IMG/VR virus record: IMGVR_UViG_3300049215_000771
Location: 124,001 to 188,000 of that record
Reading direction: 5' to 3' (one strand)
Length of the DNA stretch: 64,000 nucleotides
In this document: positions 1 through 64,000 of the stretch, in pieces
How the letters are laid out: each line of letters opens with the position of its first letter
Numbering within the stretch: the first letter of the stretch is position 1
Program-made: the position numbers and the translations under genes
Notes under the pieces: model-generated
Database searches by the model: none
Told to the model about the DNA's origin: nothing
Seen by the model: only the letters and a program-made list of their open reading frames with translations

Positions 1-243
1 GAAGGAAAATTTCGGTTCTTCAATAACCAGGCTGCCTGGAGCGCCGGCCAACTCGAACGTGAGATTGAAGCGGGAGCGTGGGATGTAGTGGAAGCCGACA
101 TTGAGGCTGTCTTCGACCCGGCCAAGGCCGACAAAATCTGGTCTGAAAAATACAACTATCAGGCCAAAGATTTCATCAAGGACATGCTTCAAAATGACGA
201 CGACCTGCCCCCGTTCCGAATGCCGGAACCTTCTGACAATTGA
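1..243 (+). CDS. YqgE/AlgH (DUF179) family protein, C-terminal part (5' truncated by the window)
   Basis: Frame 1 translates to ...FRFFNNQAAWSAGQLEREIEAGAWDVVEAD..., matching the W-x-x-G-Q-L-E-x-E-x4-W motif of YqgE/AlgH; TGA at 241-243. Confidence 0.75.
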   Translation, partial: EGKFRFFNNQAAWSAGQLEREIEAGAWDVVEADIEAVFDPAKADKIWSEKYNYQAKDFIKDMLQNDDDLPPFRMPEPSDN

Positions 244-251
244 GGCGACCG

Positions 252-491
252 ATGACGATTGCTGAACTGGCTGATGCCTTGACTCGTCCGACCCTGCTGC
301 ATGAAATTTTGGGCGAGTACGAGGGCGACTTCTCGATTGGTGTGGCCGGTACTGTGGCGCAGCCGGCCATTTCTTTGCGTGTCCAGACAGGGAAACATTC
401 TTTCCCTGAAAGTGTGGAAATTGATGGTGAGATTTTCCCACTTCACGTTGAGGAAGGATTTGTCTCACCAACACCATTGGGGAAGTCATGA
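252..491 (+). CDS. hypothetical protein
   Basis: ORF coupled to neighbours; no recognisable motif. Confidence 0.6.
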   Translation: MTIAELADALTRPTLLHEILGEYEGDFSIGVAGTVAQPAISLRVQTGKHSFPESVEIDGEIFPLHVEEGFVSPTPLGKS

Positions 492-1606
492 GTCACGACA
501 CCATCATCAAGAATTTTGCCGAACAAAAGGTCAACAGCCGCCGCAAGGAAGTTGCCTGGGGCAGCGGCAACGTCTTCTGTGAAGATGGCTTGATCTACAG
601 CTACGGGACGCATTTCCCGATGGCGAAGTTTCTTGGCCAACAGAAGGGCGAAAACTTCTTCATCAAGAACGGCGACAAGTACAGTTGCAGCACGGCCAGC
701 CACCAAAGCAGTGTCCAACACGCCTGCAAGGGACCGACTGTTTCCCGTACTGCTATCGCCGCAGCCGGCTTCAGTTTCTTCGATCTGACGCTGGACGACA
801 TCGTGTGCTACCGCCCGGACTACACGCATCATTGCTACTACGACCGGGACACGAAACGATATTTCGAGGAGCGCCATTACCGCCGTGGTGAAGGCTGGAG
901 CAGCGACGACGCTCCCCGCACCGACAGTGAAGATGAGTTCTACGTCGGCGCTCTGGAAGGTGAACTGGTTGACGACCCCTGGACGCCGCCGAAGCAGGGC
1001 ATGTTCATCTCACACTACCGCCGTGAGGGGGACGCCAAGGAGCGTATCGTCAGCGGCTACTGGCACATCCTTGGGGCCGTCGTGTTGAGGAAACGACTCT
1101 ATCCGAACGGCAAGCCCCCGGAAGTCGAGCAACACTACCTTTGTTCCCTGGATGAAGGAAGCTACTTCGTTTCGCAACTTCCCATTCAGGTCAAAACTGT
1201 CGAGCAAGCCTTCAGGTGCCTCAAGCCGAAGGCTGTGCTGGCTGCCGAACGGAAGGGGATCGAAGTCAAGCGTCAGGGCGAATGGTTCTTCGTGCCGACT
1301 GGACTGAACAACACTGCAATGGCGAAGCTGGTCGGTTGCACCATCACCCAATTGAAGGCCAAGGCGTCGGAAAGTCCGCTGCCCCGGCCCACCAACCAGA
1401 ACAGCAACCTGCATATGTGTCGTCAGGTCACTGTCGGCGATGCCTTATACGCCAGGGGCAACGTCTACCACCGTTGGGCTTCGCAGATCGGTGGAAAGTT
1501 TCATTCCACCGGCCAGCACAAGACCATTCACTTGGGCGATGAGTGGCATACCGTTCATCGCAATACCGAAGTGGCAGCGTGGAGTCAGGGCGGGAGTTTC
1601 GACTGA
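488..1606 (+). CDS. hypothetical phage protein (372 aa)
   Basis: Long ORF, ATGA overlap with the upstream gene; no motif assigned. Confidence 0.8.
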   Translation: MSHDTIIKNFAEQKVNSRRKEVAWGSGNVFCEDGLIYSYGTHFPMAKFLGQQKGENFFIKNGDKYSCSTASHQSSVQHACKGPTVSRTAIAAAGFSFFDLTLDDIVCYRPDYTHHCYYDRDTKRYFEERHYRRGEGWSSDDAPRTDSEDEFYVGALEGELVDDPWTPPKQGMFISHYRREGDAKERIVSGYWHILGAVVLRKRLYPNGKPPEVEQHYLCSLDEGSYFVSQLPIQVKTVEQAFRCLKPKAVLAAERKGIEVKRQGEWFFVPTGLNNTAMAKLVGCTITQLKAKASESPLPRPTNQNSNLHMCRQVTVGDALYARGNVYHRWASQIGGKFHSTGQHKTIHLGDEWHTVHRNTEVAAWSQGGSFD

Positions 1607-1615
1607 GAGGGAGCG

Positions 1616-2836
1616 ATGAAGAAGGTTCTCGCATTACTGACCATGTTGATCTTGCCCGCCGTCACCTTGGCAGGGCAATTGACGCAGGATCAGGTTGATA
1701 GCCTGAAGGTCTACCAGGCCGGGATCAGGTCCATCAACCAACTTCAAAGTGATGGCCTGCTCAATGAAGAGCAGGCCAATCACTATCGTCAGGAACACCT
1801 GCAACTGGCCGGCGTGATCGCCAAACAGCCTGTGCCTTCGACCGATGTGTTGGATGAACTGATCCACCAGAACGATACCAGTCGGTTTTGGGGATTTTTT
1901 ACCTTCATCAACATCATGAAGGTGTTCGCTGGTATTTTGTTGGCAATTGCCATCACCTGGCTGTTCGTGATCTACATCGGCCCGATCCTGGTGAAGATGC
2001 CGATTAGTTTTTGGGAATTTGCCGCCTACATCTTCGTGTTGGCGGGCTTGTTCTCCGGGGCATTGTGGCCGGTGCTGGGCATCTGGCTCGTGTTTCCTGC
2101 TTGCCTCCTGCTGATTGGCGCACTGAGCCTGACAAAATTCTTGCACTTTGAGAAGTCTCACAACAAGGATGCCGCTGGCCTCAAGGCTGGCAAGCATATT
2201 GTCTGGTTCAGCTTCACGCAGTTTATCGCCGCAGCTTGTACCGTTGTGTGGGGCACAGCGGCGTTGTACTACGAAAGCTACTTGATTGGCTTCATGACCG
2301 TGGTGGCGTTGGACGCATTGTTGGGATTTTCCGTTCTGGTCATGCCAGGCTGTGTTGGCATCGGCTTCGAGGAAGATGACGCTGTGCCGAGGGCTACACT
2401 CGCTTCCTTCATCATCCTGGTTGTCTACATGCTGACAACCATCACGGGCGGATTCAACCCGACTTCGGGTGAAGTTTCGCCGCTGATCTACTTCAGAACA
2501 GGGGCAATCTTCATGGGGGCGTTTGTTTACTACCTGGGCTTGTTGATTCTGGCCAGCCGGTATTACAACGCCAAGCGTGGCAACTACATCTTGCTGCAAA
2601 TTCTCACCATCGTTTCCGGTGTGGCCGCTTTCTATTTTGGGGCGACCTTCGGCATCAATACCCTGTTGGGTATCGGCGGTACTTTCTTCGTGTTGTATCT
2701 TCTGGAGAAGTACACTGAACTGCCCTGGAGTGATATTGGTTGGGCCTGGGCGCTCCTGGGGGTTTCTGCCCTGCTGTATGGGGCGGGCTGGGTAGCGACT
2801 CAGTACCCGGAATACTTCTTGTTGGGATTGAAATGA
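1616..2836 (+). CDS. polytopic membrane protein with signal peptide (406 aa)
   Basis: GGGAG SD; N-terminal signal-like segment and about 10-12 hydrophobic helices. Confidence 0.8.
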   Translation: MKKVLALLTMLILPAVTLAGQLTQDQVDSLKVYQAGIRSINQLQSDGLLNEEQANHYRQEHLQLAGVIAKQPVPSTDVLDELIHQNDTSRFWGFFTFINIMKVFAGILLAIAITWLFVIYIGPILVKMPISFWEFAAYIFVLAGLFSGALWPVLGIWLVFPACLLLIGALSLTKFLHFEKSHNKDAAGLKAGKHIVWFSFTQFIAAACTVVWGTAALYYESYLIGFMTVVALDALLGFSVLVMPGCVGIGFEEDDAVPRATLASFIILVVYMLTTITGGFNPTSGEVSPLIYFRTGAIFMGAFVYYLGLLILASRYYNAKRGNYILLQILTIVSGVAAFYFGATFGINTLLGIGGTFFVLYLLEKYTELPWSDIGWAWALLGVSALLYGAGWVATQYPEYFLLGLK

Positions 2837-3036
2837 CCGATCTCGAACAAATCATCAGCATTTTGGACCGTGCCAAGCAGCCGCATTTCCGATACACTGA
2901 GATCGGCGAGGGCGGTAGCTTCACGGTCCTGGTGCTGGATGACCACCGTGATGGCGGCAGGGAAGTCGCCCTGATGTATTTCGACCTTGACACGAAGATG
3001 TTCGTTGAGGCCGGCACCAGATGGCTCGACCCATAA
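2833..3036 (+). CDS. hypothetical protein
   Basis: ATGA-coupled start at 2833. Confidence 0.6.
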   Translation: MTDLEQIISILDRAKQPHFRYTEIGEGGSFTVLVLDDHRDGGREVALMYFDLDTKMFVEAGTRWLDP

Positions 3037-3046
3037 GGAGACTGCG

Positions 3047-3241
3047 ATGCTGTTGAAGAATACTGCGATTGGCGATGTTGAAGTTCAAGATGGCGACGAG
3101 AAGGAAGCCAGAGCCTTCATCGAAAGCCTGGCGGCACGAGGCCAGATCGCTATCGAGGGCCAGGAAGAAGGACGCCACACTACCCACAAGATCGTGGTGG
3201 AAGATGGCGTCCGCAAGCTGGAGAGAGTGAGGTTCTTCTGA
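3047..3241 (+). CDS. hypothetical protein
   Basis: AAGGAG SD before ATG 3047. Confidence 0.7.
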   Translation: MLLKNTAIGDVEVQDGDEKEARAFIESLAARGQIAIEGQEEGRHTTHKIVVEDGVRKLERVRFF

Positions 3242-3537
3242 TGAAGATGATTTCTGAGCGAACCTACAAGTTCTTCCGTGAACAGTACGAACGGGTCGTT
3301 CACGACTGGTTTGACGACCCGGATGACCAGTTCACGGGCTGGACCCACGCCGATCTGTTGGATTGGTGGGAAACCCTTCAGGTTGCTGCCAAAGACCTGG
3401 ACCTGGACTTCTGGAAGATGGTCCGGGACGAAGAAGCGGCGGATTGCACCGAGTACGAGATCAACCGTGTCAAGGCCATGCTGAAGAAAGCGGGCCACCC
3501 GGAGTACATCAACTATGAGCCTGACCCCGATCAGTGA
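3241..3537 (+). CDS. hypothetical protein
   Basis: TGATG-coupled ORF. Confidence 0.7.
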   Translation: MKMISERTYKFFREQYERVVHDWFDDPDDQFTGWTHADLLDWWETLQVAAKDLDLDFWKMVRDEEAADCTEYEINRVKAMLKKAGHPEYINYEPDPDQ

Positions 3538-3877
3538 AGCCGAGGCCCGCCGCCTCATTATCAGTGGGACGGCGGGCTACTGGTCCATTCATCCTCGCTC
3601 GGTTCCTGTGCCGAACGAACATCAAACGATTTTACGGTTGCAGGGCCAGTTGTTCATTGTTCCTGCTTCTCGTTTGGAAGTTGCTTTCGCCGGCGCTCTT
3701 GGCGAAATTGGTGGACGGCAGAAAGGTGCTTTCTACATTAAGTGCAGTGATGAAGAAATCACCGCCCTCGCCAAGCAGGAAATGGAAACAAAAAGTGCCT
3801 ACCACGATGGCGTGATGTATCATTGCCCGGAGAAACAACAAGAACCGCCTGAGAAGTTTTTTCTGTTCGAGGACTGA
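3515..3877 (+). CDS. hypothetical protein
   Basis: ORF in operon. Confidence 0.65.
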   Translation: MSLTPISEAEARRLIISGTAGYWSIHPRSVPVPNEHQTILRLQGQLFIVPASRLEVAFAGALGEIGGRQKGAFYIKCSDEEITALAKQEMETKSAYHDGVMYHCPEKQQEPPEKFFLFED

Positions 3878-3878
3878 T

Positions 3879-4214
3879 ATGGAAGAAGAACAAGAACGGG
3901 CGTTGCTTTGCCTCCGTTGCGAGGATATGCCCGAACCGAATACGGACGGAACACTGAAGAATAAGTGTTCCGAATGCGGGGCTGCAATATGGGTCAGCGC
4001 CGCCGGCCAGAAGTTGATGGCCGATGGCGTCAAGCCCATCTGCAATCGCTGCGCTGAACCCGTTGTGAACGACGGCGAAACGAAGATGGAAGTGCCCGCC
4101 GAAGTCTTGAAGGAGATGTTCCAGCAAGTCGTTGTTGATGCTGGACGACACGGCGCAAAGCCCAAAGACATTTTCCGCATGGTCAAGGAAATTTACGAAC
4201 TTCCCAGGAAGTAG
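3879..4214 (+). CDS. putative zinc-binding protein
   Basis: Three CxxC pairs (CLRC, CSEC, CNRC). Confidence 0.65.
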   Translation: MEEEQERALLCLRCEDMPEPNTDGTLKNKCSECGAAIWVSAAGQKLMADGVKPICNRCAEPVVNDGETKMEVPAEVLKEMFQQVVVDAGRHGAKPKDIFRMVKEIYELPRK

Positions 4215-4222
4215 ACGGTCTT
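4197..4222 (+). promoter_or_regulatory. class-II promoter (GAACT-N16-GTCTT)
   Basis: Matches the ten-copy GAAC-N-GTCTT motif; 20 nt upstream of ORF 4242. Confidence 0.65.
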
Positions 4223-4241
4223 CCTTGCAGGAGGAAATACC

Positions 4242-4613
4242 ATGCAAGACTACCTGCAAGATCGTGTTGAAACGCTGCAATCCCTGTCCGGCCTTCGAGT
4301 TACGGTGAGGGAAGAGAAGGGACAAAACGTCTTCGAGTTTTTCCACGGCAAGGAATCCGTGAAAACTTGCTTCACCTACGACAAGGCCAAACTGTTCGCT
4401 GAGGGCATCGAATTCGTCCACCGGGTCAAATTCACGCAGGAAACCCTGTTCGTGAATATGCCGCTCCGGGAGCTTGGTTATGTCTTCGAGTTGCCGACCT
4501 TCATCTACATGAGCCGGGATTCGGCGGCGCAAGATTTACTCAAGGGCGAGGAAACGCTGACGTTGGCTGAAGCCGTTGCCCGTGTGATTTTATCTCACAG
4601 GCAAGATGCCTAG
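4242..4613 (+). CDS. hypothetical protein
   Basis: AGGAGG SD. Confidence 0.75.
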   Translation: MQDYLQDRVETLQSLSGLRVTVREEKGQNVFEFFHGKESVKTCFTYDKAKLFAEGIEFVHRVKFTQETLFVNMPLRELGYVFELPTFIYMSRDSAAQDLLKGEETLTLAEAVARVILSHRQDA

Positions 4614-4643
4614 TTTACAAAGCTGGGCGGCTCGTGGTATAAT
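4614..4643 (+). promoter_or_regulatory. sigma70-type promoter
   Basis: TTTACA-N18-TATAAT with extended TG. Confidence 0.75.
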
Positions 4644-4667
4644 CGGGCAGCCCGATAGGAGAATGGG

Positions 4668-5183
4668 ATGGCCCGGCACTACCTACCCTCGCTGAAGGAC
4701 ACCAAGGCTATCGCCCCTATGGGTGAGAAGCTGGCGGATATTTTCTTGAAGAGCGCCCTGATGGAACGACATCACGGCTTTCAGGAATGGACCACCAACG
4801 ACGCCAAAGAAATGGGGCCAGGCGCTCTGTTATTGTGGCGTCGAATGGCGATTTTTGGCGGGCATAACCCTGCCAAAGTCAGCATCGGTGCTGCCTTCGT
4901 TGTCGTAATGCAGATCGAGGTTCCTGGTGATGCTGTCCTGTGGGCTTTCACGCTCAACAGGTTGTGGAACCAGGGTGGGCCGGTTGATCTGGAAGCCTTG
5001 GCGACCGCTTTTCCTGATGGTTTCCCCACCGAGCGGGGTAAGGAAGAAATTTGGGACGCTCAGAAGTGTTCCGATTGGGGTGAAGAGCCAAGTAACGACA
5101 ATATGCTGGATCACCCCGAATTTTTGACCGATACGGAAAACTTCATCGAGAAGAAGGAATGGTGCAAATGGCTGGTAACTTGA
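4668..5183 (+). CDS. hypothetical protein
   Basis: AGGAG SD, follows promoter. Confidence 0.75.
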   Translation: MARHYLPSLKDTKAIAPMGEKLADIFLKSALMERHHGFQEWTTNDAKEMGPGALLLWRRMAIFGGHNPAKVSIGAAFVVVMQIEVPGDAVLWAFTLNRLWNQGGPVDLEALATAFPDGFPTERGKEEIWDAQKCSDWGEEPSNDNMLDHPEFLTDTENFIEKKEWCKWLVT

Positions 5184-5482
5184 CACACGCAACGGGAGAA
5201 ACTTTCAAGGCCGAGGTTTTGGACTCGGCTGAACCCGTCCTGGTTGATTTTTACGCCGACTGGTGTGGTCCTTGTCGGGCGCTCACTCCGACCCTGCAAG
5301 AACTTTCTGTCGAGGGCGTCAAGGTCGTGAAGGTGGACGCCGAGCAGGAGCGGGAATTGTGCAGCGAGTACGGTGTTAGCGCCCTGCCGACGCTGCTTGT
5401 GGTAAAGGGCGGCGAAGTAAAGGCGAAACTGGTCGGCCTCCAAAACAAGGCCCGGCTGGTGGAAGCCCTCAGTTTGGGATAA
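5168..5482 (+). CDS. trxA: thioredoxin
   Basis: VLVDFYADWCGPC active site, cis-Pro motif (ALPT), about 104 aa. Confidence 0.95.
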   Translation: MAGNLTHATGETFKAEVLDSAEPVLVDFYADWCGPCRALTPTLQELSVEGVKVVKVDAEQERELCSEYGVSALPTLLVVKGGEVKAKLVGLQNKARLVEALSLG

Positions 5483-5484
5483 CC

Positions 5485-5751
5485 ATGACCGATTTTTGGG
5501 ACGTACACGGCGTCTGGTTCATCATCTTCATGTGTTTCTTCCCCCGGCTGACCATGCTGTTTGCAACAGCCGGGGGCGGCGGCTTCTTCTACTGGTTGGG
5601 TTGGTTGTTCGCTCCGAGGCTTACCGTTGCTATTTTGGCAACGTACTTCTACGGACATACCAACACCGTCCTCGTTGTCTTCACCTGGCTTTGGGCTTTT
5701 GCCGGTGAAAGCACGGAAAAAACTGTTGTCAAGAAGGGGACCGTGGGATGA
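5485..5751 (+). CDS. small membrane protein
   Basis: Three hydrophobic segments. Confidence 0.7.
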   Translation: MTDFWDVHGVWFIIFMCFFPRLTMLFATAGGGGFFYWLGWLFAPRLTVAILATYFYGHTNTVLVVFTWLWAFAGESTEKTVVKKGTVG

Positions 5752-6005
5752 AACTCATCTACGTTTATACCGACGAACACGGGCGAGAGCGTGGCTTCGT
5801 CAACGAGAACGACGCCAGCCTCGCCAGGGGTTATGGCTCTGGTCTTGACCGACCTCCTGTTCGTGAGATCAAGGTGTTCGAGAACTACGGCGAATTTGCC
5901 GATGAACGCAACCAGGCCATTATCGACAATGCCCTCGCCAAACTGACGGCCCAGGAGAAGAAACTGCTGGGCTTGACGTTCCCGGAGAAGCCTGACGAAG
6001 AATAA
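5748..6005 (+). CDS. hypothetical protein
   Basis: ATGA-coupled ORF. Confidence 0.7.
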   Translation: MKLIYVYTDEHGRERGFVNENDASLARGYGSGLDRPPVREIKVFENYGEFADERNQAIIDNALAKLTAQEKKLLGLTFPEKPDEE

Positions 6006-6012
6006 CGTCTTG

Positions 6013-6310
6013 GTACGCAACTACTCGAACGTCGTCCCGCATGTAGGAGGCGGCGAGTGTGTACGGCCCAGGGCGGGAAGGAGTTGCAAATGCCTCGTGG
6101 ACCCCCGTAGGAACCAACAAGAACTTCATACTGAGGGGCATCTGATGGCTCTGTATTGCAATCGTGCCAGAGCCGCCCCATTTTCCGCATGACTGATTGA
6201 AGAAGGCTCTTGGTTCCAACCTGGAGGGCGTCATGCACGCACGAGAACCCCCGTAAGATCATACACCCATGCTGTGGGGCCAGGGACGGCTATCCCTGGC
6301 CCCTGTATTT
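6013..6310 (+). ncRNA. candidate structured ncRNA or cis-regulatory leader (about 300 nt)
   Basis: Gap without a credible ORF; several stems (6013-19/6058-64, 6031-36/6049-54, 6135-39/6175-79, 6147-52/6169-74, 6187-93/6230-36), an 8-bp long-range pair 6110-17/6210-17 and a terminal hairpin. Confidence 0.6.
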
Positions 6311-6311
6311 T
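6276..6311 (+). terminator. intrinsic terminator
   Basis: GGGGCCAGGGA-CGGCTA-TCCCTGGCCCC (11 bp) followed by TGTATTTTT. Confidence 0.75.
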
Positions 6312-6330
6312 TCACCTTCAGGAATTCAAC

Positions 6331-6624
6331 ATGGCTGAAATCATTGTCCGAGTCCATCATCACTGGAAAGACAACGAAGAAAGTTTGGTCAAGCGCATCG
6401 CCCGTGTCGTCTGCCATGACGATTCGATGTGTGAGCAGCAGAAAATGGGCTACAAGTGGGGGCTGAATACCAGCGGCAATGACTGGTGGGCCTCCGGGAT
6501 TGAGAAAAACGACAAACATTACTTCATCAAAGTGGCCTACCGTTACGGACACGGCGGGCGCAATGCCGCAATGATGGAGGCGCTGAAGATTTTCTTGGAG
6601 TGGGAACTTGGACCGCTCGAATAA
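6331..6624 (+). CDS. hypothetical protein
   Basis: AGGA SD before ATG 6331. Confidence 0.7.
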   Translation: MAEIIVRVHHHWKDNEESLVKRIARVVCHDDSMCEQQKMGYKWGLNTSGNDWWASGIEKNDKHYFIKVAYRYGHGGRNAAMMEALKIFLEWELGPLE

Positions 6625-7078
6625 CTTCTGGTTCGTGTACTACCGGAACGTCAACCTCATCAGCATAGATGAGATTACGAACGGCCTGGTGTGGAAACGT
6701 GTGCCTGAACTTCCGCATGGTTTCCTCACCAGGGAGGATGCGCTTGGCTGGCTCGAACTGCTGGCGGACGATAAGTTGGTGGAAATTCCACAACGCACAA
6801 CAACCTGGAGTGGAAGCCGGTATTCTTACAAGAAACCGGAGGAACCAATCTATCGTTTCGCCAAGTTCCCTGCGTATTTCTACAAGGTATTTCCAGCCGG
6901 GATCATATACACCGAAGTATCCGCTCCCGACACAAATAGCCCTTGGAACGTCGGGGTGCTGCGAGAAATGGTTGGACACCCCAGGCCGGAAAGCATTCAC
7001 CCGCCCAGGCGGTCCAAACTCCGAATCGCAATTGATTCTCCCTTAGCCAGTTGTGGCGGCGGCATCGTGGAAATTTGA
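6608..7078 (+). CDS. hypothetical protein
   Basis: TTG start with GGAG SD; start uncertain. Confidence 0.55.
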   Translation: MDRSNNFWFVYYRNVNLISIDEITNGLVWKRVPELPHGFLTREDALGWLELLADDKLVEIPQRTTTWSGSRYSYKKPEEPIYRFAKFPAYFYKVFPAGIIYTEVSAPDTNSPWNVGVLREMVGHPRPESIHPPRRSKLRIAIDSPLASCGGGIVEI

Positions 7079-7096
7079 TGATTCTTGCCTAACTAC

Positions 7097-7125
7097 TTGA
7101 CAACCGCCAAAAACCGAAGTAGTAT
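7097..7125 (+). promoter_or_regulatory. sigma70-type promoter
   Basis: TTGACA-N17-TAGTAT. Confidence 0.8.
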
Positions 7126-7164
7126 AGGCGTGTGGAAACGAGAAACCTCAAACCGGAGAAAACC

Positions 7165-7512
7165 ATGAGTCACTAGGGCACGCAAACTGAGAGTCACGTC
7201 TACATCTTTGTCCGCAAGGACTTGCCCTTCGAGCAGATCGTCGTCCAGACGGCGCACGCCGGCATGGAGATGATTCGCCGGGGTTTCCTCCCCACCCATC
7301 TCGATCATCCGAATCTCGTGGTTGTTGGTATCGACCACGAAGACAAACTTCACCGCACCCTGCACAAAATCAAGCAGAGTGGCGTGGAGTGTATCCCCTT
7401 TATCGAACCCGACCGCAACGACGAACTGACTGCCTTCGCCACGGAGCCGATCCAGGGCGAGCGCCGGCATCTGTTCCGTCGCTACAACTGCCTCCGGGTT
7501 CCCTTCCTCTAG
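7165..7512 (+). CDS. Pth2-like peptidyl-tRNA hydrolase with in-frame TAG at codon 4
   Basis: VYIFVRKDL...QTAHA...LVVVG...FIEPDRNDELTAFATEP motifs of the Pth2 fold; GGAG SD and ATG 7165 in frame, TAG at 7174-7176. Confidence 0.8.
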
Positions 7513-7542
7513 GGGAAATCTACAACTAACCCAATCACCGAA

Positions 7543-7570
7543 GGACCGGCTGTTTCGACAGTCGCCGTCC
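7543..7570 (+). other. UUCG-capped hairpin in intergenic leader
   Basis: GGAC-CGGCTGT-TTCG-ACAGTCG-CC-GTCC; no U-tract. Confidence 0.5.
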
Positions 7571-7598
7571 CCGGAGATACTACGCATATGGAGCAACA

Positions 7599-8147
7599 AT
7601 GTCTGAATACAAGCCAATGAATGTACGGTCTGAAGAAGACTTCAACACTGAAGAGCGCAAACACGATGAATGGTGTCAGCAGCATTGGGACGAGAAGACT
7701 CGCCAGGGCCGGCTCGAATCCCACAAGCGAAGGGAGGAAAAACGACAAGAACTCCGTGAGAAGTTCCCATTCACCTGCATTGTGCAGGGCAGCTACCCGG
7801 AAGTGGACAACGCCAATAGTTGGTGCTGGGATCACTTCGGGCCTCGTGATGGAAAGTGTGAGTATGAACATACCAGCGAATACCCTGGGTGTCCGCTGGT
7901 GAGGGCAACAATGTACATCCAGGAGGGTTCGTACAAGGACAAGGAAGGTAACGAACACCACTGGAAGGAGAAAGCCTACAAGGAAGTGCCTGCCCACGAA
8001 CATGAAGGTGTGTGGGCGGAATACTGGCTGGGTAAAACCGGCTATGACTATGGCAACGCAGAGTTTTATTTCAAGAATGAGGCCGACAGGGACGCTTTTG
8101 TGAGCGCTGTTCCCGCCATCGGCTTCGGTGACAGGTACGACAACTAG
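7599..8147 (+). CDS. hypothetical protein
   Basis: GGAG SD. Confidence 0.75.
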   Translation: MSEYKPMNVRSEEDFNTEERKHDEWCQQHWDEKTRQGRLESHKRREEKRQELREKFPFTCIVQGSYPEVDNANSWCWDHFGPRDGKCEYEHTSEYPGCPLVRATMYIQEGSYKDKEGNEHHWKEKAYKEVPAHEHEGVWAEYWLGKTGYDYGNAEFYFKNEADRDAFVSAVPAIGFGDRYDN

Positions 8148-8162
8148 AAGGAGAAATGTCCA

Positions 8163-8666
8163 ATGAACGCAACTGTGAATGTCGGCACGCTGCTTCCCGC
8201 CAACGTGTTCCAAAGCCGGTGGGGTTTCCATCCGGTCAGCCGGGAGATCGACAAGAAACTTCGCTTCCTCAACACTGTTTATCAGCGTGCCCTTCGCATG
8301 GCGGCGACGTGGCGGCGATGGGAACGGAAGGCTCCGCACAACCGGGTCACTCGGCCCAAGGTGAAGGATTCGTCCGGCCAGGTGATTGGCTACGGTGAGC
8401 CGACGCCGTGGAACGAGCCGGCGATCTGCCCGATCTTCACCAGCAAGATCACCAAGAAGGTGCAGTGGCACCCGACGCTGGGCTACCACAAGGATGGGAT
8501 TGACTACACCTACGTCGAGACGCATGGTGAGGAAATCCTGGCGGCGGCTCGACAGGCTCGGACGCCTTGCCCGACCCCGGAGGCGGTTCGCCCGCTTTCG
8601 CTCACTGTTGAGGAAATCAACAGCCTCTACGACCGTGCTGTGGAGTGGATGGCGACCAGGAAGTAA
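8163..8666 (+). CDS. hypothetical protein
   Basis: AAGGAG SD. Confidence 0.75.
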   Translation: MNATVNVGTLLPANVFQSRWGFHPVSREIDKKLRFLNTVYQRALRMAATWRRWERKAPHNRVTRPKVKDSSGQVIGYGEPTPWNEPAICPIFTSKITKKVQWHPTLGYHKDGIDYTYVETHGEEILAAARQARTPCPTPEAVRPLSLTVEEINSLYDRAVEWMATRK

Positions 8667-8673
8667 CCTAAAC

Positions 8674-8713
8674 AAAATGGGCCACTTGACTTTTTGTTCA
8701 AGTGGCCCATTTT
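8674..8713. terminator. bidirectional terminator between convergent genes
   Basis: Perfect 16-bp inverted repeat AAAATGGGCCACTTGA / TCAAGTGGCCCATTTT. Confidence 0.8.
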
Positions 8714-8720
8714 AGTCAGG

Positions 8721-9587
8721 TTAGTCTTGTCCCCGCAACTGTTCGTTGATGGCTTCATGTTCCGCCATCTTCTGCTCGAAAAACTCCTGCTCGCTGGGCA
8801 CGTCGGGCAGTTTTTTCTTCAACTTCCCAAGCAGTCCTTGCTTCATGAAGTTTTCCATGATTGGCTCGTCAGGCAATCCGGCTTTCTGGCGAACTTCCTT
8901 CTCAGAAGCAGTCGCCGCTGTTGCCGTTTTCCTCAGCTTCTCACACTCAATCGACAGGCGCATGTTCCTGGCTTCCAGGATTTTCATCTGTGCCTTGAGT
9001 TCGTCGATCTCATCTTGTTGTTTCTTGAACTTGGGCGTGGCGTTCTCGGCGGCGATGGCACGGGATTTCTCCCAATTGCCTTCGATGGCTTCTTCGACCA
9101 TATAGGTGCTGGGAATCATCAACCGCCAGCGTTCCAGCAGCTTCTCCGAGATGCCTCCTTCTTCGGCTTCATGGAGTTCCTGCCATTTGTGAGTGAGGTA
9201 CTGGTCCACCTTGTTGACGATGTATTCTTTGATTTCTTTCAGCTTGACTTCGTATTCTTCGTACAGCGTCACTTCCAAGGTGTTGTTCTTCTCACGCTCG
9301 GCCTGAAGCATCTGGTAGGCTTCTTCGTAGCCTTCTTCCAGCGTAGCCTCGAACTCTTGCTTCTGTGATTCGAGTCGGTTCCGAAGGTCCGTGATGATTT
9401 GATACGCTTCTTCGTAGCCCTGATATGCCACTTTCTCGTTGGCATTCAGTTCTTCAGACAGGGCAGCGTAGGCTTGTTCCAGTTTGGCGTTATATTCCGC
9501 CTCCAGTTCAGCCTTGATCTCGGCCCTCATTTGGTCGAGGTTGTTCTGCTCCCGCCTGTTTTTTCTATCGGTCCATTCATTTCTCAA
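8721..9587 (-). CDS. acidic coiled-coil protein resembling T4-like prohead core/scaffold (gp22-like)
   Basis: E-rich heptads, repeated GYEEAYQ, IVNKVDQYL..W reminiscent of gp22-type VDxYL; TTG start inferred from AAGGAG SD. Confidence 0.5.
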   Translation of the reverse strand: MRNEWTDRKNRREQNNLDQMRAEIKAELEAEYNAKLEQAYAALSEELNANEKVAYQGYEEAYQIITDLRNRLESQKQEFEATLEEGYEEAYQMLQAEREKNNTLEVTLYEEYEVKLKEIKEYIVNKVDQYLTHKWQELHEAEEGGISEKLLERWRLMIPSTYMVEEAIEGNWEKSRAIAAENATPKFKKQQDEIDELKAQMKILEARNMRLSIECEKLRKTATAATASEKEVRQKAGLPDEPIMENFMKQGLLGKLKKKLPDVPSEQEFFEQKMAEHEAINEQLRGQD

Positions 9588-9658
9588 GGCAATTCTCCTT
9601 CTTGCTAGGGACATATAGGAAGGATACCATTTTGGTCCCAGGAGAACAAGATTGCTTG

Positions 9659-9666
9659 CTATATAC
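9659..9666. promoter_or_regulatory. late-promoter-like CTATATAC (palindromic TATATA, between divergent genes)
   Basis: 4 nt upstream of ATG 9671; similar TAnATA boxes precede other F-x-x-(F/W)-x2-4-E genes. Confidence 0.5.
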
Positions 9667-9670
9667 AATC

Positions 9671-10216
9671 ATGGAAACAATGACATTCCGCAACTTTCTG
9701 TTGGAACAGGAGAGCGAGCAACAAGCGCAGCAGCTACAGGCCAAGGTCAAGGAATTGAGCCAGCCGCAGACCGTCCAGCGCATGATACAGATGGTGGGGG
9801 CCAAAAACCTCGACGATCTGATTGCCAAATTGCGTGTCAACCCAAAGGTCCAGGCTGTTATTCAACAATATCAGCAACTCAAAGTAAATGAGGCATATTC
9901 AGAAGGGATGATGGGCACCATATTCGGGGGTATATGGAAAGCCCTCACTGGTGTATTTCGTTGGGCTTTATCGTCAATAGGAAAGACTATTGCTCATGTT
10001 TTTGCCCCTTTCGGCGATAGCAGTGAGGGTGTAGGAGCCAAGATGGAATACGCATCCATGTTGCTTCTTACCTTCGGGTTGTCGGGAACCCTTCTTGCTG
10101 CCGGGGCACCTGTAGCTGTCGCCGCAGCCGCTATGCCCTTTACAGCAACAATGTGGGGGTTGATGTGGTTCGGAAAGAACTTCCTGGAGCCTGTATTGAA
10201 AATGACAGATGGATAA
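9671..10216 (+). CDS. putative virion protein with CTS-like N-terminus and C-terminal hydrophobic helices
   Basis: Starts METMTFRNFLLEQ; no SD. Confidence 0.65.
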   Translation: METMTFRNFLLEQESEQQAQQLQAKVKELSQPQTVQRMIQMVGAKNLDDLIAKLRVNPKVQAVIQQYQQLKVNEAYSEGMMGTIFGGIWKALTGVFRWALSSIGKTIAHVFAPFGDSSEGVGAKMEYASMLLLTFGLSGTLLAAGAPVAVAAAAMPFTATMWGLMWFGKNFLEPVLKMTDG

Positions 10217-10261
10217 TTGTTTCATATTGATCGACAGCCCCGTATAGGATATACATTCAGT

Positions 10262-10543
10262 ATGCCCTATATGGAGGTTCCAGCCTTGTACTTGCCAGTT
10301 GTAAATCCCGATGTCGGAAAATCTGTCGCTATCGCCGTTGAGCGTAGCGGCGATCAGATGCGATATACTGAAGACCAACTTGAACGACTCGACGAAGAAA
10401 ATCCAGCCGTGGCTTGCTTCATTAGGGAGTGGGCCGAGCGTTCAGAGGAGCCTTTGAGCGCCGTTGGAATGGTCTGTTTGTATAGAATACTAGAGAGTCA
10501 GGCCGAGGCCGACGCCATGATGGAAGAAATTCCGATTGGCTAA
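10262..10543 (+). CDS. hypothetical protein
   Basis: ORF; start uncertain. Confidence 0.6.
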   Translation: MPYMEVPALYLPVVNPDVGKSVAIAVERSGDQMRYTEDQLERLDEENPAVACFIREWAERSEEPLSAVGMVCLYRILESQAEADAMMEEIPIG

Positions 10544-10621
10544 AATCCTGCGGGCGGATTGGTTGTTGATGCCGTAAATACGGCATGTAAAACAACAACT
10601 TTTTCGCTTGTAGGAGGCCAG

Positions 10622-11053
10622 ATGGACACGGTGGATGAGCGCACATTTGGAGAAAGGGTAAGCGATGCCGTCGCTAAATTTGGTGGTTCCTGGAGATTTA
10701 TCTTCATTGGCATTGGAATCATCATCTTCTGGATGGGTTTGCAACTCCTACCCTTCGCCTGGGATCATTACCCGTACATCCTCCTCAACCTTGTCCTGTC
10801 ACTCGTCGCCGCCTTCCAAGCACCATTCATTATGATGTCGCAGCGGCGTTGCGAAATTAAACAAGACCTGATCTACCGCAGCCTTTTCCGGGAGATCAAG
10901 GAACTGATCGAAACCGATCTCAGTGTGGAACAAGAAGTTGTGGCACAAAACAAGCTACTTGCCGAGGAACTGGCCTCGCTAAAGAAAATCGTCCAGGAGT
11001 TAGTGGAGGAGAGAAAATCCCAGGCACTTTACAACCAAGGGGAAATGAAGTAG
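10622..11053 (+). CDS. DUF1003 membrane protein
   Basis: RTFGERVSDAVAKFGGSWRFI...YPYILLNLVLSLVAAFQAPFIMMSQ signature; AGGAGG SD. Confidence 0.9.
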   Translation: MDTVDERTFGERVSDAVAKFGGSWRFIFIGIGIIIFWMGLQLLPFAWDHYPYILLNLVLSLVAAFQAPFIMMSQRRCEIKQDLIYRSLFREIKELIETDLSVEQEVVAQNKLLAEELASLKKIVQELVEERKSQALYNQGEMK

Positions 11054-11056
11054 GAT
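11028..11056 (+). promoter_or_regulatory. sigma70-type promoter
   Basis: TTTACA-N17-TAGGAT, 4 nt before ATG 11061. Confidence 0.6.
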
Positions 11057-11060
11057 AGAC

Positions 11061-11975
11061 ATGACGAAATACCGAGCCACGGCGACTGTGGTGTGGGACT
11101 TTGAGTCCGACAAGCCGCAAGACCAGGCTCTCGAACAGGCTAAGGCGCAAATCGAAGCGCTTCCTCCGCAGCAGGGCATGGCGGACCTTCGCATGGTGGT
11201 CCGCCTTGACAAGTTGAAAGAGAAGGTGCAGAAAGTTCGACTTGGTGAGTTCGAGATTGCCGACGTGATGCCTTATATCACCAAGGACGACACGAAACGT
11301 GAGTATGAATATAACGGCGTTAAGCACGCCGTCAAGATGAACAGCCATCGCTATTTCCTGTTCCGGGAATGTATGCAGTGTGTGGCTTGCGGCCTGAAAG
11401 GGACGAAGATGCTGCTTGAGCATCACCCGGCTGACAAGTCGCCTCACTTCAACCTTTACGGTGAGGAAGATGGCAAGTTGATCTTGCTCACGAAAGATCA
11501 TATTCTTGCGAAATCGTGTGGTGGGGAGGATCGCCACTCCAACTACCAAACGATGTGTATAATCTGCAACAATCTCAAAGGCCATGCGAATTTGACGCTC
11601 GATGCCATTGCGGAATTGCGGCAGATATATGACGAGAATAAGAATCGAGTAACGAAGAAGAAACTGCACTTGCTGATCGAGGAGGCAAAGACTAGACTGG
11701 CGAAGCCTTGGCCGAAGATCAAAACTCCCAAGAAAATCAAAGTAAGTGCCGACGCCGTTCATACCGCCTGCGACCTTAACGTATGGAGGAATGGGAACGA
11801 TCTTGTTGCTCGCCCTGTATATGATCCGCTGGATGCGGCTCAGGAGCATATTGCCTGTATTCGCAAGGGAGTATGCCTAGAACCATTGATCGCCATCGGC
11901 AGCAAGCTGGTGTGCAAGTTGGAAGATGACGTGTTCACTGTCAACCAGGTTCATGTCCTTCCTAGAAAGACGTGA
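11061..11975 (+). CDS. HNH endonuclease with N- and C-terminal extensions
   Basis: CVAC...HFNLY...TKDHILAKSCGG...NYQTMCIICNNLKG. Confidence 0.85.
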   Translation: MTKYRATATVVWDFESDKPQDQALEQAKAQIEALPPQQGMADLRMVVRLDKLKEKVQKVRLGEFEIADVMPYITKDDTKREYEYNGVKHAVKMNSHRYFLFRECMQCVACGLKGTKMLLEHHPADKSPHFNLYGEEDGKLILLTKDHILAKSCGGEDRHSNYQTMCIICNNLKGHANLTLDAIAELRQIYDENKNRVTKKKLHLLIEEAKTRLAKPWPKIKTPKKIKVSADAVHTACDLNVWRNGNDLVARPVYDPLDAAQEHIACIRKGVCLEPLIAIGSKLVCKLEDDVFTVNQVHVLPRKT

Positions 11976-11976
11976 A

Positions 11977-12504
11977 ATGCTTCAACTCGAAGACTTGTTC
12001 GTGATGCAGGACGATCTTCGTCACTGGAGCAACCTCGCAGAAATGGTTGAATACGTCCAGGGCGGCGGGTTCTGGACGCCCACCTATCTTGTCGAATTTG
12101 CTGCCAGCAAGGGCTTGAAGGTTTCTCCTATCATTCAAATTTCGCACTTCGAGGACGACTTCCACTACCTCCACGACGGCCATCATCGCTGTGTTGCTAC
12201 ATGGCTCGGCGGAAGAAATTACCTCCGTGAAGACGAGTACCGGCTGAAGGAATGGAAATACGATCAGTATCTCGAAATCAGTCACGCCAACGGCTGGTAC
12301 ACGCCATTTGATCCACGACTGCATGTAAGGACAGCAGACTTTGCCGATTTCAAACGTAAAGCCAAGGAGCGTTTCCTGGCGGACCCGGTGAAGGCCGAGA
12401 AATGGGTTCGAGATCATGGTCGATGTTACCGGCGTGACAGAACCTTCGGCGTGGTGCCTGAATTAGCATCGGCGATAAGTTGTCGCCTTGCCCTGAAAAC
12501 GTGA
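11977..12504 (+). CDS. ParB/Srx-like nuclease-domain protein
   Basis: YLHDGHHRCVA motif. Confidence 0.6.
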   Translation: MLQLEDLFVMQDDLRHWSNLAEMVEYVQGGGFWTPTYLVEFAASKGLKVSPIIQISHFEDDFHYLHDGHHRCVATWLGGRNYLREDEYRLKEWKYDQYLEISHANGWYTPFDPRLHVRTADFADFKRKAKERFLADPVKAEKWVRDHGRCYRRDRTFGVVPELASAISCRLALKT

Positions 12505-12515
12505 AGGAGTTCAAC

Positions 12516-13490
12516 ATGGGAGTCTACTCGAACGTGCTGGCCCCGCCCAATCCGGGCTTCTGGTTCGTGGTCGTCGTGGGCGCATTGCTCACGTTCGGCC
12601 CGATCATCATTACCCTCATCAAAGAAGCAAACGAACACTCCAGCTATGGGGAAAAGTCCAAAAAGCGTGACAAGAAGGGAGCCATTTCCCTGGGTCTGTT
12701 CAGCGCTATCGCCACCATCCTCCTGATTCACTTCTTCGGTGACAGCCGGGTGCTGGGCTGGGTGTACGACACGCCGGATCGCTCCGACCCCCAGGGATTA
12801 CAAGCCCTCATCGTCCCGTTCGGCGTCGTGTTCTGGATGTTCGTGGTGATCGAAACTGTTGTTGCCTTCTGTGCCCTTCGCTACCGCAGCGGCGGCTGGG
12901 CGACGGTTTCCCTCATCGTGACCATCTTCCTCGTCCAGTTCGTGACGGGCGTTCCTGTCATTCCCTGGATAATCCATCACTATATTCTCACGCCGGTTTT
13001 GTTCGGTCTGTGGGTCGTTGTTGGCGTGGCCTGGTCCTTCTTCTACAAGTGGGACAGCCTCGTGTCCAAACACCGTGAATGGTACGATCCCATCCGGGCG
13101 GATTGGCTGAAGTCGAAGGGCTTCAACGAGCAAACCGACTTCAGCCTCGAAGACAAGGCCGATTGGGAACTCTACTTTGAGAGCCACAAGGTTCGTGAAG
13201 ATGGCGAGGTAATCGAGGCCCGCCCGAAGTACCGTCATCACAAGGCCGAACTGCTGGGCTGGGCAACGCTGTGGCCTCTCAGCATGTTCGAGACGTTCCT
13301 GTACGACTGGCTGGCCCAAGTCTTCGTCAAGTTGTATCATCGGCTCGGCTCGGTCCTCAACTGGATCATGGCCCGTCGCTGGAAGGGCACGGAAGGGCAC
13401 ATGCTCACGCAGGAAGAGCGTGACATTCTCGCTCAGGAGCGTGCTAAGAAGGGCCAAGAAGAAATGCCAGACCTTCGGGGTCGCCGCTAA
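12516..13490 (+). CDS. polytopic membrane protein
   Basis: AAGGAG SD; several transmembrane segments. Confidence 0.75.
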   Translation: MGVYSNVLAPPNPGFWFVVVVGALLTFGPIIITLIKEANEHSSYGEKSKKRDKKGAISLGLFSAIATILLIHFFGDSRVLGWVYDTPDRSDPQGLQALIVPFGVVFWMFVVIETVVAFCALRYRSGGWATVSLIVTIFLVQFVTGVPVIPWIIHHYILTPVLFGLWVVVGVAWSFFYKWDSLVSKHREWYDPIRADWLKSKGFNEQTDFSLEDKADWELYFESHKVREDGEVIEARPKYRHHKAELLGWATLWPLSMFETFLYDWLAQVFVKLYHRLGSVLNWIMARRWKGTEGHMLTQEERDILAQERAKKGQEEMPDLRGRR

Positions 13491-13500
13491 CCACAAACAC

Positions 13501-13529
13501 ACCATCAGGCGCTCGCCCCGCCTGGTGGT
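13501..13529 (+). terminator. hairpin, possible terminator
   Basis: ACCATCAGGCG / CGCCTGGTGGT 11-bp stem, weak U-tract. Confidence 0.45.
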
Positions 13530-13543
13530 TTGAGGGTTTCGCC

Positions 13544-13768
13544 ATGACTACAATGCTTGCAGGTTTCTCGAACCAAAAAATGGCGCAAGATTTGTTGGGT
13601 GTTCTCCAACAAACCTTCCCACAAAATGAATTCGTCCTTGACGGGAACAGCATCGGCATCAAGGCCCATGAAGTCCTTTGTCTCCCCATCAAGAATTTCG
13701 TCCTGGGCTACACCCTGGGAATGCAGAAAGGCATGTCGGTGATGTTGCATGAACCTTCGACCAATTAA
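13544..13768 (+). CDS. hypothetical protein
   Basis: GAGG SD; fills gap before argS. Confidence 0.5.
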   Translation: MTTMLAGFSNQKMAQDLLGVLQQTFPQNEFVLDGNSIGIKAHEVLCLPIKNFVLGYTLGMQKGMSVMLHEPSTN

Positions 13769-15044
13769 CCCGGCTCACGGTGTCGGCTTCTACTCGATGG
13801 AACAACTGCCGCAGTTTGCTGGCAAGTACGTTGAGAAGAACGTGGGCCGCTATTGGAATTATCTTTTCACACCCACCAACTACGATTGGCCCGAACCGTG
13901 GCTGGAAGTGGCGAAAGATCATATCAACGCCGAGTACATCATTGACGGTTTTAGCCCAAACCTCAACAAATCCCTTCATGTTGGGCATCTACGCCAGCTT
14001 GCCCTCGCAAAAAGCCTGTCGGCTATCTTTCGCAAGGCGAAGTTTGTGGCCTTCCTTGGCGCAAGCCTGGGTGTCTACAGCTATGCCATGAAGGAACTCA
14101 ACGAGTGGTTTGAGTTTGTTGGTTATAAGCCGGAACTCTACTACGACGTGCTGATGCCCCGTGACCTGGTGGAACATCACAAAGTCATCGAACACGAAGC
14201 CCATGTGTGGGATGGTCCCAATGGGCCGGTGATCGTTGTTCGCAGCGATGGTCGCCCTACCTACGCCTTCCACGATCTTGCCTTTGCCAAGATGGTCGGC
14301 CCCACTCATTACATCACTGGAGCCGAGCAGAAGGAACATTTCGAGCGCCTGGGCCTGGGTGACAAGCATCTCATCATGGGGCTTGTGCTGGGCAAAGATG
14401 GCAAGAAGATGAAGTCTCGTGAGAGTGATCTTGAAGATGCCAAGGCTGCTGCTGTCATGGATGAAATCATCAGCAAGCTGGACGATTCCTGTACCGAGAA
14501 GAAGAAATTGGCCTGGAACATCCTGGCCTGGAACTTTCTCGTGGCCGGTCGCCAGCAAAACGTCAAGTACAACCTGGAGGAATGGACCAACCCGGATCAG
14601 GCTGGCCTCTACATCACCTACACCTATGCCCGTGTTCGCAAGGCGTTGAAGGGCATTGAGTGGGCGCACATTCCTCCCGCCAACATGAAAGCCATCAAGA
14701 AGCACTTCCAGTGGGATGGGCTGGGCGCAGAACATTGGGATGAGGCGTGTGAGAAGTGGTCCCCAACCGACCCGGACCCGCAGTACGATCTCACCCAGGC
14801 TGATGTTGACCTGTTGGGTTTCTCGGAATACTACCGCTACTATCTGAAGCGTTGCACCGACACAATGGACCCGACGCATATGGCCAACTACGCCCACGAC
14901 CTGGCACGTCGCCTGGGCAAAGCCTACCACGCCGAGAAGATTCAGGGCGGTCGCTACGGGTTCCAATACGCTATGGAGCGAGCGAAAAGTATGCTTCGCC
15001 AGTGCATGTGGTATTTGGGCATGTTCGATTTGGAGCAGGTTTAA
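13749..15044 (+). CDS. argS: shortened arginyl-tRNA synthetase (class Ia)
   Basis: FSPNLNKSLHVGHLR (HIGH), RSDGRPTYAFHDLA, GAEQKEHF, GKKMKSRE (KMSKS), GLYITYTYAR (DALR domain). Confidence 0.85.
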   Translation: MNLRPINPAHGVGFYSMEQLPQFAGKYVEKNVGRYWNYLFTPTNYDWPEPWLEVAKDHINAEYIIDGFSPNLNKSLHVGHLRQLALAKSLSAIFRKAKFVAFLGASLGVYSYAMKELNEWFEFVGYKPELYYDVLMPRDLVEHHKVIEHEAHVWDGPNGPVIVVRSDGRPTYAFHDLAFAKMVGPTHYITGAEQKEHFERLGLGDKHLIMGLVLGKDGKKMKSRESDLEDAKAAAVMDEIISKLDDSCTEKKKLAWNILAWNFLVAGRQQNVKYNLEEWTNPDQAGLYITYTYARVRKALKGIEWAHIPPANMKAIKKHFQWDGLGAEHWDEACEKWSPTDPDPQYDLTQADVDLLGFSEYYRYYLKRCTDTMDPTHMANYAHDLARRLGKAYHAEKIQGGRYGFQYAMERAKSMLRQCMWYLGMFDLEQV

Positions 15045-15053
15045 GGAGTTGAA

Positions 15054-15419
15054 ATGAACGAGGAAGTTCAGTACGGCGATCATTCTGTCTCGATGAGGGT
15101 GAACATTAACCAACTCATCGCCAAGATGCAAGCGCCGAAGCCGGATGGTATCAGTTTCATCATGCGAAGCGATGGAACCTTCACTGCCATCTGCAAGCGT
15201 GACCAGATGAAGTTGTTGACCGGAAACACGACTTACGGCGATACCGATCTCATCTGGCATCGTTGTCCCAAGTGTGAGAGGGTTTCTTTCAGCGTCAGAC
15301 AGAACCTCGAACGGGATGCTCAGATCGCCGAGAGCATGGGTGGTATCTTCCCATCGGAATGCTACTTCATGAACCTGCCTGATGAAATTCCTCGCCCCGC
15401 TGAATGGAGAATGATATGA
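15054..15419 (+). CDS. hypothetical protein (CxxC)
   Basis: AAGGAG SD. Confidence 0.7.
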   Translation: MNEEVQYGDHSVSMRVNINQLIAKMQAPKPDGISFIMRSDGTFTAICKRDQMKLLTGNTTYGDTDLIWHRCPKCERVSFSVRQNLERDAQIAESMGGIFPSECYFMNLPDEIPRPAEWRMI

Positions 15420-15910
15420 TCGAACTCAAATGCCCCAATGAATGGAACCCGGCCTTGGTTGCCCAGCGTGGCTATGGGAACTTGTGGGATGTCGGCTCGT
15501 TGTTCCTGGGCGGCGGCATCACAAGCTGCCCGCAGTGGCAGCCTATTATGGTGGACTTGTTGAAAGACACTGAACTGGTTCTTGTCAACCCTCGCCGTGA
15601 TAACTTCGACGTGACGCAGAAAGGCATCCAGGAAGAACAGATCAGTTGGGAGTACAAATACCTTCGGGCTGTGACCGGGCGAATGTTCTGGTTCCCGAAG
15701 GAAACTTTGTGCCCCATCACGTTGTTCGAGTTGGGCAAGTACATCGAAAAAACCGATGCCTTGTTCGTTGGCTGTGACATCGACTACGGGCGGCGTGAAG
15801 ATTTGTTGATTCAGATGGGCCTGGCTCGACCCTGGGCACCACAAGTTCACTACACACTCGACGGCCTGGCTGAATCCATCAGGAATTGGGCAAAAAGAGT
15901 GTGTAGATAA
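15404..15910 (+). CDS. nucleoside 2-deoxyribosyltransferase-like protein
   Basis: SLFLGGGITSCPQWQ...VNPRR...QISWE...FWFPKETLCPITLFELG. Confidence 0.85.
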   Translation: MENDMIELKCPNEWNPALVAQRGYGNLWDVGSLFLGGGITSCPQWQPIMVDLLKDTELVLVNPRRDNFDVTQKGIQEEQISWEYKYLRAVTGRMFWFPKETLCPITLFELGKYIEKTDALFVGCDIDYGRREDLLIQMGLARPWAPQVHYTLDGLAESIRNWAKRVCR

Positions 15911-16008
15911 AATCTCACCAGACTACTATAACGGCACAGGAACACTTCTTGTGCCGTTTTTGTTTCCAGAGTTCTATATACCACGGAAGCCTTTTCAAAG
16001 GAGTGGCC

Positions 16009-16647
16009 GTGGCAAAACACCTTGAACAATGGGAAATTGATTTCAGACAACAACTGCAAGATGCGTCATATGACGTTCCCAAGGGAAAAACCTGGGAGGA
16101 CAAGTTGAGAGAAGAAATCAGCAACATTCAGCCGGCCCCGCCGAGGCCGCACCACCCACCCAAGCAAAACAACACCTGGATGTTCGCTGTTGTCATCATT
16201 TTGTTGTTGGGTGCTGTAGTGTTTGCTTACAACATGAAAACTGGTGCAATCAGCAATTGGTACAATAGCCATTTCCGTAGCGCACCAGCTTGTACAGAAC
16301 CGCCCTGCGACAACCCTTTCGAGGGACCATCAGGACCGACGCCACCGCATAATCCTCACAATGAGCTTGCAATGCAAGTTCATCAGCTTCGCATTGATCT
16401 CGACAAGATGAAGGCAGAAAACGCCACCAAGTACGAAGAAATGCAGAAGAAGCTGAAATGGAATGGCGACCGTATCACGTTACTTGGTATGCTAAACAAC
16501 GAGAACTGGTTGGTCATTCGTAACGAAGGGCCGAACAGCAGCAACTACATTTATTTCAACGCAGACTGGACTCTCTCCAGGCAGCCTCAGTATTTACAAC
16601 TGACGCAGGCCGACCGAGACTTCCTTGAAAGATTCAGAAAGAAGTAA
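16009..16647 (+). CDS. single-pass membrane protein with coiled coil
   Basis: GTG start with AAGGAG SD; central TM helix; CTATATAC box at 15974-81. Confidence 0.7.
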   Translation: MAKHLEQWEIDFRQQLQDASYDVPKGKTWEDKLREEISNIQPAPPRPHHPPKQNNTWMFAVVIILLLGAVVFAYNMKTGAISNWYNSHFRSAPACTEPPCDNPFEGPSGPTPPHNPHNELAMQVHQLRIDLDKMKAENATKYEEMQKKLKWNGDRITLLGMLNNENWLVIRNEGPNSSNYIYFNADWTLSRQPQYLQLTQADRDFLERFRKK

Positions 16648-16649
16648 CA

Positions 16650-17444
16650 ATGTACAAGAGCAGGTTCACGAAATTGAAACCCGTTTACCTTCCACCATTC
16701 AGCGGCACCAGGGTCTTGATGATGCCCTTCCTGCTCGAAGACATTGACTCTTTGCCTGATGCTCTTGCTCATTACAGACAAACTGTACAAGAGTTGGTTG
16801 CGATCTGCCCGCCATGTAGGTTGCGACTGTCTACAGATAAAAACAAGTACCGTAGCATTGATGCCCCGTGGAACAAGGAACCGCCACCCGAAGGTGTGGC
16901 ATACTTGACAATCGACGAGAAGGTTGTTGAAGAAGGAAAAACGCAACGCCAGCGTGGGCTGCATGTCGATGGAATTGGGGCTGATGGTCAGTTGGATACT
17001 GGTATTTGGGCCATTCACAGCTACAGGAATTTTGTTGCTTCTATGTGGCAGGAAGGCGCTCAAAAGTGGCAACACAGCGCTTCGGGTATCGGCGGGATGA
17101 TTACTGTTTCCAATCCGGCAGGTTGTCGGGCGTGGTACAAAGACTTTGAAGGAAAGATCGACAACAATGGCGATTGTGAAGCCCTGAGAGCTAAATTTCC
17201 TGAATCTGAATCTACTGTGTTCGAGGCTGGTGTGGCATACTGGTGTGGGGCGACCTGCGTTCACGAGTCCCTGCCAATGCAGGAAAACACACAAAGGACG
17301 TTCGTTCGTTTGTCAATGCCTTCAGATGCTCCTTGGCACGAAGGCTACACTCGTAATCCCAAAGGCATCAAGCCTACTGGCGTCATTATTCCTCGTGGCG
17401 CATGGGATCGGGTCAAAGAACCAGAGGTTATCTTGAAGGGGTAA
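16650..17444 (+). CDS. 2OG-Fe(II) oxygenase superfamily protein
   Basis: GLHVDG (HxD), CVHESLP (distal His), RTFVRLS (2OG-binding Arg); internal KYRSIDAPW peptide. Confidence 0.75.
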   Translation: MYKSRFTKLKPVYLPPFSGTRVLMMPFLLEDIDSLPDALAHYRQTVQELVAICPPCRLRLSTDKNKYRSIDAPWNKEPPPEGVAYLTIDEKVVEEGKTQRQRGLHVDGIGADGQLDTGIWAIHSYRNFVASMWQEGAQKWQHSASGIGGMITVSNPAGCRAWYKDFEGKIDNNGDCEALRAKFPESESTVFEAGVAYWCGATCVHESLPMQENTQRTFVRLSMPSDAPWHEGYTRNPKGIKPTGVIIPRGAWDRVKEPEVILKG

Positions 17445-17445
17445 T

Positions 17446-17769
17446 ATGAAATACACGATACTACTTGTCTTGTCAGGATTGCTGTTCTTTGCCGGGTGCA
17501 AACAACAGCCACCAGCAGCGGACCAGCCACCCCCTGCTCAAGTTCCCCCGGTTGCGCCCCCGCCTCAGATGGATGCACCGCCAGCAATTCCACAAACACC
17601 ACCACCCCCACCGCCAGTGGTCACGAATTCCTACTTGAAGGGATACCACGATGGGTATTTCGGAACATGGCTACGGCCTGCTGCGTGGGTTGTTGTAGGT
17701 GAATACCGACATGGTTGGAGTGCCGGCTCGTATGACCGTCAGCACGGTCTGCCAAATGCACATCCTTAG
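17446..17769 (+). CDS. proline-rich lipoprotein
   Basis: Lipobox LFFAGC followed by poly-Pro region. Confidence 0.75.
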   Translation: MKYTILLVLSGLLFFAGCKQQPPAADQPPPAQVPPVAPPPQMDAPPAIPQTPPPPPPVVTNSYLKGYHDGYFGTWLRPAAWVVVGEYRHGWSAGSYDRQHGLPNAHP

Positions 17770-18458
17770 TATTTCTTGCTGTTTGTCGGCCCATTGTACT
17801 TTGATTTGCCCAACATATCGTCCATCGCACTAGCGAGGTATTCGGCGGTAAGTTGGGCAATATCTTTGTCGGCCCGCAGTTCGTGAATGATTTCAATTTG
17901 CATGGATTGCACAGAAGGGTCGGCATACCATTTCCGCCATAGCTGGTTCATGTTTTGCCTGGCCCAGCCACTCATCGCCCCGCCTTTCTTCCCTTCGTAC
18001 ACGTTGATGCCCGCCTCGCCGAGCAGATGAATGAAACATTCCTTCCTCCAGGTGTCGCAGGTGAAGGAATCAGGCGAGCCGGCTCCGAAACCAATTACCA
18101 TGTCGAGTTTGGAATCGCCGCATAAGGTGCGATGTTTGTTCGACATGCCATGAATCATGTACATATAGAGCAGGGTGTGGTTCTTGCGCAGGCGATTGCG
18201 AAAGCGAATGATCGGGTCCAGGAATTCATCTTTCACTACATCTTCGTGGCAGTGTTCCACATTGTTGCAATCAGCTTTGTCGTTGAAAACATCTACTTTG
18301 TCGGCACGTTCCCAGCCACGATTGATGACAGCATAACAGCCGAGTATGTTGGCAATAGCTTCGGCAACGATGGAGGTATTTTCATCGTCGCCATCGTGTC
18401 CGTGCGGGGCTACGATGATAATAGGTTTCTTGCCTTCAATGATGCTGACTCGTTCCAT
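17766..18458 (-). CDS. N-formylglutamate amidohydrolase-like / Zn-exopeptidase-fold protein
   Basis: IIIVAPHG...D..N...IHG spacing. Confidence 0.5.
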   Translation of the reverse strand: MERVSIIEGKKPIIIVAPHGHDGDDENTSIVAEAIANILGCYAVINRGWERADKVDVFNDKADCNNVEHCHEDVVKDEFLDPIIRFRNRLRKNHTLLYMYMIHGMSNKHRTLCGDSKLDMVIGFGAGSPDSFTCDTWRKECFIHLLGEAGINVYEGKKGGAMSGWARQNMNQLWRKWYADPSVQSMQIEIIHELRADKDIAQLTAEYLASAMDDMLGKSKYNGPTNSKKY

Positions 18459-18459
18459 G

Positions 18460-18651
18460 CTATTCCTTCTTCCCCTTCTCGAAGTCGTTGAAAACCTGTT
18501 TCACAATAGTAGAGCTTGTATCAACCAAACAATTCGGAAACACAGCATGAATGACGAGGGCGATGCCTGCCATCAAAAGTTTCATGGCGTTGCGTAGGGC
18601 GAATGCCATGTGTTGACGGTACGTCATCCGAACATCTTTCAAGTGGTCCAT
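18460..18651 (-). CDS. DUF6356-like small protein
   Basis: HL...TYRQHMAFA...IHAVFP...TSS. Confidence 0.6.
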   Translation of the reverse strand: MDHLKDVRMTYRQHMAFALRNAMKLLMAGIALVIHAVFPNCLVDTSSTIVKQVFNDFEKGKKE

Positions 18652-18878
18652 TATGCTCCTATTGCAACATGATGGTTGCCATCCCATGTTGTTTTTCCCC
18701 AGCATAGAAAATGCCATTTCAAACCAGCACCGGGCACTTCTTCTTCATGCGTAGTGCAGGGAATGCTGATATGAACTTGATGGGCGAGAGTTTCTATTCC
18801 ATTTTCCAGGACTCGCCATTTGCGTTTTAGTTCGTCTTCTTGCCATTTTGTGTTGAAGCGAATCAGAATCCTATTCAT
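18651..18878 (-). CDS. hypothetical protein
   Basis: Coupled ORF with SD. Confidence 0.7.
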   Translation of the reverse strand: MNRILIRFNTKWQEDELKRKWRVLENGIETLAHQVHISIPCTTHEEEVPGAGLKWHFLCWGKTTWDGNHHVAIGA

Positions 18879-18895
18879 GGTGCCCTTTCATTCTA

Positions 18896-19294
18896 TCAAT
18901 CAGCCTCGATATTGGTATCTCGGATTGGATGCAATACTTCAATGCCATGTTCTTGGCAGGAGCGATGGTGTTCTGGTTTGTCGTCGTAGTGAAGGGAAGC
19001 GCCGATATTCCACAACACTGGACCTTTTAGTTCATGGTTTGTGAAATGGCATTGTTTGATGGGAAGATCGTAGTCTTTGACGAAATCTTTGACACGCACC
19101 CGCCCCGGTTGATTTTTTTGAATCCAACCGGGAGTCTCGTGGGACTTATTGCGGGCGGTGACAATGTAGCATTTACACCCTTCAGCCGCATGTTTGCGAA
19201 CCACGTCAAGCATGGCGTGATTAGGGGTTCCATCATGGTTGCAAAGGGTGTTGTCGAAATCAAACGTCACAATACGTTGCTTTCTACCCATACC
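18896..19294 (-). CDS. HAD-superfamily hydrolase
   Basis: FDFDNTL, IVTAR, HYDD motifs. Confidence 0.85.
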   Translation of the reverse strand, partial: GMGRKQRIVTFDFDNTLCNHDGTPNHAMLDVVRKHAAEGCKCYIVTARNKSHETPGWIQKNQPGRVRVKDFVKDYDLPIKQCHFTNHELKGPVLWNIGASLHYDDKPEHHRSCQEHGIEVLHPIRDTNIEAD

Positions 19295-19298
19295 TTCC

Positions 19299-19757
19299 TC
19301 ATATTTGTGCTTTTGTAGCACCAACCCCTGCGGCCTCCCGCTCGCCCGAATGGTCGCCCAGGGCTGGCTTTATCAGATTGTAGTCAGTATCCATCAGTTC
19401 GGCCCGCTCGAACCAGTAATCTGGTACTTGCGGGTAGCCTGTTGCTTTTGCTTTCTCTTCAAACATTACCTGCGCAGGCGGGTGTCCGCCATGATACACA
19501 AGGTATTGAGCCGGGACTCCATGCCCCGGCAACTTCGCAATGAACTTCGAGAAGTTGCCGAACCGATTGAATGGCGGGTCATAAGGTGGCGGTCCCTCGA
19601 ATCGCATGTCGATAGCGCCAATAATACCATCCTTACATGGCAAACCAGGGACACGAATCATGCCACAGGGCACCGCAGCCTTCTCTTGTGGAGGCACAGA
19701 AAAACTCGCCATCTCTGCGAGAATCAACCATTCTCGAAAATTCATCGAAGTCTTCAT
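19299..19757 (-). CDS. putative virion internal protein with CTS-like N-terminus
   Basis: MKTSMNFREWLILAE; GTACATAC box 4 nt upstream, no SD. Confidence 0.6.
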   Translation of the reverse strand: MKTSMNFREWLILAEMASFSVPPQEKAAVPCGMIRVPGLPCKDGIIGAIDMRFEGPPPYDPPFNRFGNFSKFIAKLPGHGVPAQYLVYHGGHPPAQVMFEEKAKATGYPQVPDYWFERAELMDTDYNLIKPALGDHSGEREAAGVGATKAQI

Positions 19758-19839
19758 GTCGGTATGTACTGGTAATAGTTACAGAAAACCATCACCCTCT
19801 CTCTAAATAATGGACCTTACCCCTAATAACTGAGGCTTG

Positions 19840-20016
19840 ATGAAAAAAGATGTTCTCTCCATAGACCTGTCGAAAAAAACCCCGCAAGAAATAGCGGAGT
19901 TCCTGTCCGCCCTTCTATATGCCAAGCGCATATTGTTCCACCAGCATGGACTCAATATCCGCCTCCTCCCCAAGACCAGAAAAATATCTCTGAACAAGAG
20001 TACAGTAGAAAACTGA
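19840..20016 (+). CDS. small hypothetical protein (58 aa)
   Basis: Read by hand: MKKDVLSIDLSKKTPQEIAEFL...; GAGG SD; below the ORF-track cut-off. Confidence 0.5.
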   Translation: MKKDVLSIDLSKKTPQEIAEFLSALLYAKRILFHQHGLNIRLLPKTRKISLNKSTVEN

Positions 20017-20017
20017 C

Positions 20018-20046
20018 TTTACAACCTCAAACTATCGTGGTAAAAT
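20018..20046 (+). promoter_or_regulatory. sigma70-type promoter
   Basis: TTTACA-N17-TAAAAT with extended TG. Confidence 0.75.
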
Positions 20047-20107
20047 CCGACCAGGCTTTCAGTCGCCGTCTTCATGCGTGAGGTTTGGGAAAATCCGAGA
20101 AAGTTCC

Positions 20108-20133
20108 GAACCTCTTCCAGAATCGTGGGTCTT
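20108..20133 (+). promoter_or_regulatory. class-II promoter (GAACC-N16-GTCTT)
   Basis: Ten-copy motif, upstream of parB-like gene. Confidence 0.75.
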
Positions 20134-20176
20134 CCTGTTGTAGCGAAGAACCACAACCCCCTGTAAGGAGTCGGAG

Positions 20177-21322
20177 ATGGCACGAGTTGTCAACTACAGC
20201 CAGGGCGAGAAGCTGGAGCAGCAGATCGAACTCTCGCTCATCACGAAGTCCCACAACCCCCGGCACAGCCACCGGCACCTGCTGACCCTGTTTCACGAGA
20301 AGGGCAGCCACATTCACCCGCCCGAAGTCCGGGCCGAGTATATCCGAGAGATCGACGCCAACTTCCCGCATATCCGTCAGCGGGCCGAGAGTATCAAGAC
20401 GCTCGGTCAGCTTGAGGCCGTGACGCTTCGCTACTTCAACGCCAAGATCGCCGGCTCCGACGAATATACGCAGCGCTACGGCATCTGCCAGGGCGAATGC
20501 CGCACCCTCGCCTGGGCGCTTATCGAGGCCGAGACGGGCGAGCCGCAGACCGTTCGTGCCGTTATCGAGCGGCTGACGGTGGACCAGGCGTTCGAGCGGG
20601 CGCTGGCCGAGAATATCGAGCGTGAGGATATGTCGCCGAACGACCTGGCGGCATCCTTCAATGAGATGCTGACCGTCCGCATCAATCCCCGGACCACCGA
20701 CCCGACCCTGGAAGACGGCCAGCCCAACCCGTTGTACGATCCGGCCCACCCGAAGGGTCGTCCTTACACCCTGAAGGAAGTCGCCGAGAAGGTCAAGAAG
20801 GACTACCATTGGGTCCGCAGCCGGGCCAGCCTCGTCTACCTCCCGGAGAAGGACAAGGCGCAGATCGAGGCCGACCACCGGGCCGGCAAGCGTGACCTGA
20901 CCCGCTACTGCAAGAAGGCGGGCAAGCTGGCGACCCAACTCAAGGCCAAGGCCAAGGAAACCGGCCAGCCCGTCGAGGCTCTGCTTGAGCAGTGTGCCGC
21001 CCCGGAAAATTCCCCGGCTTCCGGGACGAATATCTCTGGACAAGCCGTTGCCGATCAGGTACAACCTGATATTCTGACTGTACAGCCAGAGCAGCGCCGG
21101 CGAGTCAAGAGCCTCAAGGAAGTCGTGGCGCTGTTCGACGCCACGTCCCTGGACAATTTGGCCCGACTCCAGGCGTTGGCCGAGGTCATGAACCTGGCTG
21201 ATGACCCTGCAACGTCGCTTCGACTTGCTTTGGATGAGCGAGAGAAGCGGGCAACGGAGGCCGAGCTTCGGTCTGGCCGGGAAGCCGACCGTGAAGCCCG
21301 CCGCAGTCAAAAGTCTGCCTGA
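20177..21322 (+). CDS. ParB-family protein (ParBc + HTH)
   Basis: NPR...SIKTLGQL...GECRTLA...ALAENIEREDMSP...TLKEVAEKVKKDYHWV. Confidence 0.8.
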   Translation: MARVVNYSQGEKLEQQIELSLITKSHNPRHSHRHLLTLFHEKGSHIHPPEVRAEYIREIDANFPHIRQRAESIKTLGQLEAVTLRYFNAKIAGSDEYTQRYGICQGECRTLAWALIEAETGEPQTVRAVIERLTVDQAFERALAENIEREDMSPNDLAASFNEMLTVRINPRTTDPTLEDGQPNPLYDPAHPKGRPYTLKEVAEKVKKDYHWVRSRASLVYLPEKDKAQIEADHRAGKRDLTRYCKKAGKLATQLKAKAKETGQPVEALLEQCAAPENSPASGTNISGQAVADQVQPDILTVQPEQRRRVKSLKEVVALFDATSLDNLARLQALAEVMNLADDPATSLRLALDEREKRATEAELRSGREADREARRSQKSA

Positions 21323-21327
21323 CATTC

Positions 21328-21372
21328 CGCCAACCACAGCGTATTCTTAGCGAACCTTCGCTGTGGTTGGCG
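21328..21372. repeat. 14-bp inverted repeat overlapping the sigma-gene promoter
   Basis: CGCCAACCACAGCG (21328-41) / CGCTGTGGTTGGCG (21359-72). Confidence 0.85.
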
Positions 21373-21378
21373 TGTCTT
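21352..21378 (+). promoter_or_regulatory. class-II promoter (GAACC-N17-GTCTT)
   Basis: Ten-copy motif, upstream of the sigma gene. Confidence 0.65.
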
Positions 21379-21440
21379 CTCAGCGAGGGCAGCAAACGTG
21401 CGTCGGAAAACCCTGTACGGGCCTGGTATGGAGTCTAGTT

Positions 21441-22442
21441 ATGACGGACACGGTTCCCTACATCAAGCTGACCAAGAAGGCTGAGGAGAAGTGCCTGGAC
21501 CTGTTGGTTCAGGCGAACGTGCTGCTCAAGAAGTGGGCGGAATGCTTCGGCGCTCGCAAAAGCCGAGAGTTTCGCAAGCTGTTGTTCAAGGGGCATCGAG
21601 ACAAGGCAGCGATGGCGGAAGTGGAGCAATCCATCCCGGTCACGCTACTCGACGAGTTCCGCCAGGAACGGCAGTTCATCATCGCCATTCACGTCACCAA
21701 GTACCCCGATCTCGACAACAGGACGGTCGAATTCGCCATGCTGTGTGGCTACAGCGGGCTGGGTCGCAAGCACGCCAAGCGCTGGTTCGCTCAGAACGGC
21801 GAAGGCAACGGCATGTCGCTGGATGACTACAAGAACGAGGCATACCTCGCCATCTTGGACAGCATCTACGGCTACACCGACCGTACCATCAGCTTCTCCA
21901 GCTTCGCCTGGGCCTCGCTGAAGAACCGGATGATCGCCTGCACCAACAAGTGCAACCTGTTGTGCCCGCTCACCAACCCCGACCTGGAGTTGCTGGCCCG
22001 GTACGAAGACACTCGGAAGACCTTCAACGATCACGTCACCTTCGATCAGGTGGTGGCGGCGATGGGTCTGGACGAGGAACAGTACAAGGCGCTCGGTGCC
22101 ATCATGACGAAGGTGTACGCCGAGTCGCAGATCGCCGTGGACCACACTGGCCACGACGACACGCCCAACGACTACACGTCGCTCCGCAGCGGCATCGACA
22201 ACGACGGCGAGGATCGCATCATTCGCCTCCAGGTCCGCCAGGCTATCGACGAGGCGGACCTGACCGACTTCGAGCGTATTGTGTTGGAAACTTCCATGAA
22301 TCCGTACTACGGATGGCAGTCGGACGTGGCCCGGAACAACATCAATCCGTCAACCAAGAAACCGTACACCCGCATGTGGGTCGGCCTGGCGCTCAAGAAC
22401 GCCCATGAGAAGGTTCGCCAGGCCATTCAGCGGGTCGCATGA
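21441..22442 (+). CDS. phage-encoded sigma70-family RNA polymerase sigma factor
   Basis: Region 2 (DDYKNEAYLAILDSIYGY...FSSFAWASLKNRM), region 3-like (TFDQVVAAMGL), region 4 (LTDFERIVLE...QSDVA...TRMWVGLALKNAHEKVR). Confidence 0.8.
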   Translation: MTDTVPYIKLTKKAEEKCLDLLVQANVLLKKWAECFGARKSREFRKLLFKGHRDKAAMAEVEQSIPVTLLDEFRQERQFIIAIHVTKYPDLDNRTVEFAMLCGYSGLGRKHAKRWFAQNGEGNGMSLDDYKNEAYLAILDSIYGYTDRTISFSSFAWASLKNRMIACTNKCNLLCPLTNPDLELLARYEDTRKTFNDHVTFDQVVAAMGLDEEQYKALGAIMTKVYAESQIAVDHTGHDDTPNDYTSLRSGIDNDGEDRIIRLQVRQAIDEADLTDFERIVLETSMNPYYGWQSDVARNNINPSTKKPYTRMWVGLALKNAHEKVRQAIQRVA

Positions 22443-22453
22443 AGGGATGAATC

Positions 22454-22801
22454 ATGAAGGCACAAGCACCGCCAATCGGTTCAGTTGAACTGTTCGATTT
22501 CGCCCGCATCATCGGGGCGCATATCTGTGGCAGTTTCAGCTACAGCCCCGACAACACCTATGCCAACGCATACCTCAAGCTGGGGTATCACGACATTGGC
22601 CCCCGGTCCTTGTTCGGAAGAAGCGACAAGGCCGATCTCGACGAGGCTTTGGCCGACCTGGTAGCTGGGTTGGTGGATCGTGGTCAGATTAGCTTCATGG
22701 ACGACAAGCGGACTACGTTCCATGTTCCGCCCCTCAAGCACACGCCAGGCTACAGGGGCAAGAAGATCAAGAAGAAACCCGTGATGAGGGCGACAGCCTG
22801 A
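22454..22801 (+). CDS. hypothetical protein
   Basis: ORF in operon. Confidence 0.7.
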   Translation: MKAQAPPIGSVELFDFARIIGAHICGSFSYSPDNTYANAYLKLGYHDIGPRSLFGRSDKADLDEALADLVAGLVDRGQISFMDDKRTTFHVPPLKHTPGYRGKKIKKKPVMRATA

Positions 22802-22802
22802 C

Positions 22803-23108
22803 ATGGCGAGCATCGAACAACTTGAAGCTGTCACTGAGGCGTGGGACAGGGTGGGGCAGCAAGCCGCTTCATCGCAAGCCGCACTGAGGCGGAAGGCAGA
22901 AGCAGTGCTGTTGTTTCGCAAAATGGCGGATTCCTTCAAGGGCGTACTGGATGCAATTGAACCGAAATACTGGAAGACTGACGGGGAAGGCATGATGCGC
23001 CTTGCTGCGGATTTTGACGAGTTGACGAGTAAAATCCGTCAAGCCATCCGTATTTCGGGAGAACAGTTCGATGGACCCGCTGCAACTGAAGGAAGTTACC
23101 AAACCTAA
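22803..23108 (+). CDS. hypothetical protein
   Basis: Coupled ORF. Confidence 0.7.
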   Translation: MASIEQLEAVTEAWDRVGQQAASSQAALRRKAEAVLLFRKMADSFKGVLDAIEPKYWKTDGEGMMRLAADFDELTSKIRQAIRISGEQFDGPAATEGSYQT

Positions 23109-23490
23109 CGATCAAGTTCCCTACACGGACATACTTGATCCGAACGGCAAGCCATATCTCGTTCTCGACCAGAACAGCGGTACATATTACATCTTGTACT
23201 GGAAGGCGTGGTTCAACAACCGCACGCCGAAGCCGGGCCTTTGGTCCGGTTCTGACTGGTACGATCACCCCAAAGCCAAACGATACGAAAAACCCGCACG
23301 CACGGCCAATTCCTGGCCGAAGCGTATTCGTGTTTGGGAACTGCCTGGCATCAAGTACGCCAAACCCAAAGTCTACACACACTTGGAGGAAGAAGATGGG
23401 ATTCAACACGACGGTCGTGGTTCTCAACGACGCCCTGGGGGAGATCGAAAACGATCCAAAATTCGGACAACGGCTCGCAAGCGCCGTTAA
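23071..23490 (+). CDS. hypothetical protein
   Basis: ORF; tail overlaps the next gene by 95 nt. Confidence 0.55.
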   Translation: MDPLQLKEVTKPNDQVPYTDILDPNGKPYLVLDQNSGTYYILYWKAWFNNRTPKPGLWSGSDWYDHPKAKRYEKPARTANSWPKRIRVWELPGIKYAKPKVYTHLEEEDGIQHDGRGSQRRPGGDRKRSKIRTTARKRR

Positions 23491-23770
23491 AGAACTGAGT
23501 GTTCGCAAGGGACGCATCGACGTGCCGGCTGGCAACCACGCCAACGCTGCCAGTGTCGTTGAAACCCATCACGCCAGCGAGAACGCTGTTGTGGTTGTCG
23601 GCGGCAACTTCGGGAGTGTCCTGGGCAATGTGTACGCAGGCAACAGCATCGTTGTCGCCCGGCATCATGAGGAAGCCGGCCAGGTGGAAATCCTGAAGTC
23701 GCTGGCCGAGAAATTCGGCTACAGGTTGTCGAAAATTCCGAACAAGAAACCCGAACGGCGGTCTTCCTGA
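23396..23770 (+). CDS. hypothetical phage protein
   Basis: GGAGG SD before ATG 23396 (MGFNTTVVVLNDAL...). Confidence 0.75.
   Translation: MGFNTTVVVLNDALGEIENDPKFGQRLASAVKELSVRKGRIDVPAGNHANAASVVETHHASENAVVVVGGNFGSVLGNVYAGNSIVVARHHEEAGQVEILKSLAEKFGYRLSKIPNKKPERRSS
23740..23765 (+). promoter_or_regulatory. class-II promoter (TTCCGAACA-N16-GTCTT)
   Basis: Ten-copy motif at the gene end, before ORF 23770. Confidence 0.65.
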
Positions 23771-24030
23771 TGTCAGATGGTTTCGCTGAAAATGGTATTT
23801 TCTACTACGGGGCCAGGGAGCCGAAATCCTTCCCCGATGTCGAGGAAGTGAAGCCGGAAATTGGCAGTTACGATCCCGATGAGTCGGATAGCATCAACGC
23901 CCGGCGATATTTCGGGTTCACGGACTACGAGGAAATTGACATCTTCGTGCTTCGCTCCAGGCGACATGATCGCCGTGGACAGTGGCGCACGGAGTTTTAC
24001 TTCCGAGTTCTTGTGTTGGAGGCAAAGTGA
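23770..24030 (+). CDS. hypothetical protein
   Basis: TGATG-coupled ORF. Confidence 0.6.
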   Translation: MSDGFAENGIFYYGAREPKSFPDVEEVKPEIGSYDPDESDSINARRYFGFTDYEEIDIFVLRSRRHDRRGQWRTEFYFRVLVLEAK

Positions 24031-24650
24031 ACATTCATATCACCAACTTCGTTCGCCGGCAGACCAAGGAAAGTGGCTACTCCCATTGGGAGATTCCCGA
24101 CTCCTCGCTGCTGGAACGGGTGCATCGTAACTTCCATCGCCAGAAGCCTGGCTACAGGGAAGGCGTCATCCTCGTCCCGGTCGAGCCTGAAGGTTTCTTC
24201 AGCAGCATCGTGGAGTTGAAGGAAGGCGACGTGTTGGTGGGCGAATACAAGGCCCGCCGACCGGGTGAGACGCCAAGAAAGTCTACCGGCGCACTGGCGG
24301 GCCAGAAAATCCCTGCCAAAAGCGTGGACATCGTTCTGTACGCCCATCACGTCCTGGCCGAAAAGAACGAGCAGGAGTCCGATGCCGATTGGGAGATCGT
24401 CAGCGTCAACGCCTCCCCGACCAAGGAAGAAACGCCGATCCCGACCGGGGCGCTAATCGCCAACCACCTGGAGTTGTCGGGCGGCACGGCCACGAAGATG
24501 ACGGACGAGCAATTCGTACAATTGCTCAGGAAGTCGGTTCTCTTCTGGTCAAACAAGGCGAACATCGCCCCGGACCATCTTCGCAATTTGTACGTCCTGG
24601 ATGACCAGGGTGATGCCCACAAATTGTCCAACATCGCCCCGCTGGAGTGA
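24027..24650 (+). CDS. DUF3228-family protein
   Basis: FVRRQ...GYR...YKARRPGETP...AKSVDIVLY...DWEIVSVNA...NHL..SGG pattern; GGAGG SD with GTG. Confidence 0.65.
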   Translation: MNIHITNFVRRQTKESGYSHWEIPDSSLLERVHRNFHRQKPGYREGVILVPVEPEGFFSSIVELKEGDVLVGEYKARRPGETPRKSTGALAGQKIPAKSVDIVLYAHHVLAEKNEQESDADWEIVSVNASPTKEETPIPTGALIANHLELSGGTATKMTDEQFVQLLRKSVLFWSNKANIAPDHLRNLYVLDDQGDAHKLSNIAPLE

Positions 24651-24653
24651 TGT

Positions 24654-24947
24654 ATGGCCGGCAAACAAACCAGGACTGTGACCTACGATACCTACAAGAT
24701 TTCGATAGGTCACTATCCCCTGCTCCATGCCGAGCGTGACGAACAAGGGAACATTCGCATTCTGGTATTTCCGAAGCTGTTGACCATCGAGAACGTGATG
24801 GAATTCAACGAGTGGGTCCAATCACCACCACTGCCGCCCGAACCTGCCATTGGTGCTGGCTGGGTCGGTAAATGGAACCCCAAGGTCAAGACGTTCACCC
24901 ATGTACGAACCGGCAAGGTGTTCGAGTTGAAGGAAGAAGAAACATGA
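24654..24947 (+). CDS. hypothetical protein
   Basis: GGAG SD. Confidence 0.7.
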   Translation: MAGKQTRTVTYDTYKISIGHYPLLHAERDEQGNIRILVFPKLLTIENVMEFNEWVQSPPLPPEPAIGAGWVGKWNPKVKTFTHVRTGKVFELKEEET

Positions 24948-25150
24948 CCTTCTACGACGTATTTTTCAACGACGGCGGCAAAGAACGCATCACTGTTGCC
25001 GCCATGTCCACCGAACAGTTCCGCCTGGCAAACGGCGGCAAGTCCAACGCTGACCTGGCGCTGGACCAGGTGAGGGAGAAGTTCCCAAATCGTTACCCGG
25101 TCAAGATCGTCCGTGTCACGACGGGAGCGGTCGTTTGGGAAAAACGCTGA
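24944..25150 (+). CDS. hypothetical protein
   Basis: ATGA-coupled ORF. Confidence 0.65.
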   Translation: MTFYDVFFNDGGKERITVAAMSTEQFRLANGGKSNADLALDQVREKFPNRYPVKIVRVTTGAVVWEKR

Positions 25151-25151
25151 C

Positions 25152-25180
25152 TTTACAACCCGACAAAATCGTAGTACCAT
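25152..25180 (+). promoter_or_regulatory. sigma70-type promoter
   Basis: TTTACA-N17-TACCAT. Confidence 0.7.
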
Positions 25181-25185
25181 TGGGT

Positions 25186-25351
25186 AGGCCAACAGTAGCG
25201 ATACCAGCCAGTGACGGTGTACAACGGCAGGGGCCAGGTCGCTGCTGGCGAGCGGGAGAATATCCGTCCGCAAGGGGAAAGTTGCTCGTTCGCATGGAGG
25301 GCGAGGCCAAAAGCCTCGCCCTTCGCCTTCCTATGTTTTGGAGGAACGGAA
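25186..25351 (+). ncRNA. structured RNA or long 5' leader
   Basis: Stems 25193-202/25238-47, 25248-55/25282-89 (with a CC-GCAA-GG tetraloop) and 25297-307/25313-23. Confidence 0.55.
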
Positions 25352-25444
25352 ATTAAAATTCATGGTTTGTGGGCGGTTTACATCAGCGCCATCGGCATGG
25401 CGATTTGCTACACGCTGCATATTGTTCGCCATGCCCACCCCTGA
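25352..25444 (+). CDS. candidate 30-aa hydrophobic peptide with ATT start
   Basis: GGAGG at 25340-44, ATT 7 nt downstream, (M)KIHGLWAVYISAIGMAICYTLHIVRHAHP. Confidence 0.4.
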   Translation: MKIHGLWAVYISAIGMAICYTLHIVRHAHP

Positions 25445-25645
25445 TTACCAGCCCTCCGGGTTGTCTTCGGCGTCAGGGTCTTCGTAAGCCCCGGAGACGG
25501 CTTCCCAGCCTGGCATCCGGGCCTCAGCCCAATTGCAGGCATAGATGAAACCCATCTCCGTGGGCAGGATGAAGGTAATCCAGCTATCCGTGGAAGCACG
25601 TTCCATCCGAAGGTAGCGGACCATGTACAATCGCTTGTTCTTCAT
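25445..25645 (-). CDS. hypothetical protein
   Basis: ATGA-coupled to the upstream minus-strand gene. Confidence 0.65.
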   Translation of the reverse strand: MKNKRLYMVRYLRMERASTDSWITFILPTEMGFIYACNWAEARMPGWEAVSGAYEDPDAEDNPEGW

Positions 25646-25944
25646 ACGTCGTCAATGCTCCTGTAGCGTCGGGTACGGCGAAGGCGGCGTTCTTCGTCTT
25701 GCTTCGCCCACTGTGCCAGCTTCCGGGTTTCAGCGGCTTTACGAGCCGCCTCACGGCGTTTCTTCGCCTTACGCTCACGGCGGCGATCTTCCTGATATTC
25801 CTTGTGGGTTTTTTCGAGTTCTTCCTTCCACTCGAATTCCATCAGGCTCATATCAGGGCCATCGTCGTACCCCTGATCGGCACTTTGTTCGAGAGGCGGG
25901 TCGTCATGATCGTCGTAGAACCAGTCGTCGCCCATGTCGTTCAT
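25642..25944 (-). CDS. acidic/basic bipartite protein ending RRYRSIDDV
   Basis: GGAGG SD; C-terminal YRSID tag. Confidence 0.7.
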   Translation of the reverse strand: MNDMGDDWFYDDHDDPPLEQSADQGYDDGPDMSLMEFEWKEELEKTHKEYQEDRRRERKAKKRREAARKAAETRKLAQWAKQDEERRLRRTRRYRSIDDV

Positions 25945-26021
25945 GGTTGCCTCCGTTGTCGTATCGTCCAGGCGTCTGTTCTCACTTAACTGTGCTACGG
26001 CGGTTTTGTCCGGTTTTTTCC

Positions 26022-26047
26022 GAACCCAAGCAAAAAATCCCGGTCTT
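26022..26047 (+). promoter_or_regulatory. class-II promoter (GAACC-N16-GTCTT)
   Basis: Ten-copy motif. Confidence 0.75.
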
Positions 26048-26080
26048 CCTGACGTAACAAAGGCACACAGGAGATAAGAC

Positions 26081-26686
26081 ATGAGTTTTCGGACGCAACG
26101 TGGCCGGCGCAAGACCAGGAAGCCCGACCAGATCATCGTGGGCGCTGTCCAGTTGGATTACGACCACTTCCACGAGGAACCGGAGCGGGGCCGGCAGGAC
26201 CATTACTACAAGGGCCAGGTGTACGTCAACAACAAGCTGCTGCCCTTCGAGTTGCACCTGATGCACCACCCCGAATACGACAAGAAGGCGCTCCAGGACG
26301 GCAACAAGCTGTACACTGCCATCATCGAGATCAACGGCGGCGGCATCTACGACGGTCACAAGCTGGTGAAGCACGACTGCAATCGTTGCACCGGCAATAC
26401 GGGCGGCAATGGTGATGCTGACGGCCCCCTGGCCCTGGCTCTGTGGCAGCCCATCATCAACATGGTCTGCCTGGACGTGTGCAAGCGGGACGGCGTGAAG
26501 CTGTTCCCTGCCGTCTACAAGTCCAACAAGGAAAGCGGCTGGTATTCCTTCTACCACTACGTTCCCATCGTGGGCGAGGAAACCCGCAAGCCGGCTCGCC
26601 AGCACTTCTACCACAAAAGCCTGGTCCCTGTGGACTGCCCGATCCACGGCCAGGTCGTGAACGAGGATGTCGAAACGGATTTGTAA
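26081..26686 (+). CDS. hypothetical protein (Cys/His-containing)
   Basis: AGGAG SD. Confidence 0.75.
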   Translation: MSFRTQRGRRKTRKPDQIIVGAVQLDYDHFHEEPERGRQDHYYKGQVYVNNKLLPFELHLMHHPEYDKKALQDGNKLYTAIIEINGGGIYDGHKLVKHDCNRCTGNTGGNGDADGPLALALWQPIINMVCLDVCKRDGVKLFPAVYKSNKESGWYSFYHYVPIVGEETRKPARQHFYHKSLVPVDCPIHGQVVNEDVETDL

Positions 26687-26695
26687 AAAGTTTCC

Positions 26696-26721
26696 GAACC
26701 TCGCCCGCCCAGCGAGGTCTT
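26696..26721 (+). promoter_or_regulatory. class-II promoter (GAACC-N16-GTCTT)
   Basis: Ten-copy motif. Confidence 0.75.
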
Positions 26722-26759
26722 CTATGCGGAGATCGAACAACCCATAAGGGAGCAGAACA

Positions 26760-27590
26760 ATGGCTCATCTGACCAAGGAATTCGTGACCGCTGGCCGGGC
26801 TGTCTTCACCCTCGAAGTCCCGGACACCTTCAAGACCAAGTACGAGGCCGACCACCGTGGCGCTGTGGTCAAGCCGCACTACACCTTCCGTGTCAACTTC
26901 AAGAAGGGCGAGGGCAACTACAAGGACACCTACTTCCTCCAGTTGCTCACCGGCCCCGACAACACCCGTTCCTACAGCTACCTGGGCATTCTCAACAAGG
27001 ACGAGGGGACGATCCGCCTCACGGCCAAGTCGTGCCGGGGCGAGGGCGATGTCGCCGTCCTGCTGGTTCGCCGGGCACTGGCCCGTGTGTGGCGCAACGA
27101 AGTCGCCGAGATCGAGAAGGCCGGCTTCCAACTGCACCACGAGGGTCGCTGTGGGCGCTGTGGGCGGGCGCTGACCGTCCCGGAGTCCATCGAGTGTGGC
27201 ATCGGCCCGGAGTGCATCAAGCAGATGGGCGGGGGCAACTACCCCCACCTGGTCGCCCAGGACGAGATCGACAAGGCCGAGGCTCGTCGGGAGCAGGCCG
27301 GGGCTGTCATCAAGCCCAACAACCTGAAGGATGCCGCTGCCGAGGCGATGGAACTGGCACGCCTTCAGAAGAAGGGGCTTCTGAGTGACGACGACCTGGA
27401 ACTGGAGCGGGCCATCGCCGAGTCCGAGGCGGCTGATGCCCGTGATGATTTCGAGGACGAGGAGCCGGAACCCGACGAGCCGGACCCCGCCAACGAAGCA
27501 GAAGATCGTGCCCTCCTGGGCATCTACCGGGGCAATCACGACCTGTTCGGGCGTCGGCCTGGCTATGGTCCCTACAGCGAGGGGTACTAA
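26760..27590 (+). CDS. DUF6011-domain protein
   Basis: HEGRCGRCGRALTVPESIECGIGPEC; N-terminal LLTGPDN...YSYLG domain; acidic tail. Confidence 0.8.
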   Translation: MAHLTKEFVTAGRAVFTLEVPDTFKTKYEADHRGAVVKPHYTFRVNFKKGEGNYKDTYFLQLLTGPDNTRSYSYLGILNKDEGTIRLTAKSCRGEGDVAVLLVRRALARVWRNEVAEIEKAGFQLHHEGRCGRCGRALTVPESIECGIGPECIKQMGGGNYPHLVAQDEIDKAEARREQAGAVIKPNNLKDAAAEAMELARLQKKGLLSDDDLELERAIAESEAADARDDFEDEEPEPDEPDPANEAEDRALLGIYRGNHDLFGRRPGYGPYSEGY

Positions 27591-27769
27591 TGTCGGAAGA
27601 AAGCCGCAAACGCCTGATGGAAGAGATCGCAGGGCGGGCCGAAAACTTGGCCCGCCTTATGAGGGAGCCACAAGAAGGTTTGGCGTCCTGGTCTGACCTG
27701 GTTGCCGAGAACGCCAGGTTTCTTTCTGACTGGTGGGGCGGGAAGTTCGCCGGGAAGGAATTTCCATGA
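27590..27769 (+). CDS. small hypothetical protein (59 aa)
   Basis: Read by hand (MSEESRKRLMEEI...); TAATG and ATGA coupling at both ends. Confidence 0.6.
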   Translation: MSEESRKRLMEEIAGRAENLARLMREPQEGLASWSDLVAENARFLSDWWGGKFAGKEFP

Positions 27770-28080
27770 GCATGGCCAAACGAGCGCTCGACGAAGCGCT
27801 GTGTCGTCAATATCCTGAACCACCGGAGGATTTCATGCTTTTTCGCAATTTGCCAACTGACAAGTTTGCTGTGATCTTCCGTGATCCCAACGGTGGGACG
27901 TGGACTGTGACCAGCAACTACGACACGCCCGAACGGGCGCTGGAGGCGCAGGAAGCCTTCAAGAAGAACTACAACACCGAGGCTTACGCCGTCAACCTTC
28001 GCCTGCTGATCGAGAACGTCCCCAGCTTCGTTCTCAGCCAGGTGGAGCGGTCAGTGCAACCCGCAAAGGAACCAACATGA
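27766..28080 (+). CDS. hypothetical protein
   Basis: Coupled ORF. Confidence 0.65.
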   Translation: MSMAKRALDEALCRQYPEPPEDFMLFRNLPTDKFAVIFRDPNGGTWTVTSNYDTPERALEAQEAFKKNYNTEAYAVNLRLLIENVPSFVLSQVERSVQPAKEPT

Positions 28081-28322
28081 CCTTCGAGTACACCCTGAAG
28101 CGTGAAGGTGGCGAAATCGAAGTCACCGTCCACGGTGATTACCATCGTGCCAGTCGTGGCTACCGGGACAGCCTGGGCGTCCCGGAAGAGCCTGACGAGC
28201 CTTCCTGTTTCGAGATCGACACCGTGACCGACTCCGATGGGAACGAAGTGGAAGTTTCCGACCACGAACTCGACATCCTGGCCGAGCGGGGCGTGGCTGT
28301 GTGTGAGAGCGGCTGGGATTAA
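28077..28322 (+). CDS. acidic hypothetical protein
   Basis: AAGGA SD, ATGA coupling. Confidence 0.7.
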   Translation: MTFEYTLKREGGEIEVTVHGDYHRASRGYRDSLGVPEEPDEPSCFEIDTVTDSDGNEVEVSDHELDILAERGVAVCESGWD

Positions 28323-28335
28323 CGAGGATTCCTTC

Positions 28336-28590
28336 ATGTTCGTCGCAGAGTATTGGTGGCTGTTCTTGATCCTTGGTGTTGTGTTCGTCGGCATGGCTTT
28401 CTACCGGCAGGTTCGGGCCATGAACGACTTGACAGGCGGCAACACCTTCGACCCTCGACTGGAGGGCAAGGCTGACCCACGGGGCGGCTTCTTCGCCGGG
28501 TTCGCCTTGACCGCAGTGCTGGCCCTCCTGGGAGCTATCGGATTGCTCTTGGGTTTCATCGGGCTGATTGTTACACTGGTGAGAGGATAA
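28336..28590 (+). CDS. two-TM membrane protein
   Basis: GAGG SD; two hydrophobic helices. Confidence 0.7.
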   Translation: MFVAEYWWLFLILGVVFVGMAFYRQVRAMNDLTGGNTFDPRLEGKADPRGGFFAGFALTAVLALLGAIGLLLGFIGLIVTLVRG

Positions 28591-28596
28591 AATTCC

Positions 28597-28623
28597 GAAC
28601 CGGGGGACCGCCAACCCGGTCTT
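28597..28623 (+). promoter_or_regulatory. class-II promoter (GAACC-N17-GTCTT)
   Basis: Ten-copy motif. Confidence 0.7.
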
Positions 28624-28665
28624 TCTTGCGAAGCGTTTGAAACCTGACCATGAAGGGAGATTACC

Positions 28666-28899
28666 ATGAGGGATGAATCGTTCGTCCGCAAGCCGTATCA
28701 GGCCACTGACTTCGCCGCTGCTGTGGCCCAGGTGAATCGCCAGCGCTGCCAGCGTTGTGAGGGCAAGGTCCGGTTCAATAACCAGACCAGCAAGCCCGAC
28801 AACGAAGGTATCGTGACGCTGGCCGGCATCTGCACCGAATGCCATCAGACCCACAGCATCATCTTCAACATCAACAACTTCGTGGTCCGGGAAGTCTAA
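28666..28899 (+). CDS. zinc-ribbon protein
   Basis: CQRC...CTEC; GGGAG SD. Confidence 0.7.
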   Translation: MRDESFVRKPYQATDFAAAVAQVNRQRCQRCEGKVRFNNQTSKPDNEGIVTLAGICTECHQTHSIIFNINNFVVREV

Positions 28900-28901
28900 C
28901 T

Positions 28902-29120
28902 ATGAATGAAGAAGTCGTCATCAACCTGCCCGTCGATCAGGCCAAGCTGCTTGTTGTCAGCATCCGGGCGGCGGCGGCACTGAGCCGCAATCACCGGCAC
29001 AACAAGCAGGCTGATGAATTCAGCGAATTGGCTGACATCATCCAGCGCCAGGTGGATGACCACGAAGAAGCAGAAGCGTTCGATGATCCCGGCGAGAATC
29101 GAACCTTCCTGGACGATTAA
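28902..29120 (+). CDS. hypothetical protein
   Basis: Coupled ORF. Confidence 0.65.
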   Translation: MNEEVVINLPVDQAKLLVVSIRAAAALSRNHRHNKQADEFSELADIIQRQVDDHEEAEAFDDPGENRTFLDD

Positions 29121-29122
29121 CC

Positions 29123-29971
29123 ATGAGCAGGATCAAGCAAACGAGCGACGTAATCGGCAACGCCATGAGGGAGGGGACTCCCCCGTGGCGTATGCCGTTT
29201 GTTGCCCACAAAAACAGCGGATTCCCCACCAACGCCTATACAAACCGGCAATATGGTGGTATAAATCCATTACTGCTCAATATCGCCGCCCTCAAGAATG
29301 GACACACCAGCAAGTATTGGGCGACGTACAAGCAGTGGGCCGGCATGGGCTGCCAGGTCAAGCGCCGTCCCGACGACGTGCCAGAAGGCGAATGGGCTGC
29401 CAAGATTGTCCGCCGAACCTACAACGAGGAAGATGACAAGGTTTCGTGGTCGCCGATCTTGGTTTTCAACGCCTCCCAGGTGTTTGGAAATTTCCATGTC
29501 GTTCCGGCGACGGCGTACCAGGTGTTGAAGGCAGAGATTTCCGACACCCCACCTGACTATAGTAACACGGATCGTTTGCTGGCCCAGGCGGTTTTCAAGG
29601 AAGGTGGCTACAGCAGGCCACGCTACGAGCGCCCGCCCAAAGACTTCATCTGTATGCCTTGGCGGAAGCGGTTTGTTGATGATGCTCACTGGTATGGTTC
29701 GTGTCTGCATGAGCTAATCCATTGGGCTGAATGGCGCACGGGATGGAAAGGCAGTGAAGAACAAGGCGAATTGATCGCTGAGATCGGCCAGGCGTATCTG
29801 GAAACACTTCTCGGCGTGCCGCATTGCAACGACTTGACCAACTACAACAAATGGTTGGACGACTGGCTCCGGGCGATGGACGAAGACCCACGATACATCT
29901 ACGAAGCCACCGCACAGGCCGAAAAAGCAGTCGATTTTGTCATGGGTCGTCGCCCCAACCGTGACGAATAG
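29123..29971 (+). CDS. ardC: ArdC-family antirestriction / ssDNA-binding protein
   Basis: TPPWRMPF...PTN...YGGINPLLL...WATYKQW...G..V N-domain plus zincin LHELIHW...GELIAEIG. Confidence 0.85.
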   Translation: MSRIKQTSDVIGNAMREGTPPWRMPFVAHKNSGFPTNAYTNRQYGGINPLLLNIAALKNGHTSKYWATYKQWAGMGCQVKRRPDDVPEGEWAAKIVRRTYNEEDDKVSWSPILVFNASQVFGNFHVVPATAYQVLKAEISDTPPDYSNTDRLLAQAVFKEGGYSRPRYERPPKDFICMPWRKRFVDDAHWYGSCLHELIHWAEWRTGWKGSEEQGELIAEIGQAYLETLLGVPHCNDLTNYNKWLDDWLRAMDEDPRYIYEATAQAEKAVDFVMGRRPNRDE

Positions 29972-29991
29972 GCTGGGGCAGGAGGAATATC

Positions 29992-30378
29992 ATGTGCCTG
30001 AAATGCACACACGCTCACCTGGAACAACTCCGGTGGGAACTTCTGATCCAAGAACACGAACTCCAGGGCATCAAGCCCAGCCCGGAAATCATCGACACGG
30101 TGAAGGATCGCATCAAGGAAAGCGGCGGCAAGGCCATGTTGCCTCGCATCAAGTTGCAGCGCACGGATGACATGAACGACCAGCAGTACGGCGAAGCAGT
30201 CTATCTGTTCAAGGAAGGAATGCTACAGCGCCGACGCATGGAAATCATGGCAATCGACATCGTACAAAACCTCCTGACCAGTGAGGTTTTCCAACCCTAT
30301 CAGGTTCTCACCGTGCCGGCCAACGTCGTCCTCAACGGCGATGACGACGAAACCGACTCCATCGGAGATTCACCATGA
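29992..30378 (+). CDS. hypothetical protein
   Basis: AGGAGG SD. Confidence 0.7.
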   Translation: MCLKCTHAHLEQLRWELLIQEHELQGIKPSPEIIDTVKDRIKESGGKAMLPRIKLQRTDDMNDQQYGEAVYLFKEGMLQRRRMEIMAIDIVQNLLTSEVFQPYQVLTVPANVVLNGDDDETDSIGDSP

Positions 30379-30644
30379 TCCGGTTTCTTGCAGTGCTGGT
30401 GTTGGCCCTCGTCGCCTCGACAGCGCAGGCTCAATACCCGAATCCCTACAACCCGTATTACCACCCGAACGCCTACTACTACCAACGGCTGGCCCAGCAG
30501 CGACAACTGGCGGTCCAGCAATGGAATTACCGCCAGGCAATTGCCCAACAGCGAGCCTATCAGAACTGGCTGGCCCAGCAGCGGTTCTACGGCTACCAGA
30601 ACTTCCTCGCCCAGCGGCGACTCATGATGCTGGGCCACCCGTAA
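30375..30644 (+). CDS. secreted Q/Y/N-rich low-complexity protein
   Basis: Signal peptide ending AQA, then YxxQ/AQQR repeats. Confidence 0.7.
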   Translation: MIRFLAVLVLALVASTAQAQYPNPYNPYYHPNAYYYQRLAQQRQLAVQQWNYRQAIAQQRAYQNWLAQQRFYGYQNFLAQRRLMMLGHP

Positions 30645-30663
30645 ATCCAACAAGGGAGAAGCG

Positions 30664-31164
30664 ATGGATATTGCCGAGCATCCTATCTTCGATGAAGTCC
30701 TCAAAGCCTACGCCGATTGTGGGCCTGTGGACGAGCAATTCGAGCGTGGCGAGGGCGATACCAGCCTCAGCGATGAGGCCAGGTTTGAAGCCCTGGTCGA
30801 TGAGGCCATGACGCATCGCAACCTTTCCTTCCGGGCCAGCCAAGCGGTTGACCCAAAAACAGCACAAGCCATCATGGAGAAGGCTTGTCCGGGCTATAAC
30901 GCCTTCAGGCCGAAGTTCCTGGGCCTGCTCCCGGATGATTGCCAGGTGACGCTGGCCCGTGAAGGAAGTGTGTGCATCTACGTCAGGCCGGGCAAGTCGA
31001 AAATTCCCACCAGGAGCAAGCTGAAGGCTGACGAGTACAGCGTGTTGAAGGAAGACACTTTCGCCATTGGCTATCACAAGGGCGACCCCAGCCGGGCCGG
31101 TTGTGACCACGGCAGCACGGATTACGGCGGCTACAAGGGCGAAATTCGCATCTGGTGGGACTAA
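30664..31164 (+). CDS. hypothetical protein
   Basis: GGGAG SD. Confidence 0.75.
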   Translation: MDIAEHPIFDEVLKAYADCGPVDEQFERGEGDTSLSDEARFEALVDEAMTHRNLSFRASQAVDPKTAQAIMEKACPGYNAFRPKFLGLLPDDCQVTLAREGSVCIYVRPGKSKIPTRSKLKADEYSVLKEDTFAIGYHKGDPSRAGCDHGSTDYGGYKGEIRIWWD

Positions 31165-31169
31165 TTTCC

Positions 31170-31195
31170 GAACCTTACACCTTCATGGCGGTCTT
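31170..31195 (+). promoter_or_regulatory. class-II promoter (GAACC-N16-GTCTT)
   Basis: Ten-copy motif. Confidence 0.75.
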
Positions 31196-31216
31196 CCTGG
31201 TAGAAGGGAGATTACC

Positions 31217-31441
31217 ATGAAGGTTCGTGTTGGTTCCAAGTACGTTTACAACCCGGCAGGGTTCGACATTTTCGACCCCAAGTGCCACATCGAGCCGGGA
31301 ACCATCGTCAAAGTCGGCAATCTGCCGAGCGCCCCACCCGCAAACACAATGGGTCAGTGCTACGTTTTCGACGTGGCAAGTGGCAAGTTCATCGGCATGG
31401 TTTCGACGGCCAGCCTCACGCCAGCCCCGAAGGGAAAGTGA
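31217..31441 (+). CDS. hypothetical protein
   Basis: GGGAG SD. Confidence 0.7.
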   Translation: MKVRVGSKYVYNPAGFDIFDPKCHIEPGTIVKVGNLPSAPPANTMGQCYVFDVASGKFIGMVSTASLTPAPKGK

Positions 31442-31881
31442 TGAAACTTACTCTGCTGCAACAGAAGAACAGGCCGATCCACAAGCTACGGCCTCGTGGC
31501 AAGTCGGTGGTCGCATTCACCTACTGTGGCGTGGAACCCTGTCGCAAGGGCGTCCGCACCGAGGGTGTGAACGTCGGCCAGATGAAGGCCACCTGCAAAC
31601 ACTGCCTCGCTATCGAGGCGAAGGAGAAACCCAAGATGAAAGTTACACTCGCTGGCCCGGACGACCTGGGCGTGTGGGTGTTGCACGATGAGAACGGCAA
31701 CGCCTTCGAGATCGTCAACGACCCCCACAACTTCGTGTCGCAAGTCCTCAAGGCCGCTTCGTTGTTCGGCTACAAGGGCAACGACCCCGACGCCGCCCTG
31801 GGCGTGTTGATGGAAAACCGTGGTGAAGAAATCGACGCCCCGGCTGATGCCGAGGCGTACTTCAAGGAACTGGACGAGTAA
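31441..31881 (+). CDS. hypothetical protein
   Basis: TGATG-coupled ORF. Confidence 0.7.
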   Translation: MKLTLLQQKNRPIHKLRPRGKSVVAFTYCGVEPCRKGVRTEGVNVGQMKATCKHCLAIEAKEKPKMKVTLAGPDDLGVWVLHDENGNAFEIVNDPHNFVSQVLKAASLFGYKGNDPDAALGVLMENRGEEIDAPADAEAYFKELDE

Positions 31882-33336
31882 TTACGCCACACCGCCGAAG
31901 AGATCGGGCTGCATGGCCGCTTGCCTTGCAGCCCTTGCTTTTTTGCCACCCCCACCAGCAAGCCTCGACTTGATGATCGACTTGATATGTTCGGGGTCCA
32001 CTTCTCCACCAGAAACAGCCGGGCCGAAATAGTGTAGAGATGTAGGTTCGTGGCCCAAGTTCTGGTCCAAGCGCTTGCCCCTATCATCTGTACGGAACGC
32101 AACGGCTCTCGCTGCGTCCGATCCTCGCTTGCCCTGCCTGTAGATTTGATGGAATTGCTTCAAAGCATCATCCGGGTCCATTGGCAAGTGCGTGGCCGAT
32201 GCACCCATGCCGAGCCTGCCCTGGGCCAGCGGGACCATCACGCCGCCCTTGTCCTTGCCGATACCGACCTTTGGAATGGATTTGCCTTGCAGGGCATCGT
32301 ATTCAGGAGCCTTGGGGTCCAAAGCGCCGCCCTGGAAGTCGTAGTAACCCTTGCCATGCGATGTAATCATAACGTACATCGTTTCAACAAAGTCTACCCA
32401 TACATCCCATAGCTGCTGGGTGCCGATTCCACGACTCTTCAGTTTGTCGAGTGTGGCGACATATTTCTCAGCGCCGCCCTTCTTCCGGCCCCACTGTTTC
32501 TCCTCGAAATCGCCAGCTTTGTCCATGTCCGGGAATACTTTGGAATAAATGTCGATGTTGTGCGTGTCAATACACCCAGCACGGCCCCACAACAATTGAG
32601 CAATAAAACCAGCCTTGACCGGCTGCACACCTTTAATTTGTGACAAACGCTTGATGATTTGTACGTCATCGCCGCCTTTCGCCAGACCATTCAATTCGTG
32701 GAACAATCCTTCCTTGTTGGACCAAATATCAGCAATCGTGTCCAGCTTGAAGCCGCCGATGGAGTGGGCCAGGGCGTGATATTTGTCGCCGAATGAATCT
32801 ACGGCATGTTCGAGTTCTTGCCTAGTGACTTTGTTGGGGTAATAGTGCTTCAATATCGCCATCAATGCTTGATAATTGTCCCAATGCTTGGCGAAGGGCA
32901 CGTTGGCCGAGAGGGGGCTGAACATCAAAACCTGAGCAAAGTTTTGAGGCGAGGACTTGGCGAACGCTTGAATTGCACCGATATGGTTGGCATATCCCGA
33001 CAAAGGAGTAACAGCGCAGGAATCCCCACCCTTCATTGGTTGCCCATCAGGACCGAGGACTTGTGGTCCGCCACGTTTCTCTAGGCCGGGTTTCTCCGAG
33101 GAGATGAAGCGGTCGAGTTTGCCGGCTGGGTCTTCGCCAACTTCTACGTCGCCGAACAAGGTTTTATCTACTTTCGGCTTGTAGGTGAAGTCGGAGCCGG
33201 CCAGTTTCCTACGGTCTTTACGACCCTCGCTGACAGGTTCATCATTCAGCCATGCAGATACCTCAGTCATCACAGAAGATAGAACATATCCGCTGTACGC
33301 TTCGTCCAGGTCTACGAATTCTTTGAAATTGCTCAT
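31882..33336 (-). CDS. HhH-GPD/Ogg-like DNA glycosylase-fold protein with CTS-like N-terminus (484 aa)
   Basis: LSQIKGVQPVKAGFIAQLLWGRAGCIDTHNI keeps the helix-hairpin-helix, catalytic-position Lys and Asp; starts MSNFKEFVDLDE. Confidence 0.6.
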   Translation of the reverse strand: MSNFKEFVDLDEAYSGYVLSSVMTEVSAWLNDEPVSEGRKDRRKLAGSDFTYKPKVDKTLFGDVEVGEDPAGKLDRFISSEKPGLEKRGGPQVLGPDGQPMKGGDSCAVTPLSGYANHIGAIQAFAKSSPQNFAQVLMFSPLSANVPFAKHWDNYQALMAILKHYYPNKVTRQELEHAVDSFGDKYHALAHSIGGFKLDTIADIWSNKEGLFHELNGLAKGGDDVQIIKRLSQIKGVQPVKAGFIAQLLWGRAGCIDTHNIDIYSKVFPDMDKAGDFEEKQWGRKKGGAEKYVATLDKLKSRGIGTQQLWDVWVDFVETMYVMITSHGKGYYDFQGGALDPKAPEYDALQGKSIPKVGIGKDKGGVMVPLAQGRLGMGASATHLPMDPDDALKQFHQIYRQGKRGSDAARAVAFRTDDRGKRLDQNLGHEPTSLHYFGPAVSGGEVDPEHIKSIIKSRLAGGGGKKARAARQAAMQPDLFGGVA

Positions 33337-33340
33337 GTTG

Positions 33341-33757
33341 TTATTTAGCCAGCACTGCGGCAATCTCCTTTGCAACATATGGAACAAATTGGTAATGGTT
33401 TAATTCTGATTTCGACACCCAGGCGAAAGCATCATTTTCATGGTCCAGTCGTGGTGTTTTCTGGTTAGCCCGGCCAGTGAATAAGTACAAGGTGAAGGAA
33501 GGATCGCTGATTTTCTTATGGAATTTGATGTCGGCGGGAGCGATTCCTGTTTCTTCCATACATTCTCGTCTCATTGCTTCCTGTGGGTTTTCTCCTTCAT
33601 CTATCAAGCCGCCTGGTAAATTCCAAGCACCAGGCATCCAGGGCGCACTCATGCCACGGCGAAGGATTAGGGCTTTTCCTTCATCATTGACGATGATTAT
33701 GGCGGCGGTTGGGTGGGGTTCAGTCGCCTCCAGCCATTCTCTAAAACTGCTTGTCAT
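33341..33757 (-). CDS. NUDIX hydrolase with CTS-like N-terminus
   Basis: Nudix box GLIDEGENPQEAMRRECMEETGI preceded by WNLPGG; starts MTSSFREWLE. Confidence 0.92.
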   Translation of the reverse strand: MTSSFREWLEATEPHPTAAIIIVNDEGKALILRRGMSAPWMPGAWNLPGGLIDEGENPQEAMRRECMEETGIAPADIKFHKKISDPSFTLYLFTGRANQKTPRLDHENDAFAWVSKSELNHYQFVPYVAKEIAAVLAK

Positions 33758-33772
33758 GGTTGATTATCTAGC

Positions 33773-33801
33773 TTTACGTTGGGGCATTTTTGGGGTAGTA
33801 T
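33773..33801 (+). promoter_or_regulatory. sigma70-type promoter
   Basis: TTTACG-N17-TAGTAT. Confidence 0.65.
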
Positions 33802-33821
33802 AGCCACAAAGGGAGCGAGCG

Positions 33822-34358
33822 ATGAAAAGGGCGATGAAAAAAGCTGTCTACGCTGGAACCTTCGACATTTTTACCAGCGGTCATTGGTGGATGGTAGAGC
33901 AGGGTTTAATGCTATTCGACCACCTGGACATCGCCATCGGTGTGAATGCCGGCAAACGTGAACCTTACTTTACAACCGAAGAGCGCCGTGGTATGATCCA
34001 GGGTTGCCTGGACTTCTATTTGGTGCCGCCGCACAGGGCATCGGTGGGGGTTTTCGAGTCCCAATACCTGGTCAATTACGCCCGCTCGGTAGGGGCGAAC
34101 TACCTCATTCGTGGCCTCCGTAGCGAGGCTGATTTCGATTATGAGCGTGTGCTTCGCAATATCAACGGCGACATCGACAAGGGCATCACCACGGTTTTCT
34201 TGATGCCTCCCAGGGAGATCGCAGAAGTCAGTTCCAGCGTCGTGAAAAGTTTGATCGGGCCAGATGGCTGGGAAGATATTGTGTACAAGTACCTTCCTGG
34301 GCCGGTTTTGGAACGAGTTCTGGAGAAAGAACGTGGCAAACGAAGACCTGATGGCTAA
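33822..34358 (+). CDS. coaD: pantetheine-phosphate adenylyltransferase
   Basis: AVYAGTFDIFTSGH, YLIRGLRSEADFDYE, VSSSVVK. Confidence 0.92.
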   Translation: MKRAMKKAVYAGTFDIFTSGHWWMVEQGLMLFDHLDIAIGVNAGKREPYFTTEERRGMIQGCLDFYLVPPHRASVGVFESQYLVNYARSVGANYLIRGLRSEADFDYERVLRNINGDIDKGITTVFLMPPREIAEVSSSVVKSLIGPDGWEDIVYKYLPGPVLERVLEKERGKRRPDG

Positions 34359-34596
34359 AAGCCAACAACTCATCAATAACCTGGGGCTGAAACAACCTGA
34401 TTCTGACGGCCCAACGGTCGCCACCATCGAGGCCACGTTGAAAGAAGCGGCACGGCAATATACGGAAGAAACCATCAATAACCCGTCCCCTTCTGACCAT
34501 CTCCTGATTCACAACGCCATGTTGAAGGGATGGGAAATGGGGATTAGGCACGCCATCGCCCATATGAGGGAGAAGGGGATTACCTTTTCTGGTTGA
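34333..34596 (+). CDS. hypothetical protein
   Basis: GTG start, GGAG SD. Confidence 0.6.
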   Translation: MANEDLMAKSQQLINNLGLKQPDSDGPTVATIEATLKEAARQYTEETINNPSPSDHLLIHNAMLKGWEMGIRHAIAHMREKGITFSG

Positions 34597-34890
34597 ATGG
34601 ACAAAACTTTGCTTGCGATTATTCAATGGGTGGGGATTGGTTTTTCTGGCTTGTTTGTTTACCTTTCCTTCAAAGCGGTAGCAAGAAGTCAGAAGTACCT
34701 TGCCGAATCGAAAGCCTCACTGGAGAAGATGAAGCAAATCAACAAAGAACTCAGCAACCTGAACGCTGGGATTTGTTGTAAATGTAAACTTCCCAAGGAA
34801 CTGGTTTGCAACGATTGCTTGGGCGTTGGCGAACCACAACCAGTACCACCCAAGTATCGTTCCATCGACGAACCGTGGGAGAAAAAATGA
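34597..34890 (+). CDS. membrane-anchored coiled-coil/Cys protein ending KYRSIDEPWEKK
   Basis: N-terminal TM, CCKC...CNDC, YRSID tag. Confidence 0.7.
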   Translation: MDKTLLAIIQWVGIGFSGLFVYLSFKAVARSQKYLAESKASLEKMKQINKELSNLNAGICCKCKLPKELVCNDCLGVGEPQPVPPKYRSIDEPWEKK

Positions 34891-36305
34891 ACGAGTACAT
34901 CAGCCCCGACAACCCCAACATTGAAAGTGACAAGCCCATCGACCAGATGACCAACTTCGAGAAGGTCGTCGAGATCGCCAAGAAGGTCAAGCTGGATTGG
35001 GTCGAGAAAACCGACCGGGGCGACATGCCTCCCACTGTATTCGTTGAGCGTGGCAACGACGTTGTTGCCATCGTCATGGCCCCACAAGTGGACAGGGACG
35101 CCGCCCTTATCGCCGCTGCTCACTGTCGGAAGGGATTCAAGGCTACTGCCATGACCCTCATCATGGACGCCCATGTTCGCATGGAGAAGATGCCGGAAGG
35201 CGTCAAGGACTTGGAGGAAGCCGAAAAAATGAGCGACTTCCTCAAGAAGTACAAGCACGGCGACATGCAGAAGGCGTGTGACGAGGAGGGAGCCTGTGAG
35301 CGTGGCGACATCGCCGACTGCCTCATCTGCACCCGTATCGACGACCAGGACAACAAGAAGTGCTGGATCATGCCGTATTCCTACCACGGCAAGAAGGAAG
35401 GCAAGCCGGTTGGCGGTCCCTTCAAGTGGATGCCCGAACATCCGGCCACTGAACTCTACAACAAGGATGACGGCAAATCTCAATGGAGCGGCTACGTTTT
35501 CGAGTCTCTACAAGAGATCATGAAGATGCCGGCGCTCCTGGACGAAGATCACCAACTCATCAACCTGCTCAAGAAGGCCGGCGAAGACCTGGGAGGCGAC
35601 AAGCAGCAGTACCATGTTGGTCGGGCTATTCTTCGTGTCCTCCAGGAGAAAGGGTACTCCGTCCTGGATTTGCAGAAGCACCCGGACACCGGAGAAGTCG
35701 AGCCAATCATGCCTCTCGAACCTACTGTCTCGCTTCGTGACCTGATCCCGGAGGACGCCGGGCGTGCCATCGGCAAACTCCTCAAGGAAATCGACGAACC
35801 GGAAGAACTGAAGGTGAAGATCGTCGAAGTCCTCAAGCCGCATCAAGAAGCCATCAACGCCGCCGCCGAGAAGCATGAGATCGACCTGAAATCGGTCGAT
35901 GCCGACTTCATCGCCGAGCAAATCGCCGCCTCGCTGAAAGCCTTCAAGAAGCACAAGGCCGGGCGTCCGAAGCCGCCATTCAAGGTGAAGGTCTGGAACG
36001 GCGACCAAAGCAAGTACCTGGGTGAAGGAACCTACGTCGGCGACGTGCCGGTGTATTTCATCGCCATGCCGGATGGCTCGATTCGCTCCGCTGCCAATGC
36101 CGAGGAACGCCCCAGCGACCAGATGATCGCCGAAATGGGCGGCGAACTGATTGAGGCCGGCGACAACCCCAAGATCGTCATGGACGAACCCATCGACGAA
36201 GATGGCCGCAATGTCGTCTACGGCTGCCAGGTGTGGTGGCAACCCGCTGACGAGCCGGCCCATCACGAACATCACGAGGGCTGTGGCTGTGGGCACGACC
36301 ACTAA
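34887..36305 (+). CDS. multidomain hypothetical protein with His/Cys-rich tail (472 aa)
   Basis: ATGA coupling; C-terminus HHEHHEGCGCGHDH. Confidence 0.8.
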   Translation: MNEYISPDNPNIESDKPIDQMTNFEKVVEIAKKVKLDWVEKTDRGDMPPTVFVERGNDVVAIVMAPQVDRDAALIAAAHCRKGFKATAMTLIMDAHVRMEKMPEGVKDLEEAEKMSDFLKKYKHGDMQKACDEEGACERGDIADCLICTRIDDQDNKKCWIMPYSYHGKKEGKPVGGPFKWMPEHPATELYNKDDGKSQWSGYVFESLQEIMKMPALLDEDHQLINLLKKAGEDLGGDKQQYHVGRAILRVLQEKGYSVLDLQKHPDTGEVEPIMPLEPTVSLRDLIPEDAGRAIGKLLKEIDEPEELKVKIVEVLKPHQEAINAAAEKHEIDLKSVDADFIAEQIAASLKAFKKHKAGRPKPPFKVKVWNGDQSKYLGEGTYVGDVPVYFIAMPDGSIRSAANAEERPSDQMIAEMGGELIEAGDNPKIVMDEPIDEDGRNVVYGCQVWWQPADEPAHHEHHEGCGCGHDH

Positions 36306-36573
36306 GAAGAAGGTGTGGGTGAAGGAAACCCCACTGGAAGAAGGCTTGTACTGGATCAAGTACAAGAAAGGCGGCAACCGTGGCATTTGTGTTACGGTTG
36401 CCGATGTCACCCGTGTCAAACAGGAAGTGTTGGTCAAAACCTTCCGCAATGATGAGTTCTTCGAGGGGCCAGGTCACGGCGGACCTGGCCTCAAATGGGT
36501 GGATCGTTACTCTGGTAAGGTGAAGTATGACCGTTCCATCAGGTTCGGTCCCAAACTGGAGCCGCCAGAATGA
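36289..36573 (+). CDS. hypothetical protein
   Basis: Start uncertain (GTG). Confidence 0.55.
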   Translation: MGTTTKKKVWVKETPLEEGLYWIKYKKGGNRGICVTVADVTRVKQEVLVKTFRNDEFFEGPGHGGPGLKWVDRYSGKVKYDRSIRFGPKLEPPE

Positions 36574-36806
36574 CGAGAAAGACCGATCAGGAGATACTGA
36601 GGGAGTATCTGGAACTTTACGAGCGCCCGTATCCAACCGACAAAGGGATTGAGCAGGCACTTCTTAGTTTGGTTGAAGGGTGTCGGAAAGACGAGCCGAG
36701 GATTAACTGCGGTGCCCATCTTATCGACTACACAATGATTTGTGACGAGGACGATACGATGGACACATTCTATGGCCCCGACTACTTCGAGAAGTATCCA
36801 TGTTGA
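36570..36806 (+). CDS. hypothetical protein
   Basis: ATGA coupling. Confidence 0.65.
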   Translation: MTRKTDQEILREYLELYERPYPTDKGIEQALLSLVEGCRKDEPRINCGAHLIDYTMICDEDDTMDTFYGPDYFEKYPC

Positions 36807-37129
36807 TGAACAGTGCAATCATCGGTAAAGACCCCAACGGTCGATACTGGTTCAAGTCCGACCACGCCCTCACCGACATCACCGACGCCAAGGATTTCTA
36901 CGTTGAGCAGGAGGGTATCTGGCGATGGAAACGCTGGCGGCTTACTGCCGTGTTCGTCAAGCGAGAATCCTACTACCGTGATGCCGACAATCAGCGTGGG
37001 TATGTTCCCGCCATCGAGGAGCATGAAGTGTTGGGATATTACGACCGGCCCAACGCTGCAAGCATGGCCCTCGAACAACTCATGAGGATCAGGGAAATCC
37101 ACGAAATCGACCCCCTGACAGGCAAATGA
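36800..37129 (+). CDS. hypothetical protein
   Basis: ORF in operon. Confidence 0.7.
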   Translation: MLMNSAIIGKDPNGRYWFKSDHALTDITDAKDFYVEQEGIWRWKRWRLTAVFVKRESYYRDADNQRGYVPAIEEHEVLGYYDRPNAASMALEQLMRIREIHEIDPLTGK

Positions 37130-37368
37130 ATCAGCCATGCAACTTCGACCACAATGGCGAATGCCTGATTTGTGATTGCTGGATCGGTCAATGTGCTTGG
37201 GAGAGGTTGCTGAAAGCGGATTACACCTACGAGTCATATCGTGAACTATTGGAAATGTTCCAATATCATATGGCTCGTGCTGACATGCAACAACTTGTGG
37301 ATGCTCGTGACAATAAAGGCAATCCCAAGTTGTGGCGGTCAATAGATGCTGATTGGGACATGACATGA
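37126..37368 (+). CDS. hypothetical protein
   Basis: ATGA coupling. Confidence 0.65.
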   Translation: MNQPCNFDHNGECLICDCWIGQCAWERLLKADYTYESYRELLEMFQYHMARADMQQLVDARDNKGNPKLWRSIDADWDMT

Positions 37369-37649
37369 AAATCACCCCCAAACCTTCGCACATCACCGAG
37401 CGGGCGGCTGTGGACCCCGCCGTTGCCGAACAGGTGTGGCTGAAGGTTCTGCACGAGGAAGGTGAGATGCCGCCGATTCCCTGGGCGGCAGAAACCGACA
37501 TCCTGGGCCAGCGTTTCGTTGTTGGAATGGGCGTGCCTGAGTTTTACACTGTTTTCCCCTTGCCCTTTAGCGGACATATGGAAGAATGGCAGGTTATTCC
37601 GCCCATCAACTCGGCGGCAGATTTGCTCAAGGTGCTGAAGGGTGAATAA
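37365..37649 (+). CDS. hypothetical protein
   Basis: Coupled ORF. Confidence 0.65.
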   Translation: MKITPKPSHITERAAVDPAVAEQVWLKVLHEEGEMPPIPWAAETDILGQRFVVGMGVPEFYTVFPLPFSGHMEEWQVIPPINSAADLLKVLKGE

Positions 37650-37866
37650 AACATTAAAACAATACGCCATTTACGACCATCCCAAGGATCACCCCCATTT
37701 CTTTGTGGTGCGTGAATGGATCATTGGACCTGGTACTTGCACGCCTGGTCCAATGATTGCGCTGTGTGATACGCTTGAACAAGCACGTCGCAAAGTCCCG
37801 GAAGGATATTCATGTTTGCCTCGTTTCACCGAGGATGACCCGGTGATTGTGGAAGTTTGGATATAG
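37642..37866 (+). CDS. hypothetical phage protein
   Basis: YAIYDHPKDHP...DDPVIVEVWI. Confidence 0.7.
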   Translation: MNKTLKQYAIYDHPKDHPHFFVVREWIIGPGTCTPGPMIALCDTLEQARRKVPEGYSCLPRFTEDDPVIVEVWI

Positions 37867-37876
37867 GAGAGCTACC

Positions 37877-38140
37877 ATGAAAGTTTCAAAGGATTTGATC
37901 TGGCCCAGGGTGCTGAGGATCATGGAGGAAGGACTCGGTATCGACGAAGTGAACATGCACGGGGACATGACTCAAAATGGCATGGATTCTCTCGACGTGA
38001 TTGACTTGCAGTTTCGGGTCGAGAGGGAATTTGGCGTCACTATTCCCGATGAGGCCATGATGGAAATGAGGACGCCTGCCGATCTGGTGGACTGGCTGGA
38101 GAAATCTGAAAAAAAATCACCGGATTACTTTACAAATTAG
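37877..38140 (+). CDS. acpP: acyl carrier protein
   Basis: GMDSLDVIDL...EREFGVTIPDE...T..DLVDWL; phosphopantetheine Ser motif DSL; AGGAG SD. Confidence 0.9.
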   Translation: MKVSKDLIWPRVLRIMEEGLGIDEVNMHGDMTQNGMDSLDVIDLQFRVEREFGVTIPDEAMMEMRTPADLVDWLEKSEKKSPDYFTN

Positions 38141-38157
38141 GTTCGGCGACGTATTAT
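38129..38157 (+). promoter_or_regulatory. sigma70-type promoter
   Basis: TTTACA-N17-TATTAT. Confidence 0.75.
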
Positions 38158-38236
38158 ACCTGTGACGGCATGGCGCTGCCGGGTCAACGTGACCGAAAGC
38201 ACCGAAGATAGAAGTTTAGAAGAAGGAAGGTGTCAA

Positions 38237-39238
38237 GTGACCTACCAAGACCGTGTTGATGCTGCGCTCGCAGTCATCAGCGAACACAATGAAGCCCTGG
38301 GCGGCAAAGACAAGCCTGGTTTCATTGATCCCGATCAGTTCATCTCCTGCGTGAAGGCCAGTGGCGGAACCTCCGCTGACCGGCTGTCTCAACTGTCCCA
38401 CGAAGACATTCTCGAATGTCTGCCTGCTGTTCCTGGGCCTGGTGGCGCACAGGTGAAGCCTCGCATTCTGGCGAAGGCTATCGCTGGCGTGTTCCGTGCC
38501 AAGGAAAACGACCCCGAAGACCCCACCAAGAAGGAAGAGAAGCGCCCTGTGTCGGCGAAGAAAGCCGACCGCATGACGCCTCGTGAACTCGTTGAAGCCT
38601 TCGACCCCGAAGACTTCAACAACGCTGTGGGAACCCGTTTGGCCGTCGTCAGCAAGGGCGAACCCTTCATCGTCTACGCCAACGCTCGTGCCGTGGACGT
38701 GGAGACGACCCTGAAGCTGCTGATGGAAGTCAAGCAGGGCTACAAGGGCCGTGAAGACGTGGACGTGGGTGGGGCCGTGAAGAAGGTGTACAAGATCGGG
38801 CAACTCCCTGAGAACTACGCCGACGAGAACCCGCTCTACCGTGGCCGTCCGCTCCGTCCTGACGGAACGTGCGACCAACTCGGTCGTAGCTGGGAAGGTG
38901 TCGATCTCAACGTCCGGCAACTCATCCGTGTGGCGATGGACGAGGGCGAACTGCACGTCACGCACGAGCAGGCGCACAACATCCTCGACATGGTGATGGA
39001 GCCGAACGCCCTCGACAAGCTGCGCAAGCGCTATCGCAAGTCTGCCATCAAGTTCGACGAACTGGCGAAGACTGGCGACCTTCCGACGCTCAAGATCGAG
39101 TTGGGAGGAAGCGAAGGCAACGGCCCTTTCGCCGAGGGTAAGCGTGTGGTGTGGGCGCAGTCCCCTGCGGTCCCCAACGCTTACCTGAACCGTCCGCAGC
39201 GTCCGGGTGGAACGATGTCGTGGCACATCGCCAAGTAA
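38237..39238 (+). CDS. hypothetical protein (333 aa)
   Basis: GTG start after AAGGAAGG; strong codon bias. Confidence 0.8.
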   Translation: MTYQDRVDAALAVISEHNEALGGKDKPGFIDPDQFISCVKASGGTSADRLSQLSHEDILECLPAVPGPGGAQVKPRILAKAIAGVFRAKENDPEDPTKKEEKRPVSAKKADRMTPRELVEAFDPEDFNNAVGTRLAVVSKGEPFIVYANARAVDVETTLKLLMEVKQGYKGREDVDVGGAVKKVYKIGQLPENYADENPLYRGRPLRPDGTCDQLGRSWEGVDLNVRQLIRVAMDEGELHVTHEQAHNILDMVMEPNALDKLRKRYRKSAIKFDELAKTGDLPTLKIELGGSEGNGPFAEGKRVVWAQSPAVPNAYLNRPQRPGGTMSWHIAK

Positions 39239-39247
39239 ACACCCAAC

Positions 39248-39286
39248 AAATCCCAGCCGGTCAATCGTGTTGCCGGCTGGGATTTT
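39248..39286 (+). terminator. intrinsic terminator
   Basis: AAATCCCAGCCGG / CCGGCTGGGATTT 13-bp stem plus T-run. Confidence 0.8.
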
Positions 39287-39334
39287 CTTCCCATCAGGCG
39301 TAGAATTCAACAGTCTCAGAGAGGAATAACGGAA

Positions 39335-40384
39335 ATGAGCAAGCCGAAGACCAGAATCGCCATCATTCTCGACAAGTCGGGTTCGATGGCTGGAACGAAG
39401 CAACAGACCATCGAGGGGCTGAACGAGCAGATTCAGCAAGCCAAGCAGCGTGCCAAAGACCAAGACCTGCGCTGCTGTCTCGTCACCTTCGACGGTGAAG
39501 TGTACGAACATCTGTGGGACGTGCCCGCCGAGAAGCTGGTTGAAGCCAGCCCGGAAGACTACATCCCCAACGGCAGCACCAACTGGCACGATGCTGTCGG
39601 CTACACCATCCAGAAGTTGTTGGCTACGGCCACTCCCGACGACAAGGACACCGCCTACCTGGTGTATGTCATCTCGGATGGGCAGGCCAATGTTTTCACC
39701 GGCCATTGCACGCCGGATGCTGTGTCGGAACTGATCGAAGGAACCCAGGGCACCGGCAAGTGGACCTACACCTACATGGGCCACAACAAGGCATACCTGG
39801 AGCAACTGGCCCGCCAGACTGGTGTTCCTGTCAGCAATACCGCTGCCTGGGAGAACAAAACCAGGGGCGGCACGAAGCGAGCCTTCCAGCATCAGAACAT
39901 GCGTCTCAACAAGTTCCTGGATGAACGGGCGCTGGGCAAGGCTCAGTCGGCCAGCTACTCGGCCCCTGTGGGCGCTGCGTGTGCCGACTACACTGATGCC
40001 GCTGCTGCCCCGCCGTTGGAGGCTGCGGCTCCCGACTTGGCGGAAGTCAAGATCGGCAACGCCGCCATCAACCTGTGCGATGTTGTCAGCAAGATGGCGA
40101 AATACCAAAACGTCAACATTGAGGGTCGCACGCAACAGTACGACCCCAGCATGGGCGAAGTGGCGCTGTTCTCGAACACGGTCGGTGTCAAGTGGGGAGG
40201 CCAGGATGAACCTGCCGTCGCTGGCCTGGGTGTTCAGAACATGATGTTCGCCCAAGGCGCTCCCGCTGTCACTCCCACCCGCAATGTGGTCGGACTGACG
40301 CAAGCGCCCGCCGTGACGCCCACTGTGAAGCGTGGGAACCGTGGCAAGGTCACGCACAAGGTTACTCCACGCAAGAAGAAGTAA
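39335..40384 (+). CDS. von Willebrand factor A domain protein with low-complexity tail
   Basis: MIDAS motif ILDKSGSM...GSTNWHDA...ISDG; tail repeat APAVTPT twice. Confidence 0.9.
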   Translation: MSKPKTRIAIILDKSGSMAGTKQQTIEGLNEQIQQAKQRAKDQDLRCCLVTFDGEVYEHLWDVPAEKLVEASPEDYIPNGSTNWHDAVGYTIQKLLATATPDDKDTAYLVYVISDGQANVFTGHCTPDAVSELIEGTQGTGKWTYTYMGHNKAYLEQLARQTGVPVSNTAAWENKTRGGTKRAFQHQNMRLNKFLDERALGKAQSASYSAPVGAACADYTDAAAAPPLEAAAPDLAEVKIGNAAINLCDVVSKMAKYQNVNIEGRTQQYDPSMGEVALFSNTVGVKWGGQDEPAVAGLGVQNMMFAQGAPAVTPTRNVVGLTQAPAVTPTVKRGNRGKVTHKVTPRKKK

Positions 40385-40403
40385 CCTACCGCATTCCCCA
40401 ATG

Positions 40404-40439
40404 AGGGCTTGATGGGAAATTCCCATCAAGCCCTTTTTT
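40404..40439 (+). terminator. intrinsic terminator
   Basis: AGGGCTTGATGGGA-AAT-TCCCATCAAGCCCT followed by TTTTT. Confidence 0.9.
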
Positions 40440-40494
40440 GTTGCGAATTGCGTAGATAGTGTAGGATTACCAACAAGTCCAAGAATGGAGGAAA

Positions 40495-41220
40495 ATGTAC
40501 GCTCGACTCATCACAATAGCAACGTGCCTTATGTTGTTTCCCTTCCTGATTTTGACAGGATGTACAAACAAGGCACCCGAATGTAAACAACCCGGATGCA
40601 AGTACGTTTTTGAGCGTAAGGTGGAAAGTAATATCCCACCTGCACCGGAGCGGGTCGATTACGTTATGTTGTTGATTTCAGCAACAAGTCGCAATGACTC
40701 GCACTGTGCCGCCTTGTTTTGCAAAGTGAAGAATGACAAGGCAATCGAGTCCACTGCCATCAGTTGGATGCCAGCTACAAGAAGGACGGCAACTGGATTC
40801 AGGGCCGGCAATGTAGTTGAAGATGGTGTGAATCTCGATATTGCCTCAACAATGGCCTGGGCCAAGTCGAAAAATTGCACGATTGAACGGCATGGACCAT
40901 ATTACATCAAGGAAGAATTGTATACCCGTGCCAAGAAGCAAGAACAAAAACTGTGTCAGGGCAGCGTAAAATTCAAAAGCGCCGATACACCACAATCTCG
41001 CCAGGCTAACGCAGTCAACAATATCCACGCCATCAGCGATATGCTGTGCAATGGCGATCAGTTCGACAAGTATCTTGTTACCGGCAGAAGCCGGGGCCGG
41101 GACGCATCAGCCATCCTCAAGGTGTATTTCGACAAACGGGGTTATATCGAGGGCAAGTACAACAACGAGGCAGAACTGCTACGGGAATTTGATCTTACAG
41201 CAGTTCGCCGGCTCGATTAA
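40495..41220 (+). CDS. lipoprotein of unknown function
   Basis: Lipobox ILTGC; GGAGG SD. Confidence 0.75.
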   Translation: MYARLITIATCLMLFPFLILTGCTNKAPECKQPGCKYVFERKVESNIPPAPERVDYVMLLISATSRNDSHCAALFCKVKNDKAIESTAISWMPATRRTATGFRAGNVVEDGVNLDIASTMAWAKSKNCTIERHGPYYIKEELYTRAKKQEQKLCQGSVKFKSADTPQSRQANAVNNIHAISDMLCNGDQFDKYLVTGRSRGRDASAILKVYFDKRGYIEGKYNNEAELLREFDLTAVRRLD

Positions 41221-41232
41221 CCAATCACTTTC

Positions 41233-41264
41233 AGAAGGCAGCATCTCGCTGCCTTCTTTACTTT
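41233..41264 (+). terminator. intrinsic terminator
   Basis: AGAAGGCAGC-ATCTC-GCTGCCTTCT plus T-rich tail. Confidence 0.7.
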
Positions 41265-41290
41265 ACAGCCTCAAAGAAACGTGGTATCAT
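41262..41290 (+). promoter_or_regulatory. sigma70-type promoter
   Basis: TTTACA-N17-TATCAT with extended TG. Confidence 0.8.
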
Positions 41291-41310
41291 CGTAGGCACG
41301 GAGGTTATCC

Positions 41311-41814
41311 ATGCCCGTGTCGTTTACGAAAGTGAAGCTGCCTTTTGGCTGGCTCGGCAATATGGCCGGGTTCAAGCTGGAGTACGGCGGCAAGGAATGG
41401 CGCACTTCCGAGGCTCTTTTTCAAGCTCTTCGATTCGCTGATGAGGCGATCCGTGAGGAGATTCGCCTTGCAATCTCGCCCATGACGGCTAAGATGATTG
41501 CCAAGAAGCACGCCGATAAAATGGCGATTACGCCTATGTCGGCTGGCGATGTGGCGATCATGGAGCTAGTGCTTCGTCTCAAGCTGGATCAACACCCGCA
41601 CCTGAAGGCTGAACTCCTGGCAACTGGCGATGAAGTCATCATTGAAGATGTTACTAATCGTCCGAGCGGAGGTCGCCATATTTTTTGGGGGATGTCCAAA
41701 GCGTCTGGCGAGTGGGTCGGAGACAACACGCTGGGCAAACTGTGGATGAAAATAAGGAAGGAGTTGCAAGATGGAATCCGGTCTGATACTGGTTCCTCAG
41801 CCGGCGCAGTATAG
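41311..41814 (+). CDS. NADAR (YbiA/DUF1768) family protein
   Basis: FGWLGNM...WRTSEALFQA...SPMTAK...LRLKLDQHPHLKAELLATGDEVIIE...FWG...GDNTLGKLWMKIR. Confidence 0.92.
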   Translation: MPVSFTKVKLPFGWLGNMAGFKLEYGGKEWRTSEALFQALRFADEAIREEIRLAISPMTAKMIAKKHADKMAITPMSAGDVAIMELVLRLKLDQHPHLKAELLATGDEVIIEDVTNRPSGGRHIFWGMSKASGEWVGDNTLGKLWMKIRKELQDGIRSDTGSSAGAV

Positions 41815-42322
41815 GACTGTGTTCCTGGGGACGAAGCGACGCAGGCTTTTCTTTCCGCACAGCCTTTTCGCCATTCATTACATCAAGGGGGCGGGTCGGC
41901 GATACACTATGCAGCGCCTCCAGGTTGCCTTCTCGCAACAGCCGATTACCGGCAAGAACGATAAGGCTAAGTTGTACGGAATCCCTCTCAGCAATGCGGA
42001 CGGTGGATTCAACATCTGCCTTTATACCGGAGCAGAAGCCGACAGCCTGAAGGAATTGGCCCGTGAAGCGATCAAGGTTTACTGGTCCACTTCCTTCCAG
42101 AAGTGCTACGACGACTACTACTATTGGGTTCGCCGGTATACCAGGTCCGGCGTGGCGAAGAAGTGGTACGCCGATCCAGAATTCATCATGACCGCTGAGT
42201 TGCGACAGGCCGATTACATCATGGATGTCGGCAAATTGAAGTCTGCGGTCAGGGCCAAGGTCACAGTAATACCAAGCGTGACTGAGAAGGTCAAGTTGAA
42301 GCTACCCAAGGTCAAGAAGTGA
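41771..42322 (+). CDS. Prok-E2_D-like (E2-fold) protein, paralog 1
   Basis: FPHSLF...LYGIPLSNADGGFNICL...YWSTSF. Confidence 0.5.
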   Translation: MESGLILVPQPAQYRTVFLGTKRRRLFFPHSLFAIHYIKGAGRRYTMQRLQVAFSQQPITGKNDKAKLYGIPLSNADGGFNICLYTGAEADSLKELAREAIKVYWSTSFQKCYDDYYYWVRRYTRSGVAKKWYADPEFIMTAELRQADYIMDVGKLKSAVRAKVTVIPSVTEKVKLKLPKVKK

Positions 42323-42612
42323 AAGTTCACATAATTCAACTTCTGTGCCCTCAACGCCATGCGATCTTTGCTGTCGCTTACGAACACCCTGACTTGAGCG
42401 ACGAAGATGGCATGAAATCGGCTGAGGCAACATGGAAGTTGATGTTGGAATCGGGGTTCAATCCCTGGTGTGCGTTGTGTGATAGCAGGGAGTTGAAGTT
42501 TGAGATAGGGATCAGTAAGTTTGTCACGATGAAGGAAGCGTTCCCTCATCTGAAGCAAACCGAAATCGACAACATGCGGACCCGAATGCGTCTTCTGGCA
42601 GAGAGGAACTAG
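42319..42612 (+). CDS. hypothetical protein
   Basis: GTGA coupling. Confidence 0.65.
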   Translation: MKVHIIQLLCPQRHAIFAVAYEHPDLSDEDGMKSAEATWKLMLESGFNPWCALCDSRELKFEIGISKFVTMKEAFPHLKQTEIDNMRTRMRLLAERN

Positions 42613-42614
42613 CA

Positions 42615-43352
42615 ATGGGCGGACTTCGTTCCAATTTCCAACACCACGGCAAGGTCATTGCCTCCACGCCGCCGCAGGTGCGGACAATCTTCTGGAATGG
42701 CAACAGCAGGGGAGAGCAGTTCATCTTCCCGCACACACTGTTCGTGGCGTACTACACCCGCAATGAAGGCGGGCATAAAGCCAAATACTGGCTCAACCGG
42801 CTGCATGTCGGTTTCAGCCTCAATCCCATCGACCTGAAGAACGATCAGCAGCCCATTTACGGGTTGCCGCTCGCCAACACCGATGTCGGAAACGCCATCT
42901 GTTTCTACCAGTGGCCGGTCAGCGAAGACCCCCTGGACTTCATGAAACAGGTGATCTCGCAATACTGGCTCTCTCCGTTCACCGACTACGGAGACAGCTT
43001 CTCGCACTGGCTCAACACCTACAACGTCACTTCCGACAGGGTGAGTCGTCCCGGCACTTTCCGGGAAGACTGGAAGCGGGCTACGGCCCGTCGTGACTGG
43101 CAGTGGTTGTGGAAACAGAACCTCTACCAAGCACCCTACTGCGTCAACCTGCGTCAGACGTTGCTTTCCAACAAGACGCAAACGGACGAGACGGATTGGT
43201 TCCCGAACCTGGGCGTGCCAGTGCCGAGGGAACTGATCCAACGGCTCGCCGAGCAGAAGTGGAACGAGGCCGGCTGTCCCGATGGCGACGACAATCGTTT
43301 TTGGCTCGCTGCCGAGAAGGAGTTGAAAGAACAACTCCACGCCTTCAAATGA
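42615..43352 (+). CDS. Prok-E2_D-like protein, paralog 2, with C-terminal DUF2934-like domain
   Basis: FPHTLF...IYGLPLANTDVGNAICF...YWLSPF; tail IQRLAEQKWNEAGCPDGDDNRFWLAAEKEL. Confidence 0.55.
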   Translation: MGGLRSNFQHHGKVIASTPPQVRTIFWNGNSRGEQFIFPHTLFVAYYTRNEGGHKAKYWLNRLHVGFSLNPIDLKNDQQPIYGLPLANTDVGNAICFYQWPVSEDPLDFMKQVISQYWLSPFTDYGDSFSHWLNTYNVTSDRVSRPGTFREDWKRATARRDWQWLWKQNLYQAPYCVNLRQTLLSNKTQTDETDWFPNLGVPVPRELIQRLAEQKWNEAGCPDGDDNRFWLAAEKELKEQLHAFK

Positions 43353-43359
43353 GGGTCCA

Positions 43360-43686
43360 ATGAAAACCAAAGTCCCGGATGATGTTGTCCACCTGGAACT
43401 GTATGCCTGGGTGGGCGAGGATGAACATGGGTCTGGCAAGATCGGTCTGAAGCAGGCTGTTGTGCCGGCTGGTTGTGTGCCCCTGGTCGCTGTTGATGAT
43501 TTCAAGATCGACCAGGAATACGTCAAGCAAGCGTTGCAACATCAAGCCAACGTGTACGGCAAAACCATCAGGCTGTGCCGGTTCGTTTTCGTCCAGGAGT
43601 TGGTGAAGATCGACCCGGAACCACCTGAGAAAAATCCGTTTGCCCCCAAAGAGCCGGCTCATGAAGACGCAGATGAGCGTTCTTGA
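43360..43686 (+). CDS. hypothetical phage protein
   Basis: GAGG SD. Confidence 0.7.
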   Translation: MKTKVPDDVVHLELYAWVGEDEHGSGKIGLKQAVVPAGCVPLVAVDDFKIDQEYVKQALQHQANVYGKTIRLCRFVFVQELVKIDPEPPEKNPFAPKEPAHEDADERS

Positions 43687-43855
43687 ATCCATCAACCTCG
43701 CCGTCGAGCAACAATTGTTGGATCGCAACAAGGAAGTTGTCGAGTATGTGCAAACCCATCGGTACAAAGACACCGATGGGTTTGCCGTCAATGATGTGGT
43801 ATTTTACGAGGAAAGTGACGACTGGTTCGACAACCTCATCTGGCAAAGGGAGTGA
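43661..43855 (+). CDS. hypothetical protein
   Basis: Start uncertain (43661 or 43673). Confidence 0.55.
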   Translation: MKTQMSVLESINLAVEQQLLDRNKEVVEYVQTHRYKDTDGFAVNDVVFYEESDDWFDNLIWQRE

Positions 43856-44217
43856 ACATGCTTCGTGAACCTGTTACCGGCGAGATCGAGCGAGAAGCAC
43901 AAACTCTCGCCAATAGCGACCCGGAGGGTGTTCGTCAAAAAATCATCAGGGCCAGGGCTGATGAAATTATCGCTCAACGTAAAGCCCTGGGTCTGCAAGC
44001 CATCGCCAAGATCGAAACTTACCAAAAGAACCTGGCCGGCATCAAACAAGCTGCCATGTTCGATGCTGACGGTAAGCCCATCGTCGTCGGTTTCACCGAG
44101 GGGCAGAACGCCCAGCGACAACAACTGAAAGACAACATCAGCAAACTCGAAGATGCTCTCCGGGAGGCTTTCGGCGAGAAGGCAAACTGGAAAGCCCTCG
44201 AAGACGCTATGGCGTGA
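43852..44217 (+). CDS. coiled-coil hypothetical protein
   Basis: GTGA coupling. Confidence 0.7.
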   Translation: MNMLREPVTGEIEREAQTLANSDPEGVRQKIIRARADEIIAQRKALGLQAIAKIETYQKNLAGIKQAAMFDADGKPIVVGFTEGQNAQRQQLKDNISKLEDALREAFGEKANWKALEDAMA

Positions 44218-44828
44218 GGCGCACGATGATCGTCACACTTGTCCGCATCAAAGATAACTTCTCCCCTTATGGGGGCCAGAAATATGGCAAATCCCCTGTG
44301 GGCGAGGTTGGCTATTTGATTGATGGGTTTGGGCGATTGTCGGGCCATCTGATGAGTCAGAATGGTGAAGTCGCCATCGAAACCTTCAAGTTGGATGGCG
44401 CTATCGGCGCAACCTACTACCACGTTCCCGCAACCTGCATCGAGATCGTGCAAGACCGGGACTGGTACAGTGCATTCGAGCGATATTATGACAAGCATCC
44501 CTACATCGAGATCAACTGTGAGTTTGTGGTCAACGATCCGATGTTTGGCGTGTGGTTGCATGTCGGCAAGCCAGGCAGTGGTGGTTGGCTGAACTACAAA
44601 CATCGTCTGCTGGGGTCGGAAGACGTGAAAGACCCCAACGATCTCGTCAAGTATTGGGAGACAGTGTGCAATCGCTTCGGCGGCACCCTGTTGTTGGTTG
44701 ATCCCTACGTTCAGGCGTTGTGTCTGGACTTTGACGAAGGCGACAAGAAGTTCACTCATTACCATACCATGTGGGCCAAAAATGTCCACAAGGCAATGGA
44801 GCAGAATCGTGCCACGAAGCCGCAATGA
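44214..44828 (+). CDS. hypothetical protein
   Basis: ORF in operon. Confidence 0.7.
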   Translation: MRRTMIVTLVRIKDNFSPYGGQKYGKSPVGEVGYLIDGFGRLSGHLMSQNGEVAIETFKLDGAIGATYYHVPATCIEIVQDRDWYSAFERYYDKHPYIEINCEFVVNDPMFGVWLHVGKPGSGGWLNYKHRLLGSEDVKDPNDLVKYWETVCNRFGGTLLLVDPYVQALCLDFDEGDKKFTHYHTMWAKNVHKAMEQNRATKPQ

Positions 44829-44849
44829 CCTGGGCAAACAGAGAACCAT

Positions 44850-45155
44850 ATGAAGGAACCACTGAGCAACATCGGGATGGTGTGTCCTGAACACTCGGCC
44901 AAACCCGATCCGCAATACTTCGAGAAACCCTATTGTTGGTTTTTCGGCAAGAACTGCAAACTGCGGTTCCCCACCGGCCTGCCTGAAGGGAAGCCGCAAT
45001 ATGAAGCCATGTGGGTTTATGTGCAAGGAATCCGGGAGATCGACGGCACAACCTGGTTGGTTGGCGTTTTGAACAACGATCCCATCATCGTGACCGAATA
45101 CAAGGATGGCGATGGTGTGGCATTTGAGCGAAATGAGATTTGTGCTGTATCATGA
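44850..45155 (+). CDS. DUF2314-like protein
   Basis: EAMWVYV...LVGVLNNDP...KDGDGVAFERNEI. Confidence 0.55.
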   Translation: MKEPLSNIGMVCPEHSAKPDPQYFEKPYCWFFGKNCKLRFPTGLPEGKPQYEAMWVYVQGIREIDGTTWLVGVLNNDPIIVTEYKDGDGVAFERNEICAVS

Positions 45156-45916
45156 AACTGACACTCTCGAACATGCTGGGTGAAGAAGGCAAACGTCTGG
45201 ATGCAGCGCTGGCATCCAAGGGCGATAGTCCCGTGTTGCGTGGCCTTGGCACGCCGGAAAACACGCTTCGCTTCATGAAGGCGTGCTTGCGTGGATCGTA
45301 CTTGTTTGGGCGACATCTGGTGCCTTCCTACGTTGCTCACGCATTCACCTGGCTGACCACACAAGGTCCGGTCGATGACAACATGGGGCCAGTGCTTCGC
45401 AAGGTCGTCGAGTTGTGCATTGGAGAACTTTGCACCAACAACATTTACAACAGGGATTGGCAATGCCACGCCCACTGGCACGATCTGTGGGAGGCATATG
45501 TTGAAACTGCTGGGGATGTAGCGTGCAACGAGTTTGCCAAATTCAACAACGATGCCCACGGTTACAGCACCATTTGTGCCATCGAGAACAATCGCAACCT
45601 GTGGAGTCCTGGGTCTGCTCGCTATGCCGGTCAGTTGTTGATTTGTTGTGATGATCCGTTGGCAACATTTATTGTCATGACATGCAATGAAATGTTGACA
45701 ACCATCATCTATCCCGTCGCCCTCAAATATCTTTGCACTGATGCAAAGTTTGACAAGTTCCGTCGCTTCTTGGAAGTTCATGTTCAACTCGATGGCGACG
45801 ACCACGGCTATGCTGCGCTGGAATGGCTGGAGTTGTACCTGCTGAAGAAGCATTTGCCAGAACAGCGTGTACAATCCGCTACCTCGATGGTACGGGCGCT
45901 CTACGAAAGGGACTGA
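45152..45916 (+). CDS. heme-oxygenase-like diiron enzyme (DUF3050-like)
   Basis: FLEVHVQLDGDDHG resembles the ExHxxxDxxxH metal-binding motif of this superfamily. Confidence 0.55.
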   Translation: MKLTLSNMLGEEGKRLDAALASKGDSPVLRGLGTPENTLRFMKACLRGSYLFGRHLVPSYVAHAFTWLTTQGPVDDNMGPVLRKVVELCIGELCTNNIYNRDWQCHAHWHDLWEAYVETAGDVACNEFAKFNNDAHGYSTICAIENNRNLWSPGSARYAGQLLICCDDPLATFIVMTCNEMLTTIIYPVALKYLCTDAKFDKFRRFLEVHVQLDGDDHGYAALEWLELYLLKKHLPEQRVQSATSMVRALYERD

Positions 45917-45917
45917 C

Positions 45918-46568
45918 ATGAAAGCCTGGTTGCTGCCCAACGCCGACGTGAGCTACCTCGACGACATCCTTCTTGACGACAAAGGTTTGCTGAAGGTTTT
46001 GCCACACTCGATCTACACCAAGATCGACCTGGCCCATTTGCAAGCCTGGGCCGGCAAGAAGGGCGTGTATACATTTCCCACCACGGAACTGATCGACTGG
46101 ATTCATCAGCGCATCGCCGGGCGCAAGGCTATCGAAATTTGTGCCGGTATGGGTGTGATCGGTCGTGCCCTCAAAATCATCACCACAGATTCCTACAACC
46201 AGTGTATGCCTGAAATGAAGGCATATTACAAGGCGCTGGGACAGGAATGCACCGACCCGCCCGCTGACGTGTATCAATTCGAGGCCAATGAAGCTGTCAA
46301 TACGCTCAAGCCCAAGGTCGTAGTTGCTTCTTACGCCACACAGAAATACCAGCCTGGTGATGAGGGACCGCCACCCATTGGGTCTTCGGTGTATGGTGTG
46401 GATGAATTGGAGATGTTGCCGAAAATCCAAACCTATATCTTCATCGGCAGCGATATGAGCCACGGCGATAAGCGGATTCTCAAATTCCCACACGAGACAA
46501 TTCGGGAGCCGTGGATCGTCACACGAGGGTTGTACCAGGAGCAAAATTTCATCAAAGTTTGGGGTTGA
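45918..46568 (+). CDS. class I SAM-dependent methyltransferase-like protein
   Basis: FPTTELIDWI...AIEICAGMGVIGRAL glycine-rich motif I. Confidence 0.65.
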   Translation: MKAWLLPNADVSYLDDILLDDKGLLKVLPHSIYTKIDLAHLQAWAGKKGVYTFPTTELIDWIHQRIAGRKAIEICAGMGVIGRALKIITTDSYNQCMPEMKAYYKALGQECTDPPADVYQFEANEAVNTLKPKVVVASYATQKYQPGDEGPPPIGSSVYGVDELEMLPKIQTYIFIGSDMSHGDKRILKFPHETIREPWIVTRGLYQEQNFIKVWG

Positions 46569-46620
46569 TGTCATGGGAGAAATCCCTTACGCTGGGTCAT
46601 CGTCCTTAAAGGAGGAAGGT

Positions 46621-46830
46621 ATGAGAATGAACCCGCTTGCTGAGATCGCCCAACACCTGACCGAGCAAGAATTCGGCACAGGAGTCTACAAAGAAGGTTG
46701 GCATCAAGGCGATGATCCCCTTCTTCCGAGGCGATGGACGACCATTGCCTGTTCCCAATGTGGCAACCAAGTGTACTTCGACAAGGTGATGTACCGCCAC
46801 CGATGTTGTGAGTGTGGGCATGGATTCTGA
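46621..46830 (+). CDS. zinc-ribbon protein
   Basis: CSQC...CCEC; AAGGAGG SD. Confidence 0.65.
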   Translation: MRMNPLAEIAQHLTEQEFGTGVYKEGWHQGDDPLLPRRWTTIACSQCGNQVYFDKVMYRHRCCECGHGF

Positions 46831-46842
46831 TAGGAGAGTGAC

Positions 46843-47523
46843 ATGGGCTGGTGGGGATATGGACTTTTTTCTGGAGACTCGCCCGCTGATTTCATCGGGA
46901 ACACCGAACACTGGTTCCGGCAGCAGATCGAAGAAGCGATGAAGGATGGCTGGAGGTTCGAGGACGTTCCAGCCATCATCTACCTCTACGCCGATTTCTG
47001 CCGGCGCTTTGGCTACCGCAGCAAGGATATGAACAAGTACGTCGAATGGCTCCGGGCCTACGACGCAAGCAAGAATGGCTGGAAAAGCGAGAAAGAACGC
47101 CAGGAAGCCATTGTTCGCCTTGGCAATGAACTCGAACAACTCTTCACCATGAAGGAGAAGGAAGGCTACAGACTCGATCCCAGCGAATACCCACGAGTCA
47201 ACGGCCTGTCTGGTGTCGAGGTTTACCATCTCACCAGGCGGGAGAACGTCACCAACATTCAGAAGGAAGGGTTGTTGCCCAAGAAGTGTTATGCGGGCTG
47301 GGCTGGTGAGAACAAGGAAGGTGTGTTCGTGTCCCGCTCAATGCTGGGTTGTTTGAAGTGGCAGCATCATGTTCTTGGGCACACTTTGATTGGTGAGCCG
47401 GCCATTGTGAAGTTTGCCATCAACGACGAGGATGAAGTCTACCAGGACCAGCGGGTTGACTTCCGTGACGACTTGATTGTTTGTAATCGCATCCGGCCTG
47501 GACGTTGTTGGATTCTGTCATGA
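46843..47523 (+). CDS. DUF4259-like N-domain fused to an ART/Tpt1-like (ADP-ribosyltransferase-fold) domain
   Basis: MGWWGYGLFSGDSPADFI N-terminus; C-half VYHLT...NIQKEGLLP...GVFVS...D...IRP. Confidence 0.55.
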   Translation: MGWWGYGLFSGDSPADFIGNTEHWFRQQIEEAMKDGWRFEDVPAIIYLYADFCRRFGYRSKDMNKYVEWLRAYDASKNGWKSEKERQEAIVRLGNELEQLFTMKEKEGYRLDPSEYPRVNGLSGVEVYHLTRRENVTNIQKEGLLPKKCYAGWAGENKEGVFVSRSMLGCLKWQHHVLGHTLIGEPAIVKFAINDEDEVYQDQRVDFRDDLIVCNRIRPGRCWILS

Positions 47524-47762
47524 ACGAAGAAAAATACTGCGTTTATGCCAAATGGGGTGGGCTGTTTGGACTGTTCTTCCCCTGGGTTCTCATTGGCATC
47601 AGTGATGAAAATGTCGGCTTCGATGCCGGCTATGGCCCCGATGCTTACTACATGGGCTACAAGCTGATGTTGGTGAAGATGGAGATTCCGCTGGTGCGTG
47701 AGTTCTTCTTCGTTCCCAAGAAGGCGAAAGTAATCGGGCCTGTGATTCAGAGGTCGCAATGA
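47520..47762 (+). CDS. hypothetical protein
   Basis: ATGA coupling. Confidence 0.6.
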   Translation: MNEEKYCVYAKWGGLFGLFFPWVLIGISDENVGFDAGYGPDAYYMGYKLMLVKMEIPLVREFFFVPKKAKVIGPVIQRSQ

Positions 47763-48205
47763 TCGAATACGTCCAACAACAGAACGTCCTCGATTCCGAC
47801 TGTGAGGCTATTGTCAACACAGTTAATTGCTACGGCAAGATGGGCAAAGGGCTGGCTTTGTTGTACAAACGCAAGTTCCCTCAGATGTTCCTTGCCTACA
47901 AACGTGCTTGCGACGAAGGCAAGGTAAAAACGGGAACGATGCACTTGTGGAAGAATCCCAATGGCGGTTGGGTCATTAACTTCCCAACGAAAGATCACTG
48001 GCGCAATCCATCACAAATGGAATGGATCGTTCTCGGCCTCCAGAACCTTGTTGAAGTCATCAAGGACAAAGACATCAAATCTATCGCCATTCCACCACTC
48101 GGCTGTGGCCTGGGTGGGCTGGAATGGTACAGGGTGCGTGGCGAGATCAAACGAGTCCACGACCATCATTGGAAAGACATCAGGGTGGTGGTGTACGAGC
48201 CATGA
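47759..48205 (+). CDS. DarG-type macrodomain (ADP-ribose hydrolase)
   Basis: AIVNTVNCYGKMGKGLA...INFPTKDHWR...SIAIPPLGCGLGGLEW. Confidence 0.92.
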   Translation: MIEYVQQQNVLDSDCEAIVNTVNCYGKMGKGLALLYKRKFPQMFLAYKRACDEGKVKTGTMHLWKNPNGGWVINFPTKDHWRNPSQMEWIVLGLQNLVEVIKDKDIKSIAIPPLGCGLGGLEWYRVRGEIKRVHDHHWKDIRVVVYEP

Positions 48206-48591
48206 CTATCGAAGACCTGGCTGCCGAATTTACCCCAATGCCGAAGGGATTTCGGACTATCGGCGACAACGAAGTTGTGGTGAAGGGCGATATGTGTTGT
48301 TTGGTAGGTCAAGGCAATCAATGGACTGTCATCGACTCTCAGGAATGCTTGGGCATGACTGGCGAGGCGGCGAAGAAAAAATGGGCGAATTATATGTTCG
48401 CTACACCACGCCAGTCGCCAATCTTCAACACACGCATTCTGCCTCCCGACAAAATTGAAGAACTCTGCGACCCCTGGCCCGAAGTCCATGAGAGCTACTA
48501 TGGAGTAGAGATTAGCAGGGGCGAGGCGGCTATTCTCTACTACGACGCAGAAAAAAGACAACTGAAAATCGAGATTTTGGTGTCATACTGA
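48202..48591 (+). CDS. hypothetical protein
   Basis: ATGA coupling. Confidence 0.65.
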   Translation: MTIEDLAAEFTPMPKGFRTIGDNEVVVKGDMCCLVGQGNQWTVIDSQECLGMTGEAAKKKWANYMFATPRQSPIFNTRILPPDKIEELCDPWPEVHESYYGVEISRGEAAILYYDAEKRQLKIEILVSY

Positions 48592-48905
48592 TGCTTCCTG
48601 ATTGGGCTAAAGAGTCACTGTTGACAAAGCCAGTCAAGCCTGGGCCAATCCCAACAGTTCTCCCTTCAACCTACAGGTTGTTGGGAAATAACGAAGAAAT
48701 CCAGCCTGGCGATCTTTCGTACTGCTGGAATGAGAAGCACACAGAAACAGCCTGGTATCCCGTTTTCAACGAGATTTATTTTGGTGAAACCGTGGAGGTC
48801 ATGAATCGCTATCGTGGCGTGGTGTTTTTCTTTGCCCGCTACGACCCGTTCAAGATCACGCCTATTTTGAGCAGGCAAGTCATTGAGTCCTTGCTTGACA
48901 AGTGA
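48591..48905 (+). CDS. hypothetical protein
   Basis: TGATG coupling. Confidence 0.65.
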   Translation: MLPDWAKESLLTKPVKPGPIPTVLPSTYRLLGNNEEIQPGDLSYCWNEKHTETAWYPVFNEIYFGETVEVMNRYRGVVFFFARYDPFKITPILSRQVIESLLDK

Positions 48906-48906
48906 C

Positions 48907-48935
48907 TTTACATCCAGACTCACTCGTGGTACTAT
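48907..48935 (+). promoter_or_regulatory. sigma70-type promoter
   Basis: TTTACA-N17-TACTAT with extended TG. Confidence 0.8.
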
Positions 48936-48956
48936 CCAAACCAAGGGGGAATTGAC

Positions 48957-49232
48957 ATGGCTTTTACGAATCTCTTCCGCTGCAAGTGGCTGGGCGATGG
49001 CAGCCGGACCCTGCCTGAAATGGCAGACAAACTGGAAGAAGCTGCCAAACGTCTGCGGGAGATGTCTGAGGCCGGCGTGCGGCTCGACGGCAAGGTGGAG
49101 GACGATTACGCCGAACTCATTTGCGATGATCCCCAGGTCGCCGAAAAGTACGGCCTCAAAGATGCTGAGGAAGACGAGGCCGGTGAGTATGACGAAGAAG
49201 ATTTCGACGACGAAGATGAAGGTTTTCAGTAA
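48957..49232 (+). CDS. small protein with highly acidic tail
   Basis: GGGG SD; tail EEDEAGEYDEEDFDDEDEGFQ. Confidence 0.75.
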   Translation: MAFTNLFRCKWLGDGSRTLPEMADKLEEAAKRLREMSEAGVRLDGKVEDDYAELICDDPQVAEKYGLKDAEEDEAGEYDEEDFDDEDEGFQ

Positions 49233-49233
49233 C

Positions 49234-49482
49234 ATGGCAACAACCAAAGACGACATTCGGGGATGGTTCGAGGCTGGCGTCGAACAAGGTGCTACGCACA
49301 TGCTCGTCGTATGCGACACCTTCAGCTACGAAGATTATCCAGTGTATGTTCGGCCTGACCAGATCATGCAGGTCGTGTACGAAGAACACGATGGACCGAA
49401 CATGCAAAGGGTCATGGAAGTTTACGACCTTCGAGATGACATGGAGAGTCAGTTGAAGGAACGTCGAGCATTCTCGGTGTAA
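49234..49482 (+). CDS. hypothetical phage protein
   Basis: Coupled ORF (GATHMLVVCDTFSYEDYPVYV). Confidence 0.75.
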   Translation: MATTKDDIRGWFEAGVEQGATHMLVVCDTFSYEDYPVYVRPDQIMQVVYEEHDGPNMQRVMEVYDLRDDMESQLKERRAFSV

Positions 49483-49483
49483 C

Positions 49484-49792
49484 ATGGCGTGGTTCTACTA
49501 CGGCGACCAACCTGTTCGCAGATACCGCAAAGGCATATGGCTGCGAATCGCCAGCTTGCCCGAAGCCCTGGCCCAGCAGATCAAGGGCCGGATGAAGGAA
49601 GGCGAGTTGCTGGCCTGGGTGGTAGTGAAGGAACTTCATCCCGCCAACCGGGTGTTGCTTGAAGTTTGGTGCTACCAGGGTGTTTTCGACAAAGACACGA
49701 TGGAACGCTACACGGTGTTTCATGTGTTGGCGGACGAGAATCCCAAATGGGTTTGTGAGAGCGACGTGGGCCGAGGGCTAGTAAAGAAATGA
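49484..49792 (+). CDS. hypothetical protein
   Basis: Coupled ORF. Confidence 0.7.
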   Translation: MAWFYYGDQPVRRYRKGIWLRIASLPEALAQQIKGRMKEGELLAWVVVKELHPANRVLLEVWCYQGVFDKDTMERYTVFHVLADENPKWVCESDVGRGLVKK

Positions 49793-49989
49793 TCTACTGG
49801 CGCTTGGGCGTGTCGAGCAAGAAGCTGTGGGGCTACAACGTCTACTTCAAAACCAACAACCGATTCATCCCGGCGATGGTTGTTGATCTTGCTGTGCGGT
49901 CGGGTGACTTGCTTGATGTATTCGCTGAGGATGTCGATGAAGTAGTCGAAATATCCGAAGAGGAATACTTCAAGCATATGTGGGAGTGA
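49789..49989 (+). CDS. hypothetical protein
   Basis: ATGA coupling. Confidence 0.65.
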   Translation: MIYWRLGVSSKKLWGYNVYFKTNNRFIPAMVVDLAVRSGDLLDVFAEDVDEVVEISEEEYFKHMWE

Positions 49990-50141
49990 TATAATGATTC
50001 AACTGCCGAGGCGAGGCTGAAAGCCACGCTACACGTCGGTCGGCGTGAACGATCTGCTTGACAGACTCGATAAGCTGGGCAAGCAAGCCCAGGGAGAACA
50101 ATGCGAACTGGATCAACCTTTACCCAACCTGGAGAACGAAC

Positions 50142-50327
50142 ATGGACCCGAACAAACCGGGCTGTCTGCCGGGATATTCGTCGAAGGGGGTGTGGAACCT
50201 CCTCGACAAACTGGACCATCGGGTGAACAACCCTCCACCGAAAAACGAGGATGAAGAACAACCTCAAGTGAGCCTGCCTGGTGGGTGTGCCGCCACAAAC
50301 ACCCCGCCACCGGACGAAGTGAAGTAA
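50142..50327 (+). CDS. small hypothetical protein
   Basis: GGAG SD before ATG 50142; overlapping alternative ORF 50045-50254 exists. Confidence 0.45.
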   Translation: MDPNKPGCLPGYSSKGVWNLLDKLDHRVNNPPPKNEDEEQPQVSLPGGCAATNTPPPDEVK

Positions 50328-50402
50328 GGAATGGCCGCAGGCGCTCTCGACGAGCTACCTGCGGCATTCTCGTTGATGGAGAAATTTTCTTGTAGCGATT
50401 CC

Positions 50403-50428
50403 GAACCTTGCCTGGCCTGGACGGTCTT
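50403..50428 (+). promoter_or_regulatory. class-II promoter (GAACC-N16-GTCTT)
   Basis: Ten-copy motif, upstream of the helicase. Confidence 0.75.
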
Positions 50429-50476
50429 CATGGTGGAGATACGGATCACATAGGCTACGAGAGAAGGAAGCGATTC

Positions 50477-52792
50477 ATGGCTACCTCGAACAAGTTTGCT
50501 GGTCGCTGCAACAATCCCGCCTGCCCCCTGGGTAAGAACCGCTACAACGGCGTTGCTGTGGGCGAGGGCTACATCACCAAGATCAACGACAAGTGGGTAA
50601 CGTGGTGCAAGGAGTGTGTCCCCGTCCAGAAGAGCGCCGGCGAAGCCGAGCGCCGTGTCCTGACGGCGGACGGCAAGATTTTCACGCCCTACGAGCCGCA
50701 GAACCTTCCGCTCATCAAGTCCCTGAAGGGGCCGGGCGGCGTTTTCGGCCCCCGCTGGAACAAGGAAGGCAAGTTTTGGGAGATTTCTCTCGAACAGGCC
50801 GACCGCCAGCGCCTCCTCGAAGTCGCCGAGCGCCTCCGCTTGGAAGTCGCCCCGCAGCTTCGTGAGGGCAATCTCGTCACCGAACAGGCGCAGAACGCCA
50901 CCCACGCCGGCTTGTATCCGTTCCAGGTCGTCGGCGTCAACTGGATGGCGAAGCGCAAGAAGGCGCTCCTGGCCGACGAGATGGGTCTTGGCAAGACGAT
51001 CCAAGCGCTCATCAGCATCCCAGCCCACGGCAAGGCGCTGGTGGTCTGCCCGGCCACGCTGAAGCTGAACTGGCGTAACGAGGCGTCCGTCTGGCGTCCC
51101 GACCTGAAGGTTGTCGTCCTGAAGGGCGGCGATTCCTTCCGGTTCCCCCAGGCCGGCGAAATCGTCATCACCAACTACGACATCCTCGCCGACTACCTCG
51201 ACCCCACACCGAAGGTGAAGGGCGCTCGCAAGGCTCCCAAGATCACCTGGGAAGCGCTGAAGGCGTGGCGTGTCAAGCTGAAGGAACAACACCCGGAAGC
51301 TGAAGGCACGACCGTCATCTTCGACGAGGCACACAAGGTCAAGAACTACAAGACCGAGCGTAGCCGCAAGGTCCGGGAACTGTCCCGCCTCAGCAGCAGC
51401 GTTTGGGGTCTGACCGGCACGCCGCTCGACAACGAGCCGAGCGACTTGTACGGCGTCCTGGACAGCCTGGACATGGCGTTCGACGTGTTCACGCCCCGCA
51501 AGGGCCAGTCGTCGTTCCGTCGCTTCCAGGAGTTGTTCGCCGTGTCGGAAGATCGCTGGGGCGCTTGTCGCTACGGCACGCCCGACCCGATGGTTCCCGA
51601 ACTGCTCCGTCGTGTCATGCTCCGTCGCACCCGTGGCGAAGTCATGCCCGACCTGCCGACGAAGACCTACACCAACCTCATTGTTGGTGACATGCCGGAA
51701 CGCATTCGTCAGCAGCTTGACGAGATGTGGGAAAGCGACGGCACGGCGCTGGAAGTCGATGGTTCGCTGCCCCCGTTCGAGCGGTTCAGCGAAATCCGGG
51801 CGGCGCTGGCGAAGTCCAACATCCCGGCGATGTTGGAATACATCGAGGAACAGGAAGAACAGGGCGTCCCGCTCGTCGTGTTCTCCAGCCACCTGGCCCC
51901 GCTGGACGAACTGCTCGGTCGTCCGGGTTGGGCGGTGATTTCTGGCGACACGAAGCTGGAGAAGCGCCAGGAGATCGTCGATGCTTTCCAGGCCGGACAC
52001 CTGAAGGGCATCGCCCTCACCATCCGTGCTGGTGGTGTTGGTTTGACCTTGACCCACGCCTGGAAGGTGCTGTTCGTGGACCTGGATTGGGTTCCGGGTT
52101 GGAACAGCCAGGCCGAGGATCGTGTTTGCCGTATCGGGCAGACTTCCAACAAGGTCGAGATCGTCCGCATGGTGAACGATCACCCGCTCACCCTGCATAT
52201 TCTCAACATCCTGGCCGAGAAGACCCGGCTGATTGAGAACGCCGTCATCAAGACGATGCCGGTCGCTGTCAGCGCTCCCGTCACCCCGTCGAAGGAAACC
52301 GAAACGGAGGAACAGTACCAGGCTCGCATGGCCCGCATCCAGCAGGCCCAGGAGGAACTGGAGAAGGCCAAGGCCGAATCCGATGCTTCCCAGGCCAAGG
52401 CCAAGGCCAAAAGCAAGGTGGACCTGATCCACAGCCGGGAGAAGGGTCGCAACCAGCGCCCGATCCTCCCGCTGACCGACAAGCGGGTTGCCGTGGTTCG
52501 GGAAGCCTTCAAGTTCATGCTGTCCGTTTGTGACGGAGCGCATCAGCGTGACGCCCAGGGTTTCAACAAGCCCGACGCCGTGATCGCCCACTACCTGCTC
52601 ACGGCGGGCCTGGAGACGCCGAAGGAAGTGGAAGCGGCCTACTACATGCTGGTCCGCTACCATCGCCAGTTGAGCAAGAGCTACCCGCTCCTGTTCAACG
52701 GTAGCCCGGAAGATCGGGCAGCCATCATCGCTGAGGCGCAGGCCGGCGAAGATTCGATCTACAGTATGGACCCGGATCGCCATACCATCTAA
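50477..52792 (+). CDS. SNF2/SWI2-family (HARP-like) helicase
   Basis: LLADEMGLGKT, IFDEAH, LTGTP, MLRRT, VVFS, GGVGLTL, QAEDRVCRIGQ. Confidence 0.95.
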   Translation: MATSNKFAGRCNNPACPLGKNRYNGVAVGEGYITKINDKWVTWCKECVPVQKSAGEAERRVLTADGKIFTPYEPQNLPLIKSLKGPGGVFGPRWNKEGKFWEISLEQADRQRLLEVAERLRLEVAPQLREGNLVTEQAQNATHAGLYPFQVVGVNWMAKRKKALLADEMGLGKTIQALISIPAHGKALVVCPATLKLNWRNEASVWRPDLKVVVLKGGDSFRFPQAGEIVITNYDILADYLDPTPKVKGARKAPKITWEALKAWRVKLKEQHPEAEGTTVIFDEAHKVKNYKTERSRKVRELSRLSSSVWGLTGTPLDNEPSDLYGVLDSLDMAFDVFTPRKGQSSFRRFQELFAVSEDRWGACRYGTPDPMVPELLRRVMLRRTRGEVMPDLPTKTYTNLIVGDMPERIRQQLDEMWESDGTALEVDGSLPPFERFSEIRAALAKSNIPAMLEYIEEQEEQGVPLVVFSSHLAPLDELLGRPGWAVISGDTKLEKRQEIVDAFQAGHLKGIALTIRAGGVGLTLTHAWKVLFVDLDWVPGWNSQAEDRVCRIGQTSNKVEIVRMVNDHPLTLHILNILAEKTRLIENAVIKTMPVAVSAPVTPSKETETEEQYQARMARIQQAQEELEKAKAESDASQAKAKAKSKVDLIHSREKGRNQRPILPLTDKRVAVVREAFKFMLSVCDGAHQRDAQGFNKPDAVIAHYLLTAGLETPKEVEAAYYMLVRYHRQLSKSYPLLFNGSPEDRAAIIAEAQAGEDSIYSMDPDRHTI

Positions 52793-52801
52793 TCAACAAC
52801 G

Positions 52802-52827
52802 CCCACCAGGTTCGCCTGGTGGGTTTT
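52802..52827 (+). terminator. intrinsic terminator with UUCG loop
   Basis: CCCACCAGG-TTCG-CCTGGTGGG-TTTT. Confidence 0.9.
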
Positions 52828-52834
52828 ATGCGTA

Positions 52835-52905
52835 CAGGTCGTCCCACCGGGGGATGATGGCGGGAGCCATCCAATTAGCAGAAGGTTCGACTCCTTCCGG
52901 CCTGG
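52835..52905 (+). ncRNA. tRNA-like element lacking a canonical anticodon arm
   Basis: Acceptor CAGGTCG/CGGCCTG (7 bp), T-arm GAAGG-TTCGACT-CCTTC; no 7-nt anticodon loop on a 5-bp stem, no CCA. Confidence 0.55.
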
Positions 52906-52932
52906 CTGGACAACATTCAACAGGAGAACAAC

Positions 52933-53361
52933 ATGGCTGGGAAAGTTACCATCAATGGCCACACCTACAAAATCGGCCCGAACGATGTCGTGTTCGTCAT
53001 CGGCAAGAAGGTGCATTTCAACTACCAGGTTGTCGATGAAGGTCAACAGAACATTCCCGAAGTGAAGGTTGAAGGCGATGTTCTCGACCTTCACAGTGTC
53101 GGTGCTGTCAGCGTCACCGGCAACGTCCAAGGCAGCGTGGACACCACTGGCGCTGTCAAGTGTGGCAACGTCGGCAAGGATGTCAACACCAACGGCAAGG
53201 TCGAGTGTGGCACGGTCGGCGGCAACGTCGATACCAACGGCAGTGTCGAGGTTAGCGGTGACTGTGGCAAGATCAACACGATGGGCAGCGTCACCGTCAA
53301 GGGTAACTGCAAGGGCAGCATCGACACGATGGGCAGCGTCAAGGTGGGGAGCAGGGGATGA
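52933..53361 (+). CDS. beta-solenoid repeat protein (bactofilin/polymer-forming-like)
   Basis: Repeated G-x-V-x-T-x-G-x-V-x-x units over the C-terminal 100 aa; AGGAG SD. Confidence 0.7.
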   Translation: MAGKVTINGHTYKIGPNDVVFVIGKKVHFNYQVVDEGQQNIPEVKVEGDVLDLHSVGAVSVTGNVQGSVDTTGAVKCGNVGKDVNTNGKVECGTVGGNVDTNGSVEVSGDCGKINTMGSVTVKGNCKGSIDTMGSVKVGSRG

Positions 53362-53813
53362 TCGAACAATTTGGTCGCAAAGTCTACCTGGATGTCTGAA
53401 GGGACGGCACACTCAGCATCCGGTCGGATGACAACACGAAGGAAAGAGAAGCCGCTCTCCCTGTGTTCACGACGGATACCAGGGAGGAAGCGGAACACCT
53501 GCAAACACTGTTCACTTGCCTGGTGCATTCCGGCGCATTGAAGGGCAAGCATGTTGTTCGGGCCATCAACCAGGCCAAGAATGACCACGAAGCGTACAAC
53601 GAAATGACCCGCCTGGGCCGGCTGATGGCACTGGCCTACGAAACCTACAAAGAACGCAAAGGCGGCGTGCAGTCCCATCGCTGTGAGGAAATGACTTCGG
53701 AGTGGTATTATTCGTTCAAGGACGGCCAGCGCCGCCTATTCAAAGGCGATTACGAAGTGCAGGGCGTCCACAACTTCTGCATGTTCTGTGGGTCGGACCT
53801 ACGAGAGATTTGA
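53358..53813 (+). CDS. hypothetical protein with in-frame TGA at codon 14 (candidate selenoprotein or pseudogene)
   Basis: ATGA-coupled start 53358; MIEQFGRKVYLDV*RDGTLSIRS... is continuous with ORF 53463-53813. Confidence 0.55.
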
Positions 53814-53821
53814 GAAGTTCC

Positions 53822-53848
53822 GAACCTGACAGTTAGTTCACGGGTCTT
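53822..53848 (+). promoter_or_regulatory. class-II promoter (GAACC-N17-GTCTT)
   Basis: Ten-copy motif, 6 nt before ATG 53855. Confidence 0.7.
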
Positions 53849-53854
53849 CTTTCC

Positions 53855-54136
53855 ATGAGCAAGGTAATTCTCAACAACGACGGCAGGCCGGATTCGATCA
53901 TCCCGAATTCGTACTACCCTCGTCTCCAGGTCAACGAGCGTGGTGAGATCGTGCTGGCAACGTACAAGCACGGCGTCCTCACCACTGGCATTCTCGTCGG
54001 CAAGCTGCCCCATTGCCAGTCGCCGTTCGAGATCGGCAAGAAGTTCAGCGATTGGGAAGTCGGCGGCGAGTTGAAAGACTACGACGGCGAAGTGACCATC
54101 ACGCTGACCAACAAGGTGAAGGGAAAATGGTCATGA
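53855..54136 (+). CDS. hypothetical protein
   Basis: ORF directly after promoter. Confidence 0.7.
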   Translation: MSKVILNNDGRPDSIIPNSYYPRLQVNERGEIVLATYKHGVLTTGILVGKLPHCQSPFEIGKKFSDWEVGGELKDYDGEVTITLTNKVKGKWS

Positions 54137-54327
54137 CGCCAGAACAAGTCGCCGACCTGCAATGGCTTGTTGGGATGGCTTTCAGCGCCTATCCCGGCAT
54201 GTACAAGAAGGGCGATGGCAAGCGGTTCGACCGCATCCAGGAACTCTTCAACGAGTTGAGCAACGGCCAGTACCAACGTGTTCCGTCCCGGTTCGAGCAA
54301 CGCAGGCGTAAGGAAGTCCAGTCGTGA
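54127..54327 (+). CDS. hypothetical protein
   Basis: AAGGG SD. Confidence 0.65.
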   Translation: MVMTPEQVADLQWLVGMAFSAYPGMYKKGDGKRFDRIQELFNELSNGQYQRVPSRFEQRRRKEVQS

Positions 54328-54833
54328 CCAAGAAGAAAAACCCTTCCGAACTCAAGCGACGTGGCGACATCGCTGGCGGCTACTACACCTACGCCGAGGC
54401 GAAGGTCATCGTCCAAGGTCTTGGCATTCGTGGCATCGCCGCCTACCGTGAGTACACTCGCCAGGAGGGGCGTGACGCCAAGTTGCCCACCGACCCCGCT
54501 CGCACCTACAAGGACGAGTTTGAGGGCTGGCCTGCCTTCTGTGGCAAAACGGCCCACGCCGGCCTGTCTGTTGACAAGTACGCCACGTTCATTGAGGCGA
54601 GCGAGGCGGCGCAGCGGCTCGGTATTACCGACAAGGCCGACTACGAAGCACGGCATCACCTGGACCCGAAGCTGCCGGCTGTTCCTTCACGCATCTACCC
54701 GGACTGGCCCGCCGACAAGCCCTGGTTCAAGTTCCTGGGCAAGTTGGTTCAGTACACCACGCTGGCCCAGGCGTCGGAATGGAGATCGACGCAGCCGGCC
54801 AGGTCATCGAATATGTCGATAACAAGCCGGTGA
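54324..54833 (+). CDS. integrase-repeat-unit-like repeat protein, third repeat truncated
   Basis: Two copies of Y.T..EA....Q.LGI.....Y.......D.KLP..P.R.Y..W....F.G; the third breaks after TTLAQASE. Confidence 0.6.
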   Translation: MTKKKNPSELKRRGDIAGGYYTYAEAKVIVQGLGIRGIAAYREYTRQEGRDAKLPTDPARTYKDEFEGWPAFCGKTAHAGLSVDKYATFIEASEAAQRLGITDKADYEARHHLDPKLPAVPSRIYPDWPADKPWFKFLGKLVQYTTLAQASEWRSTQPARSSNMSITSR

Positions 54834-54899
54834 TTCACCAGCTTCAGGAGTACGTCATTCCATGCCTCAAATGACCGATGCCTTCATTTGCCATGATTA

Positions 54900-55088
54900 T
54901 TGTGGCTTGATACGCTCGTTTGCCAGGGGTGGATGGGCCAGCGGGATTGGGACAAGGCCCAGCTTGAATACTTCAGGAAATACCCCGGCCTCGTTGTCTA
55001 CAAATGCCCCACTGGTCCCTACCGTCGCACCGAGGAAACCTTCGGCACGACGGAGGAAATTTGCCAACGCCTGGAAGCGAGGTTGTGA
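54900..55088 (+). CDS. hypothetical protein (start unclear, possible frameshift from ATG 54871)
   Basis: Plausible C-terminal portion; no SD at TTG. Confidence 0.4.
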   Translation: MWLDTLVCQGWMGQRDWDKAQLEYFRKYPGLVVYKCPTGPYRRTEETFGTTEEICQRLEARL

Positions 55089-55288
55089 TGTTCAACTGGT
55101 TCTGGAAGCTGTTCAGGAAGAAGCCCAAGACATTGGTTTTGCTTTGCATCAGACAGTGTGATACTTTCTGGTGGCCCCCGCACCTTGACGAGAAGGTGTC
55201 GGGGTACTGCGATGAGTGTGGGGGAGCAATCTTCTACGAGAAGAAGAACGCTTTCTTCCCTCGCAAGATATGCAATAGGTGTGGTTGA
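55088..55288 (+). CDS. zinc-ribbon protein
   Basis: CDEC...CNRC; TGATG coupling. Confidence 0.6.
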   Translation: MFNWFWKLFRKKPKTLVLLCIRQCDTFWWPPHLDEKVSGYCDECGGAIFYEKKNAFFPRKICNRCG

Positions 55289-55650
55289 TGATTCACGAAG
55301 AAAAAAAGATCACGATCTCGATGTCCCCTGAAGTGTATCGTGACCTTCGGAACATTGCCATCATTCGCTACATGACCGGGGCGATGGCGAATAGCGTTGG
55401 CGATGAGTTTCTGGTCAAATTGCTTCGTGTTATGGACAAGGGCGAGCAGGAATTCGTTTTTCGCTACAAAGACCCCAATTACGACGCATCCCTTCCTGAT
55501 GGGAAGGGCATCTCGATGAAGAAGGACAACACCGATGGGCAAACCCAAGGTGATCCAGTCAAGGTGGAAATTGAAGAAGTCTCCCGACCCGAAACCGATT
55601 GTTGCCCGCTTCCTGGACGATCTGGTGAAGCGAGCGGCGCAGTCGCCTGA
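55288..55650 (+). CDS. hypothetical protein
   Basis: TGATG coupling; tail overlaps the next ORF. Confidence 0.6.
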   Translation: MIHEEKKITISMSPEVYRDLRNIAIIRYMTGAMANSVGDEFLVKLLRVMDKGEQEFVFRYKDPNYDASLPDGKGISMKKDNTDGQTQGDPVKVEIEEVSRPETDCCPLPGRSGEASGAVA

Positions 55651-55813
55651 AGATGTTCCCAACGTCTACCGTGACGTGTGCCTGGCGCTGCTTGAGTCGC
55701 TGGGACCGGGAGGCATGAAGAAGGCGATTTGTGATTTGGCTCAGTTGTATAAGCAGGACGTGCCAGAAATCAAACTGCCCGGCTGGGAGAAGGACGACGA
55801 GATTCCGTTCTAG
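55535..55813 (+). CDS. small protein ending in an SSB-Ct-like DDEIPF
   Basis: AAGG SD; C-terminus WEKDDEIPF. Confidence 0.65.
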   Translation: MGKPKVIQSRWKLKKSPDPKPIVARFLDDLVKRAAQSPEDVPNVYRDVCLALLESLGPGGMKKAICDLAQLYKQDVPEIKLPGWEKDDEIPF

Positions 55814-55842
55814 TTTACAAATCGCCCCACCTGTGGTATTAT
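55814..55842 (+). promoter_or_regulatory. sigma70-type promoter
   Basis: TTTACA-N17-TATTAT with extended TG. Confidence 0.8.
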
Positions 55843-55861
55843 CCGAGCAACGGAGACGAAC

Positions 55862-56251
55862 ATGGTTATGCCTGAGTTTCTGGAAGAAGCCTTGTTGAAG
55901 ACCCTGGCCGACCGGATGAAGGTTCAGGCCCACGAACACCCTTGCGACCCTCGACAGGTTGCTGCGGCAATGATGGAAGGAAAAATTCTTCCCTTCCCCG
56001 ACAACCTGAAGGGATTCATCGTCCTGGATGACGTGAAACATCAACTTCAGTTCAGCCATGATAGGCTTTCGGAAGGCAAGACGCTGATTCATCTTTCGTG
56101 TGCCAGGGAAGATCAGGCAGCAGTGACCGATAGCGTGAAGAACAAGCTAATTGCTGCGTTTTTTGGTGGCGAAGAAACTTTCGAGTTCCCTGGCAACGAA
56201 ATGATCGCCAGGCAATACGTCACACATATTGCTGCACTTAGGGTGGAGTAG
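55862..56251 (+). CDS. hypothetical protein
   Basis: GGAG SD. Confidence 0.7.
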   Translation: MVMPEFLEEALLKTLADRMKVQAHEHPCDPRQVAAAMMEGKILPFPDNLKGFIVLDDVKHQLQFSHDRLSEGKTLIHLSCAREDQAAVTDSVKNKLIAAFFGGEETFEFPGNEMIARQYVTHIAALRVE

Positions 56252-56253
56252 TC

Positions 56254-56889
56254 GTGAACAAGCAACTGTTTGGCGGCAATCCGAAGTCAACTCATGAACT
56301 CTCCCAGGAATACCACACCTGGGTTGAGGAAACCGCAAAGAAAATCGTCCGTTCCTACGGAGAGGACACTGCCTGGGAGAAAATACCGGACCTGGAAAAA
56401 AAAGCCCAGCAGGAAGCTGAGTGGAGTAGCTGGGTCGTTTCGGCCTCCCGGCGCAACTTCGCCTGGCATTGTGCTTGCCACGCCGTCAATCCAAACCACA
56501 CAATGGGCGGCATTCGTCCGACCGCAACCACGGCGACCATTGCCATTGCCAAGCATGTTGTTCAGCGTGCCCATGAGTTGTACGAGAAGGTGAAGTGTTC
56601 ATTGTTCCGTCTTCGCTTCAAGCTGAATCAGCGTTTCCTGACCATCAGTGATGTTGATCCCAGGAGCGACGATGAAACGACGACATACCAGGCAACTGAC
56701 CGCCGCCAGGCCATGACCACCGTAAGCGATTTCTACCAGTCGTATCTCAAAATGCAGATCGACCCGCCCGTAATCGAACTGGTGGGCTACGACGACCAGC
56801 ATCGCATCCTGGAGGAAGCGGCGATTAGCTGCTCCATTTGCAACATTCAACTGCCAAAGGTTGGCATCAAGTCCGAGTATCAACAATGA
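56254..56889 (+). CDS. hypothetical protein
   Basis: GTG with GGAG SD. Confidence 0.7.
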   Translation: MNKQLFGGNPKSTHELSQEYHTWVEETAKKIVRSYGEDTAWEKIPDLEKKAQQEAEWSSWVVSASRRNFAWHCACHAVNPNHTMGGIRPTATTATIAIAKHVVQRAHELYEKVKCSLFRLRFKLNQRFLTISDVDPRSDDETTTYQATDRRQAMTTVSDFYQSYLKMQIDPPVIELVGYDDQHRILEEAAISCSICNIQLPKVGIKSEYQQ

Positions 56890-57476
56890 ACACTTACCAA
56901 CAAAGTGTGTGGGATAATTATCGGAAGAAGCGAACCCTCCGTACCAGGTTGAGGCATTTTGCTTTCCAAACCATTGTCCTGGCAATCGCTGCCGGGCTTT
57001 ATTTCAACGTGTTGTTTGACTTCGCCTGGTGGTTGACGGTGCTTTACAACATCTGGAACTGGTTCGGTTTGTTTTGTGTCACCGGATTCTGGATTGCCAT
57101 AGTCGTCATCAAGGACGAATATCTGAAAACTCAACAGATTTCGCCCAAGCAGCAAAGCGCAATGGATACCGGCCTGGAGGCCGCTATCTCGGCTTATTCC
57201 AACAAATTCTTCATGGTCTACGACATCGCCACTGACTGGTGTTTGTTCGGCGCTTTGTACCATGCCGGATATACGACGTTCGCAACATTCCAAGGCATAT
57301 GCCTCCTTGGGCAATACGGCGTGATGTATGGCATGAAGCAGACGGCGAGGGAATATATTTCCAGCCTGAAACCAGTTGCAGGCCAGCCCGTTCCTGGCAG
57401 TAACGGTGATGACGACGGCGAAGAACAACAACCACAGGGAAAGAAACCAAAATACAGGTCGATTGACGACCAGTGA
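56886..57476 (+). CDS. membrane protein ending KKPKYRSIDDQ
   Basis: 3-4 TM helices; YRSID tag. Confidence 0.75.
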   Translation: MNTYQQSVWDNYRKKRTLRTRLRHFAFQTIVLAIAAGLYFNVLFDFAWWLTVLYNIWNWFGLFCVTGFWIAIVVIKDEYLKTQQISPKQQSAMDTGLEAAISAYSNKFFMVYDIATDWCLFGALYHAGYTTFATFQGICLLGQYGVMYGMKQTAREYISSLKPVAGQPVPGSNGDDDGEEQQPQGKKPKYRSIDDQ

Positions 57477-57483
57477 GGAACGA

Positions 57484-58368
57484 ATGCCGCACATGAACCC
57501 CGAATGGACCCGTTGGGCCAAGAATACGATCCGGTTGATCCGGGATGGCGGATTCATGGTATATCCGCTGGACGGCAAGGGCGTGGCCTACAAGGTGGAC
57601 AAGACCAACCACAAGCTGATTACCCTGGCCGAGCATCCCGAATACAACGACAGCGACACTGCCCGCACCAACGTCGCTGTGTTCGAGGCCATCGGCTATG
57701 AAGTGGTGAGAGACGAGCCGGTTTCTTACGACCTGGCCGAAGTTTGTCGGCGCATCCATGCTGAATCCGAAACTTCGCTCATCACTGGCGATGTCATCAT
57801 TGGCCTGAGCAAGTTGTTCAAGGTTGAGAAAACCGTGGTGGAAGACATGATCCACAAAGCCACAACGGGCAACAAGGAACCCATCAACCCCATCACCATT
57901 CGTGGGACTAATGGCGTCGGCGACCAGCCCAGGGCGCTCGCCATTGGCCGCATTTGGCTCTCCAGCACGGATGTCGGCGAGGGCCAGCACAAGTTCGACC
58001 CGCAGAAGCCAGGCCATGAGATGGACAAAACGATGCAATTCATCTCGTTCGACGAGCCGAACGTCCACGTTCATTGCTTCATGGTGGGCGACGAGAACGA
58101 TTTCATCAAGGGCATCAGGGAATTACGCCAGGAAGGGCAGCGTGCCTTCAAGATGACTGGCACGCCGAAGCGTGGTGATGCCGAGCAGCGTGACCTGATC
58201 TTCAGCAAGGCCAAGCGGGGCGATGATTGGGTGCTGATCGTCAATTTCTACAACAAAACCGTGGACGGCCCGGTGGCTTCGACTGTCATGTTGGACTACG
58301 CCAAGTTCAACAAGGGGCTGGACCATTTGTTCACCAGGGGCGAGTTGGTCTTCCCGGAGAATAACTGA
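57484..58368 (+). CDS. hypothetical protein (294 aa)
   Basis: GAGGA SD. Confidence 0.8.
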   Translation: MPHMNPEWTRWAKNTIRLIRDGGFMVYPLDGKGVAYKVDKTNHKLITLAEHPEYNDSDTARTNVAVFEAIGYEVVRDEPVSYDLAEVCRRIHAESETSLITGDVIIGLSKLFKVEKTVVEDMIHKATTGNKEPINPITIRGTNGVGDQPRALAIGRIWLSSTDVGEGQHKFDPQKPGHEMDKTMQFISFDEPNVHVHCFMVGDENDFIKGIRELRQEGQRAFKMTGTPKRGDAEQRDLIFSKAKRGDDWVLIVNFYNKTVDGPVASTVMLDYAKFNKGLDHLFTRGELVFPENN

Positions 58369-58538
58369 TGGATCAGATTAGCAGCATCGAGAACAACCTG
58401 GAATTACTCCGTGGGTGCATCAGCCGGATGGATACCAGTGAAGACCTACGGGGTCCGTCTCAAGAATACGAGCAGGCCAATGCCCTTTGTGACAGGATTC
58501 AGGAGTCATTGGACCAACTCAAGGCAATGAAACAATGA
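58368..58538 (+). CDS. small coiled-coil protein (56 aa)
   Basis: Read by hand; TGATG and ATGA coupling at both ends. Confidence 0.6.
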   Translation: MDQISSIENNLELLRGCISRMDTSEDLRGPSQEYEQANALCDRIQESLDQLKAMKQ

Positions 58539-58987
58539 AATATCAGGTGAAGGATATTGTACGAACGGTCCTCGAATATGGGGACCGTTTGTTTGCTATT
58601 GTTCGCCTTGATGTTGGTAGGTATTACGCCGTCGCTCTCACCAACAAGAAGCGCTATTGGTTGGAAGAATCCCAAATCAAATGCAAGGAAGGGACAATCC
58701 CGGACAATAGCCCTTTGTTGCTCCTTGATGACGCATACGATCACGCCGATGGAGCGTATTTTGCTCAACAGAAGGCGCTGTTCACTGCCAATGATACGGC
58801 AAAACGATGGAGCATATTGGCCGCTTTGAAGCCTGGCGATAAGGTGGATGTTGTGGTCAACAAATTCATTCATTCTGCCGAATTCATGCAGATAAACACC
58901 AGGAAACCTGTTAAGGTGTTTCGAGCGAGAGTCTTGGGGCGGGCGCTTGACTTGCCCCTGGAAGCGGTCTACCTTGGGGAAAAGTAG
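58535..58987 (+). CDS. hypothetical protein
   Basis: ATGA coupling. Confidence 0.7.
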   Translation: MKYQVKDIVRTVLEYGDRLFAIVRLDVGRYYAVALTNKKRYWLEESQIKCKEGTIPDNSPLLLLDDAYDHADGAYFAQQKALFTANDTAKRWSILAALKPGDKVDVVVNKFIHSAEFMQINTRKPVKVFRARVLGRALDLPLEAVYLGEK

Positions 58988-58994
58988 ACCTGGG

Positions 58995-59023
58995 TTTACA
59001 ACCAGAGCAAATCGGGGTATCAT
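58995..59023 (+). promoter_or_regulatory. sigma70-type promoter
   Basis: TTTACA-N17-TATCAT. Confidence 0.75.
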
Positions 59024-59051
59024 AAAGGCCGATGACGAAAGGGGAATCCTC

Positions 59052-59459
59052 ATGCCTATCGAATTTGAAGATGGCGGCGTGATTGACGCCAGTGATTGGC
59101 TTCAAATCAAGCGCCTGCTGGCCGAAAAAAGCCGTCAAGCCGCCGCCACTGGCGAAGAAATGCCCAAGATCAAAGAAATTCGCTCCAGTGATGGAGTGAC
59201 GATCAAGCTGGGCAACCTCGAACTTCGCAAGAAGGCAAAGATGCCTTTGGCGCAGCCCGATTATATCGAGGGCAGCTACAAGGGCTGGAGCATTCGGGTG
59301 TGGCGGCAGCGCCGGGAGGAAATCTACGGCTGCAACTACTTCCGCCCTGGCAGCGAGGATATTCGATATTTCGAGGTTCGCTGCATCGACGTGGCCGATG
59401 AGAACGCTGTGTTCAAAACGGCCAAGGCTTACATTGACGAGGCTATCTCCAATGAGTAG
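59052..59459 (+). CDS. hypothetical protein
   Basis: GGGG SD. Confidence 0.7.
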   Translation: MPIEFEDGGVIDASDWLQIKRLLAEKSRQAAATGEEMPKIKEIRSSDGVTIKLGNLELRKKAKMPLAQPDYIEGSYKGWSIRVWRQRREEIYGCNYFRPGSEDIRYFEVRCIDVADENAVFKTAKAYIDEAISNE

Positions 59460-59772
59460 CACTGTCTATCATGACAAAAAGCCACAATTCGGCTTCGCTG
59501 CTGAAGACCGTGTGTGGCCTGATGATTTCGACGTGGTTGCTACTGTTGAGAGTGAAGACCCCGACATCGTGTACGAAGCAACCAACACCATTGACCACCC
59601 CTGGTGGGACAATGAGATCGTCAGGTGTCTTGTGCCCGGAGGCACCCGTTCTACGTCGGTCGGCGACGTTGTGGTAAATTCCAACGATGAAGTTTTCATC
59701 GTCCGACCCGTTGGGTGGAAACAGATCGGAAAGGCCGACAGCAAGATCGTCATCCACCCCAACATGGAGTAG
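59452..59772 (+). CDS. hypothetical phage protein
   Basis: RSTSVGDVV motif; GAGG SD. Confidence 0.7.
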   Translation: MSSTVYHDKKPQFGFAAEDRVWPDDFDVVATVESEDPDIVYEATNTIDHPWWDNEIVRCLVPGGTRSTSVGDVVVNSNDEVFIVRPVGWKQIGKADSKIVIHPNME

Positions 59773-59774
59773 GA

Positions 59775-60314
59775 ATGGCCGCTGAAAACAAACGACCGAA
59801 GTGGCACAAGCGCTTCTCTGAATTGGTGGAGTCGTGCTGGCAACATCACGGCCCGTGTGCCCATTTGACCTTCAAATGGGCCTGGGAGCCTGACAACAAC
59901 ACCTGGATGATCCTCGTTGCCCCGGTCTTCCAGGAAGTGCTGGGTGGCGAGGATGACGGCAAGCAAGTGTGGACCGGCTTCGTGTTCCACTCCGACAGGT
60001 TCGTTGCCGAAGAAGATGTCTTCGTGCAACATTTCGCAGCCAGCAGCGTTTGCAACGAATGTTCTCCCGTCCCCAGGATGATGTTCGTGGGCAAATACAG
60101 GGGTAAGAAATTCTACCTTCAGGTTTATCTGGAGCCGATCCCGGAAAGCCCGGTGGTGGAAATCATCGACACTCTCAACGCCAAGATCATTGATAAGGAG
60201 CAAGACGATGACGATGTTGGAACAAGTGAGAAGCCGCCTCAAGGAAGCGATGAAGAACCGCAGCCCGGAGAAAGACATTCTCCGGGTCTTCCTGGCGAAA
60301 CTCCAACAGATTGA
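59775..60314 (+). CDS. hypothetical protein
   Basis: GGAG SD; tail overlaps the next gene. Confidence 0.7.
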   Translation: MAAENKRPKWHKRFSELVESCWQHHGPCAHLTFKWAWEPDNNTWMILVAPVFQEVLGGEDDGKQVWTGFVFHSDRFVAEEDVFVQHFAASSVCNECSPVPRMMFVGKYRGKKFYLQVYLEPIPESPVVEIIDTLNAKIIDKEQDDDDVGTSEKPPQGSDEEPQPGERHSPGLPGETPTD

Positions 60315-60852
60315 AGCTGACGAGGGCACGGCCAAAGTCAACGACGACCGCTGTGCCTCCGTCGCCAAAAGTGTCATCAAGGGCAACAACGACGCCATCG
60401 CTGTTGTCAACAAGCAATTCGCCCTGGTGCAAGTCCGTCGCTGGGACGACAGCTTTGAAATGACCATCGACGGCAGCCAAACCCTCAACCGTGAGGCGGC
60501 GCTGAAAGAATTGGCGGCTGAGGAGATCACTCCGCTCGGCAAGAAGCTGATCGAGATTACGCTGAGGGAACACCCGCTGCCAAACGACCTGGCCGTGACG
60601 GAAGCCAAGCTGAAAGCCGAGAACGCCATCATGGAGTCGTTCCTGCCGACGTATCTCACGCCGGAACAGGTGACGGTGGCGCTGTCCGAGAACGCCGAGA
60701 CGCTGGAGAAGATCAAGAAGGCGAACAACGACGGGGCGGCAACGGGCGTGGCGATGAAATACCTGAAGGGACAAAACCTTCAGGTTGAAGGAAACATCGT
60801 CAAGGATGTTGTCAAAGCGATCTGGACCGAGGCCCGTACTGGAGGCCAATAA
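60208..60852 (+). CDS. GatB/YqeY-domain protein with internal insertion
   Basis: LKEAMKNR...ILRVFLAKLQ...ENAIMESFLPTYLTPEQV...GVAMKYLKG...G..VKDVVK. Confidence 0.75.
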   Translation: MTMLEQVRSRLKEAMKNRSPEKDILRVFLAKLQQIEADEGTAKVNDDRCASVAKSVIKGNNDAIAVVNKQFALVQVRRWDDSFEMTIDGSQTLNREAALKELAAEEITPLGKKLIEITLREHPLPNDLAVTEAKLKAENAIMESFLPTYLTPEQVTVALSENAETLEKIKKANNDGAATGVAMKYLKGQNLQVEGNIVKDVVKAIWTEARTGGQ

Positions 60853-61518
60853 ATGGGAGAGATTGACCCCAGGGTATCGAACTACAACGACTACGACCAT
60901 CTTCAGGCCGCTGCCGAAGACAAAAACAAGGTGTTCTTTGTCGTTCAGACTGAACGGCTCGGCAGTCGCCTGTTCTGTGTCAAGCTGGAGTACACCTACT
61001 ACCGGCCCCGTAGTGGCAGGAACAAGCTGTTCGACTTCCATATGATCCAATGGCCTTACATCGACGGCAAACCCGTCATGATGTGGTTTGCCGTTGGCAT
61101 CCCGAAGGAAGAAATGGAGTACGCCGAAACGGTCTGCAAGGAAGTCGGCCTGGAAATGGTGAACGATCCCCAGGTCATGTGGACGCCTGGACAAGATGTT
61201 GAAGTCTTCCCGATGAAGGGAGATAATGTCTTCTTCCTGAAGAACAACCCCAACAGTGTCCAGTACACTCATGATGTTGAGGAAATTGAAACCAAACCAA
61301 ACATCATCGCCCAGCGCCGTGAGGCCGAGTTGAAGCAATGTGACGAGATCATCAAGGACGATGAGCGGCGCATGAGAGAGGAATTCCGAGCCAAGGGCTA
61401 CCACGACGAACAGATCGACCGCATTCTCGCCCATTGGAACCAGGGCAACGAGTGGTACATGGAAGAACCCCACTGTGAAATCACGGACGGGCAACACAGG
61501 ATGAAGAAGGAAGAATGA
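60853..61518 (+). CDS. hypothetical protein
   Basis: GGAGG SD. Confidence 0.75.
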   Translation: MGEIDPRVSNYNDYDHLQAAAEDKNKVFFVVQTERLGSRLFCVKLEYTYYRPRSGRNKLFDFHMIQWPYIDGKPVMMWFAVGIPKEEMEYAETVCKEVGLEMVNDPQVMWTPGQDVEVFPMKGDNVFFLKNNPNSVQYTHDVEEIETKPNIIAQRREAELKQCDEIIKDDERRMREEFRAKGYHDEQIDRILAHWNQGNEWYMEEPHCEITDGQHRMKKEE

Positions 61519-61733
61519 AAACCATCATCTTCAAAGGCCCGTTCTCCGACCAGGACGTGAAGGAACTCATGCAGGCATTGCGTGTCTGCGAGCAACGTCA
61601 ACCGGAACACAACTTCTCGATGTTGGTGGAGAGCCACGACGAAGAACAAGAAGTGGACCTGAAGCAGAAGTTGCTGGATATGTTTCCGGCGCTGAAAGAT
61701 GTCCCGGTCGAAGTCCGGGTGTTGAAGAAGTAA
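61515..61733 (+). CDS. hypothetical protein
   Basis: ATGA coupling. Confidence 0.7.
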   Translation: MKTIIFKGPFSDQDVKELMQALRVCEQRQPEHNFSMLVESHDEEQEVDLKQKLLDMFPALKDVPVEVRVLKK

Positions 61734-61744
61734 AGGAGAAGAAC

Positions 61745-62212
61745 ATGGAACCCAAAACGCAAACGGATGGCGGCGGGGATAAGGCTGGTGGCGTTGCTAT
61801 TGCTACTGGAACGCCCGACGAGTGGAGCAATGATATTGTCGAGATTGGTGACGCCATCGCCAATCTGACGCTGGCTCAGGCCGTGCAACTTTCTACCTAC
61901 CTGGAAGAAGCACACGGCATCAAGCCAGCCACTTCCGGCTATGTCATGCCCGACCAAGGCCCGCAGCCACCGAAGGAAGAGAAGCCCCCGGAGCAGACCG
62001 AGTTCACGGTTGTCCTGGAAGGCGTGCCTGACGCTACGAAGAAGCTGGGCGTGGTCAAGCTGTGGCGGGAAGTCACGTCCCAGGGCTTGAAGGAATCGAA
62101 GGATTCGGTCGATCAAGCGCCCAAGGTGTTGAAGGAAAACATCCCGCTCGCCGAGGCCAATGCCTTGAAGGAAAAATTCGAGGCGGCTGGGGCGAAGATC
62201 ACGATCAAGTGA
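61745..62212 (+). CDS. rplL: 50S ribosomal protein bL12 (L7/L12) with N-terminal extension
   Basis: IGDAIANLTLAQAVQL...GI; EQTEFTVVLE...KKLGVVK..REVT..GLKESKD.VD.AP.VLKE...EA..LK.KFEAAGA.I.IK. Confidence 0.95.
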   Translation: MEPKTQTDGGGDKAGGVAIATGTPDEWSNDIVEIGDAIANLTLAQAVQLSTYLEEAHGIKPATSGYVMPDQGPQPPKEEKPPEQTEFTVVLEGVPDATKKLGVVKLWREVTSQGLKESKDSVDQAPKVLKENIPLAEANALKEKFEAAGAKITIK

Positions 62213-62222
62213 AGCCATTGAT

Positions 62223-62767
62223 GGGGGCGGCGACTGCCTGTTGGCAACGAAAGTCGTTGGTTTGGTATGCACCACTTAGGAAGTTACACGGATAGCAACC
62301 GAGTAACGACTGATAGACGCATAACCCGTTCTGACATGCAGGGCAAGTATGTCCGGGTAAGGCTGGCCCGTTAGACCCGCAAGGTCGGCCCGCACCAACA
62401 GCGCAAAATGGCCCGTCCTTTGTAGGGAATACGAGGGCGACTAGCACAGGTCGAAAACGCCGTCCGTAGTTGACGCTAAACGACTCTTCTTGATACCGAA
62501 GTAAAACCCTATCGGCCTGGATACCGGCCTTAAACCGTATCGGTCCTGGTTTGACCTTAAACTAACCCTGTTTTAACCAAGTTTGTCGGTACAAACTGTA
62601 TCTTTCAGCAGGTTGAGGTTTCAACCGCCGTTTCTTGCCGAAGTCCCCGTGAAGGGAATCGGTCGTCTGGTAGAAGGCCGTGAAGCCGGGTTGCTAACCA
62701 CTCGTCCTGCGTGTGGTTCGCCATTGCAGGGAGATGCAACCCCTTGATATTGATCGGTCCATATCAG
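62223..62767 (+). ncRNA. candidate large ornate ncRNA (about 545 nt)
   Basis: 585-nt gap in an otherwise gap-free genome; more than 12 predicted hairpins, GNRA/UUCG loops, duplicated hairpins with a compensatory change, long-range pairs. Confidence 0.7.
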
Positions 62768-62797
62768 TCGCAATCATTCGTGGAGGGGAGGATAGCT

Positions 62798-63085
62798 GTG
62801 ACCGAGTTTCGCAAAGATGATGAAGGCTATCCTCCCCTTCCACGTTCCTGGATTCACCCTTTGGACGCCGCCCGCTATCACCGGGCCGCAAGAATGATCG
62901 AGGATGATGCCGAGCAAGCCTACTTCACGGTTAGAAGGTTGTTCGGCCCCGACGTGGCTGGCGTATTGTTGGTTATGTACATGCGGCAAAAACTCAACAA
63001 GCATCCCGACCAGTGGCCCCCGCCCGAAGACTTGATTGAAGAAGTCAACAACTTCCTTCGAGAGAAAGGACTGATGGAATCATGA
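62798..63085 (+). CDS. hypothetical protein
   Basis: GTG with GGAGG SD. Confidence 0.7.
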   Translation: MTEFRKDDEGYPPLPRSWIHPLDAARYHRAARMIEDDAEQAYFTVRRLFGPDVAGVLLVMYMRQKLNKHPDQWPPPEDLIEEVNNFLREKGLMES

Positions 63086-63522
63086 TTAACCAAGCACCCG
63101 AAGTGACTTCTTTCGTAATTTGCGACAACGCCTTCCGTTGTTGCACGAGTGGTAAGTACATGCTCCAGGGCATCTACAACGGATTCATGCTCCCCTGCAT
63201 TCCGTTCACCATCCCCGTTCCCGTCGTCATGTACATCGCCGTGACCGATGGACGGGGACAGATGACCTTCACCGTCAAGATCGTCGATGATGATGAGGAA
63301 ACCACACTCGTCGAATCCAACTGCCCCGCCGAGTTCGATAACCCCATGAACGTCGGCGAAATGATTTGTGCCATCGGCCCTATTACTTTTCAGCACGAAG
63401 GCGTCTACCGCTTCGAGTTGTGGGCCGGCGACGAACTGCTGAAGGTGCGGCGCATCCAGGCCAGTTTCTACAAACAGCCCAAGAACATCAACGACGAAGG
63501 CGAGGAGTGGAAGAAGAAATGA
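63082..63522 (+). CDS. DUF6941-like protein
   Basis: VICDNAFR...SGKYMLQGIY...VMYIAVTDGRG...F...G.YRFEL.....LL. Confidence 0.65.
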   Translation: MINQAPEVTSFVICDNAFRCCTSGKYMLQGIYNGFMLPCIPFTIPVPVVMYIAVTDGRGQMTFTVKIVDDDEETTLVESNCPAEFDNPMNVGEMICAIGPITFQHEGVYRFELWAGDELLKVRRIQASFYKQPKNINDEGEEWKKK

Positions 63523-63980
63523 GCATCTTCGGCGAACAACAACCTGAAAAAACCGACTTCGAGAAGCTGGGCGTGAACGTGGTCCGGCCCTACAAGAAGG
63601 ACGGCAAGTGGTTGTTCAACAAGAACGGTGCTGCCTGGCCGATGGCCCCGGCTGGCATCACCGATGTTGCCCTCTCGCCCGTTGTTGTTGGTGCTGACCG
63701 TGCTATCAACATCGCCTGCCAGATGAAAGGAATCAGCAACCCGGAAGATGGTTTTTGTTTGTTGTTTTCCGAAACCTACTTCCCGACCTGCGACGTGAAA
63801 TTCACCTACCGGGAAAACAAATTCGATGGTTGGGTGTACGACGTGCATGAGGAAAACCTCAAGGGTTTGATGACCGACCAGCAGGCGTGGGTTTGTCCTT
63901 ACTTGGGGTTTTATTTCGACAAGCCGCCTCAGACACTCTATCTAAAGGTGGAACCCCATGACGGAAGAAGTGATTCCTGA
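63519..63980 (+). CDS. DUF6717-like protein
   Basis: NVVRPYK..GKWLF...GAD...GF.LLFS..YFP...WVCPYL..YF..PP..LY. Confidence 0.7.
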   Translation: MSIFGEQQPEKTDFEKLGVNVVRPYKKDGKWLFNKNGAAWPMAPAGITDVALSPVVVGADRAINIACQMKGISNPEDGFCLLFSETYFPTCDVKFTYRENKFDGWVYDVHEENLKGLMTDQQAWVCPYLGFYFDKPPQTLYLKVEPHDGRSDS

Positions 63981-64000
63981 TGGACAAACCCGGCACGAGC

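What the first reader, a model, noticed from the sequence alone, without database searches (positions are those of the whole stretch)
7097..7512. Pth2-like gene gated by an amber stop at codon 4, with a matched landing site for ribosomal hopping
A strong TTGACA/TAGTAT promoter and a GGAG SD lead to ATG AGT CAC TAG GGC ACG CAA ACT GAG AGT CAC GTC TAC ATC..., in frame with a complete Pth2-like hydrolase. The heptamer GAGTCAC occurs twice, 24 nt apart (7167-73 and 7191-97). Take-off at CAC before the TAG and landing at the second AGT-CAC would give MSHVYIFVRKDL, a natural Pth2 N-terminus. A matched take-off and landing codon around a UAG is the architecture of T4 gene 60 bypassing (established). 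Minigenes that terminate after 2-3 codons cause peptidyl-tRNA drop-off, the substrate of Pth (established for lambda bar minigenes). Inference: a self-regulating translation sensor that makes Pth only when termination or ribosome recycling is impaired. TAG is a normal stop elsewhere in the window, so this is not global recoding.
Basis: partly seen in the sequence, partly recalled or inferred. Interest (0 to 1): 0.82.

Follow-up and report, generated by a model that had tools for sequence, protein, structure and literature searches.

The report
Suppressor-tRNA-gated Pth2-like phage gene
A huge phage carries a small peptidyl-tRNA-hydrolase-like gene that can be translated only if a stop codon at its fourth codon is read by the phage's own stop-reading tRNA, and this tRNA-plus-gated-gene pair is shared by dozens of large phages whose suppressor tRNAs had no known target.

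Summary
SD GGAG, ATG 7165, AGT, CAC, TAG 7174-76 run in frame into a 111-codon ORF with a confident Pth2 fold. The same sequence is in two DNA assemblies and in metatranscriptome contigs. The hopping interpretation is not supported. The window lies in a 532,729-bp phage genome with 56 tRNA genes. Two are tRNA(CUA) amber suppressors about 2.5 kb upstream of the window. Homologues in at least 35 other large phages have the same layout: SD, ATG, usually 1-4 codons (up to 12), TAG, a purine, then the domain in frame. Every gated genome checked encodes tRNA(CUA), often within 1 kb of the gene. Two ungated homologues (RaK2, Hallingskeid) have none. One contig has a TGA gate beside a tRNA(UCA). Two others have an extra TAG inside the domain. 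The matched landing codon exists only in the window's own subclade, there is no take-off hairpin, and a 3-residue nascent chain cannot provide a gene-60-type signal. Best explanation (0.8): gene-specific amber suppression by the phage's own tRNA, tying hydrolase synthesis to suppressor activity. Why it is gated is inferred only. I found no paper describing it; the XacN1 authors reported no identifiable target for its suppressor tRNAs.

The parts
7097..7125 (+). Promoter-like site, TTGACA-17 nt-TAGTAT
   Evidence: Consensus scan matches 10 of 12 positions. An RNA-library contig begins at 7153, downstream of it. Function as a promoter is inferred.
7155..7158 (+). Shine-Dalgarno GGAG, 6 nt before the ATG
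   Evidence: Sequence read. An SD-like purine run precedes the leader ATG in nearly all gated homologues.
7165..7173 (+). Three-codon leader ATG AGT CAC (M-S-H)
   Evidence: Leaders MSH or MTH also occur in Yersinia phage Yen9-03, LR756511, L042 and L043.
7174..7176 (+). Gate: in-frame TAG at codon 4, followed by a purine (G 7177)
   Evidence: Confirmed in two DNA assemblies and one RNA-library contig. The stop is conserved as TAG in about 35 lineages and as TGA in one. The next base is a purine in all 24 strictly scored IMG/VR gates and in every other gate read.
7177..7197 (+). Linker GTQTESH between the gate and the core of strand beta1; no canonical start codon
   Evidence: The linker is always open and in frame in homologues. 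S6-H7 already belong to beta1 in the model.
7198..7509 (+). Pth2-like domain (VYIFVRKDL ... to the C-terminus)
   Evidence: Profile against PDB, AlphaFold model and Foldseek. Invariant D15, V23, Q24, H27, A28, E31, L58, E77 and T85.
7510..7512 (+). Terminal stop, also TAG followed by G. If suppressed, the frame stays open for 35 more codons to TGA 7618-20
   Evidence: Intact gated homologues end in TAA or TGA.
7167..7173 (+).
7191..7197 (+).
   Evidence: Its His codon is a conserved residue of beta1 in the subclade. The heptamer itself is not conserved.

Best explanation
The TAG at codon 4 is decoded as a sense codon by an amber suppressor tRNA (anticodon CUA) that the phage itself encodes. 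Two such genes lie at genome positions 121393-121464 and 121467-121540. They are on the same strand, about 2.5 kb before the window and 9.6 kb before the gene.

A ribosome starts at ATG 7165 behind a good SD. Without charged suppressor tRNA it meets UAG after three codons and releases a tripeptide, so no enzyme is made. With suppressor tRNA it reads through and makes the full protein, M-S-H-X-GTQTESHVYIF....

The gene and the tRNA form a conserved two-part module of large phages that otherwise use the standard code. Output of the Pth2-like hydrolase is conditional on, and scaled to, suppressor activity relative to release factor 1.

Shown here: the module, its conservation, the co-occurrence of gene and tRNA, and the matching of stop codon to anticodon. 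Inferred: that suppression is the decoding event in vivo. Speculative: the purpose of the coupling. The candidates are that the hydrolase is needed only when the suppressor is active (clean-up of aberrant peptidyl-tRNA), or that it feeds back on the suppressor.
For: 1. Suppressor tRNAs in this genome. It has 56 tRNA genes, including two well-formed tRNA(CUA).

2. Conservation of the gate. The same SD-ATG-(usually 1-4 codons, up to 12)-TAG arrangement, in frame with the domain, is found in:
- cultured phages CBB, GAP32, Yen9-03, Arash, ME3, RsoM2USA, XacN1 and Xoo-sp13, and the 595-kb LR756511;
- metagenomic relatives L042, L043, L079-L081 and L157;
- 24 of 42 distinct IMG/VR loci by strict scoring, and at least 28 by eye.

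3. Co-occurrence with a suppressor. Every gated cultured or complete genome checked has tRNA(CUA): CBB, Arash, ME3, RsoM2USA, Yen9-03, LR756511, XacN1 and Xoo-sp13. Ungated RaK2 and Hallingskeid have none. In 17 of the 24 strictly gated IMG/VR loci the cognate tRNA lies inside the fetched 8-16 kb, and in 8 it is within 1 kb. It is often directly upstream on the same strand. ME3 has only about 5 tRNAs, and one is the suppressor, about 420 nt upstream of the gene.

4. Stop-anticodon covariation. The single gate that uses TGA (L065) sits about 200 nt downstream of a tRNA(UCA).

5. Internal stops. L047 and L144 carry an additional or sole TAG inside the folded domain. Only sense decoding can bridge that.

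6. No alternative start. 18 of 26 gates have no canonical in-frame start between the stop and beta1. Beta1 is part of the fold.

7. Context after the stop. The base after the gate stop is always a purine: A 15 and G 9 in the IMG/VR set, and likewise in all other gates read. At ordinary terminal TAGs of this genome it is a purine 52% of the time. From my own knowledge of the 1983 work of Bossi and of Miller and Albertini (not checked here), a 3' purine favours nonsense suppression.

8. The TAG is present unchanged in DNA and in RNA-library contigs.
Against: - No direct evidence of translation exists: no proteomics or ribosome profiling.
- The amino acid carried by the suppressor is unresolved.
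- In the window's genome the tRNAs are 9.6 kb from the gene, not adjacent.
- Seven strictly gated IMG/VR loci show no suppressor in the fetched stretch. Two of their contigs (44% and 37% complete) showed none among the tRNAs I fetched.
- Several ungated homologues also sit beside a tRNA(CUA) (L057, L061, L062, L064). The link between tRNA and enzyme is therefore not only about decoding.
- The TGA/UCA covariation rests on one contig.
- In the window's own subclade a hop would also give a sensible N-terminus.
- XacN1, Xoo-sp13 and L157 have an ATG 3-4 codons after the TAG, which could serve for reinitiation.
Confidence: 0.8

Rival explanations
1. Ribosomal hopping. Peptidyl-tRNA(His) detaches at CAC 7171-73 before the UAG, slides 24 nt and re-pairs at CAC 7195-97, giving MSHVYIF....
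For: The window, L042 and L043 all have a His codon before the TAG and another exactly 7 codons later. Ungated relatives start MSHIYVF or MSSHVYVF, the same N-terminus a hop would give. The heptamer repeat is locally improbable.
Against: There is no matched landing codon in LR756511, CBB, GAP32, Yen9-03, RsoM2USA, L046, L050, L056, L065 and others. There is no take-off hairpin. Only 3 residues are made before take-off, so a tunnel-acting peptide is impossible; from my own knowledge, that peptide is essential for efficient gene 60 bypass. A hop cannot explain the internal TAGs, the TGA/UCA pairing or the co-occurrence with suppressors. The second His is a conserved beta1 residue, also present in ungated relatives. 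The MSH-VY starts of ungated relatives can equally arise by deletion between the two repeats.
Confidence: 0.05
2. Leaky termination without a dedicated tRNA. Host near-cognate tRNAs occasionally read the very early UAG, and the gate is simply a strong translational attenuator.
For: From my own knowledge, termination and peptidyl-tRNA stability are abnormal on 2-3 codon ORFs (minigene literature). Some gated contigs show no suppressor in the sequence fetched.
Against: This does not explain why all gated complete genomes encode the cognate suppressor and ungated ones examined do not. It does not explain the physical adjacency of gene and tRNA, or the switch to TGA beside a tRNA(UCA). A weak SD would attenuate more simply.
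Confidence: 0.07
3. Termination followed by reinitiation. The ATG-x-TAG unit is a separate mini-ORF, similar to a lambda bar minigene. The enzyme is made by ribosomes restarting just downstream, perhaps in response to peptidyl-tRNA drop-off.
For: XacN1, Xoo-sp13 and L157 have an ATG 3-4 codons after the TAG. L065 has GTG and TTG right after the TGA.
Against: 18 of 26 gates have no canonical start before beta1, and the window has none until TTG 7222. In every gate found the leader, linker and domain share one frame with no other stop (the screen looked only at in-frame upstream stops, so this alone is weak); reinitiation does not require it. Internal TAGs cannot be bridged this way.
Confidence: 0.05
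4. The gene is broken (a pseudogene) or the TAG is an assembly error.
For: One relative (L043) has frameshifts.
Against: The sequence is identical in independent assemblies and RNA contigs. The stop is conserved across phages with 23-75% protein identity, and catalytic-site columns are invariant. The model is high-confidence.
Confidence: 0.01

Closest known systems
Stop-codon recoding by phage-encoded suppressor tRNAs (TAG- or TGA-recoded Lak, crAss-like and other gut phages; Borges et al., bioRxiv 10.1101/2021.08.26.457843)
   Same: A phage infecting a standard-code host brings its own tRNA(CUA) or tRNA(UCA), and in-frame stops in phage genes become readable only once that tRNA is active. It has been proposed as a translational regulator.
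   Different: In those phages, hundreds of late and structural genes are recoded and coding density collapses under the standard code. Here the genome is standard-code. One small conserved gene family carries the stop, nearly always in the first few codons, and the tRNA gene is often its immediate neighbour.
prfB (RF2) autoregulatory +1 frameshift at an early in-frame UGA, and the infC AUU start
   Same: A translation-factor or quality-control gene carries an early recoding site whose outcome depends on competition at the ribosomal A site. Expression therefore reports the state of the translation apparatus.
   Different: Decoding here is in frame and by a tRNA, with no frameshift, no slippery sequence and no internal SD. 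Whether the product feeds back on its own gate is unknown.
Phage T4 gene 60 translational bypass
   Same: In the window only: a stop directly after a codon that recurs in frame downstream, so that take-off and landing would join two coding segments.
   Different: The gap is 24 nt, not 50. There is no take-off stem-loop, no nascent-peptide signal is possible, and the arrangement is not conserved in homologues.
Lambda bar minigenes and synthetic 2-3 codon minigenes
   Same: SD-ATG-one or two codons-stop. From my own knowledge, such units release short peptidyl-tRNAs, the substrate of Pth.
   Different: Here the unit is in frame with, and continuous with, a downstream enzyme ORF. Toxicity or drop-off was not tested.
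Pyrrolysine and selenocysteine decoding
   Same: A dedicated tRNA reads an in-frame stop in a specific set of genes.
   Different: There is no evidence for a special amino acid, synthetase or mRNA element. The tRNAs are ordinary class I cloverleaves, and ARAGORN's 'Pyl' label reflects only the CUA anticodon.
Archaeal and eukaryotic Pth2 (PF01981; PDB 2zv3, 1wn2, 3erj, 1xty, 1q7s)
   Same: Same fold (TM 0.6-0.73). Shared VR-D-L and Q-x-x-H-A motifs. Relatives XacN1 ORF364 and the Hallingskeid homologue pass Pfam's threshold.
   Different: Identity is about 20%. The Gly/Lys-rich loop before helix 1 is shortened. The position aligned with the Lys reported as catalytic in S. solfataricus Pth2 (my own knowledge) is a nearly invariant Gln. 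The phage also has a separate canonical PTH2.

Membership tests
T4 gene 60-type programmed bypass (hop) | Matched take-off and landing codons flanking a non-coding gap, with a stop right after take-off | tested here: met
   Window: CAC 7171-73, TAG, CAC 7195-97. Also L042 (CAT/CAC) and L043.
T4 gene 60-type programmed bypass (hop) | Stable stem-loop at the take-off site | tested here: not met
   Fold of 7130-7230 gives -19 kcal/mol against a shuffle mean of -22.3 (z = +0.94), with no hairpin over the TAG.
T4 gene 60-type programmed bypass (hop) | Nascent-peptide signal in the exit tunnel | tested here: not met
   Take-off would occur at codon 3, when only M-S-H has been synthesised.
T4 gene 60-type programmed bypass (hop) | The arrangement is conserved where the gap is conserved | tested here: not met
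   13 of 22 gated homologues have no synonymous codon in the linker. Matches in the others are at about chance level and mostly not at the domain start.
Suppressor-tRNA-dependent stop-codon recoding | A cognate suppressor tRNA gene in the same genome | tested here: met
   Own genome has 2 clean tRNA(CUA). All 8 other gated cultured or complete genomes checked have one. Two ungated genomes have none.
Suppressor-tRNA-dependent stop-codon recoding | An in-frame stop inside conserved coding sequence that must be read as sense | tested here: met
   The early stop has no downstream start before beta1. Internal TAGs occur within the domain in L047 and L144.
Suppressor-tRNA-dependent stop-codon recoding | The stop identity co-varies with the tRNA anticodon | tested here: met
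   23 TAG gates go with CUA, and the one TGA gate (L065) lies next to tRNA(UCA). There is only one opal example.
Suppressor-tRNA-dependent stop-codon recoding | Genome-wide reassignment (code 15 or code 4) | tested here: not met
   TAG behaves as a normal stop elsewhere. This is gene-specific recoding.
Suppressor-tRNA-dependent stop-codon recoding | Demonstrated readthrough product | not testable with these tools
   This needs proteomics or reporter assays.
Pth2 peptidyl-tRNA hydrolase (PF01981) | Pth2 alpha/beta fold | tested here: met
   Model pLDDT 92.8. The top 14 PDB matches are all Pth2.
Pth2 peptidyl-tRNA hydrolase (PF01981) | Score above Pfam's gathering threshold | tested here: inconclusive
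   The window protein scores 17.3 bits against a cut-off of 23. Homologues XacN1 (25.3) and Hallingskeid (23.5) pass. The family profile hits 2zv3 at E 2e-5.
Pth2 peptidyl-tRNA hydrolase (PF01981) | Catalytic Lys and Asp of characterised Pth2 (recalled from the literature) | tested here: inconclusive
   The HMM alignment puts a nearly invariant Gln where the Lys of the G-K-G-K loop aligns. Acidic E77 and D79 lie near the D-A-G position.
Pth2 peptidyl-tRNA hydrolase (PF01981) | Hydrolysis of peptidyl-tRNA | not testable with these tools
   This needs an enzyme assay.
prfB-like autoregulatory recoding | The product acts on its own recoding site (feedback) | not testable with these tools
   There is only the suggestive fact that the product is a tRNA-ester hydrolase homologue linked to the suppressor gene.
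Lambda bar-type minigene | SD plus a 2-3 codon ORF ending in a stop | tested here: met
   Drop-off and toxicity are not testable here.

The most novel reading that the evidence does not exclude
The suppressor tRNA and the Pth2-like enzyme form a self-governing circuit. The enzyme, made only by suppression, hydrolyses the ester bond on the suppressor tRNA itself (charged or peptidyl form), or on products of stop-codon readthrough. The phage can then hold nonsense suppression at a set level, or sense the balance between RF1 and suppressor. This would be a tRNA-based counterpart of RF2 autoregulation. It would also make the enzyme the long-sought dedicated target of suppressor tRNAs in standard-code jumbo phages.
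Probability: 0.25. Interest if true: 0.9.

Novelty: new variant of a known kind. Interest (0 to 1): 0.8.

Why it matters
Many standard-code jumbo phages carry nonsense-suppressor tRNAs whose purpose is unknown. The XacN1 authors read through all 18 amber-terminated genes in silico and found no target (PMC5852040). The RsoM2USA paper (PMC8504454), and the Atu_ph07 paper for its opal UCA suppressor (PMC6102473), only speculate.

This analysis identifies a conserved and often adjacent target that annotation pipelines miss. The gene is left unannotated, truncated at beta1, or translated with Q for TAG. The finding gives a directly testable two-gene module in cultured phages of Pectobacterium, Cronobacter, Yersinia, Acinetobacter, Salmonella, Ralstonia and Xanthomonas.

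It may represent gene-specific recoding as a regulatory device. It may also be the first foothold from which genome-wide code change evolves. Finally, it links a tRNA-ester hydrolase functionally to a suppressor tRNA.

Tried and rejected
- A megablast of 6000-9000 against cultured phages found nothing.
- A single-protein scan of IMG/VR found nothing, and the broad alignment A1 was too diverse to seed a scan. Sub-alignments A2 and A5 worked.
I reran it with permitted rows only.
- Global TAG recoding is rejected.
- I found no other early-stop-gated genes in this genome: there is no excess of SD-ATG-1-3 codons-TAG over the TAA and TGA controls.
- The amino-acid identity of the suppressor could not be assigned. 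Best paralogues differ by phage (Asn, Lys, Gln, Arg, Phe). An internal TAG aligns with K/K/D/D in relatives, which is too weak to call.
- The third 'CUA' call at c491736-491826 looks atypical and was not relied on.
- I looked for more TGA/UCA pairs and found only the one contig.
- I looked for tRNA(CUA) in two gated but fragmentary contigs and found none among the tRNAs fetched.
- Literature searches for PTH2 with suppressor tRNA, in-frame amber or jumbo phage returned nothing describing this.
- P0009's 'Q' at the gate position looked like a natural sense variant, but it is a TAG translated with a recoded table.

Full report
WHAT IS THERE. A promoter-like TTGACA-17-TAGTAT lies at 7097-7125. 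GGAG at 7155-58 is followed by ATG 7165, AGT, CAC and TAG 7174-76. The frame then stays open to a terminal TAG at 7510-12. GAGTCAC occurs at 7167-73 and 7191-97. The first canonical start after the stop is TTG 7222. Contigs from two moss-metagenome DNA runs match the region without a single difference. So do two metatranscriptome contigs (7153-7355 and 7179-7353). The TAG is therefore real and is present unedited in RNA libraries.

THE PROTEIN. Pfam PTH2 alone is weak (E 0.006). A profile of 35 homologues, however, hits solved Pth2 enzymes first (2zv3 at E 2e-5). An AlphaFold model is confident (pLDDT 92.8), and its 14 best PDB matches are all Pth2 (TM 0.6-0.73). Strand beta1 spans residues 6-13 after the TAG (SHVYIFVR), so initiation at TTG 7222 would remove it. 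The family keeps D15, Q24, H27, E31, E77 and T85 invariant. It has a nearly invariant Gln where the loop Lys of classical Pth2 aligns. It is large: 4026 cluster representatives at E <= 1e-3. The same genome also has a canonical PTH2.

The window is bases 124001-188000 of a single 532,729-bp phage contig. It carries 56 tRNA genes. Two of them are normal cloverleaf tRNAs with anticodon CUA, at 121393-121464 and 121467-121540. They are on the same strand as the gene and about 2.5 kb before the window. TAG is nevertheless an ordinary stop for the rest of the genome.

COMPARATIVE EVIDENCE. tblastn found homologues in jumbo phages. Their upstream DNA shows the same device:
- MAQ-TAG in CBB and GAP32
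- MSH-TAG in Yersinia phage Yen9-03
- ML-TAG in Salmonella phage Arash and Ralstonia phage RsoM2USA
- MT-TAG in Acinetobacter phage ME3
- MTH-TAG in the 595-kb LR756511

XacN1 and Xoo-sp13 have a longer fusion protein, and it is also preceded in frame by SD-ATG-AAG-TAG or SD-ATG-AAG-AAG-TAG. Closer metagenomic relatives behave alike (L042, L043, L157).

Database proteins whose N-termini read M-x-Q turned out, in 4 of 4 cases tested, to be TAG translated with a recoded table. About a third of the top 150 family representatives are called truncated within beta1.

Two IMG/VR scans gave 42 distinct loci. Of these, 24 are gated by strict criteria and at least 28 by eye. Leaders run from 1 to 12 codons, mostly 2-3.

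LINK TO SUPPRESSOR tRNAs. ARAGORN finds a tRNA(CUA) in every gated cultured or complete genome examined: CBB, Arash, ME3, RsoM2USA, Yen9-03, LR756511, XacN1 and Xoo-sp13. It finds none in RaK2 and Hallingskeid, whose homologues start with a plain ATG. In 17 of the 24 strictly gated IMG/VR loci the cognate tRNA lies within the fetched stretch, and in 8 within 1 kb, often immediately upstream.

Three observations are hard to explain except by tRNA decoding.
1. The only TGA gate (L065) lies about 200 nt downstream of a tRNA(UCA).
2. L047 has a second TAG, and L144 its only TAG, inside the folded domain.
3. The nucleotide after the gate stop is a purine in every case, against 52% at ordinary terminal TAGs in this genome. 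From my own knowledge, a 3' purine favours nonsense suppression.

In addition, 18 of 26 gates offer no canonical start between the stop and beta1.

HOPPING. In the window and its two nearest gated relatives, a His codon precedes the TAG and another lies seven codons later. Ungated relatives begin MSHIYVF or MSSHVYVF. A hop is therefore formally possible there.

The evidence against it is stronger:
- The second His is a conserved beta1 residue.
- The heptamer itself is not conserved.
- 13 of 22 gated homologues have no synonymous codon to land on.
- There is no take-off hairpin.
- A three-residue chain cannot supply a tunnel signal.
- Hopping cannot account for the tRNA co-occurrence, the TGA/UCA pair or the internal TAGs.

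The MSH-VY starts of ungated relatives are equally explained by deletion between the two short repeats, which would be an easy way to lose the gate. I rate hopping as at most a minor side route.

HOW IT MOST LIKELY WORKS. Shown: a conserved pairing of a nonsense-suppressor tRNA gene with a Pth2-like gene that carries the cognate stop near its start. Inferred: the enzyme is translated only when the phage suppressor is transcribed, matured, charged and able to outcompete RF1. The two window-proximal genes do not encode CCA.

The purpose is unknown, and two readings fit. In the first, the hydrolase is needed only when suppression is on, for example to recycle tRNAs from aberrant or abandoned peptidyl-tRNAs produced by readthrough. 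In the second, it acts on the suppressor itself and forms a negative-feedback governor.

Several ungated homologues still sit next to a tRNA(CUA) (L057, L061, L062, L064). This argues that the enzyme-tRNA link is functional and not merely a matter of decoding.

NOVELTY. Full-text searches found no description of this module. The XacN1 paper states that no target of its suppressor tRNAs could be identified, and the RsoM2USA paper only speculates; the Atu_ph07 paper does the same for an opal suppressor. The recoding literature deals with genome-wide code change. I class this as a new variant of a known kind: gene-specific programmed suppression by a co-encoded tRNA in otherwise standard-code phages.

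LIMITS. There are no translation data. The amino acid inserted is unknown. The opal covariation rests on one contig. Several gated contigs are fragments in which no suppressor was seen. The association statistics are not phylogenetically corrected.

Noticed in passing
G000:C1:63050-63778 (L078:1195-1923), outside the window: The phage encodes a release-factor-like ORF. It has the C-terminal half of the PCRF domain, an RF-1 domain with GGQ, and a P-P-T tripeptide at the position of the RF1 PxT motif (role recalled from memory). It lacks the N-terminal domain 1. An RF1-type factor alongside amber suppressors suggests the phage tunes UAG decoding in both directions.
   Followed up: partly
G000:C1:58760-59152 (L077), outside the window: A second, canonical PTH2 gene (Pfam E 1.7e-24) with no in-frame stop. 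The gated gene is therefore a divergent paralogue, not the phage's only Pth2. CBB and XacN1 likewise annotate a separate peptidyl-tRNA hydrolase.
   Followed up: partly
window 7510-7620: The gated gene's own terminator is also TAG followed by G. If suppressed, the protein would gain about 36 residues, ending at TGA 7618-20 and overlapping the start of the next gene (ATG 7599). Every intact gated homologue read ends in TAA or TGA instead.
   Followed up: partly
G000:C1:80837-80930: A 94-nt tRNA with anticodon UCA and a long extra arm, labelled SeC by ARAGORN. It could be an opal suppressor or a selenocysteine-type tRNA. No obvious early-TGA-gated gene was found.
   Followed up: no
G000:C1:13184-13278 and 55504-55586; c491736-491826: Two tRNA-like genes are predicted with four-base anticodons (cttg, aagg). 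A 91-nt 'CUA' call has an atypical anticodon region. They may contain introns or be mispredictions.
   Followed up: no
Public records: CBB_406, GAP32_397, Arash gp84c/gp85c, ME3_195, and P0009, P0020, P0021, P0036 and P0044: This gene family is systematically mis-annotated. It is absent (Yen9-03/04, Serratia BF, Erwinia SNUABM phages, RsoM2USA), truncated to start inside or after beta1, split in two, or translated with Q in place of TAG by pipelines that switch to code 15 on short contigs.
   Followed up: yes
L043:9959-10300: The copy on a 180-kb JGI contig keeps the MTH-TAG leader but is frameshifted in an A-run and again near the C-terminus. This is either decay or an assembly error.
   Followed up: no
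L146:15 and L146:2782: One IMG/VR contig carries both an ochre (UUA) and an amber (CUA) suppressor tRNA near a TAG-gated copy.
   Followed up: no
L039:557-1060 (XacN1 ORF364 N-terminal part); similar in Xoo-sp13, RAS14, L059, L060: In Xanthomonas and Stenotrophomonas phages the Pth2-like domain is fused behind a domain of about 170 residues containing an H-D-I-G-K-P motif, which is HD-hydrolase-like by eye. Pfam does not recognise it.
   Followed up: partly
L044, L156 and the contig of P0011: Ungated close relatives lie next to NAD-salvage genes (NAMPT/NAPRTase, nucleotidyltransferase, NUDIX) rather than next to tRNA genes.
   Followed up: no

What the first reader, a model, noticed from the sequence alone, without database searches (positions are those of the whole stretch)
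9659..33771. Capsid-targeting-like N-termini plus leaderless late-type promoters mark a set of probably virion-packaged proteins
Four ORFs start with F-x-x-(F/W)-x2-4-E: MTFRNFLLE (9671), MKTSMNFREWLILAE (19757, minus), MSNFKEFVDLDE (33336, minus) and MTSSFREWLE (33757, minus). Each has a (C/G)TAnATA(A/C) box only 4-6 nt upstream of the ATG and no SD: CTATATAC 9659-66, GTACATAC 19762-69, CTAAATAA 33341-48, CTAGATAA 33764-71. T4 internal proteins carry the capsid-targeting sequence MKTYQEFIAE, cleaved after Glu by the prohead protease, and T4 late promoters are TATAAATA (established). Inference: these proteins are made late from leaderless mRNAs, packaged in the head and injected at the next infection.
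Basis: partly seen in the sequence, partly recalled or inferred. Interest (0 to 1): 0.62.

Follow-up and report, generated by a model that had tools for sequence, protein, structure and literature searches.

The report
Capsid-targeting tags on leaderless late genes
A half-megabase relative of phage T4 puts a short T4-like "pack me into the head" peptide on about thirty unrelated proteins, nearly all made from promoters that sit directly against the start codon. This suggests, but does not prove, that it ships a large kit of enzymes into the next host along with its DNA.

Summary
The window lies in a 532,729-bp uncultured T4-superfamily phage from a moss metagenome. The phage encodes a gp21-type prohead protease, a putative gp22-like scaffold gene, a gp23-type capsid protein and a gp55-like small sigma factor.

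About 31 proteins genome-wide start with M-x(0-7)-F-x-x-[W/F/Y]-[L/I/V/M]-x(0-5)-E, against 2.7 expected. Of these, 24 have a TAnATA box 3-7 nt (mostly 5) before the ATG and no Shine-Dalgarno sequence.

The box, usually CTAnATA, matches T4/Aeh1-type late promoters. T4 geometry puts the transcript start on the A of the ATG. A second promoter class of sigma-70 type has 52 sites and never precedes a tagged protein.

Both tag and box are conserved in a 595-kb relative, in IMG/VR orthologues and in most of 95 metagenomic homologues. In those homologues the tag ends in E followed by A, G or S.

The tags sit on unrelated domains: Nudix, an HhH-GPD DNA glycosylase fold, dTMP kinase, a NIF/HAD phosphatase, a C39 peptidase and many orphans.

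Best reading: T4-like capsid-targeting propeptides on late-expressed cargo. Packaging, cleavage, timing and the leaderless start are all inferred. Leaderless starts are also not special to these genes.

The parts
9659..9666 (+). CTATATAC late-type promoter box. The TAnATA core is 9660-9665, 5 nt before the ATG at 9671.
   Evidence: It belongs to the position-locked TAnATA-N5-ATG class.
9671..10216 (+). 181-aa orphan protein that starts METMTFRNFLLE (tag, then Glu).
   Evidence: Tag score 13.5 bits. No Pfam hit and only one weak PHROG hit (phrog_19282, E 0.0084). No IMG/VR relatives.
19762..19769 (-). GTACATAC box. The TAnATA core is 19768-19763, 5 nt before the ATG at 19757.
19299..19757 (-). 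152-aa orphan protein that starts MKTSMNFREWLILAE.
   Evidence: Tag score 16.5 bits. No family, Atlas or IMG/VR relative.
33341..33348 (-). CTAAATAA box. The core is 33347-33342, 5 nt before the ATG at 33336. It overlaps the TAA stop of the Nudix gene.
31882..33336 (-). 484-aa protein that starts MSNFKEFVDLDE. The tag is followed by an HhH-GPD (Ogg2/EndoIII-like) DNA glycosylase fold at about residues 108-383. Lys241 and Asp257 are invariant.
   Evidence: 95 homologues, 72 of which keep the tag. P1 is Glu in 50 of 54, and P1' is A/G/S in 51 of 54. AF2 model pLDDT 89. Foldseek hit 3fhg with probability 1.0. VIA Z 12.3, 189 of 207 residues aligned to 3knt_A. Invariant columns.
33764..33771 (-). 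CTAGATAA box. The core is 33770-33765, 7 nt before the ATG at 33757.
33341..33757 (-). 138-aa Nudix hydrolase that starts MTSSFREWLE. The tag precedes the Nudix domain, which begins at residue 14.
   Evidence: Pfam NUDIX E 1.1e-21, residues 14-125. Tag score 16.5 bits. The Nudix homologue in the 595-kb relative lacks the tag.

Best explanation
The N-terminal F-x-x-[W/F]-[L/I/V/M]...E peptides are capsid-targeting propeptides of the T4 kind.

Proposed mechanism:
1. They dock otherwise unrelated proteins onto the prohead core of this giant T4-superfamily phage.
2. The gp21-type prohead protease removes them by cutting after the Glu.
3. The cargo stays in the head and enters the next host with the DNA.

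The genes are transcribed from gp55-type late promoters (CTAnATA). These sit so close to the ATG that the mRNA starts at, or within 2 nt of, the start codon. That explains the missing Shine-Dalgarno sequence. Promoter, ATG and tag together form a compact unit of about 50 bp that can turn any gene into late-made head cargo.

Shown by sequence: the motif, its enrichment, its coupling to the box, its conservation in relatives, and the presence of the protease, capsid and sigma genes.

Inferred: the timing, the transcript start, cleavage, packaging and injection.
For: - Tag enrichment is 31 observed against 2.7 expected, using a matrix trained on foreign homologues. Of the 31, 24 are box genes.
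- Box versus tag gives an odds ratio of 149, p 1.5e-17.
- None of 52 sigma-70-type promoters precedes a tag.
- T4 ipI, ipII and ipIII, read from NC_000866, start MKTFKEF and MKTYQEFIAE. ipI scores in the top 0.9% of the null.
- The genome has a Peptidase_S77 protease (E 4e-29), a Gp23-like capsid protein (E 1e-86) and a putative scaffold gene between them. One tagged gene lies beside the portal.
- The capsid protein's own N-terminal region carries L-x-E sites before the conserved mature core.
- In the 484-aa family, P1 is Glu in 50 of 54 and P1' is A/G/S in 51 of 54.
- Tags precede unrelated Pfam domains as extra N-terminal extensions: Nudix, thymidylate kinase, NIF phosphatase, C39 peptidase and DUF3293.
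- The box matches the T4 TATAAATA (-13 to -6) and Aeh1 CTAAATA (from -12) late promoters (PMC1524935).
- A gp55-like sigma factor is present.
- The box also precedes the large terminase, a head-tail adaptor and the tail sheath. It dominates the 300-450 kb structural region, where sigma-70-type sites are nearly absent.
- Orthologues in LR756511.1 and in IMG/VR contigs keep both tag and box.
- T-even internal proteins are established as diverse cargo that share only the targeting sequence (PMC3012670, PMC5694885).
Against: - There are no virion, cleavage or transcript-start data.
- Several tagged proteins are nucleotide-metabolism enzymes (dTMP kinase, HAD/NIF phosphatase). Their use as injected cargo is not obvious.
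- P3 is L/I/V in only 24 of 54 homologues, so the site is not a strict T4 (L/I)-x-E site.
- T4 ipII and ipIII score poorly on the family matrix because they have Tyr where the family has Phe. The T4 Alt N-terminus does not match at all.
- The box class also drives a DnaB-like helicase and an SbcC-like nuclease, which are early or middle genes in T4.
- Leaderless geometry is shared with 13-16 sigma-70-type promoters, so it is a habit of the genome or its host, not a mark of cargo.
- The arrangement was not found in two cultured, more distant relatives.
Confidence: 0.6

Rival explanations
1. The peptide is a real, portable N-terminal tag, but it serves some other late function. It could recruit proteins to another phage-built complex or compartment, or act as a stability or degradation signal. 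It would then have no role in capsid loading or proteolytic removal.
For: Several tagged proteins are metabolic enzymes (dTMP kinase, NIF/HAD phosphatase, Nudix) that usually act in the infected cell. P3 does not follow the T4 rule. How T4 targeting sequences are recognised is itself unresolved (PMC9958956).
Against: The tag resembles T4 ipI/II/III and sits in a genome with the full T4 head-maturation set. The tag ends in a conserved Glu plus a small residue, as cleavage sites do. One tagged gene lies beside the portal-protease-capsid cluster. No other system with such a tag is known.
Confidence: 0.2
2. The box is a phage-specific promoter, but it is not a strictly late one. It could be a middle or constitutive class. 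The tagged proteins would then be made before head assembly and would act in the current infection.
For: Box genes include a DnaB-like helicase and an SbcC-like nuclease. The third position of the box is degenerate, unlike T4. A weak A/T-rich element lies 15-20 nt upstream of the box.
Against: The box matches the Aeh1/T4 late core and geometry. A gp55-like sigma factor is encoded. The terminase, adaptor, sheath and portal region all use the box, and sigma-70-type sites are nearly absent from the 300-450 kb structural region.
Confidence: 0.12
3. The shared N-terminus is a nucleotide-level requirement of leaderless initiation, such as a promoter downstream element or a translation enhancer. It could also be shared ancestry of paralogues. 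In either case it is not a protein signal.
For: The motif is tightly linked to leaderless box promoters.
Against: The Phe sits anywhere from residue 2 to 8. Synonymous codons vary: Arg as AGA, CGA or CGC, Phe as TTT or TTC, Leu as CTG or TTG. Half of the leaderless box genes and all leaderless sigma-70-type genes lack the motif. Some tagged genes have leaders with a Shine-Dalgarno sequence (genome 335083, and IMG/VR locus L095). The proteins carry unrelated domains.
Confidence: 0.05

Closest known systems
T4 capsid-targeting sequence (CTS) of internal proteins IPI, IPII, IPIII and Alt (Mullaney and Black 1996; reviewed in PMC3012670, PMC5694885, PMC9958956)
   Same: Both are N-terminal peptides of 10-15 residues with an aromatic-x-acidic-aromatic-aliphatic core that end in Glu. 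Both are attached to otherwise unrelated proteins. Both occur in a phage with a gp21-type protease, a gp22-like scaffold candidate and a gp23-type shell. Both go with late-type promoters.
   Different: This phage has about 31 tagged proteins, against a handful in T4. Phe and Trp are preferred where T4 has Tyr and Phe. The spacer to the Glu is longer and variable. P3 is not strictly Leu or Ile. The cargo includes recognisable enzymes. The genes are leaderless, whereas the T4 ip genes have Shine-Dalgarno leaders.
gp55-dependent late promoters of T4-like phages (TATAAATA at -13 to -6; Aeh1 CTAAATA from -12; PMC1524935)
   Same: The core is TA-A-ATA preceded by C. There is no -35 hexamer. A small sigma factor with region 2 only is encoded. 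The box lies upstream of the terminase, adaptor, sheath and portal region.
   Different: The third core position is free (A, T, C or G). Roughly a third of the sites abut the start codon, so the transcript would have no leader. The box is also found before a helicase and a nuclease gene.
Long propeptides of ejection proteins in phiKZ, 201phi2-1 and SPN3US giant phages (PMC5694885)
   Same: These are giant heads that carry many internal or ejected proteins. A related protease processes those proteins after Glu.
   Different: Those propeptides are mostly over 100 residues long and share no short motif. Their cleavage motif is (S/A/G)-x-E or A-x-E. Those phages lack a T4-type scaffold.
Leaderless mRNAs (lambda cI; common in Actinobacteria and Deinococcus; PMC4633059)
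   Same: The -10-like element lies 4-7 nt before an ATG, there is no Shine-Dalgarno sequence, and the start codon is ATG.
   Different: Here the arrangement is used by a phage with two promoter classes, and it is coupled in one class to a protein-sorting tag.

Membership tests
T4-type capsid-targeting propeptide (CTS) | Short N-terminal peptide with the conserved aromatic/acidic/aliphatic pattern of T4 IPs | tested here: met
   The pattern is shared with T4 ipI (MKTFKEF) and ipII/III (MKTYQEFIAE), read from NC_000866. ipI scores in the top 0.9% of the null. ipII/III do not stand out on the Phe-fixed matrix. This is a pattern-level match, not proven homology.
T4-type capsid-targeting propeptide (CTS) | Ends at a Glu that a gp21-type prohead protease cleaves | tested here: inconclusive
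   A Peptidase_S77 gene is present. Glu is conserved at P1 (50 of 54) with A/G/S at P1' (51 of 54). P3 is L/I/V in only 24 of 54. Cleavage itself cannot be tested here.
T4-type capsid-targeting propeptide (CTS) | Attached to otherwise unrelated cargo proteins | tested here: met
   Nudix, thymidylate kinase, NIF phosphatase, C39 peptidase, DUF3293, an HhH-GPD fold and many orphans.
T4-type capsid-targeting propeptide (CTS) | Sufficient to load a protein into the prohead; cargo found in virions and ejected | not testable with these tools
gp55-type late promoter | TATAAATA/CTAAATA-like element ending at -6, with no -35 hexamer | tested here: met
   The consensus is gC-TAnATA. There is no TTGACA-like element, only a weak A/T-rich patch 15-20 nt upstream. 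It is enriched in non-coding DNA: 160 of 339 sites lie in 14% of the genome.
gp55-type late promoter | Phage encodes a gp55-like sigma factor | tested here: met
   A 179-aa ORF at genome 413426-413965(-) matches phrog_234 (E 3.5e-8) and Pfam Sigma70_r2 (31.4 bits, cut-off 24). A single T4 gp55 sequence found nothing.
gp55-type late promoter | Drives late (structural) genes and is active only after replication | tested here: inconclusive
   The box precedes the large terminase, the Ad2 adaptor, the tail sheath and the portal region. It also precedes a DnaB-like helicase and an SbcC-like nuclease. Timing cannot be tested here.
Leaderless mRNA | Transcript starts at or within a few nt of an AUG; no Shine-Dalgarno sequence | tested here: inconclusive
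   The geometry (5 nt from box to ATG) and T4 spacing place +1 on the A. Only 6 of 36 box genes have a Shine-Dalgarno-like sequence, against 421 of 706 others. RNA-library contigs gave no 5' ends.

The most novel reading that the evidence does not exclude
A clade of huge T4-related phages uses a compact promoter-ATG-tag cassette to load thirty or more different proteins into the capsid. The cargo includes a DNA glycosylase, a Nudix hydrolase, a nucleotide kinase, a phosphatase, a cysteine peptidase and SAM-lyase-like proteins. On this reading the phage injects a ready-made enzymatic and counter-defence toolkit before any phage gene is expressed.
Probability: 0.45. Interest if true: 0.75.

Novelty: new variant of a known kind. 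Interest (0 to 1): 0.6.

Why it matters
How T4 sorts proteins into the prohead core is still called mysterious (PMC9958956). In T4 the targeting sequence is known from only a few proteins.

This clade offers hundreds of natural variants of a T4-like tag with a clear core, F-[K/R]-[E/D]-W-[L/I/V]. That gives a usable logo for finding the receptor and for engineering cargo loading.

If the tagged proteins are packaged, giant phages would carry an injected proteome far larger and more enzymatic than that of T-even phages. This bears on how they survive the first minutes against host defences.

The tag-plus-box rule is also a practical annotation tool. It fixes start codons and flags candidate virion cargo in uncultured huge-phage genomes.

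Tried and rejected
- DNA searches of the window against GenBank phages found nothing.
- A single-sequence search with T4 gp55 found nothing. The PHROG profile did. phrog_12791 found nothing.
- PHROGs gave at most weak hits (E 0.0035-0.0084) to families of unknown function for two of ten tagged orphans, and nothing for the other eight. The Atlas gave nothing for the 152-aa protein.
- The 181-aa and 152-aa proteins have no IMG/VR relatives by this method. The Nudix protein has only a weak one.
- I asked whether tagged genes turn over faster than other genes. They do not clearly do so: 9 of 37 have a hit in the 595-kb relative, and two of those nine queries (the Acb1-like protein and the primase) were later dropped as false tags. 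Among all genes, 28% have a hit.
- I asked whether ATG is used exclusively after the box. This was uninformative, because ATG is 89% of all starts anyway.
- The generic E. coli-consensus promoter scan showed no enrichment (9 against 11.2). A genome-specific pattern, TTTACA-N16-18-TAnnAT, revealed the real sigma-70-type class.
- Two motif candidates were dropped as false positives after comparing orthologues: a 2H/Acb1-like protein at genome 315569 and a primase at 311287.
- Stenotrophomonas phage RAS14 and Microcystis phage Mel-JY01 show no box-ATG peak.
It gave no verdict.
- RNA-library contigs cover parts of the 484-aa gene but give no ends, strand or timing.
- The box-like site at window 10575-10587 is a hairpin followed by ATG-TAA, not a gene.


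Full report
**What the window is.** The window is bases 124,001-188,000 of a single 532,729-bp IMG/VR virus record with 52.7% G+C. DNA holding it comes from moss metagenomes. An identical copy of one of its proteins sits on a 673-kb contig, so the genome may be larger than the record.

The genome is T4-like in its head genes. It has a Peptidase_S77 (gp21-type) prohead protease (E 4e-29) and a Gp23-type major capsid protein (E 1e-86). They lie in the order portal candidate, protease, scaffold candidate, capsid at genome 335,258-340,279. The portal and scaffold labels rest on gene order only; the 649-aa portal candidate had no PHROG hit. The nearest public genome is the 595-kb uncultured phage LR756511.1, whose capsid protein is 81% identical. 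Cultured T4-like phages are at most 44% identical.

**The observation.**
- The ATG at 9671 encodes METMTFRNFLLE. The quoted peptide begins at the second ATG.
- The TAnATA cores lie 5, 5, 5 and 7 nt before the ATGs.
- The box at 33341-33348 contains the stop codon of the Nudix gene.
- None of the four has a Shine-Dalgarno sequence in range, although most genes of this phage have a clear GGAG-type one.

**Genome-wide scale of the box.** TAnATA followed by ATG peaks sharply at a spacing of 5 nt. There are 37 sites, 32 of which open coding ORFs, against 7.3 +/- 2.5 for spacings of 10-40 nt. The box is usually preceded by C, giving gC-TAnATA. It is concentrated in non-coding DNA: 160 of 339 copies lie in 14% of the sequence.

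**Genome-wide scale of the tag.** I trained a five-position matrix only on homologues from other genomes. It finds 31 N-termini at 8 bits or more, against 2.7 expected from internal Met positions. There is a clean gap below that score, and 24 of the 31 are box genes.

On a crude set of 742 gene calls:
- box against tag gives an odds ratio of 149 (p 1.5e-17);
- box against Shine-Dalgarno gives 0.14 (p 3e-7).

**A protein signal, not a nucleotide one.** The Phe sits at residue 2 to 8. Synonymous codons and K/R or W/F exchanges vary freely.

**What carries the tag.** The tag sits in front of unrelated domains as an extra N-terminal extension:
- Nudix (window 33757; the domain starts at residue 14);
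- thymidylate kinase, and a NIF/HAD phosphatase transcribed divergently from it;
- a C39-like cysteine peptidase;
- two DUF3293/SAM-lyase-like proteins;
- a small helix-turn-helix protein.

Most of the others are orphans.

The 484-aa protein of the window belongs to a family of 95 metagenomic proteins. With their alignment AlphaFold2 gives pLDDT 89. Residues 108-383 match archaeal Ogg2-type HhH-GPD DNA glycosylases:
- Foldseek probability 1.0 to 3fhg;
- VIA Z 12.3 at 3.1 A over 189 of 207 residues of 3knt_A.

The Lys and Asp of the HhH-GPD signature (K241, D257) are invariant. The Atlas search pointed the same way.

**Conservation.**
- In LR756511.1 (42% G+C) the same TAnATA-N4/5-ATG arrangement precedes about 22 proteins that start with the same tag.
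- Six orthologous pairs between the two genomes keep both tag and box at about 30-57% identity.
- In 21 IMG/VR loci of two tagged families, 17 keep a TAnATA 4-6 nt before the ATG and 19 keep the tag. One has the box followed by a leader with AAGGAG, which shows that the box is the promoter and that the leaderless form is optional.
- In the 484-aa family 72 of 95 members keep the tag.
- Where the register can be anchored, the residue before the mature part is Glu in 50 of 54. The next residue is A, G or S in 51 of 54. P3 is L/I/V in only 24 of 54.

**Promoter classes.** K-mer enrichment upstream of genes revealed a second promoter type, TTTACA-N16-18-TAnnAT. This is a sigma-70-type promoter.
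- It has 52 sites, mostly at 0-200 kb on the + strand and at 450-500 kb on the - strand.
- It precedes a tRNA-like sequence and an aminoacyl-tRNA-synthetase-like gene, among others.
- None of the 52 precedes a tagged protein.
- In 13-16 of them the start codon lies 4-7 nt after the -10 hexamer. Leaderless starts are therefore a general habit of this phage and presumably of its host.

Box-type sites dominate the 300-450 kb region, which holds the head and tail genes and almost no sigma-70-type sites. Box genes without a tag include:
- the large terminase, a head-tail adaptor and the tail sheath (the sheath box lies 74 nt upstream);
- a DnaB-like helicase and an SbcC-like nuclease.

A 179-aa ORF matches the PHROG for the T4 late sigma factor (E 3.5e-8). 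It has only sigma region 2 (31 bits), as gp55 does.

Published work places the T4 late element TATAAATA at -13 to -6, and the Aeh1 variant CTAAATA starts at -12 (PMC1524935). With that geometry, a 5-nt gap puts +1 on the A of the ATG.

**Comparison with T4.** Read from the T4 record, ipII and ipIII start MKTYQEFIAE, ipI starts MKTFKEF and Alt starts MELITELFDE. All have Shine-Dalgarno leaders. The tag here shares the aromatic-x-acidic-aromatic-aliphatic...Glu pattern. On the family matrix ipI is in the top 0.9% of the null. ipII/III are not, because they have Tyr where Phe is fixed in the family.

Reviews state that T-even internal proteins are diverse defence-related cargo. They share only the targeting sequence, which gp21 removes after Glu (PMC3012670, PMC5694885).

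**Conclusion.** These are T4-like capsid-targeting propeptides on late-made cargo, here expanded to about thirty proteins and fused to promoters that leave no leader. I put this at 0.6.

The main reservations are these:
- there is no virion or 5'-end evidence;
- dTMP kinase and a phosphatase are odd choices of cargo;
- the P3 position is loose;
- the box class includes replication and recombination genes.

Three of the four window genes point against the surrounding + strand genes that carry sigma-70-type promoters. That orientation fits late genes embedded in an early region.

Noticed in passing
window 34597-34890 (+); also genome 18168, 36957, 58396, 122561, 238201(-), 351337, 351573, 453780, 518024, 518241, 518474: Twelve small ORFs carry a shared motif, (K)KKYRSIDDPW; in eleven it lies 2-6 residues before the stop, and in the ORF at genome 18168 it lies near the N-terminus. 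The window copy is a 97-aa protein with a hydrophobic N-terminus and Cys pairs. The purpose is unknown. The motif was not found in LR756511.1 with the same pattern.
   Followed up: partly
genome 58147-58311, 351363-351485, 453534-453695, 475584-475757(-), 517823-517981, 518357-518440, 524427-524744; protease copy at 238229-238600(-): Dispersed short ORFs are diverged copies (36-78% identity) of successive pieces of the phage's own major capsid protein: residues 1-58, 45-102, 257-310, 307-415, 316-368, 400-440 and 436-463. There is also a partial copy of the prohead protease, and an ORF that resembles the portal's C-terminal repeats. Several of these carry the KKYRSIDDPW tail. LR756511.1 also has capsid-fragment ORFs and a second protease copy. 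They might be decoys for capsid-sensing defences or assembly regulators; this is unexplained.
   Followed up: partly
window 4614, 11028, 20018, 25152, 33969, 38129, 41262, 48907, 55814, 58995 (all +): Sigma-70-type promoters with a tight phage-specific consensus, cTTTACAa-N16-18-gGTAnnAT. There are 52 in the genome, presumably early. The one at window 11028 abuts the ATG at 11061 (TAGGAT, 4 nt, ATG), so leaderless starts also occur in this class.
   Followed up: yes
genome 7961 and 49050 (outside the window): Sigma-70-type promoters precede a tRNA-like sequence and a class I aminoacyl-tRNA-synthetase-like gene with a HIGH-type motif near its N-terminus. This is typical of huge phages that carry translation genes.
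   Followed up: no
whole record: IMG/VR labels the 532,729-bp record 'provirus', yet a protein identical to the 484-aa one is recorded on a 673,178-bp contig. The true genome may be larger, and the provirus call may be an artefact of trimming.
   Followed up: no
window 30286-30704, 31496-31652, 32066-33190, 34271-34429, 34688-34985: Short contigs from three moss or plant metatranscriptome libraries match these stretches exactly, including parts of the 484-aa tagged gene. This is compatible with transcription in nature. DNA carry-over is not excluded, and no ends or strand can be read.
   Followed up: partly
genome 346338-347809: A tagged NIF/HAD phosphatase and a tagged thymidylate kinase are transcribed divergently from a 35-bp spacer. 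The spacer holds two back-to-back boxes, each 5-7 nt from its ATG.
   Followed up: partly

What the first reader, a model, noticed from the sequence alone, without database searches (positions are those of the whole stretch)
16845..57476. A portable peptide tag, (K/R)YRSID(D/E/A)[PW], shared by four unrelated proteins
The pentapeptide YRSID occurs in four non-homologous ORFs: inside the 2OG-Fe(II) oxygenase (KNKYRSIDAPWNK, 16845-16871), at the C-terminus of ORF 25642-25944 (RRYRSIDDV*, minus strand, 25651-25665), at the C-terminus of membrane-anchored ORF 34597-34890 (PPKYRSIDEPWEKK*, 34852-34878) and at the C-terminus of membrane protein 56886-57476 (KKPKYRSIDDQ*, 57450-57476). The DNA differs at synonymous positions (TAC CGT AGC ATT GAT / TAC AGG AGC ATT GAC / TAT CGT TCC ATC GAC / TAC AGG TCG ATT GAC), so selection appears to act on the peptide, not on a DNA repeat. 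Each copy follows a basic residue and sits in a tail or low-complexity linker, like a short linear motif. My rough estimate with typical residue frequencies gives about 0.01 expected copies of a given 5-mer in the roughly 19,000 codons here. Inference: a phage-wide address label, for example a docking site for a phage hub protein or compartment, a degron, or a Tyr/Ser phosphorylation site. I know of no described system with this motif.
Basis: partly seen in the sequence, partly recalled or inferred. Interest (0 to 1): 0.9.

Follow-up and report, generated by a model that had tools for sequence, protein, structure and literature searches.

The report
Portable peptide tag in huge phages
A clade of huge T4-like soil phages adds the same eight-residue peptide (usually YRSIDDPW after a run of lysines) to dozens of unrelated proteins, including small genes that copy pieces of the phage's own capsid protein. 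This points to an undescribed protein-addressing system whose reader is still unknown.

Summary
YRSID occurs at the four stated places. A fifth, variant copy (WRSIDADW) ends ORF 37126-37368. The window is part of a 532-kb viral contig (a 673-kb scaffold exists elsewhere). I saw 19 copies in about 135 kb of that genome. The exact octapeptide occurs in 2.9 million viral contigs only in this T4-like clade, whose genomes range from GC 36% to 58%.

The consensus is a Lys run, then [Y/F/W/H]-R-[S/T]-I-D-[D/A]-x-W, then about 3 residues and a stop. Selection acts on the peptide:
- Codons vary freely (Ser AGC versus TCN; six Arg codons).
- Flanking DNA is not conserved.
- Orthologs at 38-79% identity keep the tag while their linkers diverge.
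- The copy in the oxygenase-like protein lies in a 24-residue loop insertion absent from 120 homologs.

Unexpectedly, at least seven carriers are minigenes. Each holds a 25-70-residue copy of a conserved segment of the phage's own major capsid protein, prohead protease or gp32-like protein, kept under purifying selection and fused to the tag. An intact capsid gene is also present.

My best reading is a docking motif read in trans by one shared partner (confidence about 0.45). The rivals are a degron or cleavage site, a capsid-targeting peptide and a ribosome-arrest peptide. No published description was found. Interest is high.

The parts
16650..17444 (+). Carrier 1: 264-aa Fe(II)/2OG-oxygenase-like protein (phrog_8970 family)
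   Evidence: PHROG hit at 4e-36 and no Pfam hit. HxD...H...R is conserved in alignments A1 and A2. The AF2 model has pLDDT 81.5, and its weak Foldseek hits are all 2OG oxygenases.
16806..16877 (+). 24-residue in-frame insertion carrying the tag (tag K-YRSIDAPW at 16845-16871)
   Evidence: The insertion is absent from all 120 database homologs and from 5 cultured-phage homologs. It falls in the lower-confidence stretch of the AF2 model (10-residue block means 58-68 for residues 51-80), which has almost no regular secondary structure.
25642..25944 (-). Carrier 2: 100-aa acidic/basic protein ending RR-YRSIDD-V-stop (tag 25645-25668; TGA stop at the position of the Trp codon)
   Evidence: The ortholog in relative L113 ends in YYRSIDDKWENQ-stop, so this copy is a truncated form of the tag.
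34597..34890 (+). Carrier 3: 97-aa protein with one N-terminal membrane helix and a Cys-rich stretch; tag K-YRSIDEPW at 34852-34878, tail EKK, and a TGA stop that overlaps the ATG of the next gene
   Evidence: Ortholog P0124 (79% identity) keeps KYRSIDEPWENK.
37126..37368 (+). Carrier 5 (new; not in the finding): 80-aa Cys-rich protein ending KL-WRSIDADW-DMT-stop (tag 37333-37356), with ATGA overlaps to both neighbouring genes
56886..57476 (+). Carrier 4: 196-aa membrane protein (at least 2 hydrophobic helices) with an acidic tail ending K-YRSIDD-Q-stop (tag 57450-57473)
   Evidence: The 38%-identical homolog P0126 ends in KK-YRSIDD-A-stop after a completely different linker. More distant homologs (23-28% identity) lack the tag.

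Best explanation
The tag is a short linear motif. Its core is aromatic-R-[S/T]-I-D-[D/A]-x-W, usually preceded by a Lys run and usually placed a few residues before the stop codon. It has been appended to, or inserted into loops of, dozens of non-homologous proteins in a clade of T4-like huge phages, and it is maintained by selection on the peptide.

I think it works as a docking handle that one common partner reads in trans. That partner would be either encoded by the phage or a very conserved host machine. The Y, I and W positions (i, i+3, i+7) could form one hydrophobic face of a short helix, flanked by the R/D/D charges and the Lys run.

The carriers fall into three kinds:
- Membrane-anchored proteins with the tag on a tail.
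- An enzyme with the tag in a surface loop.
- 'Bait plus handle' minigenes, in which a conserved 25-70-residue segment of the phage's own major capsid protein, prohead protease or gp32-like protein is fused to the tag.

I therefore infer that the handle brings these proteins, and whatever binds the baits, to one shared place or fate.

Shown: the existence of the motif, its portability, peptide-level selection, clade restriction, and the bait-like carriers. Inferred: that it is read in trans, the helix geometry, and the recruitment logic.
For: Portability:
- With the tag masked, carriers within the genome share no detectable similarity.
- The tag occurs at C-termini, near an N-terminus (L006), in mid-protein (L015, L033) and in an enzyme loop (window 16806-16877). 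Position independence in flexible regions is typical of docking motifs.

Peptide-level selection:
- Ser is AGC/AGT in 15 copies and TCN in 13, and six Arg codons are used.
- DNA information content is confined to codon positions 1-2 of the Lys run and the eight tag codons. Nothing is conserved upstream or downstream.

Conservation:
- P0124 (79% identity), P0002 (78%), P0126 (38%) and family B across at least 8 contigs keep the tag while the linkers change completely.
- The exact octapeptide also occurs in a GC-36% member of the clade (L016).

Clade restriction:
- The DNA patterns for KYRSID[ADE]PW and YRSIDDPW match only this clade in the viral collection.
- They also match 3 MAG contigs and 2 soil metagenome contigs. 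Four of these five carry syntenic genes. The fifth (L028) is a non-YRSID match.

Bait-like carriers:
- L011 copies capsid protein residues 55-102 (42/48 identical).
- L018 copies residues 237-310.
- L005 ORF1 copies residues 318-368.
- L017 (family B) copies residues 414-448.
- L005 ORF3 copies residues 438-463.
- L013 copies prohead protease residues 44-166.
- L006 carries a gp32-like piece.
- An intact 478-aa capsid gene coexists with them.
- The capsid pieces are old and constrained: synonymous differences 0.75-0.97 per site against non-synonymous 0.13-0.32.
Against: - No reader has been identified.
- Eight contiguous, nearly invariant residues is stricter than most docking motifs. That degree of strictness looks more like a protease site or a ribosome-tunnel element.
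- The tag stays identical across phages of very different GC content, which presumably infect different hosts. A co-evolving phage reader would be expected to let the motif drift.
- About 80% of copies lie 1-10 residues from the stop, most often with 3 residues after the W. A pure docking motif does not require that.
- Truncated copies that lack the Trp are stably kept (P0126 compared with the window protein), so the proposed Y-I-W face cannot be essential in every copy.
- The tag Ile codon is ATT in 64% of copies against 31% genome-wide, and the first Asp codon is GAC in 86% against 60%. Some RNA-level or ancestry signal therefore remains.
Confidence: 0.45

Rival explanations
1. Processing site or degron. 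A protease or an AAA+ protease adaptor recognises the octapeptide and either clips the tail (exposing a ...R-S-I-D-D carboxy-terminus) or destroys the carrier. This would give timed removal or activation of many proteins at once.
For: - A contiguous 8-residue specificity is typical of viral processing proteases.
- Natural copies end right at or one residue after DD: WRTIDD-stop, YRSIDDA-stop, YRSIDDQ/V/P-stop and HRSIDDE-stop. These look like pre-clipped forms.
- Two papain-like C39-family peptidase genes lie within a few kb downstream of the most widely conserved tagged gene (family B) in six loci from five distinct contigs (L008/L031, L029, L030, L056, L026, L027).
- A degron suits soluble and membrane carriers alike.
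Against: - Relative L060 has two tagged capsid pieces but no C39-like gene in the same module.
- C39 peptidases are known for Gly-Gly leader cleavage, which the tag lacks (established knowledge).
- Clipping 3 residues from a tail has no obvious purpose.
- A cut in the oxygenase loop would nick the enzyme.
- No processing data exist.
Confidence: 0.2
2. Capsid-targeting peptide. This would be a C-terminal counterpart of the T4 capsid targeting sequence. It would bind the scaffolding core or the inner capsid surface, so that tagged proteins are loaded into proheads or tether prohead assembly to the membrane.
For: - The phage has a T4-type head module: Gp23-family capsid protein at E = 1.6e-87, an S77 prohead protease and a scaffold-like gene.
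- In T4, a 10-residue portable peptide loads unrelated proteins into heads, and C-terminal propeptides exist on gp21 and Alt (PMC9026906).
- Several carriers derive from head proteins.
Against: - Polytopic membrane proteins and an oxygenase loop are odd cargo.
- A prohead-protease site (Leu/Ile-x-Glu) lies between cargo and tag in only a few copies.
- The authentic protease, scaffold and capsid genes carry no tag.
- The tag sits at the opposite terminus to the T4 sequence and shares no sequence with it.
Confidence: 0.13
3. Nascent-chain element acting inside the ribosome. The peptide slows elongation or termination a few codons before the stop. That would tune coupling to the next gene or hold the nascent chain for co-translational events, in the way SecM, MifM and VemP do.
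For: - Most copies leave about 3 residues between the W and the stop. From memory, known arrest peptides sit at a similar distance.
- The stop is TGA in 19 of 23 C-terminal copies against 56% genome-wide.
- Seven copies have an ATGA stop-start overlap with the next gene. In some of these the P-W-E codons (CCG TGG GAG G) form a Shine-Dalgarno sequence about 7 nt before the next ATG.
- A universal reader such as the ribosome would explain why the motif is invariant across phages of GC 36-58%.
- Two carriers have N-terminal membrane helices, as the known force-sensing arrest peptides do.
Against: - At least five copies are internal or N-terminal.
- A close downstream gene is no more frequent than at ordinary junctions: 14 of 23 against 64%. 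Some tags face a convergent gene or a gap of 100-200 nt.
- The length of low-complexity sequence upstream of the tag ranges from 0 to 43 residues by a crude composition rule, so it does not match a fixed tunnel length.
- Truncated copies end with different stop codons.
Confidence: 0.12
4. Translated DNA or RNA repeat. The peptide would be a by-product of a mobile or regulatory nucleotide element (a repeat, a recombination site or a promoter) at gene ends.
For: There is residual codon bias (ATT-GAC, giving TTGAC) and an SD-like TGGGAG inside the tag.
Against: - Third codon positions and both flanks carry almost no information.
- Ser switches between AGY and TCN codons.
- No -10 element lies at promoter spacing.
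- The same peptide is encoded in genomes of GC 36% to 58%.
Confidence: 0.02

Closest known systems
T4 capsid targeting sequence (N-terminal propeptide of internal proteins IPI-III)
   Same: A roughly 10-residue portable peptide in a T4-type phage, shared by otherwise unrelated proteins. It is sufficient to address foreign proteins, and it is thought to let T4-like phages recruit varied cargo (PMC9026906).
   Different: The T4 sequence is N-terminal and is removed by the prohead protease at Leu/Ile-x-Glu. Its sequence is unrelated and its cargo is soluble. Here the tag is mostly C-terminal, also occurs in loops and on membrane proteins, and no cleavage or packaging has been shown.
Hub-binding tail peptides of bacterial and phage replication proteins (sliding-clamp-binding motifs, the acidic SSB C-terminal tip)
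   Same: One short peptide on many unrelated proteins, read by a single hub. Those peptides also have an acidic-plus-aromatic character and often basic residues upstream (established knowledge; recalled, not tested).
   Different: Those motifs sit on replication and repair enzymes, and for SSB and T4 at the extreme C-terminus. Here the DnaB- and PolA-like genes next to a tag array are untagged, and the carriers are capsid pieces, membrane proteins and small proteins of unknown function.
Encapsulin cargo-loading peptides
   Same: A conserved C-terminal peptide after a flexible linker on unrelated cargo proteins, which binds the inside of an HK97-fold shell (established knowledge).
   Different: The consensus is different (Gly/Leu-rich), it lies at the very end of the protein, and the cargo genes sit next to the shell gene. 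Here tagged genes are scattered over more than 500 kb.
Regulatory ribosome-arrest peptides (SecM, MifM, VemP)
   Same: Selection acts on the peptide, the motif lies a few codons before the stop, a gene follows closely, and some carriers have N-terminal membrane segments (established knowledge).
   Different: Known arrest peptides are single dedicated leader ORFs upstream of one regulated gene. Here dozens of carriers, internal copies and enzyme loops carry the motif.
T4 alt.-1/alt.-2 and the Gol region of gp23
   Same: T4 itself keeps small ORFs annotated as an old duplication of the first part of gene alt, with a new stop and start (record note). A short, highly conserved gp23 segment (Gol) is active as a free peptide, binds EF-Tu and is sensed by the Lit protease (PMC3014915). 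The L011 minigene copies the equivalent region, which maps to T4 gp23 residues 87-134. The exact Gol residue numbers are from memory.
   Different: The T4 fragments carry no common tag, and no function is known for them. Here at least five capsid-derived minigenes are conserved, under purifying selection, and all tagged.

Membership tests
Fe(II)/2-oxoglutarate oxygenase (carrier 16650-17444) | HxD/E...H iron-binding triad | tested here: met
   H105, D107 and H205 are invariant in alignments of 6 and 62 homologs.
Fe(II)/2-oxoglutarate oxygenase (carrier 16650-17444) | Basic residue after the distal His that binds 2OG | tested here: met
   R216 is invariant in A1 and at least 90% conserved in A2. 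R220 is also conserved.
Fe(II)/2-oxoglutarate oxygenase (carrier 16650-17444) | Double-stranded beta-helix fold or a match to a family profile | tested here: inconclusive
   No Pfam hit. The Foldseek top hits are nearly all 2OG oxygenases, but the best E-value is 4.5e-3 and TM-scores are 0.25-0.31.
T4-type capsid targeting sequence | N-terminal propeptide followed by a prohead-protease site (Leu/Ile-x-Glu) | tested here: not met
   The tag is C-terminal or internal. Only the 34597 copy reads I-D-E, and the others read I-D-D or I-D-A.
T4-type capsid targeting sequence | Carriers end up inside the capsid | not testable with these tools
   This needs virion proteomics or packaging assays.
Ribosome-arrest peptide | Peptide-level conservation close to the end of the ORF | tested here: met
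   About 80% of copies are within 10 residues of the stop, most often with 3 residues after the W. Synonymous codons vary freely.
Ribosome-arrest peptide | Dedicated leader ORF whose stall controls a closely coupled downstream gene | tested here: not met
   The next start lies within 15 nt in 14 of 23 cases, against 64% of ordinary junctions. Some tags precede convergent genes or gaps over 100 nt, and five copies are internal.
Ribosome-arrest peptide | Demonstrated stalling | not testable with these tools
   This needs toeprinting or ribosome profiling.
Extreme C-terminal degron (ssrA type) | Motif ends at the free carboxy-terminus | tested here: not met
   One to 10 residues follow the core in most copies, and several copies are internal. 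Only WRTIDD-stop ends exactly at the core.
Clamp- or SSB-type hub-binding peptide | Carried by replication and repair enzymes | tested here: not met
   Among the carriers seen, only the gp32-like piece is replication-related. The DnaB_C and DNA_pol_A genes beside the L005 tag array are untagged.
Repeated DNA element (REP, MITE or attC-like) | Conservation at the nucleotide level, including silent sites and flanks | tested here: not met
   Information content is confined to codon positions 1-2 of about 11 codons, Ser switches between AGY and TCN, and the flanks are random.

The most novel reading that the evidence does not exclude
The tag is the universal handle of a phage-encoded 'bait and handle' system. 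The minigenes express mimic peptides of the most conserved, and therefore most immune-visible, segments of the phage's own capsid protein (including the Gol-equivalent region), prohead protease and single-strand-binding protein. The shared handle delivers whatever binds these baits, for example host sensors that detect those proteins, to one phage-controlled reader for sequestration or destruction. This would be a programmable decoy or targeted-degradation form of anti-defence.
Probability: 0.1. Interest if true: 0.95.

Novelty: new variant of a known kind. Interest (0 to 1): 0.82.

Why it matters
Portable address peptides are rare and useful in phage biology. The T4 capsid targeting sequence became a packaging and delivery tool, and clamp-binding peptides define whole interaction networks.

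Here one nearly invariant octapeptide marks dozens of otherwise unannotatable proteins in some of the largest known phage genomes. Finding its single reader would assign a shared function or fate to all of them at once.

The tagged copies of capsid, protease and gp32-like segments are, as far as I could find, undescribed. They suggest that phages deploy fragments of their own conserved proteins for assembly control, for competition or for countering host sensors.

The tag is short, transferable and easy to test on reporters, so the open question is directly approachable.

Tried and rejected
- Megablast of 20 kb of the window against GenBank phages found nothing.
- Full-text search for the peptide strings returned 0 papers. 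Searches on phage linear motifs and capsid-fragment decoys found nothing relevant.
- A region-restricted protein search with a tagged tail returned only the protein itself and one ortholog, because too few words were shared.
- Promoter idea (TTGAC inside the tag): no -10 element lies at the right spacing.
- Split capsid gene, trans-splicing or intein idea: rejected, because an intact 478-aa capsid gene sits in the same contig.
- Recent pseudogene debris: rejected, because synonymous sites are saturated while non-synonymous change is low and the pieces are conserved across contigs.
- Fixed linker length matching the ribosome tunnel: not supported (0-43 residues).
- C39 peptidase as an obligatory partner: co-occurs with family B in six loci (five distinct contigs) but is missing next to the tagged pieces of L060.
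- AlphaFold model of the capsid protein, intended for mapping the pieces: failed (pLDDT 42.5).
I redid it with database homologs.
- Resemblances recalled from memory (Y-x-x-x-D/E secretion signals, tyrosine-based sorting signals, phospho-mimic binding sites) were not tested. I gave them no weight, because the invariant R, S and I are not explained by those loose patterns.

Full report
**1. Check of the observation**

A six-frame scan finds YRSID exactly four times, at the coordinates given.
- KNKYRSIDAPWNKE lies inside the 264-aa ORF 16650-17444.
- RRYRSIDDV-stop ends the minus-strand ORF 25642-25944.
- PPKYRSIDEPWEKK-stop ends ORF 34597-34890.
- KPKYRSIDDQ-stop ends ORF 56886-57476.

A crude codon-usage gene model (120 genes, 18,868 residues) accepts all four ORFs, including the minus-strand one. 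In that proteome YRSID is the only 5-mer shared by four proteins. In 2000 shuffles that preserve each protein's composition, any 5-mer reached four proteins only 8 times. The expected count for this particular 5-mer is 0.005.

ORF 37126-37368 (80 aa) has ATGA overlaps to both neighbouring genes and ends in KLWRSIDADWDMT-stop. The pattern R[ST][ILV]D[DEA] hits the whole six-frame translation five times, and all five hits are these tags.

**2. Where the window comes from, and how widespread the tag is**

The window is positions 124,001-188,000 of IMG/VR contig IMGVR_UViG_3300049215_000771, which is 532,729 bp long. The same phage appears in a 673-kb ENA scaffold.

I back-translated the motif into DNA patterns and scanned 2.9 million viral contigs.
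- KYRSID[ADE]PW gave 13 matches in four contigs, nine of them in this genome.
- YRSIDDPW with any preceding residue added more copies in this genome and one in a GC-36% contig. The only other matches were two identical non-YRSID sequences.
- The same pattern in 596 Gb of prokaryotic genomes hit only three MAG contigs. Two of them (labelled Acidobacteriaceae and Chloracidobacterium) carry genes syntenic with this phage.
- In JGI metagenomes it hit two soil contigs, again syntenic.

In the roughly 135 kb of this genome that I could read I count 19 copies. That sample is biased towards tags. The unbiased figures are 5 copies per 64 kb in the window and 3 per 18 kb in a related 76-kb contig.

The capsid protein is a Gp23-family protein (E = 1.6e-87). 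It has more than 350 close relatives among viral contigs (84-100% identity among the 80 listed), so the phage belongs to a large T4-like clade. The tag is frequent only in a sub-clade. It also occurs, in exact or variant form, in members with GC 36% and 46%.

**3. The motif**

Twenty-seven non-redundant copies give this picture:
- K is favoured at positions -1 to -4.
- Then come Y-R-S-I-D (fixed by how I searched), D (25/27), P (25/27) and W (23/27).
- E is preferred next (14 copies), and the stop most often comes three residues after the W.

Variants found by proximity or by looser patterns are FRSIDDPW, HRSIDDE-stop, YRTIDDW, YRSIDDEW, RRTIDDFW, YRSIDDKW, WRTIDD-stop, WRSIDADW and YRSVDADW. 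The core is therefore aromatic-R-[S/T]-I-D-[D/A]-x-W, and the residue before the W is free.

**4. The peptide, not the DNA, is conserved**

- Ser is AGC/AGT in 15 copies and TCN in 13. Arg uses six codons.
- Across 16 paralogous copies in this genome, information content is high only at codon positions 1-2 of the Lys run and the eight tag codons. It drops to noise immediately on both sides.
- A residual bias exists: Ile ATT 64% against 31% genome-wide, and the first Asp GAC 86% against 60%. I read this as shared ancestry or a weak RNA constraint. A promoter reading of TTGAC fails for lack of a -10 element.

**5. Conservation in orthologs**

- The 34597 protein has an ortholog at 79% identity that keeps KYRSIDEPWENK.
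- The 56886 membrane protein has a 38%-identical homolog whose linker is unrelated but which ends in KKYRSIDDA-stop. Homologs at 23-28% identity lack the tag.
- The minus-strand protein has an ortholog ending in YYRSIDDKWENQ-stop. The window copy therefore lost the Trp to a TGA codon.
- The short form also persists, as shown by P0126, so the core up to DD appears to be enough for retention.

**6. The oxygenase copy is an insertion**

The family (phrog_8970) has a conserved H-x-D...H...R signature and a weakly 2OG-oxygenase-like predicted fold. None of 5 cultured-phage homologs or 120 database homologs has the 24 residues CPPCRLRLSTDKNKYRSIDAPWNK (window 16806-16877). That includes homologs at 51-60% identity by BLASTP.

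In the AlphaFold model, residues 51-80, which contain the insertion, have 10-residue block means of pLDDT 58-68 and almost no regular secondary structure.

The motif is not a buried family feature.

**7. What the carriers are**

With the tag masked, carriers within the genome share no similarity. The only BLAST hits are between orthologs in different contigs.

Profile searches then gave the main surprise. Several small carriers are pieces of core T4-type proteins. Aligned to the intact 478-aa capsid protein of the same contig (L035:10001-11434), they map as follows:

| Carrier | Copies | Identity |
|---|---|---|
| L011 | capsid residues 55-102 | 42/48 identical |
| L018 | capsid residues 237-310 | 36/70 identical |
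| L005 ORF1 | capsid residues 318-368 | 41/51 identical |
| L017 (family B) | capsid residues 414-448 | 21/35 identical |
| L005 ORF3 | capsid residues 438-463 | 18/26 identical |
| L013 | prohead protease residues 44-166 | 39% identical |
| L006 | a gp32-like segment, with the tag near the N-terminus | weak profile hits only (PHROG E = 3.8e-5; Pfam gp32 below its cut-off) |

In most of them the copied segment starts within a few residues of the start codon, and a linker and the tag follow it. L005 ORF3 has 31 unrelated residues before the copied segment.

The pieces are scattered across the contig, at 18, 58, 238, 351, 454 and 518 kb.

They are not fresh debris. Against the resident capsid gene, synonymous differences are saturated (0.75-0.97 per site) while non-synonymous differences are 0.13-0.32.

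They are also conserved as genes in relatives. Family B is present in at least 8 contigs. A GC-46% relative has two tagged capsid pieces with variant tags. In all the sequence I examined, every capsid-like small ORF carries the tag.

The L011 piece maps to T4 gp23 residues 87-134. This is the most conserved N-terminal region. In T4 that region contains the Gol peptide, which binds EF-Tu and triggers the Lit protease (PMC3014915). The exact Gol residue numbers are from memory.

**8. Context features**

- The stop codon after the tag is TGA in 19 of 23 C-terminal copies, against 56% genome-wide.
- Seven copies have ATGA overlaps with the next gene. In some of these the P-W-E codons form GGGAGG about 7 nt before the next start.
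- A close downstream gene is no more frequent than at ordinary junctions (14/23 against 64%). Some tags precede gaps or convergent genes.
- The low-complexity stretch upstream of the tag ranges from 0 to 43 residues by a crude composition rule.
- Two papain-like C39-family peptidases lie within a few kb downstream of family B in six loci from five distinct contigs, but not in L060. An AbiEi_4-type winged-helix protein follows family B in those loci and also follows the tagged pieces of L060.

**9. Interpretation**

The portability, the tolerance of position and the flexible context all fit a short linear motif read in trans. So do the peptide-level selection and the loop insertion. I take that as the best explanation (confidence 0.45).

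The bait-like carriers suggest an adaptor logic, in which a conserved binding segment is joined to a common handle.

The rivals are a processing site or degron (0.2), a C-terminal analogue of the T4 capsid targeting sequence (0.13), a ribosome-tunnel element (0.12) and a translated nucleotide repeat (0.02). The evidence for and against each is in the Rival explanations section.

The strict contiguity of the motif and its invariance across very different GC contents are the strongest arguments against a simple phage-encoded docking partner. They keep the protease and ribosome readings alive.

**10. Novelty**

No paper in the searchable library contains the peptide. Searches on phage linear motifs and capsid-fragment decoys found no description of tagged capsid-fragment minigenes.

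The logic (one portable peptide, many carriers) is known from the T4 capsid targeting sequence (PMC9026906), from clamp- and SSB-type hub peptides and from encapsulin cargo peptides. The defining features of each that I could test are not met, as the membership table shows.

I therefore file it as a new variant of a known kind, with high interest.

Noticed in passing
window 37126-37368 (+): Fifth, variant copy of the tag (KLWRSIDADWDMT-stop) on an 80-aa Cys-rich ORF with ATGA overlaps to both neighbours.
   Followed up: yes
window 8721-9587 (-): A minus-strand gene encodes a paralog (49.5% identity over 208 residues) of the scaffold-like protein that sits between the prohead protease and the capsid gene 200 kb away. 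This is a second scaffold-type gene outside the head module.
   Followed up: partly
window 13749-15044, 20177-21322, 21363-22442, 50408-52792 (+): Other annotatable genes in the window: an arginyl-tRNA-synthetase-like protein (tRNA-synt_1d plus DALR), a ParB-like protein, a weak sigma-factor-like protein, and an SNF2-family helicase. No tRNA genes were found in the window.
   Followed up: partly
L026 (CAVSYW010000005.1, 933-kb contig of an Acidobacteriaceae MAG); L027 (Chloracidobacterium MAG); L111 (673-kb ENA scaffold): Phage genes syntenic with this contig lie on contigs binned into Acidobacteria MAGs, and the same phage is assembled as 673 kb elsewhere. The true genome may exceed 532 kb. 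The binning gives a weak hint that the host is acidobacterial. The 933-kb contig could be a mis-binned phage, a chimera or an integrated copy.
   Followed up: no
L008:434-3743 (-), and the same module in L030, L056, L026, L027: A conserved module lies next to the tagged capsid piece (family B). It holds an AbiEi_4-type winged-helix protein, an acidic 127-aa protein and two paralogous standalone C39-like cysteine peptidases. These are possible readers or processors of the tag, but the peptidases are absent from the equivalent place in L060.
   Followed up: partly
L005:106-1073 = L111:9548-10515, plus L111:11143-11391: Tandem array of four overlapping small ORFs, each ending in the tag (the fourth has G in place of W), between a DnaB-like helicase and an HhH glycosylase-like gene. 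A fifth tagged ORF (YRTIDDW) follows the glycosylase-like gene. ORF1 and ORF3 contain capsid pieces.
   Followed up: partly
Tag-to-next-gene junctions, e.g. window 34873-34890, L005:781-798: The P-W-E codons (CCG TGG GAG G) double as a Shine-Dalgarno sequence for an ATG that overlaps the TGA stop. TGA follows the tag in 19 of 23 copies against 56% genome-wide. In three truncated copies of this genome the Trp codon position is TGA.
   Followed up: partly
L111:15379-17190: Macro-domain and bacterial-type PARG genes lie about 5 kb from the tag array, so the phage carries enzymes that reverse ADP-ribosylation. I did not test whether the invariant Arg/Ser of the tag is a modification site.
   Followed up: no
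window 16806-16877 versus 34807-34887: The oxygenase insertion and the tail of the 34597 protein share a longer pattern (C-x-x-C, 10-12 residues, KYRSID-x-PW-x-K). They are the only two copies in the window whose position after D is not D. This suggests one was copied from a common source with the other.
   Followed up: no
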